DNA of 63,565 nt, the filler included, from Malassezia furfur (Eukaryota): the NCBI GenBank assembly GCA_052055015.1. It is 7 parts of 7 records of this genome, joined end to end, with 100 filler letters (N's around TTAATTAATTAA, not from the genome) between each part and the next. Parts side by side here need not be neighbours in the genome. Positions count along the whole stretch, not along the records: positions 1 to 9,118 come from JBQJIT010000437.1; positions 9,219 to 18,281 come from JBQJIT010000438.1; positions 18,382 to 27,404 come from JBQJIT010000439.1; positions 27,505 to 36,465 come from JBQJIT010000441.1; positions 36,566 to 45,511 come from JBQJIT010000442.1; positions 45,612 to 54,542 come from JBQJIT010000443.1; positions 54,643 to 63,565 come from JBQJIT010000444.1. One strand, given 5' to 3'. The notes under the pieces were generated by a model. The model was not told the origin of the DNA, made no database searches, and worked only from the letters and a program-made list of their open reading frames with translations. A program made the translations under genes and the position numbers. Position 1 is the first letter of the stretch. Each line of letters starts with the position of its first letter. Positions 1 through 63,565 of this stretch are shown piece by piece.

Positions 1-1389
1 CTTCGCGACCAGAACCGGCTGCACGGCCAGCTGCTGCTCCTCCGTGCGCTCGGCGTGCCGGCCGCCGTGCCGGCTGACGTGCTCGACGGCAACGCATGCG
101 CCGTCACTGTCGCTGCCTACCTCGACGTCGTGCGCGACGACCTCGCACGGGCCACACTGGCGACGGACGTGCGCGCCCACACGGCTGCGTGGCTCGCGCG
201 TCTCCTCGACGCCGCGTGCACGTCTACGGAGGACGGCGGGCCGATGGGGCGCCTGCTGCGTGACCCGTTCCGTACGTGGGTCCTTGCGCCCGCATGGTCG
301 CTCGCGCTCGCCCTGCGCGTGCGCCTCCCGTCCGTACAGGTAGCGCTGCGCGCCCACGACGACGTGCGTGCGCCGCTGCTTGCGCACCTCGGCACGGCGC
401 ACGCAGCGGTGGCCGACGCCGGCTGGGACCCCGCACAAGTGTTCGCCGCGGCATGCAACGTCGCACGGGCGCGCGAGCCGGCGCACGACGTGCGCATCGC
501 CGCGGCGCACCTCGCGTACGCGCTGCGCGCCCATGCGCAGTGGACGGACGCCGAGCGCACGGCGCTCCTCGTCGCGGCCTGGACCGCCGAGAGCGCCGGC
601 GTCCGCGAGGCCCTCATCCCGCTCCTCGGCGCCGCGGCGCACGGCGACGGCGAGCACCGTGTGGAGCTTGCGCGTGCGTGCGTGCCGCTCTGGGAGGCGT
701 GCACGGCCGACGACGCGTCGCTGGCCGCGCGCCTCGGCACCGCGCACGCCCTGAAGGCCGCGGGGGTGGGGGATGTGGAGGCGGACGCCCCGGCAGAGGG
801 CCGCCGCCTGGGTGCGGCGCACGGCGCGGCGCCTGCGCCGCTTGCCCTGCGCACGCACCGCATCCTTCTGCACCTCGTGCACGACGACCACGCCGACGTG
901 CGCGACGCCGCGTGCGCGCTCGTCTCGCCGTCGGTAGCGCGCCCGACGTCGTTCGGCGCCTTGGCGGCGTTTGCGCCGGCGCTGCGTGCGCTGCGCATGG
1001 GCGACGTCGCGTGCACCGAGCACCTCTGGCGCACACTGAGCGACGCGGCGCCTACGGCGTTTGCGTCGGACGCCGCTAGCCTGCTGGCGGCGCCGACGCA
1101 CGCAGCGCAGCAGCATGCAGCGCACACGCTCTTTCCGACCGAGGCCGCGAATCAGTACTATGACCGCGTCGCAGATATGCTGCGTGCGCACCGCTTCTTT
1201 GCGTCGCGCCGCCTGCCGGTGCCGGCAGCGCTGCGCGAGGCGGGGGCGGCGCCGCTCGCCGGGGCAGATGCGCCGTTTGCCGTGCGGCTGCAGCGCGCGC
1301 TGTGTGCGGATCTTGGGGCGGTGCTGCGGGGCGAGAAGCGGCCCGAGGTGGTCGACGCGGCGTTTGGTGCGCTGCTCGTCACCCCGTGG
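1..1389 (+). CDS. THADA/Trm732-like armadillo protein, C-terminal part (5' truncated; true 3' end uncertain because the frame stays open to 2850)
   Basis: Frame 1 opens LRDQNRLHGQLLLL, resembling the THADA 'QNHIHGTLLQ' motif. Helical Ala/Leu-rich sequence with 'LVHDDHADVRDAA' and 'LFPTEAANQYYD' follows. It becomes low-complexity after ~1390. Confidence 0.5.
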
Positions 1390-1534
1390 CGCCCCAAGGC
1401 GCAGGCCAAGGGGGGAGCCGGTACGCCGGGCCTCGACGGGGGGTCGGATGGAGGGCCTCGCGGAGGACCTGATGGGGGTTCTGCCGGGGGCCCTGGCGCA
1501 CGGACCCCGCCTGGGAACACTCCAGCCTCGGAAT

Positions 1535-2917
1535 ATGCCGCACCCCCTCTGCATCGCGTACGCAGACCCCACTCATTCTTAGGCTGCTCTCCGACTTCTT
1601 CTTCCCCAACGTCGGCGGCGTCGAGGGGCACATGTACATGGTCGCCCAGCACCTCGTGCGCCGCGGTCACAAGGTACGCTGCACGCTCACGCGCAGGTGA
1701 TCGTCGTGACGCACGCATACGCGCCGCACCGCGCCGGCGTCCGCCATGTGCCGGGCGGCATCAAGGTGTTCTACGTGCCCCTCCAGGTGCTGGTCCGCCA
1801 AGATACCCTGCCAAACTTTTTCGCGCTGCTCCCGGTGCTGCGTGCGATCCTCGTGCGCGAGCGCGTCGACATCGTGCACGGCCACCAGGCACTGTCGAGC
1901 ATCGCACACGAGGGTCTCTTCCACGCCAAGGCACTCGGCCTCCGCACCGTGTTTACCGACCACTCGCTCTTTGGCTTTGCCGACGTCGGCAGCGTGCTCA
2001 CCAACAAGCTGCTGCGTTTTGCGCTCACCGACGCCGACCACGTCGTGTGTGTGAGCCACACGGCGCGCGAAAATACGGTGCTCCGCGCGGCGCTGCCGCC
2101 CCACGACGTGTCGACGATCCCGAACGCGATCGACGCGCAGGCATTCCGCCCGACGCACACGGCGCCCACCGACCACGGTACGTCCTGCGCAGCTTACGCA
2201 GTGTGCATCGTCGTGCTCAGCCGCCTCATGTACCGCAAGGGCATCGACTTGCTCCTCACGGCGATCCCCGCACTGTGCGCGCGCCACGCCGACGTGCGCT
2301 TCGTGATCGGCGGCGACGGGCCCAAGGCCGTCGCACTCGAGCAGATGCGCGAGCGGCACATGCTCCAGGACCGCGTCGAGCTCGTGGGCGCCGTGCGCCA
2401 GCGCGACGTGTGTGCGCACTTGAACCGCGGGCACATTTTCCTCAATACGTCGCTCACCGAGGCGTTCGGCACGTCGATCATCGAGGCGACATGTGCGGGG
2501 CTGTATGTCGTCACGACGCGCGTCGGCGGCATTCCGGAGCTGCTGCCGCCGTCGATGATGCGCCTCGCCGAGCCGTCCGCGGACGCGATTGTGCGCGAGA
2601 CCGACGCAGCGATCGCGCACATCCGTGCGGGGCGCCACGATCCAGACGCACAGCACCACGCCGTGGCCGAGATGTACGCGTGGGCGCACACGGTCGCACG
2701 CCTCGAGCGCGTGTATGCGCGCGTGATGGCCCGTGCGCCGACGACGAGCGCCGCGCGCTTCCGACGGCACTGGGCGCGCGACGGGCCGGTCGCGGGCAAG
2801 ATTGTGTGTGTGATCATTGCCGTGCAGATGGTCATGGTGGTCGTGCTTGAGTGGCTCGTCCCGCGCGCGAAGCTGTGGCGGCCAGGCAGCGTGATGTCGG
2901 AAAAGGCAGGGACGTAG
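1535..2917 (+). CDS. GPI3: GPI-GlcNAc transferase catalytic subunit (PIG-A/Gpi3/Spt14)
   Basis: Spliced N-terminus MPHPLCIA|LLSDFFFPNVGGVEGHMY...RGHK|VIVVTHAY; motifs TVFTDHSLFGFAD, SRLMYRKGIDLL, FLNTSLTEAFG. Introns 1558-1582 (25 nt), 1674-1696 (23 nt) and probably 2178-2201 (24 nt, in-frame). Confidence 0.95.
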
Positions 2918-3695
2918 ATCGAGAGGTGTAGGCTAAGTGAGGCGAATATGTCTATGAGTGGGGCAGACGAGGGGGGCAGCGCCAAGGTTGCCGGGATGGA
3001 CAAGAGGGAGGCGGCGCACCACGGCCGCGGCGCAGCAGGCTCCGGCGGTACTTGTCCAGTAGGTCGTCATGCACGAGGGCCGGATGCATTGGACTTTCGC
3101 GTACCCAGCGTGGCCTGACCTAGTTCCCTTCGCCTCGTTGACCCGCCTGGGCCACGTAGCCTGACTCACTGGCCTGTTCATCCAGCCTGGTGTCGGCTCC
3201 ATCTCGCGGACTGTGCCCTTGACTCGGGCGTTGCTCTCGAGGCCCCGCGTGGCTCGTGTGCGGCCTGCTCCTTTGACTCGGGCCTGGCCCTCGAGGCCCC
3301 GCTTGGCCCTCGAGGGCGCTCATGATCCTTCTCTGGCCAAACTCGCCGGATTCCACTCTTCACCCACTGACTTGCTGCCTTTCCCTAGCCCGTTTCCCCT
3401 GATTCCACTCCTTACCCACTCACTGCCTGTCCTTTTCTATCGATAGCATCTACGGCAGTCGTGTGCGTTGCGACAGCGCAGTCGGACCCGGCGGTTCCCG
3501 CCGAGCAGCGGCCACCTACCAAGCAGGGGCCGCCCACTGAGCAGGGGGCGACACGGCCGAGCAGGGTAGGACACAGGCAGGCCGCGTGGTCACTTAGAGG
3601 GTCCCCACACCGCCACCCAAGGGCCCGTGCGTGCCAACTCACGGTCCCCTCGGCCCCCTCGGCCCTTTTTCGGCGCTTTCTCGGTCCCCACGCGC

Positions 3696-6600
3696 TCAAG
3701 CCGCGAGCTTCATCTCAAAGAACGACTTGGCGAGCTCAAGCGCCTCGTCCACGGCCTCGCTCGACGCCTCGCCCTGGCCCTGCGCGCCATCGGGCTTGCC
3801 GCCGCCACGGCCCTGCAGCTTCTCGCTCACCGCCTTGTTCCACGCAACGGCATCCAGGCCGCGGTCAAGCACGGCCTTGGGCACATAGTTGCTGTAGATC
3901 GTCTTGCGCGTGCTCGGGTCGCGCGAAAAGAGGTACACGGGCTTGTCGGCCTTGCGCGCGGCGGCCATGCCCGCCTGCAGCGCCTTGCTGTTCGCGCCGA
4001 CGTCGAGCTGCTGCACGAGCACCGGCGCATCGGGGTGCTCGGCAAAGTAGTTGGTGACCGCCTCCTGTGCGGCCTTGACGTCCGCGGCCGACTTGGCCTT
4101 GAGCGCGGTGTCGAGCGTCTTGCGCGCCTTGGCGAAGCGCTGCTTGAGCGCGTCCTTGCGCAAGACGCTCATGTCCATGCGCGCGAGGTCGACGCTGAAC
4201 GCCTTGAGCTGCGCATCCTGCGCGGCCTGGTCGGCGAGCTGCTCGATCGCCGCGAGGCGCGCGTCGGCGGCGTCGGCGGTGCGCGTGACCTCGGCGGCCT
4301 CGTCGCCGGTCACCGCGGTGACGCGGCGGATGCCCTTGGCAATGCCGCCCTCTTCGGTGATGACGAGCTGCGTAATCTCGCCGGTGCGCTTGACGTGCGT
4401 ACCGCCACAGAACTCGACGCTCGTGCTGCGCCACTTGGGGTTCTCCAAGTCGCGCGCCATCTCGGCCGTGTCGAACTCGAGCGAGACGACACGCACGGGG
4501 TTGGGGTACGATTCGCCGAACACGGCGCGCAGGCCGGGGATCTTGTACGCGTCCTCGAGCGCCATGTCCTGGCTGAACACCTGCACGTCGCGCGCGATGA
4601 ACGCGTTGCTCAGCTGCTCGATGCGCTCCAGCTCGGGCACGGTGAGCGCGGCCTTGTGCGAGAAGTCGAAGCGCAGCTTGGCGGGCGCCACGAGCGAGCC
4701 CTTTTGGTCCACGTGGTCGCCGAGCACCTCGCGCAGGCCAAAGTTGAGGATGTGCGTGCCGGTGTGGTTGTTGCGCAGCGGGCGGCGGCGGTGCTCGTGG
4801 AACGTCGCGCTGACCGCGTCGCCAACGCGCAGCGTGCCGTAGTGCAGGTAGCCGACGTGCACCACGTACCCATTGTACACCTGCACGTCCGTGACCTCGA
4901 ACTCGGCCGAGCCGTCCGCGAGGCTCAGCACGCCCATGTCCGCCTGCTGCCCGCCGCTCTCGGCGTAAAAGTTGGTGCGGTCGAGCAGCACGCCGAACGG
5001 CTCCTCGGGCGCGCCGAGCTCGCTGCTCGCCTGCACGAAGTGGTGCGCCTGGAACAGCGCCTTGACGGTCGCATCGACGGTCGGCGTGTCGTACTTGAAC
5101 ACGTCGTCCGTCTTCGGCACCGCCGCGTCCGCCTCGAGGTGCGCGAGGTCGTGCACGTCCGGCTTCACCGCGTCCGACGTCTGCTGCTTCGCGCCGCCCT
5201 TGCTCGCCTCCTTGCTCTCGGCCTGCGCGGCATCAAACTCCGCCTGGTCAAACGTCAGGCCCTGCTCCTCGGCCATGATGCTCGTCAGGTCCACGGGGAA
5301 GCCAAACGTGTCGTACAGGCGCCACACGTCCGCGCCACGCAGCTTCGTGCGCCCCTCGGCCTTGGCCTTCGCCGCGTACTGCTCAAACAGCTTCTCGCCC
5401 CGGTCGAGCGTGCGCGCAAACGACGCCTCCTCCTCGTCGAGCAGCGCACAAATCTCCGCCTCGCGCTTGCGCAGCTCGGGGAAAAAGTCGCCCATCTGCG
5501 CCACGAGCGTCGGCACGAGCTGCGAGAAGAAGTGGCCGATCGGCACGTGGAAGTACTTGCGCACAAACCGCACGCCGCGCCGCAGGATGCGCCGCAGCAC
5601 ATACCCGCGCCCGTCCTTGTCGGGCACGCCGCCGTCGCTCATCGCAAACACCAGCGTGCGCACGTGGTCTGCCACGACACGGTACGCGGTGTCGATGCCG
5701 TCGGTGTCCTCGGCGCCGAGCTTCCCTTGGTAGGGGCGCGCGTTCGTCAGCTCCTGGATGCGCGCAAACAGCGGCGCAAACACGTCCGTGTCGTAGTTCG
5801 ACGGCTTGTTCTGCAGGATCGACACGAGCCGCTCAAAGCCCATGCCCGTGTCGATGTGCCGCGCGGGCAGCGGACGCAGCGAGCCGTCCTCCTCGCGGTT
5901 GTACTGGATAAACACATTGTTCCAGATCTCGATCACGTCGGGGTCGTCCTGGTTCACGAGCGCCGCCGCATTGCGCCCGCCGATGCGGTCGTAGTGCACC
6001 TCGCTGCACGGGCCGCACGGACCGGTGGCGCCCATCTCCCAGAAGTTGTCCTTCGCGTCGCCGGTGAGGATGTGGTCGTCTGCGACGCCGACCGCGCGCC
6101 AGCAGTCGCGCGCCTCCGTGTCGGGCTCGAGGCCCAGCTTCGGGTCGCCCTCAAAGTACGTCACGTACAGCCGGTCCTTTTCCAGGCCATACACCTCGGT
6201 GAGCAGCGTCCAGGCATACGCAATCGCGTCTTTCTGCGTCGTCAGTGTGTGCGACCACGCACCTTGAAGTAGTCGCCAAAGCTCCAGTTGCCCATCATCT
6301 CAAAGAAGGTGTGGTGGTACGTGTCCTTCCCGACGTCGTCCAGGTCGTTGTGCTTGCCGCCGGCGCGGATGCACTTTTGCGAGTTGACCGCACGCCGCAG
6401 CTTGCTAAAGTCCGACGCAGGGTCGACCGTGCCGAGGAAAATGCTCTTGTACTGGTTCATCCCGGCATTCGCAAACAGCAGCGTCGGGTCCTCGTACGGG
6501 ATCGTCGAGCTCGAGGGGACAAAGGTGTGGTCCCGCGCCCGGAAGAAGTCGAGGAACGTCTCGCGCACCTTGGCCGCCGGCCACGCCACGTCTTGCGCCG

Positions 6601-6733
6601 TCGTCGACTCACTCATTGTGTGTGTGTACCAGGGTCGATTAGGGGGTGAATACAGCAAGGGCCTCCAATACACGCCACGTCCTACAGCAGCGACACGAGG
6701 AACCAGCGAATTCCACGCAAAGCCTCGGGGCAT
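3696..6733 (-). CDS. ALA1: Alanine--tRNA ligase (cytosolic start 6616; upstream in-frame ATG 6733 adds a putative mitochondrial presequence)
   Basis: Motifs [61 protein letters not shown]. One 29-nt intron at 6234-6262 (GTGCGT..CTGAC..CAG). Confidence 0.97.
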
Positions 6734-6828
6734 GCACGAAGAGACGCACCGCGCGTGGCCTACGAATGGAGGTGTGTGCGACGCACCACGTGGCCCACGC
6801 CGCCACCCAGCGCGGCACCGTGCGCGCG

Positions 6829-7155
6829 ACGCGACGGCCGCCAGCCGGGCGACGGCTCCGGCATGCTACGAACGAGCGCGCCATAGCAGTTGACAGCAGG
6901 TAGGCTCACACGCCACGCAGTTGACGAGATGAGCGCACCATGCCCGGCGGCGGCATGCCTCGGGCGCAACGGTCGTCAGCGGGGCGACGGCTCCCACATG
7001 CTACGAACGAGCGCGCCATAGCAGTTGACAGTACGTAGGCTCGCACGCCACATACGTGATGAGACAAGTGCATCATACCCGGCGGCGGCATACCTCAGGC
7101 GCGACGGCCGCCAGCCGGGAGACGGCGGACATGCTACGCGGGGGCACGCGCCATG
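6829..7155. repeat. Imperfect ~134-bp tandem repeat, ~2.4 copies, intergenic
   Basis: CATGCTACG(AACGAGCGCGCCATAGCAGTTGACAG) recurs at 6862, 6997 and 7130; flanks such as CCCGGCGGCGGCAT also repeat. Confidence 0.85.
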
Positions 7156-7174
7156 GACGCGTGCGTGCCACCAA

Positions 7175-7175
<1 letters not shown>

Positions 7176-7217
<42 letters not shown>
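7176..7217. repeat. (GCT)14 microsatellite
   Basis: Perfect trinucleotide run read directly from the sequence. Confidence 0.95.
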
Positions 7218-7220
<3 letters not shown>

Positions 7221-8071
7221 GCTGCCGCCACGCCTCGCGCCGCCAACGATGCCTCCGGACTTGTCGCCGCCTACCGAGCCCCGCACACCCTGACCCACGC
7301 TACGTAACCACGGTCGCGCCCTGGTCCCACCACCCCGCACCCAAACTCCCTATCGATCAGGTGTCCATCCGCCCCCCTTCCCCACCCCACAGCCGACATC
7401 ATTCGGAGGTTGCGCTCGGACCCAGGTTAGGCAGACGGGGCAGGGCGAGGGCGAGGGCCATGCACCCTCCCACCCCCGATCGCGAGCGATCGGAACGGAC
7501 CGACCCTCGATCGGACGACCAGGTGTGCGGGTTATGTCGCGCACGCCCCTTGCGCCGCGCTCCACAAACGCCCAACATCACGCGTCCCCCCGACTTGTCC
7601 GGTTCCTGCAGCGAAGCGGCCGTCCGCATCCTTTGTTGATTGGGCATGTGCTGCGCCGCCAGGTCCCGAGATACGTCACCGGCCAATCCGCGTGCGCAAA
7701 AAGGACCTCACCCGCGTGGGACGCGCCGGGGTCCTCGGACTTACGTCAGCTTCGCAGCGGCCCCAGCCAACACTCGCCCATCCGCACCAAACCGCCCCCC
7801 CGTTTGCCGCACAATCGGAAAACGGCCCAAAGGGGGACTTGCGACGTGCGCGCGTGCATTGGTGTGCGTGCATTGAACAAGGACACTACTTTGCCTCTTG
7901 GACTGGGACATGGACCGAGACGGTCGGACGGACTAAGTGCGTGCCGCTTCTTGCCTCACGGGATACGACCGTGACACACAACCACCACACAGTGTTTGTT
8001 TCTCGCTGCGTGCATCGGTTGCCCCCCTCTCTTTCTTCGTCTTGCTCTCTGCCCGACCCCTCCTCGCCGCG

Positions 8072-9118
8072 ATGGACACCGTCGTGTGGAACTTGGCCGC
8101 ACAGGACCCGCGTCTGGCGTATGCGCCGTCGCACGGCGCGCCGTGGAACGCCGGACACGACGCCTACCTCGCCCAGACCCTCTCGGCGCACTACGGCGCG
8201 CCCAACGCACCCGCGCCGCCAGGCACACTGCGCTCGCCGGGCCTCGACGACGGCATGCACGCCTCGGCCGCCTCGTCGCCGTCGGCCCACTCGCCCTCGC
8301 CGTCGCTGATGCACACCGACGCGCTTGCTGGTCAAGACGCGTCGGCGCTGCCGCCGCCGCCGCCGCCGACATCCTCGTCCGCGTGGATGCCCAGCACCAT
8401 CCTGCAGCCGCCGCTCGGCACCGACCTCGGCGCCTCGCCGCAGGGACACGTCGAGACCCCCATGATCAGCCTGCGCGCCGCCTCGCCCGCCACATCGACC
8501 AAGGACGTCGACGCCGCCGCACTCATGGGCCTGCTCGGCTCGTCGCCGCGGATGTATGCGCCGTCGGCGCCCGCACCCGGCGCACCGCTCGGCGCCGGCG
8601 CACCCAAGGCGGCCAGCACGTCGCCAGTGGCGTCGCCCGCGGCGCTCCACGCCCACACGGACGGGCGCCGGCGCGACAGTGCGCAGCTGCGCCACTTTCT
8701 CAAGCTCGACGTCGACATGGGCTTTGTGAGCGACGGCAAGAACGAGTCGCCGACGCTCCTCCAGCCGACGACCGGCTGGAAGAAGCGCCGCTCGGTGTCG
8801 GACGTCGGGCCGCGCACGCCGTCGATCCTCGGCGGCACACTCGACGCACCGATCATCTCGCCGATGGACGACATGGCGTTCCTGCTGCCCGACGTGCCGA
8901 TGCTGCCCGCGGCGCCGCGCGAGGCACCGCGCACCGACGCGCCGCACGACACGGCGCTGCACTTTGCGTCGCTCAACCTGCACGTCGCCGACGACGCTGC
9001 GCCGCAGGCGGCGCACGCCGCGGCACCGACGCTCGCAGCGCCGCCCTCGGGGCATGCACCCAGCGCCTCGGCGCCCGACATCCTCGCGGCGACCGGCGCG
9101 CGACCGGCGCTGTCGCTC
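8072..9118 (+). CDS. Ser/Pro/Ala-rich disordered protein, N-terminal part (3' truncated); possibly a transcription factor
   Basis: ATG follows a pyrimidine-rich leader; ORF runs into the gap; basic KKRRSVSD motif; long upstream region. No folded domain is visible. Confidence 0.55.
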
Positions 9119-9218
9119 NNNNNNNNNNNNNNNNNNNNNNNNNNNNNNNNNNNNNNNNNNNNTTAATTAATTAANNNNNNNNNNNNNNNNNNNNNNNNNN
9201 NNNNNNNNNNNNNNNNNN
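9119..9218. other. Artificial contig spacer N44-TTAATTAATTAA-N44
   Basis: Six-frame stop linker flanked by Ns. Confidence 0.99.
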
Positions 9219-9388
9219 CGACCAAGCGCCGCGAGCGGCGCAACGCGCGCCTCTTGCAGGGCGTCACGGACCCCGAGCGCGCCGCGTCGCGCCGGCACGC
9301 GCGCAACGTGCACAAGCACGAGAGCCGCAAGCGCAAGAATGCCGCGTTCCGCGAGGGGCGGCTGCGCAACGTGCGCAAGCGTACATAA
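9219..9388 (+). CDS. C-terminal fragment of a highly basic protein (possibly nucleolar or RNA-binding)
   Basis: Reads TKRRERRNARLLQG...ESRKRKNAAFREGRLRNVRKRT* from the contig edge to TAA 9386-9388. Confidence 0.45.
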
Positions 9389-9397
9389 GCCATAGCG

Positions 9398-9925
9398 CTA
9401 CGACTGCGGCACACGCAGTTTGTCCGCAAACCCGCCAAAGCGGTGCATCAGCTCGCGCATGCGCGAGACCTTGACCGGCGGCTCGCGCCGATCCTTTTGG
9501 CGCTCGACCTTGACGAAAAAGTGGTCGCGCGCGTCGCTGCGCGCGCCCGGCGCGAGCGGCGACGAGACATGCACCGCGTCGAGCACCGACGGCGCCGTCG
9601 CCCACGCACGCTCGGCATCTTCGAGCGAGGTGTAGGCAATAGCGCGCGGATCCCGCACGCGCGACGCGTACGGGATGCGCAGCATGCCGTTGCGCTCGTG
9701 CGCGGCATGCAGCATCCGCGTGACACTCTCCGGGTCCTGGAACGTAATGGTGCCATAACCAAGCAGGCGGCTCATGCCGCGCGGGAAATAGCACTGCACC
9801 ACCGGACCCCACTGCCGTGCACTGTATGCGACCAGCGCCAGTGCGTGCTGCGGGCCGAGACGCCATTCCGCGCCGCTCGCGGTCGGACCGCGCAGGTGCA
9901 CGAAGACGGTGCACCGTGGAGGCAT
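9398..9925 (-). CDS. Hypothetical small protein with RRM-like features
   Basis: MPPRCTVFVHLRG...QWGPVVQCYFPR...LGYGTITFQDPESV resembles RNP2/RNP1 spacing. Start codon is uncertain. Confidence 0.5.
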   Translation of the reverse strand: MPPRCTVFVHLRGPTASGAEWRLGPQHALALVAYSARQWGPVVQCYFPRGMSRLLGYGTITFQDPESVTRMLHAAHERNGMLRIPYASRVRDPRAIAYTSLEDAERAWATAPSVLDAVHVSSPLAPGARSDARDHFFVKVERQKDRREPPVKVSRMRELMHRFGGFADKLRVPQS

Positions 9926-9959
9926 AGAGACCGACACGTGGAGGTTGGCCCCACCGACC

Positions 9960-12548
9960 ATGCACGTCCCTGGCTGGCGTGCGGTCTGCCTCGTGCTGGC
10001 ATGCGCCGCGGGCGCGTTACATGCGTTTGATGCGCTAGACACTGCCGAGACCGTATACCCTCTCGATACACAGCGACTCGCCCTCGATGATGCAACACTG
10101 TACAAGGCGCTCCCAACAATGTACACGACACAGGAAGCGATCTACGACGAGGCCCTACGGCTGCTGGACCTCATATGCGGGCCTGCCGAGGCGCGAATGG
10201 CCCTCGAGCCGGAGCGCATCGTCATTTCGGTCCAGCGCGCGCCTCCGTGTGGCCTCCTATGCCGCATCCACGCACAAACACGCCGCTGGACGCGGCAGCA
10301 GCTGCAGCGGACGCCAGGTGCACCCTATGCTGGGCCGCTGCGTGGGGCCGTCGCGACGCTGGTGGAGCTTGTCTTGTCGCCGGCGCCATCCCGCAGGCCG
10401 GCACACACATACTATGATGCAACGTACACCTGGCCGGACAACCCCGCAAGTAGCGACGTGCGATCCGACGCCGATGCCAATCACCCAAGCATCAATGGGT
10501 GGGAAGCCGCCGTGTGGGGCCCATTCGTCGAAGGAGTCGTGCGCACGCATGCACCAGCAATGCAGACCATCCAGGACGCGCACGATGCGGCACCCAAGGC
10601 CAACGCGCTCCGTACATTGGTACGGCGCTGGACGCTCCCACCGCAGGCCACTTCTCCGGCATGTCATGCCGCCTGCCAGGTGCGTGCCTATGCCGTTCGC
10701 CTGCTAGAATACCTTGCACACAATACGGATGCAAGCACCTCGGCCGCCGTGTCCGATGCTGCGTGGGTACTCGGCGAGCACTCGTTGTGGGGTACGCATG
10801 GTGCACTGCCCAACGTCTCGCGCGCGCTACGGGCATACGAGCGGCTCGCAGCGACCGGCAACGCATCTGCGCATGCGCGACTTGGATTCCTATACGGCAG
10901 TCCGGTCATGCACTCCATCTATGGCATGCCGAACGACACGGCGCGCGCTGTCGCACACTATGCAGTCGCGGCGAAGCAGGGCGAGCGGCACGCGACGCTT
11001 GCTCTTGCCCACCGCTCGCTACATGGTCTCGGCGTGCGTCAAAGCTGCATGCGCGCCCTCCATCTCTATGAACGTGAGGCACACAGCGCATATACCCAGT
11101 CCCAGACGGTCATTGGCGGACGGATGCCGTCCTACACCAAGTGGCCCGTGCACCTCCTCGAGCAATGGGAGCAGCGCACGCGCAAGATGCCTAAATTGCT
11201 GCACATGCCGCCGAAGAAAGGTGTATTTTGGCGATACCAGCGGCACCACATGGTGCCGAAAATCCTCGAAGAGCAGCCTCGACTACTGTACGACGCCGAG
11301 TTCCGACACGAGCTTCTGCGTGTACTGGACGCTGATCCCTCCGAGGACCTAGAGCAGTACCTATTTCTCGCCCTCGCGTTGTATCACGGCAGCATGTTAT
11401 CCCAAAGCGAAACCATTGCGGCTGTTCCGCGCGACTTTGTGCGCAGTGCCGAGCTTGCGCAACGCGTCGTGCACCACTACTGGCCCGTCGACCTGGCGCA
11501 GGCTCCGTCCAAAACGCTCAACGAGCATGACCTGAGTGTCGTCGGCGAAGCCGCAGAGCTGCTCGGAATGCAGTACCTCCGTGGCGAGGGTGTTGTGAAA
11601 GACGAGTACCGCGCAGCGCTTTGGTTCGAGCGCTCGCGCAACGATTATGGCGAGTACGGCCTGGGTTTCCTTGACCTCTATGGCCTGGCGGGCCATGTTC
11701 GTGACCCAGACGCGGCACAATCGCACTTTGCAAACCGCTCGTTCATCACCTCGCCCTATCCCTCTGCACGCCTTGAAGTGGCCAAGTACGGCCTGGCGCA
11801 CGGCAACCTCACTATGGCTCACGAGGGCCTCGACACGCCCCTGCTCTCCTTTGACGACCACTGGTACGCCGTATACCCACGGGTGGAGCAGCCGTATATG
11901 GAAGGGCTCGTTGCTGCCGCAGACTTGCGCGTCGGTAATGCGACATGTACGCTTGCCACGCGCAAGCTCAAAGAGGCGGCAGAGCGCGGCGACTGGATCG
12001 ATCCCATTTATCATCGCGGGACCGCTGCGTACGCTCGCAATGATATCCCCACGGCGCTGCTGGCGTTTGCTCTGGCCGCCGAGCAAGGCATGGCGCCAGC
12101 ACAGGAAAATGTCGCCTACCTACTTGAGTCATGTATGTGCATTACTGACACAGACAAGCGTGTAATTCAGCAGAGCGCAAACAATCCCCACGGCCTCCTC
12201 GCGCTGCGTTTCTGGGCGCACAGCGCCGTACAAAAAGGGGAAGGTGCTGTGCATATGTGCGATGCACAACTTGCATCCGGCGATCGCCAGGCAGCCATCG
12301 ACTGCTTTGGGCACCTCGCTCGCCGCAGCGTGCGTCTCGCCTACTGGCGGCTCGGATGGTTGTATGAGACAAGCCCCACGCCGGACTATGCGCTCGCGAA
12401 GCGAAACTATGATCTAGCGAGGCAGGACGGACCAGACACCGAGACCCTGTACGCATTCCTGGTTTATGTGCGCTTCGGACTGCGTGTTGTTTGGCACGTC
12501 ATCCGACGCCGGGACCCCGGGCTGCTGTGGACAGTGGCCTCGTCGTAG
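9960..12548 (+). CDS. Hrd3/Sel1L-like ERAD Sel1-repeat protein, paralog A (divergent)
   Basis: Signal peptide MHVPGWRAVCLVLACAAGALHA; Sel1 repeats (GNASAHARLGFLY, LGMQYLRGEGV, AAEQGMAPAQENVAY, DYALAKRNYD); 21-nt in-frame intron 12133-12153. Confidence 0.85.
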   Translation: MHVPGWRAVCLVLACAAGALHAFDALDTAETVYPLDTQRLALDDATLYKALPTMYTTQEAIYDEALRLLDLICGPAEARMALEPERIVISVQRAPPCGLLCRIHAQTRRWTRQQLQRTPGAPYAGPLRGAVATLVELVLSPAPSRRPAHTYYDATYTWPDNPASSDVRSDADANHPSINGWEAAVWGPFVEGVVRTHAPAMQTIQDAHDAAPKANALRTLVRRWTLPPQATSPACHAACQVRAYAVRLLEYLAHNTDASTSAAVSDAAWVLGEHSLWGTHGALPNVSRALRAYERLAATGNASAHARLGFLYGSPVMHSIYGMPNDTARAVAHYAVAAKQGERHATLALAHRSLHGLGVRQSCMRALHLYEREAHSAYTQSQTVIGGRMPSYTKWPVHLLEQWEQRTRKMPKLLHMPPKKGVFWRYQRHHMVPKILEEQPRLLYDAEFRHELLRVLDADPSEDLEQYLFLALALYHGSMLSQSETIAAVPRDFVRSAELAQRVVHHYWPVDLAQAPSKTLNEHDLSVVGEAAELLGMQYLRGEGVVKDEYRAALWFERSRNDYGEYGLGFLDLYGLAGHVRDPDAAQSHFANRSFITSPYPSARLEVAKYGLAHGNLTMAHEGLDTPLLSFDDHWYAVYPRVEQPYMEGLVAAADLRVGNATCTLATRKLKEAAERGDWIDPIYHRGTAAYARNDIPTALLAFALAAEQGMAPAQENVAYLLESCMCITDTDKRVIQQSANNPHGLLALRFWAHSAVQKGEGAVHMCDAQLASGDRQAAIDCFGHLARRSVRLAYWRLGWLYETSPTPDYALAKRNYDLARQDGPDTETLYAFLVYVRFGLRVVWHVIRRRDPGLLWTVASS

Positions 12549-12622
12549 CGTCCGTACCAACTCCACATTCGTGTGCGTGGGGCCAAATCCACGTGGTGCG
12601 CACGGCCGGTCCTTCAGCTGTC

Positions 12623-15487
12623 ATGCGCGTTGCGTTGCTCGTGGTCGCGGCGCTGGTGGCCGTCGCGTCCGCGCACAGCGACGCAGACGAGGCATATGCA
12701 TCGGCCCTTGCCGATCTGCGGAGTCTCGTTGACGATGCGATCTCGCCCCTCAATGCCGCATCCGAGCGATCTTCGTGGACCTACACTGCCGCCGCATGGG
12801 CCGAGCGCCTAGGCTTGGACCGCGTCGGCGCGCGCCTGCGCACGCACACTCACGACCGCGCGCGCAGCCAATACGAACACACCGCCGCATCGGCCTCGTT
12901 CACGGAACGCATGGTCGCATGGCTGGATCCGCGCCCGAAACTGACGAGCGAGCGCGAACCGTTCACTGTCTACGACACGCCTGAGCGGGCGCTGTGGCCC
13001 GACTGGGACTATGACCACGTCAAGGCGAGTCGTGCACATGCGCGCCGCAATGTGCCGCTGGCCATCAACGGGTGGGAGCAGGCGATGTGGGGCCCCTTTG
13101 TCGCGGACGTCCAGGACCCACAGCCGCCGCGGGTCCAAACCGCGGTGGATGCGTTCCAAGCGACACAGCACGGTGCGCTTGTTGCCGAGTGGCTCACGAA
13201 CCAAACCCGCAAGCTCGTGGGCTCCGCAGCATTGGAGGATGCGCCGCGACGCGCAGCAGCCTCGCCGGCGGCCCAAGCGGCGGTCGCCAAGCGGGACAGG
13301 GCAGTTGCCAAGCTCGAGCAAGTGGCCTTCCGCGACACCTACGATGACGAGGCCATGCTTGCAAGCACGTTCCGCAAAGAAAATGTGTCGACGACGCAGG
13401 CAGATGCGCTCTGGGTGCTCGGCGAGCACTCCCTCTGGGGCACGCACGGCGCAGCCCCCGACCTGCCGCGCGCGCTGCGTGCGTTTGAGCAGCTTGCGCA
13501 GCTCGGCAATGCGAGTGCACACGCTCGTCTTGGGTTCCTGTACGATAGTCCGCTCGTGGACGTGCTGTATGGCATGCCGCAGCATGCGCCGCGCGCGCTC
13601 ATGCACCATGTGTTCGCCGCACAAGAGGGCGAGTATGGCGCGCAGCTCGCACTCGCGCACCGCTACGCGCACGGTCTTGGTGTGCCGGCCGACTGCCTCG
13701 AGGCGCTGCGGTGGTACGACGCGGCGGCACAGGCGACCTATACGCAGTACCTCGCGGGCCCGCCGGGCGGGCGAACCCTGCCGTATTCCAAGGTGCGGCT
13801 GAGCGACCGAGCCATCCTGGCGAGCAAGCGGAACCCCCGGCTGCATGCAGGGCACCTGAATCCGCTGCTCTCCGTAAAGCTGATCCGGCCCGACCTGCGG
13901 CGCCTGCTTGCGCAGGAGCCGCGCGCGCTGAGCGACACGGCGGCGCTGCATGGCATTCTCGACGTATACCAGCACCACAATGGCCCGAACGAGCTCGCGC
14001 GTGTGCTGTTCCTGGCGCACGCCTACTACCGCGGAAGCGTGGTGGGCGAGGGCGAGGCGCTCGGCGCCATTGAGCGGAACTATCCGCTGGCGATGCGCTA
14101 CGCACGCTATGTCGCCGAGAAGCGCTGGCCGATGCCGGCCGAGCTCGAGAACCCCGCGTGGCTGGCGAGGGGCCCCGACGGCCGCTTGCAGCGTGCCTAC
14201 CAAGCCGTGGACATGAGCGAGGCCGACACGGTGCGTACGGGCGATGCGGCAGCGCTGCTGGGCATGATGTACATGCGCGGCGAAGGCACGCCGCAAGATT
14301 TTGTACGTGCGCAGGTCTGGTTCACGCGCGCCCAGCTGGACGGCAACCGGCGCGCTGCTGCGTGGCTTGCGGTGATGTACGACGAGGGCTGGACGGCGCC
14401 GCGGAATCCGGAGCTTGCTCAAGAGATCCTCGACGACGCACTGCGGAAGGAGCATGCGCCCGACGCTTCCGTCGAGGTGGCCCGCAAGCTGATCGAGTCG
14501 AAGCTGTACAAGGAGGGCGTCACTCGCCTACCGCGCATCGCATACCTGGGCGCCGAAGGGGAGCGTGTGGGCGAATCCAGCCAGCTTGAAACGACCTACG
14601 AAGTGTCCTACCTGCGCGGCAGCGTCTATGCGGATCAGCTCTTTACCCAAACCGCCAGTGCATCTGCGTGCGATCTCGGTGCGGAAGAGCTGAAACGCGC
14701 CGCAGAGCGCGCGGACTGGGTCGACCCCGTGTTCCACCGCGCCGAGGCGGCGCTCGCGCGCGGCAATGTCGCGACGGCGCTCATGGGCTGGGCCATCGCC
14801 GCGTCGTACGGTGTCGAAGAAGCGCAGGACAATGTGGCCTTCGTGCTGGACCCCATCAAGTCGCTCCTGCACCCCGCGCCGCCGCGGGCATCTGACCGCG
14901 CCGCGCTGCAGTACTGGGCGGAAAGTGCGCTGCAGGGCTCACGGCATGCGCTCGAGCGCGTCTGCGACTACGTACGCCTTGCACGAGGCTCCGACGTGGG
15001 CCAAGGCGACGCGGCGTCGTGCTACATGGCGCTGATCGACATCGAGAAGGACCTGGCCGCGCCATACTGGTACCTTGCGCAGATGTACGAGAATGGCGTA
15101 GGGACCACGACGCGCGACTTCCCGCTCGCCAAGCGCTACTACGATGTGGTGACGGGGCTTGCGCCCGGCAAGGCCATTTTGACGACCTTCCCTGCGCTCG
15201 TGCGGCTGCACCTCAAGGCCATGTGGCTGTGGCTGCACGGCGACGACAGTGCGCGCCGGATGCTTGCAAGCTACGTGTGGAAGCCGCGCACCAAGCGCGC
15301 GCCGTCGCCGGCGCGGCCGCCGGCCACGCGGGCCGACATGGATGCGTGGCTCGACTATGCGGTGGACGCGGCGGTGTTTGGCGTGGGCCTCGTGCTGCTG
15401 GGTGTGCTGTATCTCGTGCGGCGGTGGATCGATGCGCGGCTGCAAGCAGCGAACGCGCAGCTTGCGCAGATCCAGGCGCTTCGGTAG
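12623..15487 (+). CDS. HRD3: Hrd3/Sel1L ERAD Sel1-repeat protein, paralog B
   Basis: Signal peptide, Sel1 repeats, GPPGGRTLP motif, RDFPLAKRYYD and a C-terminal TM helix (AAVFGVGLVLLGVLYLV). Confidence 0.85.
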   Translation: MRVALLVVAALVAVASAHSDADEAYASALADLRSLVDDAISPLNAASERSSWTYTAAAWAERLGLDRVGARLRTHTHDRARSQYEHTAASASFTERMVAWLDPRPKLTSEREPFTVYDTPERALWPDWDYDHVKASRAHARRNVPLAINGWEQAMWGPFVADVQDPQPPRVQTAVDAFQATQHGALVAEWLTNQTRKLVGSAALEDAPRRAAASPAAQAAVAKRDRAVAKLEQVAFRDTYDDEAMLASTFRKENVSTTQADALWVLGEHSLWGTHGAAPDLPRALRAFEQLAQLGNASAHARLGFLYDSPLVDVLYGMPQHAPRALMHHVFAAQEGEYGAQLALAHRYAHGLGVPADCLEALRWYDAAAQATYTQYLAGPPGGRTLPYSKVRLSDRAILASKRNPRLHAGHLNPLLSVKLIRPDLRRLLAQEPRALSDTAALHGILDVYQHHNGPNELARVLFLAHAYYRGSVVGEGEALGAIERNYPLAMRYARYVAEKRWPMPAELENPAWLARGPDGRLQRAYQAVDMSEADTVRTGDAAALLGMMYMRGEGTPQDFVRAQVWFTRAQLDGNRRAAAWLAVMYDEGWTAPRNPELAQEILDDALRKEHAPDASVEVARKLIESKLYKEGVTRLPRIAYLGAEGERVGESSQLETTYEVSYLRGSVYADQLFTQTASASACDLGAEELKRAAERADWVDPVFHRAEAALARGNVATALMGWAIAASYGVEEAQDNVAFVLDPIKSLLHPAPPRASDRAALQYWAESALQGSRHALERVCDYVRLARGSDVGQGDAASCYMALIDIEKDLAAPYWYLAQMYENGVGTTTRDFPLAKRYYDVVTGLAPGKAILTTFPALVRLHLKAMWLWLHGDDSARRMLASYVWKPRTKRAPSPARPPATRADMDAWLDYAVDAAVFGVGLVLLGVLYLVRRWIDARLQAANAQLAQIQALR

Positions 15488-15592
15488 GACCCTGAGTAGC
15501 CGCGAAGCGGCCACGCCGTGGAGGTGCCTGGCCTGTGCGTGTTGTTGTTTCGGCCGAGGTGCTCGTCGACGTGGAACCGTCTTCCTTCCAGC

Positions 15593-18281
15593 ATGCGACG
15601 CATCTCCGCAGGCTGGCTGACGGTGCTGGTGTGTGCCGCGCTGGCGGTGCTCCTCGCTCCGCCCGCGGCCGCGATCGGCGTCGTGAGTATCGACTATGGA
15701 ACCGAGTGGATCAAGGCGGCGCTCGTCAAGCCCGGCATGCCGTTCGACGTCGTGCTGAGCCGCGACTCGAAGCGCAAGGTGCAGTCGACCGTCGCGTTCA
15801 AGGGCAAGGTGCCTGCAGACGGCAACCTTGCCAAGCAGGAGCGCCTGCTTGGCGGCGATGCGTACGCCTTCGCGTCGCGTAACCCGCTGCAGACCTATCA
15901 TGCGGCCAAGCTGCTGCTCGGCCAGTCGTGCAACGACACCGAGTCGAGCGGCGCGCGCCTGTTTGAGCGCGTGTTTGGCAACGACATGGTGCCGCTGCGT
16001 GGTGCCAATGTGAGCGGCTCGTCGTGCGTCGTGCGCCCGTCGCCCGACAACGAGGCGTTCTGGCGCCCCGAGGAGATTGTCGGCATGGAGCTCGACCACA
16101 TCCGCGAGCTCGCCGAGGACACCGCCGGCGAGATGCTGAGCATTGGTTTCGTGCCTGGCTCGCAGGGCTACTTTAGCGCACAAAAGGGGCTCGACACGGT
16201 GATCACCGTGCCCATCTACTTTACTGCCCTGGAGCGCCAGGCGCTCTTTGACTCGGCCATCCTGGCGGGTTTCCGCCCGCACCTGATCAGCGACGGCGCG
16301 GCGGCCGCGGCCAACTACGCGCAGAGCCGCTCGTTCCCGAAGCCCGAGCACCACGTCTTCTTCGACGTGGGCTCCGGCGCGTCGCGTGCCACGCTCGTGG
16401 AGCTGTCCGAGCAGCCGTCGGCCGAGGCGCGCGGCAAGGCGGTGACCAACGTGCGCGTGTTGGACGCCGCGTGGAGCCGCGAGGTGGGCGGCCTGACGTT
16501 TGACCTGCTGGTGCGCGACCTGCTCGCCGATGCGTTCGACCGGCAGCACGGCGCGGCGCTCGCGACGTCGGTGCGCGACGACAAGCGTGCCATGGCGCGG
16601 CTGCTGCGCGAGGCAAACCGCGTCAAGCACGTGCTCTCCGCCAACGCCGAGGCGTCGAGCTACGTCGAGAGCCTCGCGCACGACCTCGACCTGCGCACCT
16701 CGGTGACGCGCGAGCAGTTTGAGCGCGCGATGGAGGACGCGGGACAGCTTGCGCGCGTCGTGGCGCCGATCCACGAGCTGCTGCAGCGCACGCGCCGCAC
16801 GGTCGCCGACATCGACTCGGTCGTGCTGATCGGTGGCTCGACGCGTGTGCCGGCCGTGCAGGCGGCGCTGCGCGCCGCGGGCGTGCCCGAGGAGAAGATT
16901 GCGGTGAACGTGAATGCGGACGAGGCGCCGGTGATGGGTGCGGCGCTGTATGCGGCCAACATGCAGCCGGCGCTGCGCATGAAGCAGGTCAACGTGACCG
17001 ACGGCAACATGTACCCCGTGAGCGTCGCCGGCTTCGACACGCCCGCGCCGCGCGTCGCGTTCCCCGCGGGCGCCGTGCCGGCGGACGAGGCGCTGCTGGA
17101 GCGCAGCGACGTCACGCAAGACTTTGGCCTGACGATTGCGTACACGCCCGAGGCCGTCGCGCGCCTGCCGTCCGGCTATGCGGGCCCGCTGGCGCACGTC
17201 GAGCTCGACGGCATCACCGAGACGCTGCAGGAGCTGGGCGACGCGAGCGAACTGCGCCACGTCCAGACCAAGGTAAATGCGACGCTGCGGAGCAGCCCGG
17301 CGGGTGTGTACGTTGTGGCGAACCCCACGCTGCTCGTGACGCCCAAGACGACGATCGCCGGCGCTTTGAAGGCGTTCTTTAAGCTGGACGAGCCGAGCAC
17401 GACGAATGCGACCGACGCGAACGCCACGGACGCGACGCAGGAGCGTGTGGTGCCGCTGACGCAGACCGTCGAGTGGCTCACCAACATGCGCCCGCTGAAT
17501 GCCGAGGACAAGCTCAAGGCGCTTGAGCGGCTGCGCCTGATCGTGCACGAGGCCAAGGAGCGCGTCAAGAAGGACACGGCGTCGAACCAGCTCGAGGCGC
17601 TACTGTACCGGGCGCGCGAGCTGCTGGACGACGCGCAGTTCACGCCGTACGCGGCGGAGCGCGAGACGAAGCAGATCCGCGAGAGCATGGAGCAGGCGAG
17701 CACGTTCCTGGCCGACGGCGTCGAGGAGGCGGCGGCGGCGACCGTGGAGAAAAAGTACAAAGACTTCAAGAAGCTGCTGGACACGCCGCGTCTGCGTGCC
17801 GAGGAGGCGGCGCGGCGCCCTGCGTCGAGTGCGGCGCTGCGCGCGGTGCTCGACGACGGTGCGCAGTTTGTGGCCGAGGCGCGCGCGAACCTCACGGCGG
17901 CGCTCAAGGCGCAGCAGAGCAGCAAGTACTCGGTGACCGAGCTGGACTCGCTGCAGAGCCAGGTGGAGGGCGACCGCAAGTGGCTCGCCGACGGCGAGCG
18001 TGCGCAGGCGGCGCGCAAGCTGTACGAAAACGCGGTGGTGCGTGCGGACGAGATGGACCGCCGTGCCAAGAAGCTGCGCGACACGCTCGGCCGCCTGCGC
18101 CGGCGCCGCATTGCCAAGACGCGCCCGCCGAAGAAGGAGACGACGACGACGAGCGCGACCGAGAGCGCGACCGAGAGCGCGACGGCGAGTGAGAGTGCCA
18201 CGCAGAGCACGACGCCCACGAGCCGTGCGACGCCCGCGGAGTCGTCGGCCGCGGCGCCGCCGCTGCACACCGAGCTGGAGA
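15593..18281 (+). CDS. LHS1: ER lumenal Hsp70-family nucleotide exchange factor Lhs1/Grp170 (ends at contig edge)
   Basis: Signal peptide; SIDYGTEWIKAALVKPGMPFDVVL; LIGGSTRVPAVQ; VNVNADEA; C-terminal HTEL-like motif. Confidence 0.92.
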
Positions 18282-18381
18282 NNNNNNNNNNNNNNNNNNN
18301 NNNNNNNNNNNNNNNNNNNNNNNNNTTAATTAATTAANNNNNNNNNNNNNNNNNNNNNNNNNNNNNNNNNNNNNNNNNNNN
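18282..18381. other. Artificial contig spacer
   Basis: N44-TTAATTAATTAA-N44. Confidence 0.99.
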
Positions 18382-18462
18382 GGCCATTGCGTCTAGAGAA
18401 CCGTGAGGGAGGATACAGGAAGAGTGAGGCGCGACCCCCGCCTAGGGCCGCTCATACAACAC

Positions 18463-18576
18463 CACGTGATCTATGCAGTTTTGGAAACGCGCCCACGTGG
18501 GTGCCGACATGGGCTCGTGCGCACGTGGGGTGCCCGGCCTCCACCGCGCACGAGCTTCGTTGGATCGCAGCACGTT
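18463..18576. promoter_or_regulatory. Cluster of bHLH E-boxes (Pho4/Cbf1-type) upstream of KCS1
   Basis: CACGTG at 18463, 18494 and 18522; CACGTT at 18571. Confidence 0.55.
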
Positions 18577-18726
18577 GGCGTAGGTTGTGCGCTTGTTTAT
18601 CGGACGCGTCGTCGATTCCCTTGGGAGCAGGACGTGTGGCGTTGATGACTCGTCAGAGATCGTAGTTACTGACCTGATCGTGTTCACACGTACCGAGCAG
18701 AACGAACAGCATACTTGAGCGGCAGG

Positions 18727-21459
18727 ATGCATCCGACCCAACCCCAGGTCTTGTCTCCTAACCATGACCTGCCGTGCTCTGCGCCGACCGATAGCCTGCC
18801 TGGCATGCAGAATGTCGTGAGGCAGGACGAAGCACTAGAGCGCCCGAATAGTGTACCGCCGCTTCCGGTGGATGACGCCGACGATACGGGATCGACGCAA
18901 GGACCGACCTCGCCGCGCGTGGGGACGGGGCGCAAGGCGACTGTGTCGCTGCAGCTGTTTATGGCTACGCAGAACCCGAGTGCAGCAGCGAGTGCCCAGA
19001 CGCGCAGCGAATCGACGATGCGATCGTCGCCATCCAAGTCCGAGGCTGCCTCGCCAGAGGCGTTTCGGAGAGCCTCAATCGCGCATGACCCCGAGGCGGG
19101 GCCTGCGACGCCGCGGTCCCTGATTGAACAAAGTCCGGCACTGGTTGTTCCGCGTCGTGCCAGTATGGTGAGTCGGCCCGGCTACCCCGCCTTGGTGCAC
19201 GATGCCGATGTGCTGAATAGTGCGACGATGTACGACGGAGCCGACTCGAATGCCGTGTCGTCGCACAGCGGCTCGTCGAGTAGTGCGTCGTCTGACACCG
19301 AGTCGGATGCATCGGACGAGCAGAGCGAGCTACGGACAAACGCGTCGGAGGAGTCGTACGCCGGGGCCGCGCAGCAAACGATCACGATTCCCTCGCCGAA
19401 CCTGGCGAACGACGGGAGTGTGCGTCCCCACAAGCACCACCATCATCACGTCCAAGACGCCTCGGAGCCACTGCCGAACGTTGTGCAGCTCCAGCCGTTT
19501 CACCACCAGGTTGGCGGACACAACCACATCTTTCAGTTCTCGCGACGGGCTGTGTGCAAGCCCCTTTTTTCGCACGAGAACCAGTTTTACGAGGCGCTCG
19601 AGCGCGACCACCCTGACATGCTCGCGTTCGTGCCGCAATACCTGGGCGTGTTGAACGTCACTTACCGCCCTGTACACCGCGACACGGATGATGACCAGGC
19701 CGGAAGCGCGACGCCGTCCGACCAGCCGATGCGACGCAAGGTGTTTGAGGGCGACGACGATACGGGCTCCGACGAGGTGCCTGAGGTTGCGCTCGACATG
19801 AACCAGCACATCTTGCCCGACTGGCTTCTGCGACAGTCGCGCGCGCACCGCGCCGCGCCCGACGGCGCGGGGAGCGATGCAGCCGACTCACAGTCGCGCT
19901 CACTCGACTCCTCTCCGCACCATCCGTCGTCGCATCCATGTGCAATGGGCGAGGAACTGTGTCACCACCCGCTTTCGATCATGGGCACGGGCAGTACGTC
20001 GGTGAACCGCCGGCTACAAGAGCAGGTGATCCGCGAAGTCTTTCACCAGTGCAAGCCACGGCACGGGCGCTCGCACCGCGCCGATGGTGCCGAGGAGCGC
20101 GAGCGTATGGCACGGTCATGGGACGAGAAGAAGCAGTCTGCATCGCGCGGCGACACCCCGCGCCAGCATGACGCGTGCCCCTCTGCGTGGTCTGCGGCGC
20201 GGCACGCGTCATCAGACGCCGCGTATCCTGCCCACACGGTGCCGAGCGAAGCAGCGACGCCGCCGACGCCGGCGCCAACCGAGCGCGCGATACCCCCCGC
20301 GGCGGCGAGCACCGAGGTGCCCGTGTCTGCCGATGCGGCGAGCGGCACGCCGCCTACTGCGCCGCGCCAGGAGCAGTTTATTTTGCTCGAGGACCTCACC
20401 GGGGGTCTGAAGGCCCCCTGCGTGTTGGACCTCAAGATGGGCACGCGGCAGTACGGCATCCAGGCCACCGATGCCAAGAAGCAGAGCCAGACGAACAAGT
20501 GCAATAAGACGACGAGCCGGAGCATGGGCGTGCGCATCTGCGGGATGCAAATGTACGATGCACGCACCGAGGAGTTTGTGTTCCAGGACAAGTACTATGG
20601 CCGCCGCGTCAAGCCGGACGAGTTTTCCCTGGTGCTGGAGCGTTTCTTCCACAACGGCTACCAGGTGCTCATCCACCATGTGCCCGTCATGATCGACAAG
20701 CTGAACCGGCTTGCGCGGCACGTGTGCAAGTTGGATGGCTACCGGTTTTACGCGAGCAGTCTGCTGCTGATCTACGACGGCGACCTGCGGCGCCAGAATG
20801 CGCTGCTTGAGGCGTTTGAGGCTGACCTGCCGTGCGGCACGTCGCGCGTGCCCTCGTCGGCGAGCTCAGACATTGGGAGCGATTTGCAGTCGCTCCAGGT
20901 GAGCACCGATGCCAGTCCCGTGACCACAGGCTCCTTTGCACCGAGCTCGCAGTCATCGGCGACGATGTTGACGCTGCCCTCGCCGACGCTCGGGCCGACG
21001 TATATGGCGCGCAGCGAGGAAGAGGCGCGCGCGCAATGGCGGCGAGCGCGGCGCATGGGTGTGATCAACATCCGCATCATCGACTTTGCACACTGCACCA
21101 ACGGCGAGGACTTTTACTACCCCGGCGACCATGAAAACCGCCCGCCGAGCACGCCTGCCGAGCGTATGCAGCCTATCGCGCGCCACCCACCGTCACACCG
21201 CAACAAGCCGGATGCAGGCTATCTGTGGGGTCTTCGCTGCCTCTCGCGGGCGTTTTATGAGATTTGGGACCGCGAGCGGCGGCGGCGCATCGACCTGGTG
21301 CTGTCGGCGCTGCCGGCGGATGCGTCCGTGTCGGCGCGCGAGCGCGCCAGGCGTAGCGTCGACATTGGCGAGCTGAGCGTGCCCGGTGGCGAGATCTTTA
21401 CAGAGCTGTTCGGCGAGGGCGACGCGCCCGGTCCCCTGAGCGGCTACATTTCCACCTAG
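18727..21459 (+). CDS. KCS1: Inositol hexakisphosphate kinase (IPK family, Kcs1-like)
   Basis: [19 protein letters not shown] (PxxxDxKxG), SSLL and IIDFAH signatures. Start codon is approximate. Confidence 0.92.
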
Positions 21460-21594
21460 CAACGGCCACGCGTGTGGTCCGAGCGTAGTCTGTACTTTGC
21501 AACAATTACCTAAGCGACGCCGCACCGCGTACCCTATTCAGCGACGCAGCTCAAGGCGAGCGGTTGACAGGCGCGCATACACGGGGAGAGCTGG

Positions 21595-23538
21595 ATGTCG
21601 ACGTCGTCGGGAGCAGGAAGCAAAGCACGCGGGGCGTCCCTGTTCCTCGGCAAGGACTACGAGCGATGGGCGCATCATGACCCCGGGCACATGGTGGGCC
21701 CTGCGTGGAAGGGCGTTCGCAGCGCGCACTCAGTGCGGGTGAACCAGTGGAACGATGCGCCAACGCGCCTGCCGATGCACGCCAGCTCGCTCGGGATCAT
21801 CGCCGAGCGTGCACACGAAAAAATCCCCGTGAACGGCAGTGCGATGGACGGCGCGGTACCGTTGCATTGGCAATTTGACGAGCACACCCTCTTTTCACCG
21901 TCGCCGGCGTCGCCCGACTTTGACGTTAGCACAGCGCCGAAGAGCCCCGTGAACGCTGAGGCGCTGGCGAGCCGGCTCAATGACGCCAAACTGCGCTCGC
22001 CGCCGGCGTTGCCATCGCCGGGTGTCGCGACGCCACACAAGGGCGCGCCGTCCAAGCTCGATGTGCTTCCGCGCGTGCCGACGACCAAGCCTGGCTCGGC
22101 CAAGTCGCTGTTTGAGCCGGATGCGTCGGGCCCATCGTGGAGGCAGATGCCGAGTGCCGAGGTGCGGCGCAAGCGGCGCTTGCGTTTGCTGAACGCGGCC
22201 AAGCGCGAGCGGCGGCGCTCCACGCCGTCGAGCGCCGAAGAGGGCGTGTGGATGGAGCCCTGCATCCCGCTGTACGGCAACCTCGAGCTGTACAGGCTGG
22301 TGCCGCGGCGCACGGTCGAGCACGTCGAGGGCACACTGTACGATACCGAGGGCCCATTCATGGAGGGTGCGACAAGCGACAGTCTGAGCGTGCGCCTCTT
22401 TTACGCGCCGCCGCCCGAGGGCAGCACAGAGGAAGGTGTGTCGTACCTAATCACGACGCCCGACAACCGAGTCTTCAGTGCGGCGAAGCGGCGGCGGTGG
22501 GCGATGGACAACCGCGGCAACTTTTTTGCGGCGATGGAGATGAAGAGCATCGACTCCAAGCTGGCAGCGCTGCGCAAGGACATGCGCGACCCTGTGCACA
22601 ACGACGAGTACGAGCAGGATTTGCGCCAGCACTTCTTGGACGACGTGCTGGACGAGCTGCAAAAGGCTGAGTCGCTCAGCGAGGGCAGCTGCGTCCCGCC
22701 GCACCTGCTCCAGACCGAGGATGGGAAGCTGGTGCGTCTCGAAAAGGACTTTCCCGAGGAGGTGTTTTTCGCGATCGCCGGATGCACCGACGTTCAGGTA
22801 TACCCCGTGATTGCCAAGGTGTTTGTCGAGGCGATCCAGGCGCTCTGGGATCTCCACTCGCACGGCTGGATGCACGGCGACATCAAGCTCGAGAACCTCA
22901 TGTTTGACGAGACAGGCAAGCTCGTACTGATCGACTTTGAAAATGCGAGCCCCTTTCGTGGCTCACGGCAGCACGACGGCAAGATCCAGCTGCTGAGTTT
23001 TGACTGGACGCCGCCCGAGATGGAGGTGAGCCACCTGGGCCGCCGCATCGGCCCCTCGGGCGACCTGTGGGCGCTCGGCTGCAATCTGATTCGCGCGTTT
23101 GCATTGCGCGACGGCGTCGAGGATGCCACCGTGCGCGACATGCTGCTTGGCAGCGGTCTGCCGGCGTTTTTTGCGTTCCGCGAGACGCTTTTGCACGGTC
23201 CCGAGCAAGACTTTGGCGTAGACTTGGCGCCCCTGCTGGCGCTCGCCGATTCGGAGGGGGACACACCCCACATCCATCCTGCGCGGATGCTGCGCCGCTT
23301 TGCCTATGAGGCGCCGCGTCTGCTGCAGTACGTGCTGCACTACAGCGTTGCGCCGACCCCCGCGGAGCGCAACGAGCTGAAAGGCGTGCGTCTCGCGCAA
23401 GAGATGCTCGACGATCCACGCAACCGTCCGTTGTGGGACGAGGTCAAGCAAGCACTGGACAAGTCGATTGCGATGAGCGGCAGCACTTGGGTTCGCCCGA
23501 AACTCGACGAGGCGCGAGCGATCCTCGAGCTGTCGTAG
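21595..23538 (+). CDS. Atypical Ser/Thr protein kinase-like protein
   Basis: C-lobe motifs HGDIKLEN, LIDFENA, WTPPE and GDLWALG; no recognisable Gly-loop or VAIK. Confidence 0.75.
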   Translation: MSTSSGAGSKARGASLFLGKDYERWAHHDPGHMVGPAWKGVRSAHSVRVNQWNDAPTRLPMHASSLGIIAERAHEKIPVNGSAMDGAVPLHWQFDEHTLFSPSPASPDFDVSTAPKSPVNAEALASRLNDAKLRSPPALPSPGVATPHKGAPSKLDVLPRVPTTKPGSAKSLFEPDASGPSWRQMPSAEVRRKRRLRLLNAAKRERRRSTPSSAEEGVWMEPCIPLYGNLELYRLVPRRTVEHVEGTLYDTEGPFMEGATSDSLSVRLFYAPPPEGSTEEGVSYLITTPDNRVFSAAKRRRWAMDNRGNFFAAMEMKSIDSKLAALRKDMRDPVHNDEYEQDLRQHFLDDVLDELQKAESLSEGSCVPPHLLQTEDGKLVRLEKDFPEEVFFAIAGCTDVQVYPVIAKVFVEAIQALWDLHSHGWMHGDIKLENLMFDETGKLVLIDFENASPFRGSRQHDGKIQLLSFDWTPPEMEVSHLGRRIGPSGDLWALGCNLIRAFALRDGVEDATVRDMLLGSGLPAFFAFRETLLHGPEQDFGVDLAPLLALADSEGDTPHIHPARMLRRFAYEAPRLLQYVLHYSVAPTPAERNELKGVRLAQEMLDDPRNRPLWDEVKQALDKSIAMSGSTWVRPKLDEARAILELS

Positions 23539-23585
23539 TCGCGCCCGTCCGTAGGCTTCTGTCTAGAATACACAATTGTACAGAA

Positions 23586-26342
23586 CTACTCTTCTCCATC
23601 GCTCGGTGCGCCGCCGTCCTGCGCCAGGCTCGCGATGAGCGCCTCGAGCTGCGACTGAATCGCCTGGTTTTTGGCCGCATCTGACAAGCTGTCGTCGGGC
23701 AGCGTCGCACCGAGCTCGGCGTCAGACACGGGCGCCTCGGGCGCCGCCGATGCCGCGGGCCCCGCGTCGTGCGCCGCGCTCGCGTCCGGTGCCGGGATCG
23801 GCACACTGGGGTCGCGCAGCGTCTCGGTGAGATGGCGCACCGCCTCACCCGATACGTCGACCCCGTACGACTTGAGCAGCGACGCCATGCGGCTCTCACT
23901 CGACTCCTCCTCGTGGTGCGCCGCGTGATGCTCTCCGTGCTCGTCGTGCTCACCATCGTGCGGCGAATGCGACGCGGACAAGTCGGCCTCGGCTTCGGCA
24001 ATCGCCCGCTCGTCCGCGAGGTGCCGCTCGTTTTCATCGTCATCGTCGTCGTCAGCGCCCGCACCGGTGAGAGCGGCGGTGAGCGTGCGCAGCGCATCGC
24101 TGTAGTCGGACAAATCGATGCCTGCGAGCTCGTTGGCCTCGCCACCGTCCGCGTCGCGGCTCGGCGCATCCGACGGCCCAATCTCCTGGAAGGCTGCCTC
24201 GAGCGTCTGCGACACGGCGGCATCGAGGTCTGCCTGCGACGTGCCCGGCGCCGACTCAAGCTCGCCGTGCGCGTCCTGCGTCGCCTGCGCAGCGCGCGAG
24301 GCCTGGCGCATCAGCGTCTCGATCGACGCGCTCAGCGAACCAGGGCCACTTGCCGGCAGCGTCGTCGGCAGCGCCTCGGCAGACTCGGCGGGCTTCGGCG
24401 CGGCGTCCTCCGTGCGGGTGCCCAGCAGGCGCGACAAGCTTTGCAGTACGGGTGGCGACGCAAACGTGTTGCCCACGTTCCCGGCACCGCTCTGCTCCGC
24501 GAGTGGCATGGCCGCCATCGCAGGACTCGGCTCAACGCCGGGCGTCGTTGCAAAGCCAGGGTGCTGTACGTGCTTAAGCAGCGCTGAGGCAAGCATGCTC
24601 GACAGCGACGACGAGCCGGTGCCCGGTGTGCCATCCGCGCCTTGGTTCGATGCACGCAGCTGCTGTACGAGCGAGGTAAGCGACGGCGTGAGGTCCGACG
24701 ACGTCCCTTCGCTGCCTGGGTTGCGTGTGCGCTGTTGGTGTGCCAGTAGCAGCGCCGCGGCCGCTGCGCCGTTCTGGAAAATGCTGCTCGCAGGGTTGTC
24801 GAGCGGCGCTGCGCCCGGCTGGCCATACGGCTTGGGGCCGGGACGCAGGCTCTGCAGCAGGCGCGAGTGCGCGCTGCGCTGCTTCGAAAAGGGACTCGTC
24901 GACTGCCGGTACGCGGCGGCGCCCTGGTACTGCGCCCGTGCCTTGAACGGACTCGCGGGCGCAGGGCCTTTCGGGCCGTTGACCATCATCGGGTGGTCCT
25001 TGCCCACCTGCGGACGGCGCGTAGGCTTGCGGCCCGTGTTGCTCCCGTCCCAGTCGGGGTTGATGCGATACAGGCTGCCGACCTTATGCAGCCGGCCGCG
25101 CTTGAACGCCTTTTGCAGTGCCTGGCTTGCCGAGGGACGGAAGTTTTTCATCAGCGGATACGTATCCTCCATCCAGTGGAACAGCATGCGCGGCGGCGTG
25201 CCGTTCACGTCACCAATCGCCTGCAGGCCCTCAACGATCATGTCCTCGTACGATGGCAGCGTGCTCGTCACGCGCGCCGTGTCGCGATGCTGTGCGCCGC
25301 TGCCGTCGTGCGCATCGTCGCCATATGGGGTATTCGACGTGCCGAGCCCCGTGCTGGAGGTGCTCCCCAGTCGTGTGTAGTCAAATGGACCCGGCGTCGG
25401 GCGCGGAACATCCATGTGCGGCACATAGCGGGGCGTGTCGGCCGTCGGCGTACGCGTGAACGTCGATGCACCGTTCTGCTCCAGCAGCTTGGTGAGCGCC
25501 GAGTTCGCCGGTGTGCGCGCGCCGCTCAGCAGGCTGGACTGGTTCAACAACGACGAAAGGTGGCCGGGCGCCGTGCTGCCGGGCGTCTGCTTCGACGGAG
25601 CGAGTGGCTGGCCCTGTAGGTTGAGCATTGGGCTGGACGAGTTGTTATTGTGGATCGAGTCGAGGATTGCCGCAATCCGCGAAGAGATGTTAGCACTGCT
25701 CGACAGCGCCGATGCATGTGCCGCATCCGATGTGGACTCTGCAGTCGCGGGCGCTTGAGCGGGCGCAGTCGCGTGCGCTGGCGTAGGCGCACCGACCGAC
25801 GTCGACGGCGCCGAGGGCACATCGCTCCGCGGCGCCGGTAGTGCGCTCGGCGTGGCATGGCTTGGCGCAGGCGGCGTGGCGCCTGAGGGCGCGGGTATCG
25901 AGGGGGTATAGGGCCGCGGAACCGCCGGTGGCACGCTGGTTGGCGCAGCAGAGGCCGCGGGCGTGGGCGCGCCGGACGTGGTAGGCGGCGCCACGTGCTG
26001 CGCCGGTGTGTTGTGCGTCGGCGCGACAGCGGCCGCTGCAGCCTGGTCCAGGTGGAACTGGGCGATGCGCTCCTCGAGGTTGTCGGGGTACAGCAGCGCG
26101 TACAGATCGGCCTCGTGCGGGGTATCGTGGAGCAGCTGCTCGATCTGTCGCACGAGGTGCAGCAAGTCGGGCTTCGACAGACTGTCCAAGTACGCGTCGG
26201 CCAACGCGGGCCGGGTGGTGTTGGCGCGCACGCGCTTCGACGCATTCGATGCGTCAGTTGACGTGCGCGTGGAGGTGTGCAGCACCTCGTCGTCCGGGGT
26301 GTGCGAGCGCTTCATCGCGAGGGAGGTGCCGGCCTGCATCAT
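23586..26342 (-). CDS. Large disordered protein with a linker-histone H15-like winged-helix domain
   Basis: LPSYEDMIVEGLQAIGDVNGTPPRMLFHWMEDTYPLMKNFRPSASQALQKAFKRGRLHKVGSLYRIN resembles the H1/H5 globular domain; acidic C-terminus. Confidence 0.7.
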   Translation of the reverse strand: MMQAGTSLAMKRSHTPDDEVLHTSTRTSTDASNASKRVRANTTRPALADAYLDSLSKPDLLHLVRQIEQLLHDTPHEADLYALLYPDNLEERIAQFHLDQAAAAAVAPTHNTPAQHVAPPTTSGAPTPAASAAPTSVPPAVPRPYTPSIPAPSGATPPAPSHATPSALPAPRSDVPSAPSTSVGAPTPAHATAPAQAPATAESTSDAAHASALSSSANISSRIAAILDSIHNNNSSSPMLNLQGQPLAPSKQTPGSTAPGHLSSLLNQSSLLSGARTPANSALTKLLEQNGASTFTRTPTADTPRYVPHMDVPRPTPGPFDYTRLGSTSSTGLGTSNTPYGDDAHDGSGAQHRDTARVTSTLPSYEDMIVEGLQAIGDVNGTPPRMLFHWMEDTYPLMKNFRPSASQALQKAFKRGRLHKVGSLYRINPDWDGSNTGRKPTRRPQVGKDHPMMVNGPKGPAPASPFKARAQYQGAAAYRQSTSPFSKQRSAHSRLLQSLRPGPKPYGQPGAAPLDNPASSIFQNGAAAAALLLAHQQRTRNPGSEGTSSDLTPSLTSLVQQLRASNQGADGTPGTGSSSLSSMLASALLKHVQHPGFATTPGVEPSPAMAAMPLAEQSGAGNVGNTFASPPVLQSLSRLLGTRTEDAAPKPAESAEALPTTLPASGPGSLSASIETLMRQASRAAQATQDAHGELESAPGTSQADLDAAVSQTLEAAFQEIGPSDAPSRDADGGEANELAGIDLSDYSDALRTLTAALTGAGADDDDDDENERHLADERAIAEAEADLSASHSPHDGEHDEHGEHHAAHHEEESSESRMASLLKSYGVDVSGEAVRHLTETLRDPSVPIPAPDASAAHDAGPAASAAPEAPVSDAELGATLPDDSLSDAAKNQAIQSQLEALIASLAQDGGAPSDGEE

Positions 26343-26935
26343 CAAAGACGGCCGGGGGTCGGCGCACCCGAGGCACCCACTCACGCGCGGCGAGGCGTTG
26401 GGGGCGCGGTCGGGTGTGTTGGACTGGACGATTGACACGGAAAGTGTCCTGTGCGCACGCGCTCTCCTTGGTTCACCGTCCGAGCGCCGATCTACGCGCT
26501 GTCGGGTGATTCCTGTGGAGCTGTACAGTTCGCTCACGAAGGCGTAGCGGAGCACCTGAGACGAAAAAAAACTGTATATTTTGCTAGCCGGGGCCCGGTG
26601 TACGCGGCACCCACTGCACGGCACGTGCCGGGTCATGAGGCCCTTGTAAGGTTCCTGGCCACGTGATGTAAAGCTTGGTTGGGCGTCGAGGATTCTCGCT
26701 TGGGCGTCAGGCGTGTGCATATGACGCGCGTTTCCCCGCCTTCAATGCGGCAAACGCGGATTGGCCGCATGTGTTTGGGGAAAAAAATCGGCGGCTAGAA
26801 TCGGGCAGTGGGCTGAATTTGGCGCAGGGGGAGCAGCAGGGGCCGTGAATCTTGGACGCTTTTCAACATCCACGCGCGCGCTGCGTACACATCCCCATTG
26901 TCGCAACACCGCAAACCTTCCCGAGCGCTCTCGAC

Positions 26936-27404
26936 ATGGAAGAAGGTGGTGAGAAGCAGCACAACGCATTTGTGCGGTTTTTCCTCACGATCGGTCGGCT
27001 GCTATGGGAGATCTGGGGTGAGCCGCTGTTTACCTGGCTTGGCCTGTACGAGCCCAAGGACCCGACGTACGGCCGTTGGGAAATTCCGTTCAGCAAGATG
27101 GAACAGCGGCTGCACGAGAACCCGGATGTTACATGCACCTTCCACAAGGTTATGATGCCTAACGGAAAGGACTGGGTGTGGTACCAAGTGTGGGAAGACA
27201 AGCTCGCGCAGCGCGCGACTGGTCGTGAGGCCGACCTCGTCTTCTGCCACGGTACCGGTGTGCACTCGGGTACGCTGGCAAGCCATTCACGCCGGTATCT
27301 GGATGCCGGCTTCCGCCTGATTGTTCCCGACCTGCCTTCGCACGGCTACTCGACAGGCCTGCACGTCTTCCAACGTTGGATGAAGGGCTACGTTGACGGC
27401 GTGC
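26936..27404 (+). CDS. Alpha/beta hydrolase (monoacylglycerol lipase/lysophospholipase-like), 3' truncated
   Basis: LVFCHGTGVHSG and FRLIVPDLPSHGYSTG motifs; runs into the gap. Confidence 0.8.
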
Positions 27405-27504
27405 NNNNNNNNNNNNNNNNNNNNNNNNNNNNNNNNNNNNNNNNNNNNTTAATTAATTAANNNNNNNNNNNNNNNNNNNNNNNNNNNNNNNNNNNNNNNN
27501 NNNN
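27405..27504. other. Artificial contig spacer
   Basis: N44-TTAATTAATTAA-N44. Confidence 0.99.
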
Positions 27505-27943
27505 CCATCGGAAACTGGCTCTCCAGCACCTCGTCGACCTCGCGCCAGCCGTCCAGCACGCGGTTCTGCTCCTCGTAGAACTCGCGCACGTCCGACTTGC
27601 GGATCTTGGCCAGCGCACCCGGATCGATGCGCGCCTGCTCGTAGTAGCCCGAGCGATGGTCAATCAGCCGCGCCAGCGCCTGCAGGCTCCGGATCGAGCT
27701 CGTGCGCGGCATGTTCGCCAGCGAGTCCTCCGACGACCGCCGCGCAATGTACGGGTTGTAGTACATCCCGCTCGGGCCGCGCGGGTCAGGCGCCGCGTGC
27801 CGCGCGGCGCTCGGCGGCGGCGCACGCGACTGGCTCGACTCGGGCGAGTCGTCCCGCACGCCCACACTGAACTCGGCCGTGGTCCGCACTTTGCGCCCGC
27901 TGCGCGCTTGCTTCTCGCTGCGATCCGACTTGTCTGGGCTCAT
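27505..27943 (-). CDS. Cation diffusion facilitator (Mn-CDF/MTP-like), N-terminal fragment
   Basis: VREFYEEQNRVLDGWREVDE resembles the N-terminal FYxxQN motif of Mn-CDFs; truncated by the gap. Confidence 0.6.
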
Positions 27944-28479
27944 CGTGTTGCTCGATAACACCGGCACACGTATGGCCTAGCTGCCTCCGGCGCTTGCTCG
28001 GCAAGGTCGCAATCGCTGAGCAAGACGCGCCGGACCTCCACCCGGCCCCATCCACTACGATACGTGCTCCTGGGATTTACGCCCCAGGCGTGCGCTGGGG
28101 CAACACGCGGCTCGTGACGCCGTCGGTGCGCCCGTTGCCGCGCGGCGCGCTCGCCGCCGCCGCGGCACCCATCCTCGCCCGTGGCCCAGCCGTGGCGATG
28201 GCACGTCGCGGCACAGCAACACGCGCACATAGACTCGCCGGTCCCTATCTATCTAGGCTCGCACACCGCACTATCTAGCCCCGCGACTACGACACGCCGC
28301 CTCGGCGCACCTGTCTCGCGGGGCCACCGAGCACGCCAAGCGCCTGACACGCCGTGCTCTCTTCCCCGCTTTGCCGCGCAGACGATGTCTCTGCCGCGCA
28401 TCGTACTTGACGCGCGCGGGCGATTGGCGGGATGGCTTACGCCGTGCCGCAATCAAATGCCTTGCTTAGGGCGCCCACG

Positions 28480-28639
28480 GATAAGGGGCGCATCTTCCCA
28501 TTCTCGGCGATTGGTTTATCAGCTCGGCTTTATCTATAGAGGCCTGCCTATCCATTTGGCTAAGCTGTGTGGAGGCGGAAAAAAGAGCAAATCACGAGAC
28601 TTCATTTTCCAGGGGCAGGCCGCTAGTTTTGCAGATAAG
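28480..28639. promoter_or_regulatory. GATA-factor (AreA/Nit2-type) site cluster upstream of permease 1
   Basis: GATAAG at 28480 and 28634; TTATC at 28516 and 28530; CTATC at 28548. Confidence 0.6.
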
Positions 28640-28726
28640 CCATCCTTCTGTTTAGAAGCGAAATAAAAACGGCTTCGAATCTGCGCAGCACACTTCCGCA
28701 ACGACCTCTCTTCCAGATCGTTCACC

Positions 28727-30512
28727 ATGAAGTTCCTACAGAATTGGATCGATGGCTTCAAGCCAGGTGTCGAGGGGTTCGGCAAGGACCCGACATATGC
28801 TGTCGACCCGGAGTACCAGGAGGCTGCGCCGTCCTCCGATAAGATGGACGAAGCCCTCGGCAAGGACGAGTTCTCCAACGCAACCGTCGCCGTAAAGACC
28901 GCCGACGGCGGTGTGGCCTTCGTCCCGGAGAAGACCGGTCTTAAGCGCTCGCTCGGCGGTCGCCACATCCAGTTCATCGCGCTCGGCGGCAGTATCGGCA
29001 CGGGTCTCTTCATCGGTTCCGGCTCGAACCTCGCGACCGGCGGGCCAGGCTCGCTGATGCTCGGCTTCATCATCGTCTCGGTCATGATCATCACCACCGT
29101 GTTTGCGCTCGGTGAGCTCGCTGCCGTGCTCCCCGTGACCGGTGCCTTCTCGACCTACTCGACGCGCTTCATCGACCCCTCGTGGGGCTTTGCGATGGGC
29201 TACAACTATTGGCTCCAGTGGCTCGTCTCGCTCCCGCTCGAGCTGACGGCCGCGACGATCATCATCCAGTACTGGGACAAGGATATTGTTGTGCCGCAGG
29301 GCGTGTGGATCGCCGTCGGCCTGATCATCATGATCGTCATCAATCTGTGTGGTGTGCGGGGCTATGGTGAATTCGAGTTCGTCGCGGCCTTCCTCAAAGT
29401 CATTGGGTGCATCGGCTTCATCATCTGTGCGATCGTGATCGACTGCGGCGGCACGCCCAGCGGCTACTACATGGGTGCCCAGGGCTGGCACCAGGAGGGC
29501 GGCGCATTCAAGAACGGGTTCAAGGGCTTCTGCAGTGTGTTCATCACCGCCGCGTTCGCCTTCTCGGGCACCGAGCTTGTCGGTCTCGCCGCCGCCGAGA
29601 CGGAGAACCCGCGCCGCCAGCTGCCCAAGGCGTGCAAGCAGGTCGTGTTCCGTGTGCTGATCTTCTACATCCTGTCGCTCTTTATGATCACGCTGATCGT
29701 CTCACCCAACGCGCACGAGCTCAACAATAGCGGCAGCGGCAACGACCCGAACGCCTCGCCGTTCGTGATTGCGATCAAGATGGGCGCGATCAACTACCTC
29801 GACAAGATCTTCAACGCCGTCATCCTCATCTCGTCGCTGTCCGTCGGCAACGCGGCCATCTACGGTGCCTCGCGTACGCTCCTCTCGCTCGCCGAGCAGG
29901 GCCTCGCCCCCAAAATCTTCCGCTACATCGACCGCGAGGGCCGCCCGCTGCCCGCCGTCATCCTCTCGCTGCTCTTCGGCCTGCTTGGCTTCCTGATCTA
30001 CTCGAGCGACCCCATGACCGTCTTTGTACGTATTTTGCCTAACCAAACAGGATTGGCTGCTCGCCATCTCGGGTCTCGCTGCCATCTTCACTTGGGCGTC
30101 GGTGTGTATGGTCCACATCCGCTTCCGCCACGCGTGGGCCGACCAGGGCAACCCGCTCGAGCTGCTCCCGTGGGCGTCGCCGCTCGGTGTCATTGGCTCG
30201 TACATCGGCTTGACGATGAACGTGCTCGTGATCATCGCCTCCTTCTACGCCGGTGCGTGGCCGATCGGCGAGGGCGAAGACAACGCGTCCGACCGCGCCG
30301 ACGACTTCTTCGAGAGCATGCTTTCGCTGCCCGTCGTCCTCGTCTTCTTCCTCGGCCACAAGCTGGTCACACGCAGCCGCTTTGTGCGCCTGAGCGAAAT
30401 CGATATCCACACCGGCCGCCGCGACCCGGTGTCGCTCGAGGTGCTGGAGCAGGAGCGTGCCGAGGACCGCGCGAAGCCGCTCTACCTCAAGATTATCGAC
30501 TTCTTTATTTAA
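28727..30512 (+). CDS. Amino acid permease (APC/YAT family, Gap1-like), copy 1
   Basis: RHIQFIALGGSIGTGLFIG and FAFSGTELVG. A 25-nt intron at 30026-30050 restores TVF|DWLLAISGL, matching the paralogs. Confidence 0.93.
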
Positions 30513-30778
30513 GTGTTGTGTATTCTGTACCTAGAGGCCGCTGCGCGCGGCCGCCATACCCCCCCGTAGTAGCCCGGATGCCGGGCTCGCATCTTGCTTT
30601 CCTCGCCGCGGCGCACCGATGCCGAGAGATGCGTTTGTCGTGCTTAGTCAACTTCTTCGCGCCGAGGCGCTCCGCGCGAAAAGTGCGGCTAGTCACACCC
30701 CGCCTTGACGTACAGCGTAACGCAGCTCGTGTGCTCCGCAGACCACTCGGGCGCCCTCGTCTCCTTGCTGTAGGCCTT

Positions 30779-32512
30779 ATGGACGCTGCAGACAAACGGA
30801 CCGACCCCTCTGTGGGGTCCCACGGTGCGGCGAGTCCCAGCGTGTCGCCGCACAGCCAGCCCCGCGCCGTTTCTTCTAAGTCGGACATCGAGGCGCATTC
30901 GCACGCCGAGGAAGACGCAATCCTCGATATCACGGAAGAACACGATGCTGCGGACCAAAATGATACCCCTGGCCTGAAACGTGCGCTGCACGGACGGCAC
31001 CTGCGCTTCCTCGCGCTCGGCGGCGGCATCGGCACCGGCCTGTTTGTGGGGACAGGCAACATCCTCTCGACCGGCGGGCCGGGCTCGATGATCATCAACT
31101 TCATCCTGCTCGCCATCATGATGGTCACTGTCATCTTTGCGATCGGAGAGCTCGTCTCCCTGTTCCCCGTCGCAGGCGCCTATACTACCATGCTCACGCG
31201 GTTTGTCGACCCGTCGCTGGGGTTCGCCATCGGCCTCAACTACGTCCTTACCTGGCTCATTATCCTCCCTGTCGAGCTTACAGCCATCACAATCGTCATT
31301 GGGTACTGGGTCGACGACGACACCGTGCCCAAAGGCGTATGGATCGCCATCGTCCTCGTCGTCGTCTTTACCATCAACCTCTTCGGCACACGCACGTTTG
31401 GCGAGGCCGAGTTTTTTGCCACAACCGTCAAGATGGCCGCACTCGTCGGCTTCATCATCTGTGGCATCGTGATCGTGTGCGGCGGCACGCCGTCGGACCG
31501 GTACCTCGGCGCACATACCTGGCACGACCCGGGCGCATTTGCCAATGGCTTCAAGGGCTTCTGCAGCGTGTTCGTGTACGGCGCGTTCTCGTTCGGCGGC
31601 TCGGAGCTCGTGGGCCTCGCGGCCGCCGAGGCCGCCGAGCCACGCAAGCAGCTCCCGCGCGCATGCAAGATGGTCGCTTGGCGCGTGTCCATCTTTTTTG
31701 TGCTCGCGCTGTTCATCATGTCGCTCATCGTGCCGTACAACGACTCGCGCCTGCTCGGCTCGAGCTCGAACCCTCGCGCATCGCCGTTCGTGATCGCCAT
31801 CCAGATCGGCCAGATTCGCGCGCTGCCCCACGTCTTCAACGCCGCCATCCTCACGTCGGTCATCTCCATGTCGAACTCGGCGGTGTACGCCGCGAGCCGC
31901 CTGCTCGTCGGCATGGCCGAGAACAGGCACTTGCCCGCCATCCTCGCATACACGGACCGCAAGGGGCGGCCACTCCCGGCGCTTGTCGTCGTGTTCCTCT
32001 TTGGCCTGCTCGCCTTCCTGATCTACTCCGCATCGGAAGGCGAGATCTTCTCGTGGCTCGTCGGCATTTCCGGCCTGTCCATCATCTTCATGTGGGGCAC
32101 CATCTGCGCGGCGCACCTGCGCTTCCGTCGCGCATGGCGCTTGCGTGGCCACACGCTGCGCGAGCTGCCGTGGTGCTCGCCGATGGGCGTGTGGGGCTCG
32201 TGGTTCGGCATGGTGCTCAACATGCTGCTTCTGGCGGGCAACTTCTACTACTCGGCCTTCCCGATCGGCGAGGGCGAGATGACTGGACAGCAGCGGGCGC
32301 ACGACTTTTTCGAAAACATGATTTCAGCAGTGATTGTGCTATTTTCGTTCCTAATGCACAAGCTGATCACACGGTCGCATATCGTGCGAATCGACGAGAT
32401 CGACCTCGACACCGACCGCCGAGACCCTGTATCGCAAGAGGTGCTTGACCGCGAGCGCGCCGAGGAAGCTGCCAAGCCCATGTGGCTCCGTGTACTTAAT
32501 ATCTTTATCTAG
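30779..32512 (+). CDS. Amino acid permease (YAT family), copy 2
   Basis: RHLRFLALGGGIGTGLFVG and FSFGGSELVG; intronless. Confidence 0.93.
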   Translation: MDAADKRTDPSVGSHGAASPSVSPHSQPRAVSSKSDIEAHSHAEEDAILDITEEHDAADQNDTPGLKRALHGRHLRFLALGGGIGTGLFVGTGNILSTGGPGSMIINFILLAIMMVTVIFAIGELVSLFPVAGAYTTMLTRFVDPSLGFAIGLNYVLTWLIILPVELTAITIVIGYWVDDDTVPKGVWIAIVLVVVFTINLFGTRTFGEAEFFATTVKMAALVGFIICGIVIVCGGTPSDRYLGAHTWHDPGAFANGFKGFCSVFVYGAFSFGGSELVGLAAAEAAEPRKQLPRACKMVAWRVSIFFVLALFIMSLIVPYNDSRLLGSSSNPRASPFVIAIQIGQIRALPHVFNAAILTSVISMSNSAVYAASRLLVGMAENRHLPAILAYTDRKGRPLPALVVVFLFGLLAFLIYSASEGEIFSWLVGISGLSIIFMWGTICAAHLRFRRAWRLRGHTLRELPWCSPMGVWGSWFGMVLNMLLLAGNFYYSAFPIGEGEMTGQQRAHDFFENMISAVIVLFSFLMHKLITRSHIVRIDEIDLDTDRRDPVSQEVLDRERAEEAAKPMWLRVLNIFI

Positions 32513-32718
32513 TCGTGCTTATCTCGGGCCCTATAAACAACGCAAGACTTAAGCTGATCTTGGCACAAATGCGCACCCTAAGCGCAAGCAGTCCAAAACT
32601 GCGCACTTTTAGTCATGCAATGTGTCAGCCCAATCGCGTCGAGCCGAACGTCTGGCGTAGCTATCGTGAATGCTGCAACCCACACGGGGGTGCATGTACG
32701 GCGTACAGAAACAGGTAT

Positions 32719-32748
32719 GATAACTGTCATCTTATCGCGCGAGATAAG
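32719..32748. promoter_or_regulatory. GATA site cluster including inverted pair CTTATC-N6-GATAAG upstream of permease 3
   Basis: GATAA at 32719, CTTATC at 32731, GATAAG at 32743; another CTTATC at 32518. Confidence 0.6.
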
Positions 32749-32843
32749 CCCCATGCGTACATAGTGGGGCCCATAAATTGCAGCGCGCGGATTCTTTGAG
32801 CACCCAGGTGCAAGCTCCCCTCCCAACAACTTACCTCACTCCG

Positions 32844-34592
32844 ATGGGTGTTTTCCAAGAGTGGGTGGACAGCTTCAAGCCCGCCGAGACCGCCGGGTTC
32901 GGCAAGGACCCCAGCTATGGTGGTGAATTCGACGAAGAGATGGACAAGAAGCCCGAGGTGCTCGGCGACGGCGAATTCGCCAACGCCATCACCACGGTCC
33001 AGACGGAGGACGGCGGCATTGCCTACGTCCCCGAGAAGACGCATCTCAAGCGCCGTCTCGAAGGCCGTCACATCCAGTTCATCGCGCTGGGTGGTGGTAT
33101 TGGCACGGGTCTGTTTATCGGTTCGGCCTCGTCGCTGAACACGGCTGGTCCTGCGTTCTTGATTGTCGACTTCTTGATTATGGGTATTATGCTTGTGTTT
33201 GTCATTTTCGCGCTGGGTGAGCTGGCGTGTGTGCTGCCGGTGTCGGGTGCGTTTGCTACGTACGCGTCGCGCTTTGTGGATCCCGCGTGGGGCTTTGCGA
33301 TGGGTTGGAACTATTACCTCCAGTGGCTTATCGTGACGCCGCTCGAGTTTGTTGCTGCCGCGCTTGTCATCACGTTCTGGGATCCGGACCAAAAAGTATC
33401 ACCAGGAATTTGGATCATGATCTTCTTCCTGGTGCTTACGGCGGTCAACTTGTTTGGCGTGCGCGGTTATGCGGAGTTTGAATTCGTCGCGACATTCGTC
33501 AAAGTCATCACGGTCATCGGTCTCATCTTTGCCTTGATTGTGATTGACTGTGGTGGTGTCGTCGGTGGTCCGAGCTACATGGGTACGCACACCTGGTGGG
33601 ACCCGGGTGCGATCAACAACGGCTTCAAGGGTTTCTGTACCGTGTTCACCGGTGCCGCGTTCGCCTTCAACGGTTCCGAGCTCGTCGGTCTCGCGGCCGC
33701 CGAGACCAAGGAGCCGCGCAAGGTGCTGCCCAAGGCCGCGAAGCAGATCGTGTTCCGTATCGTGGTGTTCTACCTGCTGTCGCTCTTCCTTGTGTCGCTC
33801 ATTGTGCCATACGATGACGACCGTCTCACGGACGCTCGACACCCGTACGACCCGCGCACCTCGCCCTTCGTGATTGCGCTCGAGATCGGCAAGGTCAAGG
33901 CGCTGGCGCACATTGTCAATGCCGTGATTATCATCTCGACGCTATCGGTCGCCAACTCGGGTATCTATGCCGGCAGCCGTACGATGCTCTCCCTCGCCGA
34001 GCAGGGCTTTGCGCCGAAGTTTTTCAAGTACGTTGACCGCGAGGGCCGTCCCCTCCCGGCGACGGCGTTGTCGCTGGCGTTTGGTGCGCTCGCCTTCCTG
34101 GTGTACTCCTCGGACGAAGGCACCGTGTTCAGCTGGCTGCTGCAGATCTCGGGTCTCTCGGGTATCTTTACGTGGGGCTCAGTGTGTCTGTGCCACATTC
34201 GTTTTCGCCAGGTGTGGGCGATGCAGGGCCACTCGCTGCGCGAGCTGCCCTGGGCGTCGCCGCTCGGTGTGTATGGCTCGTGGGCCGGCCTGGCGCTCAA
34301 CATCATGGTGATTGCCGCGAACGTGTACATTGGTGCGTTCCCGATCGGCGAGGGCGACGAGTCGCCCAACGACCGTGCGTACGACTTCTTCAACGCCAAC
34401 ATTTCGCTGGTGGTCCTCCTTGCCTTCTTCCTGGGCTACAAGCTCATCTTCCGCACGCGCTATGTGCGCCTGGAGGAGATGGACATTCACACCGGTCGTC
34501 GCGACCCGGTCAGCGAGGAGGTCCTCGAGCAGGAGCGTGCCGAGGCGCGCGCGCGTCCGCTCTGGAAAAAGATTCTGCGTGCCATCTTCTAA
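32844..34592 (+). CDS. Amino acid permease (YAT family), copy 3
   Basis: RHIQFIALGGGIGTGLFIG and FAFNGSELVG; N-terminus closely similar to copy 1; intronless. Confidence 0.93.
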   Translation: MGVFQEWVDSFKPAETAGFGKDPSYGGEFDEEMDKKPEVLGDGEFANAITTVQTEDGGIAYVPEKTHLKRRLEGRHIQFIALGGGIGTGLFIGSASSLNTAGPAFLIVDFLIMGIMLVFVIFALGELACVLPVSGAFATYASRFVDPAWGFAMGWNYYLQWLIVTPLEFVAAALVITFWDPDQKVSPGIWIMIFFLVLTAVNLFGVRGYAEFEFVATFVKVITVIGLIFALIVIDCGGVVGGPSYMGTHTWWDPGAINNGFKGFCTVFTGAAFAFNGSELVGLAAAETKEPRKVLPKAAKQIVFRIVVFYLLSLFLVSLIVPYDDDRLTDARHPYDPRTSPFVIALEIGKVKALAHIVNAVIIISTLSVANSGIYAGSRTMLSLAEQGFAPKFFKYVDREGRPLPATALSLAFGALAFLVYSSDEGTVFSWLLQISGLSGIFTWGSVCLCHIRFRQVWAMQGHSLRELPWASPLGVYGSWAGLALNIMVIAANVYIGAFPIGEGDESPNDRAYDFFNANISLVVLLAFFLGYKLIFRTRYVRLEEMDIHTGRRDPVSEEVLEQERAEARARPLWKKILRAIF

Positions 34593-34766
34593 GGTGCTGT
34601 GCACGCACATTGCAAGGGCCAGGTCGCGGTCGGCGCGCCACTGCGTGCCACACCTTTCTCCTTTCGTTTTTTATGTAGCGTGGTCTACGATTGTATAGGG
34701 TGGCCATGAGCCAGAGAACAAGGGTTTTGCATAAGGAATACGCAGGCGTGCAACCGTGACACGAGC

Positions 34767-34795
34767 TAGGGTAGGGTAGGGTGGGGTAGGGTAGG
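34767..34795 (+). repeat. (TAGGG)n telomere-like repeat / G-quadruplex motif
   Basis: TAGGG TAGGG TAGGG TGGGG TAGGG TAGG: five G-tracts of at least 3 G with 1-2 nt loops. Confidence 0.85.
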
Positions 34796-34802
34796 CACGC
34801 TC

Positions 34803-36465
34803 ATGCCCCGCCGACGCGTCGTCCATGTGGAGGCAGGCGCGTCGCGTCGCGCTTCGATCTTCATGCCGCCCGACGCGTCGCACGACCTGCTTGGCGCGCT
34901 GTTTGCCGGCCAGATGTGCACGTCGTCGCACAGAGCGATCGGCGCAAAGCGTAGTGCTGCGGGCGCGGATGCGCCGCCGCGCGCGGCGCTCGCCGAGCGC
35001 ACCAACCGTGTGCCGACGGCCCCTCGGCCTGTTGCGCCGCGCCCGGCGCCGCCTGCCACGCACGGCGCACCGGCCGAAGGCTACGCCTTGGACGACGCAT
35101 CGCCCGCTGCCATAAATGCGCGGCGCACGAGTGCACTGACGACGCGCCGCTTCGCCCGCGCCGTCGTCACACACTGCTACGAACGCGACGCACCCGACGC
35201 CGGCGCTCGGGCCGTGCGTGAAAAAGTGCTCGAGCTCGAGATCGAGAGCGGCGTTGCAGAGCCGCCGGCCGATACCCTACTCAACGCCTCGCTCTACTAC
35301 CAGCCCGAGATGCACACGGGTGCCGTTTCCGGCGTTGCGCTGCTGCGCGACGAATGGCTCGCGACGCCGGTGCATGCCGGCGACGTTGTGCACCTGCTCG
35401 GCGCATGGGAGCGCCGGCCGTACCTGCGACAAGGTGCGCCGCGTCCCGCGAACGATGCTGCTGACGCTGCCGATGCCGCCGACGCCGACAACGACGCCGA
35501 CCTCTGGGACTCGCTTGCTGACCCGTTTGCCGAGTCGGCGGACGCCGACGATGCGTGGCCGACGATGGTCCTCGCATCGTTTGGCCGCGCGCCCGAGTGT
35601 GCGCATCTGCTCGTGGTGCACCCCGACGTGATCATCTCGGCGTCGTCGCTCGCGAGCGCCGCGTCGTGCATGCGCCGGCCGATGCTCCAAGAGCGCGTCA
35701 AGACGGCGACGAGCACGACGTATGCGGCGGTGCTGGGCAACCTCGTGCACGGCCTGCTGCAGGCGTGTCTCGTGGCCGACGCCGCGCACGGTGCGTGGGA
35801 CCGCCTGGGCAACTTTGCGCCCGCGTTCCTGCACGCCGAAATCCGCCGGCAGCTCATAGCGAGCCGCGCGGCGCTGTCGCTCGTCGCGGCCGAGAGCGCC
35901 GCGGTGCAGGCGGAGCTGGAGGCGGCGGTCCCCGCGCTCGTGTCGTTCGCGGAGCGCTACCTTGCGCGCCGCGACGGCGCCGCGGAGCCGCTGAGCGCCG
36001 TCGACGACCGCCGCGCGTCCGGCGTGGCGATGCGCATCACGCGCGTGCTCGGCGTCGAGGACGACGTCGTGTCGCCGATGTACGGCCTCAAAGGCCGCGT
36101 CGATGCGTGTGTCGAGGCACTCGTCGAGGCGGACGGCGTGCGCCGCCGTGCGCTGCTCCCGCTCGAGATCAAGACGGGGCGCCTGCTGACGAGCACGGAG
36201 CATGCGGCGCAGACGAGTATGTACACGCTGCTATTGTCGGACGCCTACGGTGTCGCGGTCGATGCGGGGCTCCTGCTGTACACGCAGACGAGCAGCGTCG
36301 TGCGCGTGCCGCAGGTGCTGCGCGAGGTGCGCAGCCTGCTCCTCGCGCGGAACGAGATGGCCGCGTACAAGACGCATGTGCCGGCGATCGTCGGCGAGGC
36401 GGACGCATGTGCCCCCATGCCGGCGGCGCCGGACGCGGCGGCGCCCGCCTCCGCGCCGTCGCCCG
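34803..36465 (+). CDS. DNA2: Dna2 nuclease/helicase, N-terminal and nuclease part (3' truncated)
   Basis: HPDVIISAS..CMRRPMLQERVK, GNLVHGLLQ, SPMYGLKGRVD, PLEIKTG, HAAQTSMYTLLL. Confidence 0.92.
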
Positions 36466-36565
36466 NNNNNNNNNNNNNNNNNNNNNNNNNNNNNNNNNNN
36501 NNNNNNNNNTTAATTAATTAANNNNNNNNNNNNNNNNNNNNNNNNNNNNNNNNNNNNNNNNNNNN
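36466..36565. other. Artificial contig spacer
   Basis: N44-TTAATTAATTAA-N44. Confidence 0.99.
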
Positions 36566-38077
36566 GCCCCCTGCGGCGGACGCACCCGCATTCGGCGCAC
36601 CGAACGCCGAGACGCCCGCCCCACTCGGTGCGCCAAACGCCGAGGCGCCTGTCCCGCCCGACGTGGCAAACGCCGACGGAGCACGGGCGGCCGACGCCTG
36701 TGCCGGCTGCCCAAACGCCGGCGCACCAAACGCCGAGGGCTGCGCGGCTGACCCAAACGCCGAGGGCTGCGACGGCTGCCCAAACGCGGACGGCTGCGAT
36801 GGCTGCCCAAACGCCGACGGCTGCGATGGCTGCGACGGCTGCGACGGCTGCGACGGCTGCGACGGCTGCGACGGCTGCGACGGCTGCGCCGTGGCGCCAA
36901 ACGCCGCAGGCTGTCCTGCGGAGCCAAACGCCGTGGGCTGCGCGGATCCCGACGCCGGCTGCGCCGATCCAAAGGCAGAGGGCTGCACCCCGCCGAACGC
37001 CGACGGCTGCGCCGTAGCGCCAAACGCGGACGGCTGCGCCGTGGACCCAAATGCCGACGGCTGCGCCGTAGCACCGAACGCCGACGGCTGCGCCGTAGAT
37101 CCAAAGGCCGAAGGTGGTGCCGTAGACCCAAACGCCGACGGCTGTGCCGTCGACCCGAACGCTGAAGGCTGCGCGGTCGATCCAAACGCCGACGGCTGCG
37201 CCGGCTTGCCAAACGCCGACGGCGCCGCAGCGCCAAACGCGGACGGCTTACCAAACGCCGAAGGCTGCGCCGTCGACCCGAACGCCGACGCACCGGTCGA
37301 TGCACTCGATGCAGCGCCGCCAAACGCCGACGGCTGCGCCGTCGACCCAAACGCCGACGCGGTGGGCTGCGCGGCGCCAAACGCGCTCGGTGCGCCAAAG
37401 GCTGCGCCGCCCGGTTTCCCAAACGCCGCGCCTGTCGCCGGCTTGGCGCCAAAGGCCGACGTCGATCCAAACGCACTTGGCGCACTCGATGCGCCGCCAA
37501 ACGCGCTCGGTGCGGCAGGAGCGCCAAACGCCGTCGCCGGCTTGGCCGTGCTGCCAAACGCACTGGGCGCCGCGGCGCCGAATGCGCTGGGCTGCGCGCT
37601 CGGCGCGGGTGCCAGGCCCTGCTGTCGGTTGGCCAGGGCCTTCTGGAGTGCCTGCTGAGGGTTGCTGGCCATCTGCGCGTACGCTGCGTCCGCCTGCATC
37701 TCCATCTGCTGGACGTGCTGGGTGTATGCGGCCTGCTGCCCCGTCTGCTTCGCCTGGTACGCCATCACGCGGTCCTCTTCGGGGCTCGTGTCGATGCCGG
37801 TGATCAGGTTGGGATCCGAGCGCGCCGGTGCATAACTCGTGCGTTTCCACAGCGGGCGGCCGTGGGGTCCCAGATCTTGGGCGATGCCGTCTTTGGTGAG
37901 CGCGATTTCTGGCTCGGCCATCTTTTTTCCGCCGCCAAACGCATTGCCTTGGAAGGCGTTGGCATTGCCAAACGCCGACGGCTGCCCAAATCCGCTACCC
38001 GTCTTGGGCGGATGCTCGTTTCGGCAGTTGTTGCCGAAGCGGCAGCGGCCCTGCAGGTAGTATTGGCACACCACCAT
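36566..38077 (-). CDS. NUP42: CCCH zinc-finger FG nucleoporin Nup42/Amo1/NUPL2 (3' truncated)
   Basis: N-terminal CQYYLQGRCRFGNNCRNEH; DTSPEEDR motif; many SAFG repeats. Confidence 0.85.
36700..37600 (-). repeat. Coding tandem repeats in the nucleoporin: ~30-nt STAQPSAFG units and a 9-nt (QPS)n run near 36810-36890
   Basis: Repeated CCAAACGCCGACGGCTGCGCC and GACGGCTGC on the + strand. Confidence 0.85.
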
Positions 38078-38116
38078 CGTGGGTGGAGGAAGGTCGGCCG
38101 ACCCTTTCCCCACACC

Positions 38117-39121
38117 ATGAGCTTGGCGGGAAAGACGGCCCTAATGTAGGTCGGCTTCGCTCATCCAGCACGGGCGCCTCGCGTGGGATCGGCGCGGAAA
38201 TTGCCAAGGCGCTGGTGGCGCGCGGCGCGAACGTCGCCGTGGCGGCCAAGAGCGCCGAGCCGCACAAGACGCTGCCTGGCACCATTCATACGGTGGTCGA
38301 CGAGCTGCACGAGATCGCCGAGCGCAAGAACACGGGCGCCAAGGCACTGGCACTGCAGCTCGATGTGCGTGATGCGGGCGCGGTCGAGGACGTCGTGAAC
38401 CGCGTCGCATCGCACTTTCGCTCGCTCGATATGGTGGTGAACAACGTACGTCCCTTTGGCTGACCGTAGGCGTCGGCCATCAACCTGGGCCCCACGGCAG
38501 ACGCGGTCCCCAAGACGTACGACCTGGTCAACAACATTAACGCGCGTGGGACATGGCTCACGTCGCGCTATGCGCTGCCGCACCTGTTCGCCTCGGCGCA
38601 GGCACAGCGCAACCCCCACCTTCTCACCCTGTCGCCCCCCCTGGACCAGGGCATGTTTGCGCGGGAGAACGGCGAGATTATGCAGTCGTTTGCCGACACC
38701 AAGGCACTGTATGCCATGTCCAAGTGCGCCATGTCGGTCGCCGCCTACGCGCTCGCCGCCGAGTGCCAGGCCAAGGGCGTCGCGAGCAATGCCCTCTGGC
38801 CCTACACGTTGATCGGCACGAGCGCCATGCGCATCGTGAACCCCGGCGAGGGCGCCGAGAAGCACTGGCGCTCGCCCGAGATCGTGGCGGATGCGGCGGT
38901 GCGCATCCTTGCCGAGCCGGCCACCTTTACGTACGTCGATGCACCGCTGACGCAGGGGCCGCTTTTTGATCGACGAGCTGTACTTGCGCCAAGCGCACGG
39001 CTTCACCAACGACGACATGAACCGCTACGCGGTGGTGCCCGGCACGCCGTTCGCCGAGCTGGGCGAGGACCTGTTCATCTCGCAAGAGGTGCGCAACGCC
39101 GTCCAAGCGTACTATGCATAG
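38117..39121 (+). CDS. Short-chain dehydrogenase/reductase, HSDL2-like
   Basis: Spliced MSLAGKTALI|TGASRGIG, HKTLPGTIH, VVNN|ASAI, YAMSK, FT|GRFLIDE. Introns 38146-38168 (23 nt), 38446-38469 (24 nt), 38931-38955 (25 nt). Confidence 0.9.
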
Positions 39122-40105
39122 CTACAAAGCCACCGTGCCGCGGCGCACAAACGGCAGACCGAGTCCGCTCAGCAGTGTCCGCGCACGCTCCGTGGCACGG
39201 CGCCCACGCTGGTTGGTGACGCAGTCAATCTGCATGCCGTGCCGCCGGCCGGGGTATTGGTCCAGGTTGACTTCCACCTGGGGGAACAGCGGCAGCGCCT
39301 CGGGGCCCATGCCGAACGACACCACGCCGCTCACCGCCGCGGGACTCAGCAGCGGCTGGCTCGCAGGCGGGAGCGGCAGGCCCGCAAAGCCACGCAGGCG
39401 CGGCAGCACAAACGTGGTAAGCACCTCGATGAACTGGTAGGCCGCATCGCCGTACAGCACCGCCTGCGCGCCCACGGGCATGCCCGGGCGCAGCTTGAAC
39501 GAGGCGACACCCTTCTTGGCACGCAGCACCTGCACGTAGCCGTGGCGCGCGAGCTTGGCCGTCTCGGGCGCGTTGCCCACCGTCGGGTCCGCCTGCGAGC
39601 CCAGCACCGGCAGGCCGGTGATCGCACGCAGCTGGCCGAGGAGCGGCAGCAGCGCCTGCTTGTTGGTGATGGCGTCGCGGCAGAACGCGGTGATCACCAC
39701 ACGCTCCAGGTGGGGGATGGCATGCTCCAGGTGCTTGGCATCCTGCAGCGGCTTGGCCAGCGGCAGAAGCGGTCGGTTGCCGCGCGGCGGCCGCGCCGAA
39801 CGGTTAAGGAAGTAGGGCGAGTCGCCCTCCCAGCGCCGCACGCGGTCCTCGTGGCTCAGCACCTGCTCCTTCTTGGTCTCGGGCATGGGGTCGTACATCA
39901 TATACAGCATGTCGGGCGCAAGCGTCCGCTCGTAGTGCTCGCGCAGCCGGCTCGCCTGCACGTCGCCGATCTCGAGCGGGTGCTCCGGGAGCTGGTTGCG
40001 CGAGGGCACAAAGTCCTCCGCAGACACACGCGTAGCATGGATCCAGCGGCCGCGCACGAGCGGCGCGGTCGCCTGCGCGCTGCGAAGAAGCCGCGCACGA
40101 AGCAT
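39122..40105 (-). CDS. MRPL7: Mitochondrial ribosomal protein uL5m
   Basis: Arg-rich presequence; [53 protein letters not shown]. Confidence 0.9.
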
Positions 40106-40212
40106 GGTCGTTGCCAGAGGGCGTCGCGAAGAAAGAGGCGCCTCGTAGGCCGCGGCCTTTTTATTTCCAAATATCCCCCGCGGCGCGCGGTGGCTTCGTC
40201 GCCTTCCACACG

Positions 40213-40551
40213 ATGCCCGACCTTGGCGTCACCGAGCCGTTCGATTTGATCCGGCTCTCGATCAGCGAGCGCGTGCTCGTGAAGCTGCGTGGCGACCGCG
40301 AACTGCGCGGTGTGCTCCATGCGTACGACGGTCACATGAACCTCATCATGGGCGACGTCGAGGAGACGATCTACGACGTGCAAGTCGCCGAGGACACCGG
40401 CGCCGAGTCCATCAAGGTACGTTGTGCTTGCGCCTCACACAGATCTCCAAGCGGAACGCCGAAATGATGTTTGTGCGCGGCGACGGTGTGATTCTGGTAC
40501 GCACGCACTGACCATGCTGACCCTGCGCAGGTGTCGCCCCCGCGTATGTAA
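40213..40551 (+). CDS. LSM3: U6 snRNA-associated Sm-like protein Lsm3
   Basis: [45 protein letters not shown]. Introns 40417-40442 (26 nt) and 40497-40530 (34 nt). Confidence 0.95.
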
Positions 40552-40650
40552 AAGTGGGACTCGATGTGTATAGTAGCAATTCAGCGGGCGCGCCGCCTTG
40601 AGGCGTGCCCCGAGTCCCGAAAGACGTCGTGGTCTGGGCATGCCCTCTAT

Positions 40651-41283
40651 TTACATGGGGGGGCAGTAGGGGGACTCGAGCGCCCCGGCCTGGTAGCCAC
40701 ACTCTTTGCACTTGCGCAGCGAGGCGTCCTCCTTCCAGACCGTCAGCAGGCGAGGCAGCTCGGTAAAGAGCTGCTTGCTGTCGAACTCGGCGTGGTGGAT
40801 CTGCACGGCCGACTGTCCGTGCGCCTCCCGGTTGGGGCAGAACCAGTAGAGTTCGTCTGTGTGAGGGACATGCAACCTACCTGGCTTGTCGCGCGTACGC
40901 TCCAACACAACGCCGATCGTGTCGGCAAGGCGCTTGGGAGAGTGAAGTGTGTTGGCTGCGTTAGTACGTAGCCCATCGGCGGGCGTACGAACCTGGTAGC
41001 AGGAACAGCTCGCCTTCCTTGATCTCGATCTCCTTGAATTCGCCATTCTCGACGATGCGCAGGTACATGGTGCCCTGCACCTGGTAGAACAGCTCTTCTG
41101 TCGGCTGCGTGGTGAGTCACACGAGCGTACCTGGTAGTGGAAATCCGAGCGCTCGTTCGGCCCACCGACGACCATGACAAAGTAGCCATCGGTGCTCAGC
41201 AAACACTTGTTCCCCACCGGCGGCTTCAGCAGATGCCGGTGCTCATCGACCCATTTCTGGAAGTTGAACGGCGGTACGACCAT
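40651..41283 (-). CDS. BNA1: 3-hydroxyanthranilate 3,4-dioxygenase (kynurenine/NAD pathway)
   Basis: [41 protein letters not shown]. Introns 41105-41130 (26 nt), 40956-40992 (37 nt), 40857-40880 (24 nt, in-frame). Confidence 0.93.
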
Positions 41284-41483
41284 GTTGGCTCTGGCGCGCT
41301 CCACACTCGCGGCGGCGCACGCTCCACCTCGTGTGCACGCCGGGGCCGGCCATGGCGCCCCGCGCGAGTGTGGAGTTTTATCACGTGCAAAATTGTATAC
41401 ACACGTGATGCAAAGGGAGCAAGCGGCGGAAGAAGGGCCAGCGGCGAGTCCTCCCACGCTTGCCTACTTTCGTCGTCGCCAAC

Positions 41484-42035
41484 ATGGTGCGTATGGAGCG
41501 GTCGGTGTGTGCGCAGGCACGCACCGGCCCAGCGATGAGGACGGTGATACTAACACGATGCAGGACCCGAACTCGCCCATCACCCTGCGGACCCGCAAGT
41601 TCATCACCAACCGTCTGCTGCACCGCAAGCAGATGGTGCTGGATGTGATCCACCCCCAGCGCCCCAACGTGTCGCGCGCTGAGCTGCAGGAGAAGCTCGG
41701 TGAGCTGTACAAGACGCCGAAGGAGCAGTGCTTCGTGTTCGGCATGCGCACCCACTACGGTGGTGGCCGCTCGACCGGCTTTGCGCTCATCTACGACTCG
41801 CCCGACGCGGTGAAGCTCGAGTGCACCTTCCGTCGCGTTCGCGTACGTACCCTGCGAAAAGGTTGTGCTAACCTCAGAACGGTCTCGTGCCCAAGGTCGA
41901 GAAGCCCTCGCGCAAGCTCCGGAAAGAGCGCAAGAAGTACGTGGTGCCTATGCGTGTCCATACTAACCCTGCAGCCGTGCCAAGAAGGTCCGCGGCACGA
42001 AGAAGAGCAAGGCCGGCGACGCCAAGAAGAAGTAA
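41484..42035 (+). CDS. RPS24: 40S ribosomal protein eS24
   Basis: ATG-only exon 1; [41 protein letters not shown]. Introns 41487-41563 (77 nt), 41843-41877 (35 nt), 41937-41974 (38 nt). Confidence 0.96.
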
Positions 42036-42275
42036 ACGGCCATCCTCCTTCTTCTTGGATATCCCATGCACGAGCTGCGCCGGTGCACCAGCCAACGAGC
42101 TCTGTGCCCTGTATCTTGACTCTTACACCCATATTCCTCGTGGAATAGAAAAAGGCTGGGCTTTAGATGTACCGGCATGCATGCATGTTAGTGCAGTTAT
42201 ATCATCACAATGCTACTTTGTGTCAAACCTAGGCAGAGGGGGCATGAGATGCCCAGAGGCGGGTAGATGCGCCAG

Positions 42276-44108
42276 CTACTTGTGCATGTCCGAGGTGTCT
42301 GCGAACGCCATGTTCTTCCAGACACTTTCGACGTACATGTCTTCCGTATCGTCCGACTCGGTAATGGTCGGGCGCAGGGGCTTGTCCGGCAGCGACTCGT
42401 CTGGCTCGGGCGCGCCTTGCGTCACCATCTTGCCCCCGCCGATCGTCAGCTTGATCATGTCTGGCCCGGGCTTAAACTCTTGTAGCGGCACCGGCTGGTC
42501 GGCCGGCACCTCGGTGCTGGGGTCCTCTGGGTCGGTGCGGTGCGTAATGTCGCGCAGGATGTTGGCCGCGGCCGTCTCGCCCATAAACCACGCCTGGTAT
42601 CCAGCATTCAGCGCACCGAACGCGTCGGCCACGTCGCCAATGGCGTAGATGTGGGGGAAGAAACGCAGCTGCTTGACATCGTGGTCGCCGTCGACATGCG
42701 TGTGTTCTTCGACACCGTTCGCCTTGTGATCCACGAAGCAGTCGCAGTCCTTGCACGGCGGCACGGTGTTGAACGGCTGTTGCGCCGCGTTCTCGTCGTC
42801 GGAGATCATCACCTGCAGCGTGCGCAGCACACTCACCAGCCGCGACTGGTGGTTGACGCTGCGCGGCGAAAACTTGGCCATGATCGACGAGTTGGGCTGC
42901 TGCCCGGTGCAGAGCAGAAGCAAGTCGCACTCCAGCTCCAGGCCCAGCGTCGTGCGGATGCGGTGGCGCATCGGCGGTGCGTCTTCGCCGTCGGGCACCG
43001 CCGGCTCGATGATCGTCGGCTTCGGCTTGCCGGGCGGCGCCGGCGTCTCGTCGGGCTCCGCGCGCTTCTGCTCAAAGTGCCGCACGTTGGAGCCCATGGG
43101 ACAGCCCTCGGCGAGCGCGAGGCGGTGGCCCAGGACGACGTGCACGCCGAGCTTCTCGAGCTGCGCCAAGGCATGCTCGTGGATGCGCTTGTCAAAGTTG
43201 GGCAGCAGCTGCTGCCGCGAGTGGATGAGCGTCACCTTCTTCTGAGGGTAGAGCGTCTTGATGTCGGTCGCCAGCTCGACGCCGAGCGCACCGCCGCCGA
43301 CAAGAATGATGTCGTTGCTTTTCTCGATGCGCTCGTGTGCCCTGCGCATCCACTGCACGCCCTTTTCCTTGCAAAAGGCGTCGTGGCGCAACGGGTCGGG
43401 CATGTGCGAGCCAAGGGCATAGATCAGGTGCGAGTAGGGGATGTTGACCGTGTCGATGGCCCACAGCCGGTTCTTGGTCTTTTGCTTCGACTCGTCGTCG
43501 TTGTGCTGGCGCACGGTCACATGCTTATCGGTCATGCTCACCACCTCGCCGCACACTATCAGATGCGGCTCGGCGTTCTGATAGGGGTCTGCGGGCTCGG
43601 CGGTGCCGTTGGTGTGCGTGCCGTTCACGGCAGCCTTTTCGCCGGGGGTGTCGTCGTCGAGGCGCAGCTTTTCGTCGACCATGTCTTGGACGTCCATGAC
43701 TTTGTTGTGCCGCGACACGGGTGCCTCCTCCGCCGCCTGCAACGTATCGCGGTCCTCGAGGATCGCGCCTTCGATCCCGGCCGCGTCCAGCGGTGCGTCG
43801 CCTGTCTTGCCGTCGTTCTGCGCGCCATGCAGGTGCGCCGCCGTGACAATCGTCGAGTCGGTCGGCTTGCGCGGCTTCGACTCGGAAAAGATGGAGGTGT
43901 ATGGTACAAACGCCTTGTGCTCGTGCCCGGGGTACACAATGAAGCGGGGGAAGACATAGAGGTGGTTAAAGTGGCTGTTGCGCTCCACCAGAATCACGCG
44001 GTGACTCGGCGGGAGCTTTTTGGCGAGCACCATGGCCGCGTGCATACCACCATAGCTCCCGCCCAGCACGACCACATTCTTTGTGCTCTCCGTGCTCAAT
44101 TTAATCAT
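42276..44108 (-). CDS. AIF/AMID-like FAD-dependent pyridine nucleotide oxidoreductase
   Basis: VVVLGGSYGG, ILVGGGALGVELA, LLLCTGQQPN, IYAIGDVAD. Confidence 0.88.
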   Translation of the reverse strand: MIKLSTESTKNVVVLGGSYGGMHAAMVLAKKLPPSHRVILVERNSHFNHLYVFPRFIVYPGHEHKAFVPYTSIFSESKPRKPTDSTIVTAAHLHGAQNDGKTGDAPLDAAGIEGAILEDRDTLQAAEEAPVSRHNKVMDVQDMVDEKLRLDDDTPGEKAAVNGTHTNGTAEPADPYQNAEPHLIVCGEVVSMTDKHVTVRQHNDDESKQKTKNRLWAIDTVNIPYSHLIYALGSHMPDPLRHDAFCKEKGVQWMRRAHERIEKSNDIILVGGGALGVELATDIKTLYPQKKVTLIHSRQQLLPNFDKRIHEHALAQLEKLGVHVVLGHRLALAEGCPMGSNVRHFEQKRAEPDETPAPPGKPKPTIIEPAVPDGEDAPPMRHRIRTTLGLELECDLLLLCTGQQPNSSIMAKFSPRSVNHQSRLVSVLRTLQVMISDDENAAQQPFNTVPPCKDCDCFVDHKANGVEEHTHVDGDHDVKQLRFFPHIYAIGDVADAFGALNAGYQAWFMGETAAANILRDITHRTDPEDPSTEVPADQPVPLQEFKPGPDMIKLTIGGGKMVTQGAPEPDESLPDKPLRPTITESDDTEDMYVESVWKNMAFADTSDMHK

Positions 44109-44262
44109 GTTGCGCGTTCCTGGCCTCGGTGCGACGACTCGCACGCAAAAGAGGGGTCGAGGGCGTAGGTAATCTGATAATATAAGGCGCCCACGCGGCT
44201 GCGGCCGACTTACCTAAGCCGCGGCCGGCCGCACGCCGCGCGCTTCGCCTCCCTTGCGCGTC

Positions 44263-44694
44263 ATGGCCGACCCCGGCGTGTCGCGGCTGTCGCAGCCTGA
44301 GGTGGTAGGTCGCGCCCACACGCTCACACGCAGCCCAGCGCACCCAAGGCGCCCAGCACCACCGAGGTGCTCCGCCAAATGTGGTCAAAGGAGTCCCTCG
44401 AGACCTTTCTCCGCGTGCCGTGCGCACGGAGCAGTTTGCTGTTCGCCATTGCGTCAGCCACGAGCATCGGCACCATTCAGGCGCTCGCGCGACGCGGTGT
44501 CGGCCGTGTTGTGAACTGGTCGGTGGGCACTTTCTTGTTCATCTCCGTGGTGGGATGGTACGCATGCATACTCACACAGGGAAACGTGCCGGCGGTCGCG
44601 TGCCGCCGAGGAGCTGCAAATGCGGCGCATCAAGGAAGAATATGCACGGCGGCGGCGCGGCGAACACAAAACCGCGCCCGCACCGCCCAACTAA
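44263..44694 (+). CDS. COX20: Cytochrome c oxidase assembly factor Cox20
   Basis: PCARSSLL..VNWSVGTF..GW|ETCRRSR. Introns 44305-44333 (29 nt) and 44558-44579 (22 nt). Confidence 0.85.
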
Positions 44695-44706
44695 ACACTA
44701 CACAGA

Positions 44707-45335
44707 CTATGCTGATCGCGGGGTGTACTCCAGCGGCTGCGTGAGCATTGGCGACGTACGCTGGGTGTCTTGTACCATGCGAGCCAGTCGCTAGCCTCGG
44801 TCGGGAGCAGACCCATGCTCCAGCACTTGTACAGGCCAACGGAGGTACACGCGAGCTGGCACACGATGAACACGAGCATCTGCGGAAGCACCGTGTGCTT
44901 CGGGTTGCGGTACGGCGCAAACACTGCGTGTGAGCGTGCAACGTACCTGCGTTGACGCTTGTGATGCCCTTGAGCGGGTTCACGACGGTCATGTACACGA
45001 CCATCATACTGAAAATCTGGACACTGTTGCCGCTCATGTAGAGCATCATGAGGTTCATAGGAATCGACTTGACCGGCGCGATCGCCGCCTCCCATGCCTT
45101 TGCCTGCTGGATCGAGGCGGTGTCGACCGGCTTGTTGGCGAGTGCCTTGCCCTTGTCCTGCTTGGCGAGCGACTGCGTCAGGGGAGCGCGTGACGTACGG
45201 TGGGGTCCGTGTACCCAATCATGGCGTCAGCAACGGCGTCGAGCCGCGCATGCCTGCGTCAGTCGCGGCCACGCACTTCGGCTTGATCTGGTCGTAGCCC
45301 AGAGACCACGACAGGAGCGAGGCGTCGTCGGGCAT
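44707..45335 (-). CDS. EMC4: ER membrane protein complex subunit 4
   Basis: KAWEAAIAPVKSIPMNLMMLYMSGNSVQIFSM..GLYKCWSMGLLPTEASDWL. Introns 45254-45276 (23 nt), 45173-45198 (26 nt), 44924-44946 (23 nt), 44737-44759 (23 nt). Confidence 0.93.
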
Positions 45336-45511
45336 GGTGCGTCCGTCCAAGTGGAGCGCGGCGGGCGGCGCGCCGGGGGCCCACGCCCTCCACTTTGCGT
45401 GGGGCTCGACGGAGATTTCTGCAAATTGCGACCGCAGAAAAAAAGTTTTGGCGCCTTTCTGCTGCTGCCCGACATGCCGCCGGTGAGCGCGTCGCAGGTG
45501 CGCAAAGCGAC

Positions 45512-45611
45512 NNNNNNNNNNNNNNNNNNNNNNNNNNNNNNNNNNNNNNNNNNNNTTAATTAATTAANNNNNNNNNNNNNNNNNNNNNNNNNNNNNNNNN
45601 NNNNNNNNNNN
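45512..45611. other. Artificial contig spacer
   Basis: N44-TTAATTAATTAA-N44. Confidence 0.99.
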
Positions 45612-46095
45612 AGGCGCTCGATCGCACTCGAGGCGCTCTCGACCGGCTGCACGGTGCGCTGCGGGTGCACCAGTGCACGGTGCCGTGCAAGCGGCGCCGC
45701 CACCGGTTCGCGCACCCGCCGCCGCGCGCCGCTGTTTACTACGACGTCCGCGGGGAGCGGCGCCTTGGCCGCCTCGGGGCGGTGCAAGTTCCACAACACG
45801 AGCTTTTGGTTCGACGTGCTCGCGATCCACTCATGCCGCACATGGTGCGGATTCCACTGGATGTCGGCCACTTCCCAGGTGGTGCGGTGTGCGTAAAACT
45901 GCGGCAGCGCATACGGGTTCTCCAGATCGAGCACGAACAGGCCAATCTTGGCGCCCAGCACGACGTAGCGGCTCGCCAAGGTCAGCCACAACACGTACAT
46001 GGGCTGAGACTCATACTGCCCATCGGCTGCATCATGTTGATCACCGCCGACTGGCTCATCGTGTCGCCCAGCGCGCCGGAGTCGACGCGCTGCAT
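45612..46095 (-). CDS. MTC5: SEA/GATOR2 WD40 subunit Mtc5/Sea3/WDR59, N-terminal fragment
   Basis: GSMSLSP..RYVVLGAKIGLFVLDLENPY..TTWEVADIQWNPH..IASTSNQK. Needs a 23-nt intron near 45972-45998. Confidence 0.8.
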
Positions 46096-46166
46096 GCTGC
46101 TCTGCGCGCCCGAGTCGCGGCCGGTGCGGAGACGGTAGGCGATCGGGCGATCGGGCGTACCTGGCC

Positions 46167-47993
46167 ATGCACCTCGACGCGTCCGACGCGGTGCGGCTGC
46201 GGCCCGCCGCGCACGCGCTCGGTGCCGCTGTGCACGCCGCGGACGGATGGGAAACGGTGCAGCGCATGTATGTGCAGTGCCTGTGGCTTGGCGAGGCACA
46301 CACGCCGCTCCGTGCGTTCCTCGACGTGCTGCAGTCGGTCGAGGCCGGCGCGCGCCGCGTCGTCCACCTCGTGCGCACCCCCGCCGAGCTCCGCGCGCGC
46401 TTCCCAGCATGGGCCAATACGTCGATCGAGGCACTGCGCCGCGGCGAAGGGCCGTCGTCGCGCTCGCTCGAGACGGACGCGATGCAGGCGGCCGCCATGC
46501 ACGGCCCTTTGGCCCGCACGGAGCACGAGCCCGGTGCGTTGGCCCAGTTCACGCTCGCCATGCACTGCCGCGAGTACGTTGTCTTCTCACACAGGGTGCA
46601 ACTGCAGCTGATCCTTGTCGCATGGCTCCTGAGTCGCCAGGCGCTGGGCGACGCGTCGCTTGCCGCAGCGCCAGGGCCGCCGAGCGCCGCCCCCGCGCCC
46701 AAAAAACGCAAGGCATCCAAACCCACGCGCTGGAACGGCCTGGCCCCCGCGCTGCCATTTGCGTTCGCATGGGAGACGATGGGCTCGCGCGCGAGTCCAA
46801 CGCCCGCACGACCTCGTGCTGTCGAGGTAGCACCAGACACCCATGCGGAGCCGACCGCGCTCGCAGCGCGCGAATCGGATGCGTCCCGCTCGCTGGATGC
46901 GCCGGGTGCACTGTTTGCCGCACCTTCGTCTGCCGACGGGCCGGAGCTGTCGTACGACGCGCGCCTGGCGCTGCTTCCCCAGCTCTGGGACCAGCTGGGA
47001 GACCAGCTGTGCCTACTGGAGTGTGCGCCGCCGTCCTCGACGCGCGAGGCGTATGGATCAGCGTCGCGATTGCGCGATGCACAGGACACACGCGACGAGG
47101 CACAGTGGGTGTGTGCGGCGGTGCTCGAGCCTGCCTTCCGCAAAACGCTGCCGAAAGAGTGTGCGCGGCTGCGCGCCAAGTGCTATGGCCCCGGTCCCGG
47201 TGCCGACGTCGACGTCGCGCCGCGATCGGTCGCACGCCGCCTGAAGCGTGTCACGTCGGCGCCCGCTCACCCTGTCGAGAAGCCCAAAGAGGCTACGGCG
47301 CGCTCCGATGAGCGCACCATGATCCGCGCCGACCGGCGGCAGCGCGAAGTGCACATGCCCCGGCAATTTAAGCGGAGTACAAGTGTGTCGGTAGCCAGTA
47401 TGCATGCGGCGCCCACCAGCAAGCGGAAGCGGCCCGCAAGCCGATGGGGTGCTGCGGCCGAGGCGCATACGCTAGTGTGCGCCACGCCTGAAAAGCCCAA
47501 AGCGGCGGCGCCTCTCACGGCGCTGGCCCTCGGCTCGCCGTCGCCGTCGCCATCGCCGCCCATGTCGCCGTTGCAGCACAGCGCCCCGTCGCTCGGCGTG
47601 CGGCGTACCTCGGAGCCGCGTGCCTGGACGGGCTCGCCTGAGCCGCCTGGGCGGCCCACGATGCTAGGCGAGGGCGGGGGGGAAGGGATAGTAGCGGGCG
47701 CTTCCTCACCGATGCCACCACCGGATGCCGTGTCCGCCCCACCGAGCACCTGGGCGTCTGGCGTGGCTCTGGTGCCTCCGGCTTCGGCACCGGTAGGGGC
47801 CGTGTCTACCGAGTCGGCACCCCTGCCGACGGCGCCCGCTTCGGTGCCCGCTTCGGTGCCTGCCTCGGCACCCCTGCCGACGGCACCCGCTGCGCATGCC
47901 CTCCCCGCGCATGCCTCTGACTCGGACGAAGAGCTCGTGCTGCCCGCCTGGCGCAAAGCGGCGTTTGTATCTACGTCGTTGCCCTATCTTTAA
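46167..47993 (+). CDS. SLD3: Sld3/Treslin-like DNA replication initiation factor
   Basis: Removing a 21-nt intron (46574-46594) gives CRE|VQLQLIL (Sld3 'RETQLQII'); also DQLCL and VLEPAFRKTLP, plus a CDK-site-rich tail (TPEK, SPSP). Confidence 0.65.
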   Translation: MHLDASDAVRLRPAAHALGAAVHAADGWETVQRMYVQCLWLGEAHTPLRAFLDVLQSVEAGARRVVHLVRTPAELRARFPAWANTSIEALRRGEGPSSRSLETDAMQAAAMHGPLARTEHEPGALAQFTLAMHCREYVVFSHRVQLQLILVAWLLSRQALGDASLAAAPGPPSAAPAPKKRKASKPTRWNGLAPALPFAFAWETMGSRASPTPARPRAVEVAPDTHAEPTALAARESDASRSLDAPGALFAAPSSADGPELSYDARLALLPQLWDQLGDQLCLLECAPPSSTREAYGSASRLRDAQDTRDEAQWVCAAVLEPAFRKTLPKECARLRAKCYGPGPGADVDVAPRSVARRLKRVTSAPAHPVEKPKEATARSDERTMIRADRRQREVHMPRQFKRSTSVSVASMHAAPTSKRKRPASRWGAAAEAHTLVCATPEKPKAAAPLTALALGSPSPSPSPPMSPLQHSAPSLGVRRTSEPRAWTGSPEPPGRPTMLGEGGGEGIVAGASSPMPPPDAVSAPPSTWASGVALVPPASAPVGAVSTESAPLPTAPASVPASVPASAPLPTAPAAHALPAHASDSDEELVLPAWRKAAFVSTSLPYL

Positions 47994-47995
47994 AG

Positions 47996-48030
<35 letters not shown>

Positions 48031-50968
48031 TGACGTCCCAGCCCTGGAGCCGCATGCGCTCCTTGTTCCGCTTGTGCTTCATAGAAAGCTCGTCGAGCAG
48101 CACCAACAGGTCCTCGTTCTCCTGTGCCAGGTCCGCGGCGTCCTTGGAGGCGGCGGGCGCTGCCGGCTGTGCCTCGCGCAAGCGGGTCGCCTCGGCGGCG
48201 TGGGCGTCGCGCAATGCAGCCGTCTCGGCGGCGTGCGCCTCGCGTAGCTGGCGCGTCTCGGCGGCGTGCGCCTCGCGCACGCGCTGCAGCTCCTCAGCAT
48301 GCTTCGCCTCAAGCTGCTGCAGCTCGGCGACGCGCGCGTCCAGGCGCTGCTGCGTGTCGGTGTGCTCGTCGCGCACGCGCTGCAGTTCGGCCTTGACGCG
48401 CTGCGCAATGTGGCTGTACTCGTCGCGCGTGTGCGCCAGCTCGGCCTCCAAGGCGTGGACGCGCGTACTGTCCGTGGGCACATCGGCATGCTGCGTGCGG
48501 AGCGCCTGCTGCGCCTCTTCGAGCGCCTGCTTGGTGGTGTCGAGTACGCTGCGCACGGCATGCAGCTGCTCGCGCAGCGCCGTGGTCTGTGCGGCCTCGT
48601 CGTGCGCCTTGGCGAGCTCGGCGCGCAGACCCTCAACAAGCGCCGCCTCGGTCTTAGCGTGCTGCAGCTCGGCCTGGAGCGTGGCGACCTGCTGCCGCGC
48701 GTCGAGGAGCTCTGCCGAGGTCTGTGCAGCATCTGCCGAGGTCGCATCCGGCTCGACGAGGATCGCTTTCTGCACGTGGACGTAGTGCTCCTTCCAGAAC
48801 TCGACAAACAGCCACGAGAACCACACGGTGGGCATGGCGCCCTGGGGCGCGTCGGCGGGGTGGTCGGCGCGCGCGACCAGCTGCTCGAACACGTCGGGGC
48901 CGACGCTCGCGAAGCGTGGGTCGCTCTTGAGCCGCACAAGGCGCGTCGCAAACGCATCGGCGCCGACACGCGTGTGCAGAATGGGGTGCATTGCACGGCG
49001 CGTCAATACGCCGTCCTCGTCCGAGGTGAGCGGATTGAACTCGTACAGCTCGCCCAGCACAAACGCGGCGAGGCCCTGGATCAGCGGGTCGACGCCGTGT
49101 GACTGCGCCACGGGCTGCAGCACGACTTGGAGGTTGGCGCTCTCGCTCACAAGGTCCGCGACCGTCTCGGGGCTCTGCCAGAGCCAGTGGCACAGCAGCA
49201 CGAGGTAGCCGACCAGCACGCGCGTCCAGTCCTCGGAGGTGTTGGCACCCGCGTCCGCGGCCGCCGCGCGCTCGCGACGCACCGCCTCGCCGAGCTCACG
49301 CGTGGCCATCGCCACATTGCCCACGACGAGGTGCAGCAACGTCGTCGGAGGGTCATCGCCCGGGCGTGTCTCGAGCGTGGCAGTGGCGACACAGCGCCCC
49401 GTGTCGTCGAGGTGGATGCGGCGCGCAAACTCCTTGGTCGTGTCGCTGCCGTGCAGCAGGCTGCTCAGCATCAGGCACGCAAACAGATACTGCGACGCAT
49501 CGAAGCGCGTGTGCTCCGTCGAGGACACGAGCGAGGTGCTCGGCAGGTGCGCGATCGTGTCGAGCAACAGGCCGTTGGCATTGCCGTGGTTCTGGTCGGG
49601 CGCCGGCGCAGCCACACATGCATGCAGTACCGTCATGCGTACGTCGATGTTTTGCGCAACGAGCGCATCAAACGCCGCCAGCGCCGCGCCGCGCACCGCG
49701 AGTGCCTGCGCGGCTGCATCGGTCGCCCCAGGGCCGCGCAGCGCGAGCGCAATTAGGCACATCATCGCCGGCTGCGGCGCCTGCCACGACAATTCGTACG
49801 CAGGTTCTGCCACGGCGGCGTCGCTCGGCACGTCGCGGCGCACGAGCGCGACAGGCGTCACGACGGCGGTGCGCAGCAGGTCCTGGTTCTGCCGTGAGCT
49901 GCGTACGATCGCCGCGAGGAGAAGCAGCGTGTGCGCCTTGAGCAGCGGCGGGGCAAGACTCGCAAACGCGAGCTGCACGAGGCACTCGGACAGGCCGCCG
50001 TGTGCCATCGCGCGCTGATTTTCGCGGTGGTCGTCGCCGTGGCCCTCGACAAGATGCCGCGTGCACTGCACGAGCAGCAGCGCATTGGCGAGCTTCTCTT
50101 CGTCCCACTCCTGGAGGAGGAAGGCATCGCGCTGCTGCGCATATTCGTGCCGCGCGATCTCATTTGCGTCGGCCGGCAGCGGCGGTGGGAAAAAGAGGAG
50201 CGGGGCAAGAAGCGGGATCGAAAGCGTCTCGCGGAAGTAGTTCTGGTTCGATGCATTGTCGCGCAGCAACGCCTCGAGCGCCGTGAGCGCATCCTGGACG
50301 ACGACGCCGCCCTCGATGCGCCCCTCTTGCGCGACAATGTCAAGTAGGCGCTCAAACGCGCCCTCAAACGCGATGATCTTTTGGATATCGACGCTCCCGT
50401 GTACTAGCGAGGGCAGAAGAAGGAGCGCCTCGTTCCGAATAATCTCGGTGCTCGACGTGGGCGCCGCGTCCAAACACTGCAGCACCGCACTGCATCCGCC
50501 CGGTGCGGCAAGCACGCGGTCCTGTACCTCGGCACGGTGCTGCTCCAGCAGAACAGCAAGCAGCTGGAGCACCGCAAAGCGCGTGTAGAACGCGTGCGTC
50601 GGCGCGAGCAGACCGAGCAGGCCGAGCAGCGCATCAGGCTCGTCGAGCAGCTGCTGCTGCGCGCCCTTGTCAGTCGGCGACTGGCACAGCGCGAGGCACG
50701 TCTCGACCGCCGCACGGAGCATTTCCTCATCCGGCTCAGGTGCCTTGATCCAGCGCAGGAGCGGCACGAGCGCATGGGTGCGCACCGTCGTCGCATGGTC
50801 GCGCGTCAGCGCCTTGAGCGAGAGCAGCGCGGCACGCCGGTCTTCGCGCGTGAGTGCGCCATCACCGAGCTTCTGCGCGAGAACCTGCACCGTCTTGTCA
50901 GGCGTGGGCACCGCATTCGCCGCAAACTTCTCGTACTGCTGCCGTAGCAGCCCCAGGCCGTGGAGCAT
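47990..50968 (-). CDS. USO1: ER-Golgi tether Uso1/p115
   Basis: [46 protein letters not shown]; coiled coil and acidic tail. Confidence 0.92.
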
Positions 50969-51109
50969 GTGGGCGCACGGATGGGAGCGCCGCGTGCGCG
51001 CTGCCACGTGCAGGTGTCGGCGTGTGGAGGCGGCGGGGGGGAAGTTGGGGCGCCGCGGCGCCAGGGCCGCACCAAGCGCCGATTGCTAAGCAGCTCGCGC
51101 ACGTCCAGC

Positions 51110-52627
51110 ATGACCGTCTGGAGCTACGACGAGGTCGCAAAGCACGCATCTCGCGATGACTGCTACGTTGTGCTGTATGACAAGGTGTACGACGTGACCG
51201 ATTTCCTCCCCGACCACCCGGGCGGCACCCAGATCATTCTCAAGTACGCCGGGAAGGACGCTACGTACGTGGCCTGCCGCTGATCCAGCTCCGTGTTTGA
51301 CCCCGTGCACCCGCCGGGCACCATCGAGAAGCACCTTCCCAAGGAAAAACATCTCGGCTCGGTGGATACCAACACGGTACCCGAGTCGCTGCGCAAGGAA
51401 CGCGAGGAGCAGCAGCGCGAGGAACAGCAGCGCCGCGAAAACCTCCCGCCCCTGGACCAGTGCCTCAATTTGCAAGACTTCCGCCTGGTTGCGCGCCAAG
51501 TGATGACGCCGCTGGCCTGGGCGTACTACAGCTCGGCCGCCGACGACCTCGAGACGTACCACGAGAACCGTGCCGTGTTCCGCCGCATCTGGTTCCGTCC
51601 GCGCATCCTGCGCAATGTGCGCCACGTCGATCCCAGCACGTCGATTCTCGGGCACCCAAGCGCACTTCCCGTGTACATCACTGCCACGGCGCTTGGCCGC
51701 CTCGGGCACCCCGACGGCGAGAAAAACTTGACGCGCGCCGCTGCGCGCACCGGCCTCATCCAAATGATCCCGACGCTGTCGTCGTGCAGCTTTGACGAGA
51801 TTGTGAATGAGCGCACCGAAGCCGGTAAGCCCACGCAGTTCTTCCAGCTGTACGTGAACAGCGACCGCAGCGTCGTGCGCGAGATGCTGCGCAAGGCCGA
51901 AGCGGCCGACATTCAGGCGCTCTTTATCACCGTCGACGCGCCGCAGCTCGGCCGCCGCGAACAGGACATGCGCATGCACTTTGACGATGCAGGGTCCAAC
52001 GTGCAGAGCAGCTCGGGCGACGAGGTGTCGCGCGACGAGGGCGCTGCACGCGCCATCAGCTCGTTCATCGACCCGGGCCTCGACTGGGACGACGCGATGT
52101 GGATCAAGAACCAGGTGCGCATGCCTGTCCTGCTCAAGGGCGTGCAGTGCTGGGAGGACGCGCTGAAGGCCTACGAGTTGGGCTTTGCAGGCTGCGTCTT
52201 GTCCAACCACGGTGGGCGGCAGCTCGACTTCTCGCGCTCGGGCATCGAAGTGCTCGAAGAAGTGGTGTACGAGCTGCGCAAGCGCGGCAAGGCGCCCGGG
52301 CCGGCGTTCCAGCTGTTTGTCGACGGTGGAATCAGCCGCGGCACCGACGTGCTAAAGGCGATTGCGCTCGGCGCGACCGCCGTCGGCATCGGCCGCCCGT
52401 TCATCTACGCGTTCTCGGCATACGGTGCGGACGGTGTGGTACGGGCGGTGCAGATCCTGCGCGACGAGATCGAGATGAACATGCGACTGATCGGTGCCCC
52501 GACGATGCGCGACATTGTGCCCGAGATGGTCGACGTGCGTGCACTCCACAACCGCGGCACGACCATGGGCGAGCTGCCCGAGACCAACGTGCTCAACCCC
52601 ACGGGCGAGCGCAAGAGCCACCTGTAG
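51110..52627 (+). CDS. CYB2: Flavocytochrome b2 / L-lactate dehydrogenase (cytochrome)-like protein
   Basis: Cyt b5 domain (HPGG) plus FMN alpha-hydroxyacid oxidase domain ([18 protein letters not shown]); 24-nt intron 51265-51288; ends in SHL. Confidence 0.9.
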
Positions 52628-52712
52628 GCGCCATAGATCGGGTCCGATCGGGGCTGCGGCGCACGCCGCCCGGCGCGTGCCTTTGTTCTCCACAGCGGTC
52701 GTCGTCGGCGTG

Positions 52713-53809
52713 ATGGGCGCGTGCTTTTCTGGTCCGGCGCGCGGCGTGGACCAGGATGCCAAGCAAAAGAGCCTCGACATTGACAAGCGCATCGATGAGG
52801 ACAGCAAGCGGGGGAGAAGCGAGTATAAGATCCTCCTGCTCGGTTCCGGCGAGTCGGGCAAGTCGACGATCGTGAAGCAGATGAAGATCATCCACCAGAA
52901 CGGCTTCACGCCCAACGAGCTGCTCATGTACCGGCTTACTGTGATCAAAAACCTGATTGACTCGGCACAAGCAGTGGTGCTGGCACTCCGCCGATTCTCG
53001 CTCGAGCCTCAAGAGCTGACAAACCGCGAGGCGGCAGACCGTATCCTCGAGTATAACGTGCCTGCGGACGCAAACCTCACGCTGCCGGCCGAAATGGGCG
53101 CGATGATTGCGTCGCTGTGGAAAGACCCAGTGATCCCGTCGCTACTTGACCGCCGCGGGGAGTTTTATCTGATGGACAACGCGGTCTACTTCTTTGAGCA
53201 CGCGCAGAGGATTGCCTCGACGGCTTACCTACCGAGCGAGCAGGATGTGCTGCACGCGCGGTCCAAGACGGTGGGCATCATGGAGACCCACTTCCGCATG
53301 GGCGAGCTCTCGATTCACCTCGTGGATGTCGGCGGGCAGCGCTCCGAGCGGCGCAAGTGGATCCACTGCTTCGAGGCGGTGACGTCGATCATTTTCTGTG
53401 TCGCCCTCAGCGAGTACGACCAGGTGCTGCTGGAGGACAGCCGGCAGAACCGCATGGCCGAAAGTCTGGTGCTGTTTGAGAGTGTGGTGAATTCGCGTAC
53501 GTGTGGACGACTGACCCAGGCTGGTTTGCGCGCACTTCGATCGTGCTCCTGCTCAACAAGATTGACATTTTCCGGCAAAAGATCCCGCGGCACCCGCTGT
53601 CTGACTACTTCCCCGAGTACACGGGCGGCGACGACGTGAACAAGGCCGCAAAATACATTCTCTGGCGCTTTACCCTGGCCAACCGCGCCAAGCTCAACAT
53701 TTACCCGCACCTGACGCAGGCCACCGATACGAGCAACATCCGACTCGTGTTTGCCGCCGTCAAGGAAACGTTGTTGCAGAACTCGCTGCGCGAGACTGGC
53801 TTATTGTAG
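52713..53809 (+). CDS. Heterotrimeric G-protein alpha subunit, fungal class III (Gpa3/GNA-3-like)
   Basis: MGAC acylation motif; [44 protein letters not shown]. 23-nt intron 53497-53519. Confidence 0.93.
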
Positions 53810-53891
53810 TGTAGATAAGCAAGAAGACATTGGTGTGAGACACAGAGGCCGGCGGACGTCGGGGAAGGTGCGTAGAATTTCTCGGCTACGG

Positions 53892-54542
53892 TCACAGTGC
53901 ACTTTGCACATCGTCGTCTTTGCGCCACGGATCGGTGCGGCGCAGCAGGTCACGCGTCTCGCGTGCAGGCCGCGCGACCGACGGTGCATCGCCCATCCAC
54001 GTCGCCGCAAGCTGGGCGACCGTGGCAGGCGGGCGCACGGCGCTGTACAGCGCCTCGGACGCTTCCTCCACACACGCACGCAGGCACAGCGCCGCAAGCT
54101 GCACGTCGACGGGGGCCGGACGCAAGACGTGCTTTTCAAGCAGCTCGGAGCCATTCGCTGCATCGTAGCGAAGGTAGGCAGCACTGAGTTCGGCCAACGC
54201 CTTTTTGACCGGCTCTCGCACCTCTTCCTCCGCGAGGAACGCGGCGTCGAAGAGCCCATCGACGGCCGCAAGGGCGCCGTCGCCAAGCTTGCCGGCCGGC
54301 AGATGCGCGAGCACCTGTGCAAGCGCGAGGGCCAGCGCATCGCCCACATCGACCGGCTCGCCGGCGTTGCCTGCGAGTCCCGCGGCCGAGGGGGCGGCGG
54401 CTTCGCCGGCGATCGACGCCTGTACGCCCTGCGCGAGCTCGAGCACCACCGGGTCGACACGCGCCTGGTGCTGCATGAGTGCGCCGAGCGCCTCGCCCGC
54501 GCGCGTGCGCACCGTGTTGCTGCTCGGGTCGCTGAGCGCCTT
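53892..54542 (-). CDS. GCN1: Gcn1 HEAT-repeat translational activator, C-terminal fragment
   Basis: KALSDPSSNTVRTRAGEALGALMQHQARVDPVVLEL matches my recollection of the Gcn1 C-terminal HEAT consensus. Confidence 0.7.
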   Translation of the reverse strand, partial: KALSDPSSNTVRTRAGEALGALMQHQARVDPVVLELAQGVQASIAGEAAAPSAAGLAGNAGEPVDVGDALALALAQVLAHLPAGKLGDGALAAVDGLFDAAFLAEEEVREPVKKALAELSAAYLRYDAANGSELLEKHVLRPAPVDVQLAALCLRACVEEASEALYSAVRPPATVAQLAATWMGDAPSVARPARETRDLLRRTDPWRKDDDVQSAL

Positions 54543-54642
54543 NNNNNNNNNNNNNNNNNNNNNNNNNNNNNNNNNNNNNNNNNNNNTTAATTAATTAANN
54601 NNNNNNNNNNNNNNNNNNNNNNNNNNNNNNNNNNNNNNNNNN
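54543..54642. other. Artificial contig spacer
   Basis: N44-TTAATTAATTAA-N44. Confidence 0.99.
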
Positions 54643-56936
54643 GCGGCGGCGCGGGCGCGGACGGCTCCTCCGCGCGGCTCCCGATCCCAAAGCGGAACGG
54701 CGTTGCGCCCGAGCCGGTAAAGCCCGAGCCCGCGGGCCGCTCGGTGCGGGCAGGCGTCGCGGCAGGGGGCGCGAGGCGCGGTGTACTTGCGGCACTGGGC
54801 GTTGGCTTGGTCGCGCGCGGCGCCGGCGCCGGCGCTGCAGCAGGCTCGGCATCGTGGGCGTCAAACAGCCGCTTGAGCGGGTGGTCCTGCATGGGCTCTG
54901 CGGGCGGCGTGTTGTCGGTGTGCGGCGGCAACCCGTCGTCGGAGTCGGTCGACTCAAACTTCCATTCGGGCTCGACGGGCACCACCGACGGCTCCTCGTC
55001 CGCAAAGCGGAGCGCCAGTGGCCCGTCCTTGCCCTGGATAAGGCTCGTGCGCACGCCGCCCGCGCGCGTCCACGCCGCGTACTGTGCCAACAGCTCGCGC
55101 AGGACGGATACGGGCAGCTTGGCGTATGCGCGGATCCACTTGGTGCGCGCCAGCTCCTCGGCAGAGAGGCGCGCCTGTGGGTCCTCATCGAGGCAGCCCG
55201 CGACAAACTCGCGCAGCGCCGCCGAGTAGGGTCCGTCCGGCAGGCGCGGCGGCTTGTTCTTGGGGATCATGGCGATCACGCGCTGCTGATCCTGCTCGGC
55301 GTGCGGCGGATTGCCCGTAGCGATCTCGTAGGCGGTCACGCCGAGGCTCCAGATGTCCGCCTTGTAGTCGTACGCCTTGCCCTCGGCAATCACCTCGGGC
55401 GCCATCCAGTACGGCGTGCCGATGAACGTCGTACGCTTGCCGCGCGTGCCGCCGTGCACAAACGACGCTGCGACGCCAAAGTCGCACAGCATCGGCTGCC
55501 CGGTGCGCGTCACGAGGATGTTCGCCGCCTTGATGTCGCGGTGGATGATGCCGGCCTTGTGGATGTAGTCGAGCGCCACAAGGGTCTCGCGCATGATCAC
55601 GGCGAGGTGCCGCTCCTGGATCGGGCCGGCTTTCATCTGGGTGAGTCGGGGAGAAACGTACCAAGGTGCGCACACTGCCGCCCTCGGCATAGTCCATCAG
55701 GATGCACAGCGTTGGGCCCTGCAGCCAGCTGCCCCAGTACCGCACAATGTTTTTGGTGTGTGCCTGGCGCATCTGGCTCAGCAGCGCGACTTCACGCTGG
55801 ATCTCGCTCACGTCGTCGTCGGGCGTGTCGAGGTCGATCACCTTGAGCGCCACGAGCGAGTTGGTGCGCAGGTGCCGCGCGCGGTACACGGCGCCGAACG
55901 CACCGCGCCCAATCAGCTCGAGGCGCTGCAGCTGGTGGTCTTGCATGAGCAAGTCGCTGCGCGACGTCGATGGCGGCACTGCACGCGACGACGCACGCGA
56001 CGCGTCGCCGACGGCCGCCAGCGGCGCGTCGCGCAGCGCGAGGGACCCACCGCTGCTGGCTTGTGATCGCTCGCTCGTGCCGCGCGTGTGCCGCGAGAAG
56101 GATGCCTCGCTTGTAGCACGCGCGGCCGACGTGTCGCCGCTGTCGGTGCGCGACAGCGCCGCATACGCATCGAGCGGCGCCGCGCCCCACTCGGCGTCGC
56201 GCTCGGAGCGCGCGTCGGCGTCGGTGCTGTGCGGCACGGCGGACGGTACGGGCCGTGGCGCCTGGCGCTTGTGCAGCCGCGTAAGCCGCGAAAAGGTGCC
56301 TGCGACACGGTTGGCGGCGGCCGCCAGCGGCTTGTTCGCCGGCGACGCAAGTTTGCTCTCCTCCTCGCTCGCAAAGCTACGCGCGAGGGAGCCGGACGAC
56401 GGCTGCCGCGAGCGTGCTAGGTCGTGGCCTGGCGTGTACGTGTGGTCGTACGGCGCGCCGTTCCCCAGCATGTCGGGCGCATACGGCTTGGCGGTGCGGC
56501 TCGTCGACGATAGCGTCGACATCTGCGATGCGGATATGTCCATCGACGACGAGGACGGCATGTACGATAGGCTGTCCGAGTCATTTCGCCGGAACGTGCG
56601 CACTGTGCTGCTCGATGTTTCGCCAAAACGCCGGTCGAGCTCGGCTGGCGTAGCGATGGGGGCACTGTGCGGTGGTGGCGGCGCGCGCGACGCGTATGAG
56701 GGCGCCGGCACGGGCGTGTACGACGAGGATGGCGCCTGTGTGGCGTGTCCCACGTCACTCAGGTACGGCAGGCTCGCGAGGTGGTCTGGTAGCGGCGCAG
56801 CGGCCGCGCCTTCGATTGGTGGCACCGGTACACGGCCGATCGCGTGCCGCCGCTCGGACGTGGGCGCCTGGGGAGGGTTGGGGTGGGGGTTGGCCCACTG
56901 CGGCTCGAGCATGGCTGTGCCGCTCTCACTCGGCAT
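54643..56936 (-). CDS. Ste20/GCK-family kinase (Kic1/Nak1/POD6-like) with long N-terminal extension, 3' truncated
   Basis: IGRGAFG, VALKVIDLDTPDDDVSEIQREVALL, HRDIKAAN, LCDFG, GTPYWMAPE. 25-nt intron 55637-55661. Confidence 0.88.
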
Positions 56937-57220
56937 CGCGTGCACGGCGGACACGGCAGGCAGCACACGCACAACTTCGCAGCGCGGGGCAAAGGCGGCG
57001 TGCCTCTTGACGCAGCGGGGGTGTGGAGCGCTGTAGCGCGACGCAGGGCGGGGGGCCGTGCATCCACGTGCAGCTCTCACGCAGGTGGAGGCTGCGAGGT
57101 CGCGCGAAGACGGGCCTGGGGCGGCCCCTTTGGCGCCAGGACGAAGGGGCGCCCGGGCCACCGGGGCGCAAGTCACAACGAAAGCACAGCGGGTTACAAA
57201 GCTACGGGCAAAGGCGAGCG

Positions 57221-58907
57221 TTAGATATGGCCTTCGCTGGTGAGGTAGCGCGAGAGCTCCCGCAGCAGCTCGGTCTGTTTTTCCACGGGCATCTGCGTCA
57301 CGATGATTTGCATCACATGGCCGACCGTGATGCGCGATTCCCGGATGAGCGACGAGTAGTACACGTAGCTGAATAGCCCCATGATGAACTGGCAGTCAAA
57401 GCGGTCGGTGAGGCCACCGTGCCCAGGGATGCTGTCGCCAAAGTCCTTGATGTTGAACGCGCGCTTGAAGCCGCTCGCGAAGAAGCCACCAAACGGCGCG
57501 ACGAGACTTGCGAATGCGGCCATGACGAGCGCATGGCACTGGAACGGCGACCAAGTGAAGGTGGTCACCGGGTGCCGCAGCACCGCCGACAGCACATTGG
57601 ACACCATCGAGGGCAGCGGAGTCTCGCGCGTCAAAAACGCCGGGTTCCGGTCACAGCTAATGTTGCTAAACGCGGTCATGCCGAGGTTCACTGCCGGGCA
57701 CACCATGAAGTCGAAGCGCTGGAAGATTCCGGCCCAGAACCACGAGAAGGCCATGGTGATGAACAGCGCACCGACAAAGCCCTCAACCGTCTTCTTGGGG
57801 CTCAGGCTGATGAGCGGCGTGCGGCCAAACAACATGCCGCACACGTACGCAAAGATGTCGTTGCAGATGACAAGGCTGGCCGGCAACCAGAACCAGATCA
57901 TGCCCTCAAGGATGTTGTTCACGATGAAGTGCGACGACATGACGATCAGCATGAGCGACATGTGCACCCAGCAAAACAGGCCGAACTGGTACTTGAGGTA
58001 GCGCCGGCGCAGGTTCGTCACAAACGCCATGAACCCGAAAATGTAGAGCATGAACGAGATGAACCGGTGGTGGCGCGCAAACTGCAAAAAGAACGAGTCG
58101 GTGTACACGACGTGCTTGAAGTAGTAGATGAGCGACTCCCCGTACAGGAAAAAGTTGCACACCGCAAAGAAGTACCAGCTGAGCGTCTTGCTCCAGACCT
58201 CTTGGCGGCGCTTGTCCTGGCGGCGCTGTTCCGCATCCACCTCCTCGTCGCCCTCGCTCTGACTCGCGCGCGTCGAGCCAGTGAGGCTCGCGCGGCCGGG
58301 GATGTTGAATAGCGCCGTCACTTCGCGGTATACTAGCGTCTCGATCACGAGCACCAACAAAATCATGTACGACGGGCCCATCAACAGGATCGCTGGGTCA
58401 GCTTTGCACGCGCGACGTACTCAAGAATCCGGCGATCATCAGCAGAGAGAAGACGGTGCGTTCGCGCACCTTTTTCCAAAACGCGCGCGACACCTCGCCA
58501 TCACCGGCCTGCGTGAAGGGCGTGGGCGTCGCTGCAGCGTGAGTGGCGGCCTCATCCGACGCAGACGTAGACGCCGGCGCGGCCGACTTTCGGGGGGCAG
58601 GCGAGGGCGCAGCGGCCTTGGCATCCGCCCCGCGCTCCTTCTTGATGCGGTGTGTGAGCACCGCGTCCGACGACGTCTCTTCCTTCACGGGCGGCGTCGA
58701 TGCGGCGCTGCTTGACTTGCTCTTGGCGGCGCGCTTCGCCGCGGCACGTGTGCGGGGCGTGCGCGGCTCGGCATCGGTGGCGATCTGTGCGATGTCGTCC
58801 GAGTCTGACGGCAGCTGGTCGACGGCTAACGCATCGAACTGCGTAGATGATGCGAAGCGGTTGGCGTGTGTTGGCTCAGCCCGTCCCGACTTCCCGCGCG
58901 GCGGCAT
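57221..58907 (-). CDS. CDS1: Phosphatidate cytidylyltransferase (CDP-DAG synthase)
   Basis: SPKKTVEGF, ASGFKRAFNIKDFGDSIPGHGGLTDRFDCQ. 28-nt intron 58393-58420. Confidence 0.95.
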
Positions 58908-58973
58908 GGTAATCGTGACGACGGCGTCCGCACGCACCCCACGCGGTTAATCACGTGCAGCGGTCGTGCACGG

Positions 58974-60902
58974 CTAGTAGACGTCTAAGTAAAATGTGGG
59001 GGCGGAGCGCATCCACCCGAGAATCAGGAGCACGGCGATGTTGAACCCGGCGACCACCAGGAAAAAGGCGCCGGGGAAAGTCTCGATCGTCGAGCCATAC
59101 ACGGCATTGCGCGTAATCAGGCCAATCAGCAGGCAGGGGAGCAGCACGGTCGACACAATCACCAAATAGCTGTCCGCCCCGTCGGGCAGCAGCTCCTGCT
59201 CCTCCTCGGCCTCCGCCGGGCGGCGGAGCTTGAGCGGGAGCGCTGCGTTGCGCTCCGAGTCGACAATCTGGTCCGCAATGGTGCAGGCCGTGCTGCGCAC
59301 CATCGGCTGCGCCGAGCTGCCGCCCGTCAGCAGCGCCGCACCCGCCAGCACGACCCACTCCTGGTGGTGCTCGATGCCGTACGCCATCATGAGCCATGAC
59401 ACGGCATTGATTAGGTAGGAAATGCGAGCGACAATCAGGTCCACCTGCGCGCGCCACAGGCGCACCAGCGTGCGCTGCGACGGCGTGACGTTCGACAGGA
59501 GCCGCGCCTCGTCGGTACGCTCGTACGACGGGCAGCAGTTGGGCCGGCGGCGCACGTCGCTGTGGCTCATGGCGAGCACGGCATCTACCTGCTCCTTGGA
59601 CAGGTCTTGCACGTCAGCGGGCTTCTGCAGCCGCTTCGAGACCACCGACAGCATCGCGGGCAACCCCAGCACGATCATCGCGAGGCGCAGCGAGTTGGAC
59701 ACGGACAGACCGATGGCGATCAAATTGCCGCCCCAGTGGAAGACGTAGCCCATGACCAGGATCAGCACCACCACACCCTCGTTCATCATCGCCGTAAAGA
59801 TCTCCGATAGCGTGAACTGCAGCACGCGCGCATCGTATCGCCACGGGCCAAGGCGCACGGGGATCAGGCGTTGGAACGCCCCAAGCCACGCGTACTTGGG
59901 CGGGTTGCGCATCAGCATCTTTTTGCGCTGCGACGCACGATCGCGGCACAGCTCGCAGTCCGGCATCGACGTCGACTGCTGCGGCTCGCTCTTGAACTGC
60001 ACGACAAACAGCAGCCACAGGACGCCGAACAGCGCAAAGAACACGGCAAGCCAGTAGGACGCCGTGTTAAACAGCAAGTGTCCGTGCGAACCACGTTGGG
60101 GAGAGTGCAGCGTCTTGTTCTTGAGGCAGTGCGTGTAGCCAACACATCGGTTCGCGAGGCCCGGCACGATGCGCACCGCCACGCTACCAAGCATCGGGCC
60201 AATGCTGGCGCCGAGCAGCTGGGCGATCTGCAGTTGCGAAAAGAGCCGCGAGCGCTGCTCCGGGCTCTGGGTATCCACCACCAGCGACTCGACTGTGAGC
60301 GTTACCAGCTCGTTCGCGCCCGAGAACCCGCCCAGAATCGCGCACGACCAGTACACCTTGAGCATGGTCCGCGGCGAGATTGATAAGAACGCCTCGGGCG
60401 TCCGATAGGGGTATTGGTACAACGGCAGAAGCAGCAGGGGGACACGCGCGAGCGCACAGCCCAGCATGCCCAGAATCGCGTACCACCGCCGCGACTTGCT
60501 CGAGAACGTGCGGCCATACAGGAGCATGCCTGCAAAGTTGGCCAGCACCACGGAAAAGGTGATGCGCGTCATCAACGAGTTGAAGTGCACCTCGACGGCG
60601 GGTGCCTGGCAGCTGGTCGCATCCAGGCCCTTGGCCTCTGCGCCTGCATCAGGGTTCAGTGAGTAATAGTGCACGCAGCTCAGCGAGCGCATCGCATCCA
60701 CCTCGGCGGGCGTTGCGACTGAGAGCAGCAGGCCCAGAAGGTGCGGCAGCACAAGCACCTGCAGCGTCGGCCAGGCCGACACGATCGCCTGCTTGGCATT
60801 CTGCACAGACGCACGCAGCGTGGCGTGTGCCTTGTGCCACACCCGCGTCGTGCGGTCGCCGTCAGCGCGTGCAAGCAGCGGCTGCCGTTCTTCGCTCGTC
60901 AT
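58974..60902 (-). CDS. MFS-like multi-pass membrane transporter (SLC46-like; possibly vacuolar)
   Basis: N-terminal EERQPLL dileucine-type signal; many hydrophobic segments; VDTQSPEQRSRLFS..LGASIGPMLG. Confidence 0.7.
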   Translation of the reverse strand: MTSEERQPLLARADGDRTTRVWHKAHATLRASVQNAKQAIVSAWPTLQVLVLPHLLGLLLSVATPAEVDAMRSLSCVHYYSLNPDAGAEAKGLDATSCQAPAVEVHFNSLMTRITFSVVLANFAGMLLYGRTFSSKSRRWYAILGMLGCALARVPLLLLPLYQYPYRTPEAFLSISPRTMLKVYWSCAILGGFSGANELVTLTVESLVVDTQSPEQRSRLFSQLQIAQLLGASIGPMLGSVAVRIVPGLANRCVGYTHCLKNKTLHSPQRGSHGHLLFNTASYWLAVFFALFGVLWLLFVVQFKSEPQQSTSMPDCELCRDRASQRKKMLMRNPPKYAWLGAFQRLIPVRLGPWRYDARVLQFTLSEIFTAMMNEGVVVLILVMGYVFHWGGNLIAIGLSVSNSLRLAMIVLGLPAMLSVVSKRLQKPADVQDLSKEQVDAVLAMSHSDVRRRPNCCPSYERTDEARLLSNVTPSQRTLVRLWRAQVDLIVARISYLINAVSWLMMAYGIEHHQEWVVLAGAALLTGGSSAQPMVRSTACTIADQIVDSERNAALPLKLRRPAEAEEEQELLPDGADSYLVIVSTVLLPCLLIGLITRNAVYGSTIETFPGAFFLVVAGFNIAVLLILGWMRSAPTFYLDVY

Positions 60903-61135
60903 CGCGCTGGGTTAAGTGGGGATGTTGGCCAATCGGGGGCCATCTCCGCGGGTGGCGGCGATCGGGGCAAAAAAAAAATGCTGAGAAATGCACGTAATAT
61001 GACGCGCGCGTAGGTGGCGCAGGGCGCAAGCGGCCGATCGCGCCAGGGCGGTGGCTTGCTTGCCGCGCCGCGGGCGGTCCACGTCGGGCACACACACACG
61101 TCACATCTCCGGTGATGGCTACGGTGTATGGGTAT

Positions 61136-63565
61136 CTATAGCATCATCCGGTCCATATTCAAAGTGCCTGACCCGTCCTCCTCGTATTCGGCAAACGTAG
61201 GACTCAGTACGTAGGGGCTCGGCATGTGTTCCTCGCGTAGCGGGTGCAGCAGCGCCGCGAGCTGCGCAGGTGAAGCAGGGAGCGACAGGATCGCATCAAA
61301 GACGCTGCCGGATGCATCGGTCGCGTCGTCGTGGAGCATCAGCGCAATGATGGGCGTCTGTGCGTTGACGTTGCGCGTCGACTTGATCATGCGCGCGACG
61401 TCCTGCCCGTTGACGACGCGCAACGCAAGCTTGACAAACAGCATCGCGTATTTGGTCTCACCCATCGCCAGTCGGCACATCTCTGCACCATCCTCGACGA
61501 GCGTCGGCTGGGCGCCCGCCTGGACGAGGGCGGTCTGCAGGGCGCGGCGCGACACGGGGTTGAAGTCGGCCACGAGCACGGGAAGCAGTGAGCGCGTTCC
61601 GGACGCACTGCCCGTCCACGAAGCGTGCGCCGGGTGCGAGCGCATAGAGCTGGAGCGCCCGCTGCTGTGGGGCGACGACGCCGCCTCACTCGTAGCGCTC
61701 GCGCCCGTGCTCAGCGGCGTGCCGGTGCCGCTGCCTGCCTGGGGCGCCAAGACGCGCGGCAGGTCGGACTGCGCGCGGCGGTGCATGAGCGACGGACGCA
61801 AGGGCGCGGCCATGGACGCGCTGCTCGCGGACGTGGGCGACGCCGACGGCGGCCCCGAGTTGGACTCGGTGCGGATGCGGCGCACCATCTCGTCGTTGGC
61901 CTGTTTGAGCACGGGCAGGTTCTTGTAGCTGAACGAGCCAAATTCGTTCGCGGGCACAAACGACCCCGAGCTGCCCGACGTGCGCGTGATCGGCACGGGC
62001 GAATGCGGCGCGGCTGGGATGGGTGCGTCGTCCGACGTGCTCGGTGCGTCCTCGTCAAACGTCTGCGGCACGGCGCCGCGCGGGTCAAAGTAGTCCGTCG
62101 ACGCGGCGTCATCGAGGCACGGCACAAAAGGCCCGTCGGCGTCCGCAAGGTGGTCCCAGTCGATGCCTGCAAAGAAGGGGTGCGCACGGATCTCGTCGAC
62201 GCCGCGCGCACCGAGGCGCTCGCGGCGGTCCGTGCAGATGAGGCGCTCGATGAGGTCGCGCGCCTCTTCTGACAGGGGCGCATCCGTGTCCCAGTCAATG
62301 CTGCGCGTGAGGATCTTGTCGAAGACCTGGTTCGGCGTCGACGCATGGAACGGCGGGTAGCCACACAGGAACTCGAACAGAATCACGCCGACCGCCCACC
62401 AGTCCACACCAAACTCGTCCATGCCCACACCGAGGATGGTCTCGGGCGCGAGGTAGTCGGGCGTGCCGACGATGCGCTTTGTCTCGCCGTCCTGCGCCAT
62501 GCTGCGGAAGTAGGCTTCCGTGTTTTGCGCGGCGTTCGGCACACTCGCGAGCGGCACGGGCGCCGCATCGGAAGCCGATGCGGCGTCGGGCAGCTGCGCC
62601 CATGTCGTCGAGAGGGGCGCGGCAGCGAGCGGCTGTGCGGCGCCATCGGGCGCGCTCGCATTGCGTACGCGCGTCTGGCGGCCAAGCAGGCCAAACTTGC
62701 TCAGCCCAAAGTCAGTGAGCTTGAGGTGGCCACGCTGGTCGATCAGCAGGTTGTCCAGCTTCATGTCGCGGTGCACGACGCCGGTGCTGTGCAGGTACGC
62801 GAGGCCATTGACGATCTCGGCGAGGTACTGCCGCGCCCATGCCTCGGGAAGCTCACCCAGCGTCTTGACGAGCGATGCACAGTCGCCGCCAGGCAAGTAC
62901 TCCATCACGAGGTAGAGGTACTCGGTACTCTGGAACGTGAAGAAGAGCTTCACCACAAACGGCGACTGTGTGCGGTTCATGAGGATCATGCGCTCCGCAC
63001 GCACGTTGGTGATCTGGTTCTTGGCGATCATGTCGGCCTTTTTCAGCACCTTGATCGCGTAGTGGTCGCCCGTCGCGCGCTTGCGTGCGAGGAACACGGA
63101 GCCGTACGCGCCCTTGGAGATGGGCTTGAGCAGCTCAAAGTCTTTGATCGACGCCGCGGTCGCCTTGGGCTGTGCGCGGGGCACGAGGCTCGGCGACGTC
63201 GGCGTCGCGCCCACCCGCGGGCTCGCGATCGACAAGTAGCGTGCGTCGCTCAGCGATGCACTCGGCGCATGCCGCGGCGACGACACGGGCGTGTGTGCGC
63301 CGCGGCGCAGCGGGCGGCGCGCGTTGGGGATCGGGATCGGCGAGCGGTTGCGGCCCGTGCGCGTCGGTGGCTGCGCCGCCGCGCCGTTGTCGTCGTCGTC
63401 GGTTAGCTCCACGTCGTCGACCGGGTCGAATAGCACGCCGTTGATGTCCTCCGGCTCGCTGAGCTCGGCGGGCGATGCGACGCGCGGCGTCGGCGGCACA
63501 GCACGCTTCTCGGCGACGAACAAGGTGCATGCCGTGAACCGGATGCGCAACACGATCGTCTATGT
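61136..63565 (-). CDS. RIM15: Rim15/Cek1/Greatwall-like AGC kinase with C-terminal receiver-like domain (5' truncated)
   Basis: SIKDFELLKPISKGAYGSVFL, KNQITNVRAER, HLKLTDFGLS, insert, GTPDYLAPE, EFGSFSYKNL, then a REC-like tail. Confidence 0.9.

Follow-up and report, generated by a model that had tools for sequence, protein, structure and literature searches.

The genes of the window, by which we mean the whole analysed stretch of Malassezia furfur DNA (63,565 nucleotides, filler included), are interrupted by very small introns. Their reality is confirmed at the level of sequence, and it is very probable that they are ordinary spliceosomal introns of the nuclear U2-type GT-AG class, from M. 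furfur or a very close relative, in a miniaturised form that is typical of the genus. One protein encoded in the window shares 99% identity with a named M. furfur protein, the next named ones being those of M. brasiliensis (86%) and M. obtusa (80%). The nearest named relatives of the Uso1 and PIGA proteins all belong to Malassezia, with M. yamatoensis and M. globosa giving the best matches for PIGA, so that the genus assumed at first pass is correct.

Gene models were rebuilt from scratch with a codon-usage dynamic programme, in which the intron model had neither a length preference nor a branch term, and were then curated by hand. The resulting models hold 28 introns, about 0.8 per gene model, with lengths of 21-38 nt apart from a single intron of 77 nt. 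There are two of 21 nt, one of 22, six of 23, four of 24, four of 25, three of 26, one of 28, two of 29, and one each of 34, 35, 37, 38 and 77 nt. The median is 25 nt and the mean 28 nt (783 nt in 28 introns); 23 of them do not exceed 29 nt. Since the length is a multiple of three in just six cases (eight leave a remainder of 1 and 14 a remainder of 2), most introns (22/28) shift the frame if retained. Twenty-five are supported by homology, that is, by continuous Pfam or PDB numbering, by the fit of an ortholog alignment, or by a distant Malassezia contig in which an intron interrupts the matching codon in the same phase. One intron, in CDS1, is supported by frame and motifs only, and two of 21 nt are probable. 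The first-pass annotation had counted 29 introns. All 28 described here reproduce its calls, including the series of 23, 26, 23 and 23 nt in EMC4, while one of its seven 23-nt introns was not recovered by the scan.

With a flat length prior extending to 400 nt, the gene finder proposed many "introns" of 100-400 nt, which were rejected. When lengths were capped at 120 nt, eight leftover calls of 13-108 nt lay in or between real genes (1443-1525, 15484-15591, 47605-47694, 47967-47995, 48233-48247, 52624-52636, 53770-53875 and 63506-63521). These were also rejected, because they bridge inter-gene stops, enter Uso1 antisense, or lack the donor consensus and branch motif.

Splice signals and their recognition

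All 28 introns have GT..AG ends, a G at +5 and a pyrimidine at +6 of the donor, and a predicted branch motif CTNA[CT] whose adenosine lies upstream of the 3' site, in agreement with the spliceosomal type assigned to them at first pass. The 5' hexamer is near-invariant, being GTACGT (15) or GTACGC (5) in 20 of 28; the others are GTGCGT (3), GTAGGT (3), GTTCGT (1) and GTATGT (1). Branch motifs are CTCAC (10), CTGAC (9), CTAAC (5), CTCAT (2), CTTAC (1) and CTGAT (1), and the 3' ends are CAG (26) and TAG (2). In every intron, the first AG past the branch adenosine is the 3' site. The distance from this adenosine to the intron end is 5 nt in 16 introns, 6 nt in two, 7 nt in four, 8 nt in four and 10 nt in two. 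The spacer between donor and branch motif measures 6-14 nt, or 19-57 nt in the four longest introns. From G1 to the branch adenosine there are 16-23 nt among the 23 introns of at most 29 nt, a near match to the lariats of about 16-20 nt that had been proposed. The smallest values observed are a branch adenosine at position 16, a tail of 5 nt and a total of 21 nt. The introns are GC-rich (61% G+C).

No polypyrimidine tract was found between branch and AG in the window introns. Only 3-8 nt separate the branch adenosine from the AG, so such a tract cannot fit, which bears out the first-pass statement that it is missing. In a set of 26 introns, 79 of the 110 bases in this gap are pyrimidines, mostly C, with fixed motif positions included in the count. 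The polypyrimidine tract is a metazoan feature, and yeasts are not known to require one.

The combination of these signals is commoner than chance would give. Searched on both strands, the composite motif GT[AG][CG]G[TC], 4-20 nt, CTNA[CT], 1-6 nt, YAG, with a total of at most 40 nt, occurs 27 times in the real sequence and 5.1 +/- 2.2 times (maximum 13) in 200 dinucleotide-preserving shuffles; 25 of the 27 matches fall on introns of the gene models, in each case on the coding strand. The branch-blind programme called 19 introns in high-scoring genes, each of them with CTNA[CT] close to its 3' end. As the branch motif was required in finding the other nine, the branch-motif count is non-circular only for these 19.

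Each intron has three parts, the 5' hexamer, a spacer, and a compact 3' module in which CTNA[CT] is followed 3-8 nt on by the first AG. Intron definition would be the most likely mechanism of recognition. Through the usual U1/U6 and SF1/U2 contacts the spliceosome would read both the branch motif and the strong 5' site, and it would settle on the 3' site by proximity, taking the nearest AG past the branch. With such a choice by proximity, no polypyrimidine tract would be needed.

The first-pass annotation had envisaged an adapted system that probably defines the 3' site without U2AF65. In a stronger form of this idea, the spliceosome is specially adapted or reduced, with U2AF65/Mud2, U2AF35, SF1, Slu7/Prp18 or snRNAs, for example, lost or changed, and this is what permits 16-nt lariats and a branch adenosine 5 nt from the junction. 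We consider it unlikely. The short distance between branch adenosine and AG, below the size of a classical polypyrimidine tract, would fit with it, and the hard lower limits (adenosine at position 16 or beyond, tail of at least 5 nt, minimum of 21 nt) suggest steric limits; the textbook-strong signals, however, fit the standard machinery. Also in favour of the idea, yeast Slu7 and Prp18 can be dispensed with when the branch lies very close to the AG, and U2AF35 is not known from budding yeast. The genes of the window offer nothing that bears on this reading: LSM3 is the sole splicing factor encoded there, U2AF65/Mud2, U2AF35 and SF1 being among those missing from the window, and Rfam and ARAGORN scans of the window found nothing. 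Myxozoans, which have even shorter introns, keep a canonical U2 snRNA, U2AF1 and U2AF2 according to the available part of PMC13644364, where similar analyses are cited for Stentor. Since canonical factors persist in lineages with shorter introns, tiny introns alone do not imply lost factors.

The smallest values could reflect a hard minimal architecture, in which G1 and the branch adenosine are no less than 16 nt apart and another 5 nt or more lead to the junction, hence a floor of 21 nt, and in which the modal fused CTNAC-N-CAG makes branch site and 3' splice site in effect one composite signal. This is doubtful. If it were true, and due to lineage-specific changes in 3'-site recognition or in second-step factors, a yeast that can be cultured and transformed would be the first tractable model of a spliceosome at work on micro-introns.

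Evidence at individual junctions

Segments of this size might also be no introns at all, but assembly or sequencing errors, frameshifts in pseudogenes, or real short coding insertions. Six of the 28 are multiples of three, and four of those, having no in-frame stop, are readable as coding. This reading is nevertheless very improbable, and for 25 of the 28 it is already contradicted. Besides the frame shift caused by 22 of them, a uniform donor, branch and AG layout is found on the coding strand throughout, once they are removed the protein matches Pfam, PDB and orthologs continuously to the residue, and in another species the same positions are occupied by introns whose lengths differ. Pfam numbering is continuous, exactly or within two positions, in AlaRS, AAP1, BNA1 (two junctions), EMC4, G-alpha, PIGA, the kinase and the SDR gene.

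PIGA (GPI3) has three introns on the plus strand, and the ortholog alignment agrees with all three junctions. With intron 1 (1558-1582; 25 nt, phase 2; GTACGC, CTCAT, TAG) removed, the N-terminus gives a gapless alignment with PIGA of M. globosa, a smut, Pneumocystis and a bird. Intron 2 (1674-1696; 23 nt) is frame-shifting; the ortholog alignment is continuous across it, and the Glyco_transf_4 profile stops at 21 in exon 2 and restarts at about 22 in exon 3. Intron 3 (2178-2201; 24 nt) is in frame and has no stop. The eight residues it would encode are missing in 12 of 15 aligned orthologs, including those of M. globosa, M. yamatoensis and M. cuniculi; the other three, unnamed or automatic predictions, retain 5-8 residues at this site.

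Profile and structure numbering supports the junctions of several genes with a single intron. The tRNA-synt_2c profile passes from 99, the last residue of exon 1, to 100, the first of exon 2, at the intron of alanyl-tRNA synthetase (6234-6262, minus strand; 29 nt). AA_permease positions 356 and 357 meet at the intron of amino-acid permease 1 (AAP1; 30026-30050, plus strand; 25 nt), which unspliced gives a frameshift. The intron of flavocytochrome b2 (CYB2; 51265-51288, plus strand; 24 nt) carries an in-frame TGA and breaks off the Cyt-b5 profile at 47 of 74; against chain 1ltd_A, exon 1 reaches residue 53, codon 54 is split and exon 2 starts from 55. For the G-protein alpha subunit (53497-53519, plus strand; 23 nt) the G-alpha profile passes from 245 over a split codon to 247, and for the protein kinase (55637-55661, minus strand; 25 nt, frame-shifting) the Pkinase profile goes from about 88 to about 90. 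The intron of CDP-diacylglycerol synthase (CDS1; 58393-58420, minus strand; 28 nt; GTACGT, CTGAC, CAG) links two ORFs that overlap and are read in different frames, and it is this frame relation, together with the motifs, that supports it.

Six further genes could be compared with a distant Malassezia contig (L002; 55% GC, about 50-85% protein identity to window genes). A second contig, L001, is identical to L002 over 10 kb, so that only one independent relative is compared. Fifteen of the 17 introns in these genes have a counterpart matched in aligned codon and phase, with differing lengths of 23-93 nt; the other two are cleanly missing. The median of the L002 introns is 28 nt. Intron positions are thus shown to be conserved in a distant congener, and their lengths and sequences are not.

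Both missing introns belong to the short-chain dehydrogenase gene (SDR, HSDL2-like; plus strand). At intron 1 (38146-38168; 23 nt, frame-shifting) the L002 ortholog is intronless and codes straight through, and at intron 3 (38931-38955; 25 nt, frame-shifting) its coding is likewise continuous. Intron 2 (38446-38469; 24 nt) has an in-frame TAG and a 28-nt counterpart at the same codon and phase, and the adh_short_C2 profile passes across it from 78 to about 81. In LSM3 (plus strand), intron 1 (40417-40442; 26 nt) corresponds to a 32-nt intron at codon 68, phase 0, and intron 2 (40497-40530; 34 nt) to a 25-nt intron at codon 86, phase 0.

BNA1 (3-hydroxyanthranilate dioxygenase; minus strand) has an intron 1 (41105-41130; 26 nt) at 3-HAO position 51|52, of 30 nt in L002. 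Across intron 2 (40956-40992; 37 nt, GTTCGT; L002 31 nt, same codon and phase) positions 88 and 90 of the 3-HAO profile stand on either side of a split codon. A donor 4 nt downstream, giving a 33-nt intron, breaks the frame and was rejected, the 37-nt version fitting both Pfam and L002. Intron 3 (40857-40880; 24 nt) is in frame; its L002 counterpart at the same codon and phase has 28 nt, and removal of the latter is necessary for the L002 reading frame.

The 77-nt intron is intron 1 of RPS24 (41487-41563, plus strand). It lies right after the ATG, as does a 93-nt intron in L002, and has a CTAAC branch motif 10 nt before its end. Introns 2 (41843-41877, plus; 35 nt) and 3 (41937-41974, plus; 38 nt) of the same gene correspond to L002 introns of 33 and 40 nt in the same phase. 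The two introns of COX20 on the plus strand (44305-44333, 29 nt; 44558-44579, 22 nt) have counterparts of 26 and 25 nt at the same aligned codon and phase. EMC4 (minus strand) has four introns: intron 1 (45254-45276; 23 nt, L002 23 nt), intron 2 (45173-45198; 26 nt, L002 23 nt), intron 3 (44924-44946; 23 nt, L002 25 nt), where the EMC4 profile passes from 63 over a split codon to 65, and intron 4 (44737-44759; 23 nt, L002 25 nt).

Two in-frame segments of 21 nt, both with the branch adenosine at 16 and a tail of 5 nt, are probably introns too. For the one in Sel1-repeat gene A (12133-12153, plus strand; GTATGT, CTGAC), the alignment with a tandem paralog (12413-15484) has a gap of exactly the seven residues concerned. 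The seven residues of the segment in a Sld3-like gene (46574-46594, plus strand; GTACGT, CTCAC) are exactly missing in the NCBI proteins of M. brasiliensis and one M. furfur strain, and are retained by a second M. furfur protein and by an automatically predicted one, so that two of four close orthologs stand on each side. Its codon score falls in the lowest 2% of exon windows, in a test that also flagged a genuinely coding stretch. The Sld3-like gene has no match in L001 or L002.

In Uso1, an 18-nt motif match (49889-49906, minus strand) scored low for codon usage and yet turned out to be coding, its six residues being conserved in 13 of 13 aligned orthologs. It is the other point in favour of reading small segments as coding, and it shows that motif and poor codon score are insufficient as proof of an intron. 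A 21-nt match in the kinase gene (55034-55054, minus strand) has an exon-typical codon score and is probably due to chance. Motif matches also occur in non-coding DNA, in the 5' leaders of an AIF-like gene (44174-44194, minus strand) and of permease 2 (30770-30791, plus strand).

Non-spliceosomal removal, by ciliate-like DNA excision or by Ire1- or tRNA-endonuclease-type RNA cutting, has the small size in its favour and nothing else, and its probability is negligible given that GT..AG, +5 G and CTNA[CT] are spliceosomal signals and that RNA-seq splice junctions of the genus carry canonical dinucleotides (PMC5389616, in its available part).

Genus setting and comparison with other short introns

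The length centre of these introns, with a median of 25 nt, lies near or below 30 nt and is of the Malassezia genus type. As far as the accessible text of the M. sympodialis ATCC 42132 study goes (PMC5389616, Zhu et al. 2017), that genome has 5350 introns with a mean of 30 bp, 5271 of which (99%) are backed by RNA-seq, at a gene density of 0.58 per kb. Both the mean (28 nt in the window) and the dense genes are similar. M. sympodialis is, however, another species with a less GC-rich genome, and its intron lengths are reported there without donor, branch or tail anatomy. For M. restricta KCTC 27527, Table 1 of PMC9241646 gives 2150 introns with an average of 37.2 and a median of 30.0 bp; gene models of this strain were RNA-seq-guided with a minimum intron length of 15-20 (PMC6473144). 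Its median is somewhat above that of the window, and it comes without splice-signal analysis. The published lengths for these two species make the window introns ordinary for the genus. A review mentions "very short introns" in Malassezia genes (PMC7426719). The novelty claimed at first pass was therefore overstated, short introns being already documented in relatives (PMC5389616, PMC9241646, PMC7426719). Its description of the system as little studied is fair: the literature search turned up no study of Malassezia splice signals, nor any that deals with branch points, U2AF or micro-intron splicing in the genus. It seems fair to conclude that the short-intron gene layout is already known for Malassezia and that the splicing of such introns is unstudied in the literature searched.

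The main consequence concerns annotation. In-frame introns of 21-24 nt are easily taken for coding sequence, and public proteins of close relatives conflict at exactly such sites (PIGA intron 3 and the Sld3-like gene). The wider interest is modest. Hundreds to thousands of introns of about 25 nt, backed by RNA and marked by unusually explicit signals, are available in Malassezia, a growable and transformable yeast of which the micro-intron literature searched makes no use. The genus could serve to work out minimal spacing rules for U1/U2 engagement and 3'-site choice.

In ciliates, introns are rich in A+T and their branch signals are weak; microsporidia have very few introns. The window introns belong to a lineage unrelated to ciliates and differ in being GC-rich and in combining a donor that hardly varies with an explicit CTNA[CT] motif. 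They share with ciliate introns the size range and presumably intron definition, those of Paramecium being about 25 nt long according to two abstracts (PMC5014332, 10.1101/2021.08.05.455221); introns of 15-16 nt in Stentor are cited in PMC13644364. A 2026 review of introns below 30 bp names ciliates, microsporidia and dicyemids, and Malassezia does not figure in its accessible part. Microsporidia resemble the present case in being fungal-related and having introns of less than 30 nt (Grisdale et al. 2013, as cited in PMC13644364), whereas their splicing is stated to be inefficient in that paper and the window has its roughly 0.8 introns per gene model. The introns of myxozoans and dicyemids have a median of 22 bp and lie below 30 bp, with a polypyrimidine tract that is missing or extremely short and branch adenosines near the AG, as in the window. 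These are animals and obligate parasites, however, and, in what PMC13644364 makes available, a weak A-run acts as their branch site, in contrast to the strong pentamer of the Malassezia introns.

Intron set and splice signals

Genes in the window are interrupted by 28 short GT-AG introns, spread over 15 of about 35 gene models, a number that represents our reading of gene-finder output and not a curated annotation. A regular-expression scan reveals many short GT...CTNAY...YAG segments. Codon log-odds were trained on the longest ORFs, against bias, and a Viterbi-type gene finder was run with an intron model that only mildly favours donor and acceptor signals, is neutral as to length (flat prior) and lacks a branch term. 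With a ceiling of 120 nt, this yielded 19 introns of 23-38 nt in high-scoring genes; hand curation, by three-frame views and trial splicing, added seven, and a later relaxed scan two candidates of 21 nt. Eight further calls of 13-108 nt made under the same ceiling were rejected, as were the "introns" of 100-400 nt obtained when long introns were allowed, which fused adjacent genes and had poor donors. The lengths are 21 (two), 22, 23 (six), 24 (four), 25 (four), 26 (three), 28, 29 (two), 34, 35, 37, 38 and 77 nt, with a median of 25 and a mean of 28, and 23 of the 28 do not exceed 29 nt.

The anatomy is very regular. Of the 28 introns, 20 begin with GTACGT or GTACGC and all have G at +5; in 24, the branch motif reads CTCAC, CTGAC or CTAAC. 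Donor hexamer and branch pentamer lie 6-14 nt apart in 24 introns. From the branch A to the intron end there are 5 nt in 16 cases and at most 10, and the first AG past the branch A is the 3' site in all 28. By our reading, and leaving aside the AG of GTAGGT donors, in five introns an AG that is not used precedes the branch motif. In the short class the distance from G1 to the branch A is 16-23 nt (median 18), and both 21-nt introns unite the two minima (16 + 5). The window holds 27 matches to the composite motif, versus 5.1 +/- 2.2 (maximum 13) in 200 dinucleotide shuffles, and modelled introns account for 25 of these 27 matches. The first-pass annotation had listed 29 introns, of which 28 match ours in length and one, of 23 nt, was not found; the measured donor-branch-AG spacing shows that its description of short lariats with no room for a polypyrimidine tract was therefore accurate.

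The sample is not a single locus. It joins seven pieces, ordered from the longest (9118 nt) to the shortest (8923 nt), and the introns therefore come from seven different contigs in a fragmented assembly. The linkers, at 9119-9218, 18282-18381, 27405-27504, 36466-36565, 45512-45611 and 54543-54642, are built as 44 N, TTAATTAATTAA and 44 N, a six-frame stop spacer. Neighbours across a linker are not genomic neighbours, and genes that reach the end of a piece are cut off, as with the N-terminal part of Dna2 at 34803-36465 (+). G+C content is 65% over the 63,565 bases, and Pfam searches on long ORFs indicate closely packed housekeeping genes of an ordinary eukaryotic kind; scanning the window for Rfam families and for tRNAs gave no match of either sort. 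The closest named relatives of three window proteins are all from Malassezia: PIGA (M. yamatoensis 72% identity, M. globosa 69%), Uso1 (M. obtusa 80%) and a Sld3-like protein (a named M. furfur protein 99%, M. brasiliensis 86%). These identities point to M. furfur, or a very near relative, as the organism.

Homology support and a relative with the same intron positions

At the level of sequence comparison, most of the introns are confirmed as real by three independent lines: profile or structure numbering, ortholog alignment and comparative genomics. Pfam profile positions run on across the junctions of alanyl-tRNA synthetase (AlaRS; 99/100), permease 1 (356/357), 3-hydroxyanthranilate dioxygenase (BNA1; 51/52, and 88, split codon, 90), EMC4 (63, split codon, 65), G-alpha (245, split codon, 247) and PIGA (21/22), and for the kinase and the HSDL2-like SDR they continue to within one or two positions. 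Against chain 1ltd_A, a flavocytochrome b2, exon 1 of CYB2 reaches residue 53, the split codon is 54 and exon 2 starts at 55. The spliced PIGA model aligns to its orthologs free of gaps at all three junctions, and the 8 residues that its in-frame 24-nt intron (2178-2201) would encode are missing in 12 of 15 orthologs. Altogether, 25 introns have support at the level of homology; for that of CDP-diacylglycerol synthase (CDS1; 58393-58420), frame and motif are the whole of the support.

A metagenome scan provided two contigs, L001 and L002, with 54-55% G+C and synteny to 38-45 kb of the window. As both have the same sequence over 10 kb, they stand for a single relative. Fitting L002 against the window gene models gave 15 introns, and 15 of the 17 window introns of EMC4, COX20, RPS24, BNA1, LSM3 and SDR have a counterpart at the corresponding codon of the alignment and in the same phase, of different length (23-93 nt). 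Intron presence varies from species to species: SDR introns 1 and 3 (38146-38168 and 38931-38955) are precisely absent, the coding sequence running through in L002 (15229-16189). In this AT-richer relative, donors are mostly GTATGT and tails, at 5-10 nt (median 7, against 5 in the window), are longer, while the layout is unchanged. The gene at 36566-38077 (-) is continuous in the window, but the frame of its L002 ortholog is broken around L002 16646-16655, possibly by an intron.

Some genes deserve separate mention. The sole long intron (41487-41563, 77 nt; L002 12547-12639, 93 nt) directly follows the ATG of the ribosomal protein gene RPS24, and all three RPS24 introns are among the window's five longest; ribosomal-protein introns seem to escape extreme shortening. 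LSM3 (40213-40551, +), a spliceosomal Sm-like protein gene and the only splicing-related gene of the window, itself carries two micro-introns (26 and 34 nt), whose positions are conserved in L002. Three adjacent amino-acid permease genes (28727-34592, +) are tandem paralogs with an intron in the first only.

In-frame introns and motif matches in coding sequence

Both 21-nt introns are in frame, and on sequence grounds they are probable. That at 12133-12153 corresponds to a gap of exactly 7 residues against the tandem paralog; the two adjacent Sel1-repeat paralogs lie at 9792-15487 (+), and the intron is present in the first only. For that at 46574-46594, in the Sld3-like gene, exactly 7 residues are missing in two of four close orthologs among NCBI proteins (M. 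brasiliensis and one M. furfur strain). Public predictions of close relatives conflict at 46574-46594 and at 2178-2201, some retaining 5-8 extra residues and some dropping them (proteins P0181-P0184, P0001, P0002 and P0007). P0181, the 99%-identical M. furfur protein, is short, with 423 residues versus 596-608 in relatives. It looks as if in-frame micro-introns systematically give rise to annotation errors in the genus.

An 18-nt motif match in Uso1 was rejected as an intron: despite a codon score among the bottom 2% of exon windows, it is coding, with residues conserved in 13 of 13 aligned orthologs. The motif by itself is insufficient as proof. For a 21-nt match in the kinase, codon usage resembles that of exons, and two more matches sit in 5' leaders. 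The Uso1 gene itself (47990-50968, -) encodes Uso1/p115 head and C-terminal Pfam domains; in NCBI, most of its named Malassezia orthologs go under the label "type I protein arginine methyltransferase", probably a propagated misnomer.

Recognition and precedent in Malassezia

What is seen in the sequence is the splice signals, the constant order in which they stand and the first-AG rule. Most likely these are standard U2-type introns, with recognition spanning the intron, in which very strong donor and branch motifs would hold the information that a polypyrimidine tract gives elsewhere and the 3' site would be picked by its closeness to the branch. Budding yeast is likewise not known to have a strict polypyrimidine requirement or a U2AF35, and its second-step factors Slu7 and Prp18 are dispensable at very short branch-to-AG distances. 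Alternatively, as the first-pass annotation proposed, Malassezia could have an adapted spliceosome, with splicing factors changed or lost. However, a 2026 study of the shortest introns in animals describes canonical U2, U2AF1 and U2AF2 in myxozoans with 22-bp introns and cites similar analyses in Stentor, which argues against assuming loss (PMC13644364).

A look through the open-access literature for Malassezia work on the spliceosome, splice sites, branch points or U2AF found no study of its splice signals or factors, and a search on ultra-short, tiny, shortest or minimal introns returned no Malassezia paper among the matches listed. The 2026 paper names ciliates, microsporidia and dicyemids as the sub-30-bp exceptions, and the word "Malassezia" does not occur in it (PMC13644364). 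The first-pass annotation overstated the novelty, short introns being already on record for the genus. The curated annotation of M. sympodialis holds 5350 introns with a mean of 30 bp, 5271 of them RNA-seq-supported, its mapping having allowed for intron sizes of 10-2000 bp (PMC5389616). The annotation of M. restricta admitted introns down to a length of 15-20 (PMC6473144), and the species has 2150 introns with an average of 37.2 and a median of 30.0 (PMC9241646, Table 1), and "very short introns" are mentioned for Malassezia genes (PMC7426719). Given these published lengths, the phenomenon is therefore documented for the genus. What remains is an under-used opportunity and no discovery: the introns are known Malassezia gene architecture, seen here in M. 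furfur.
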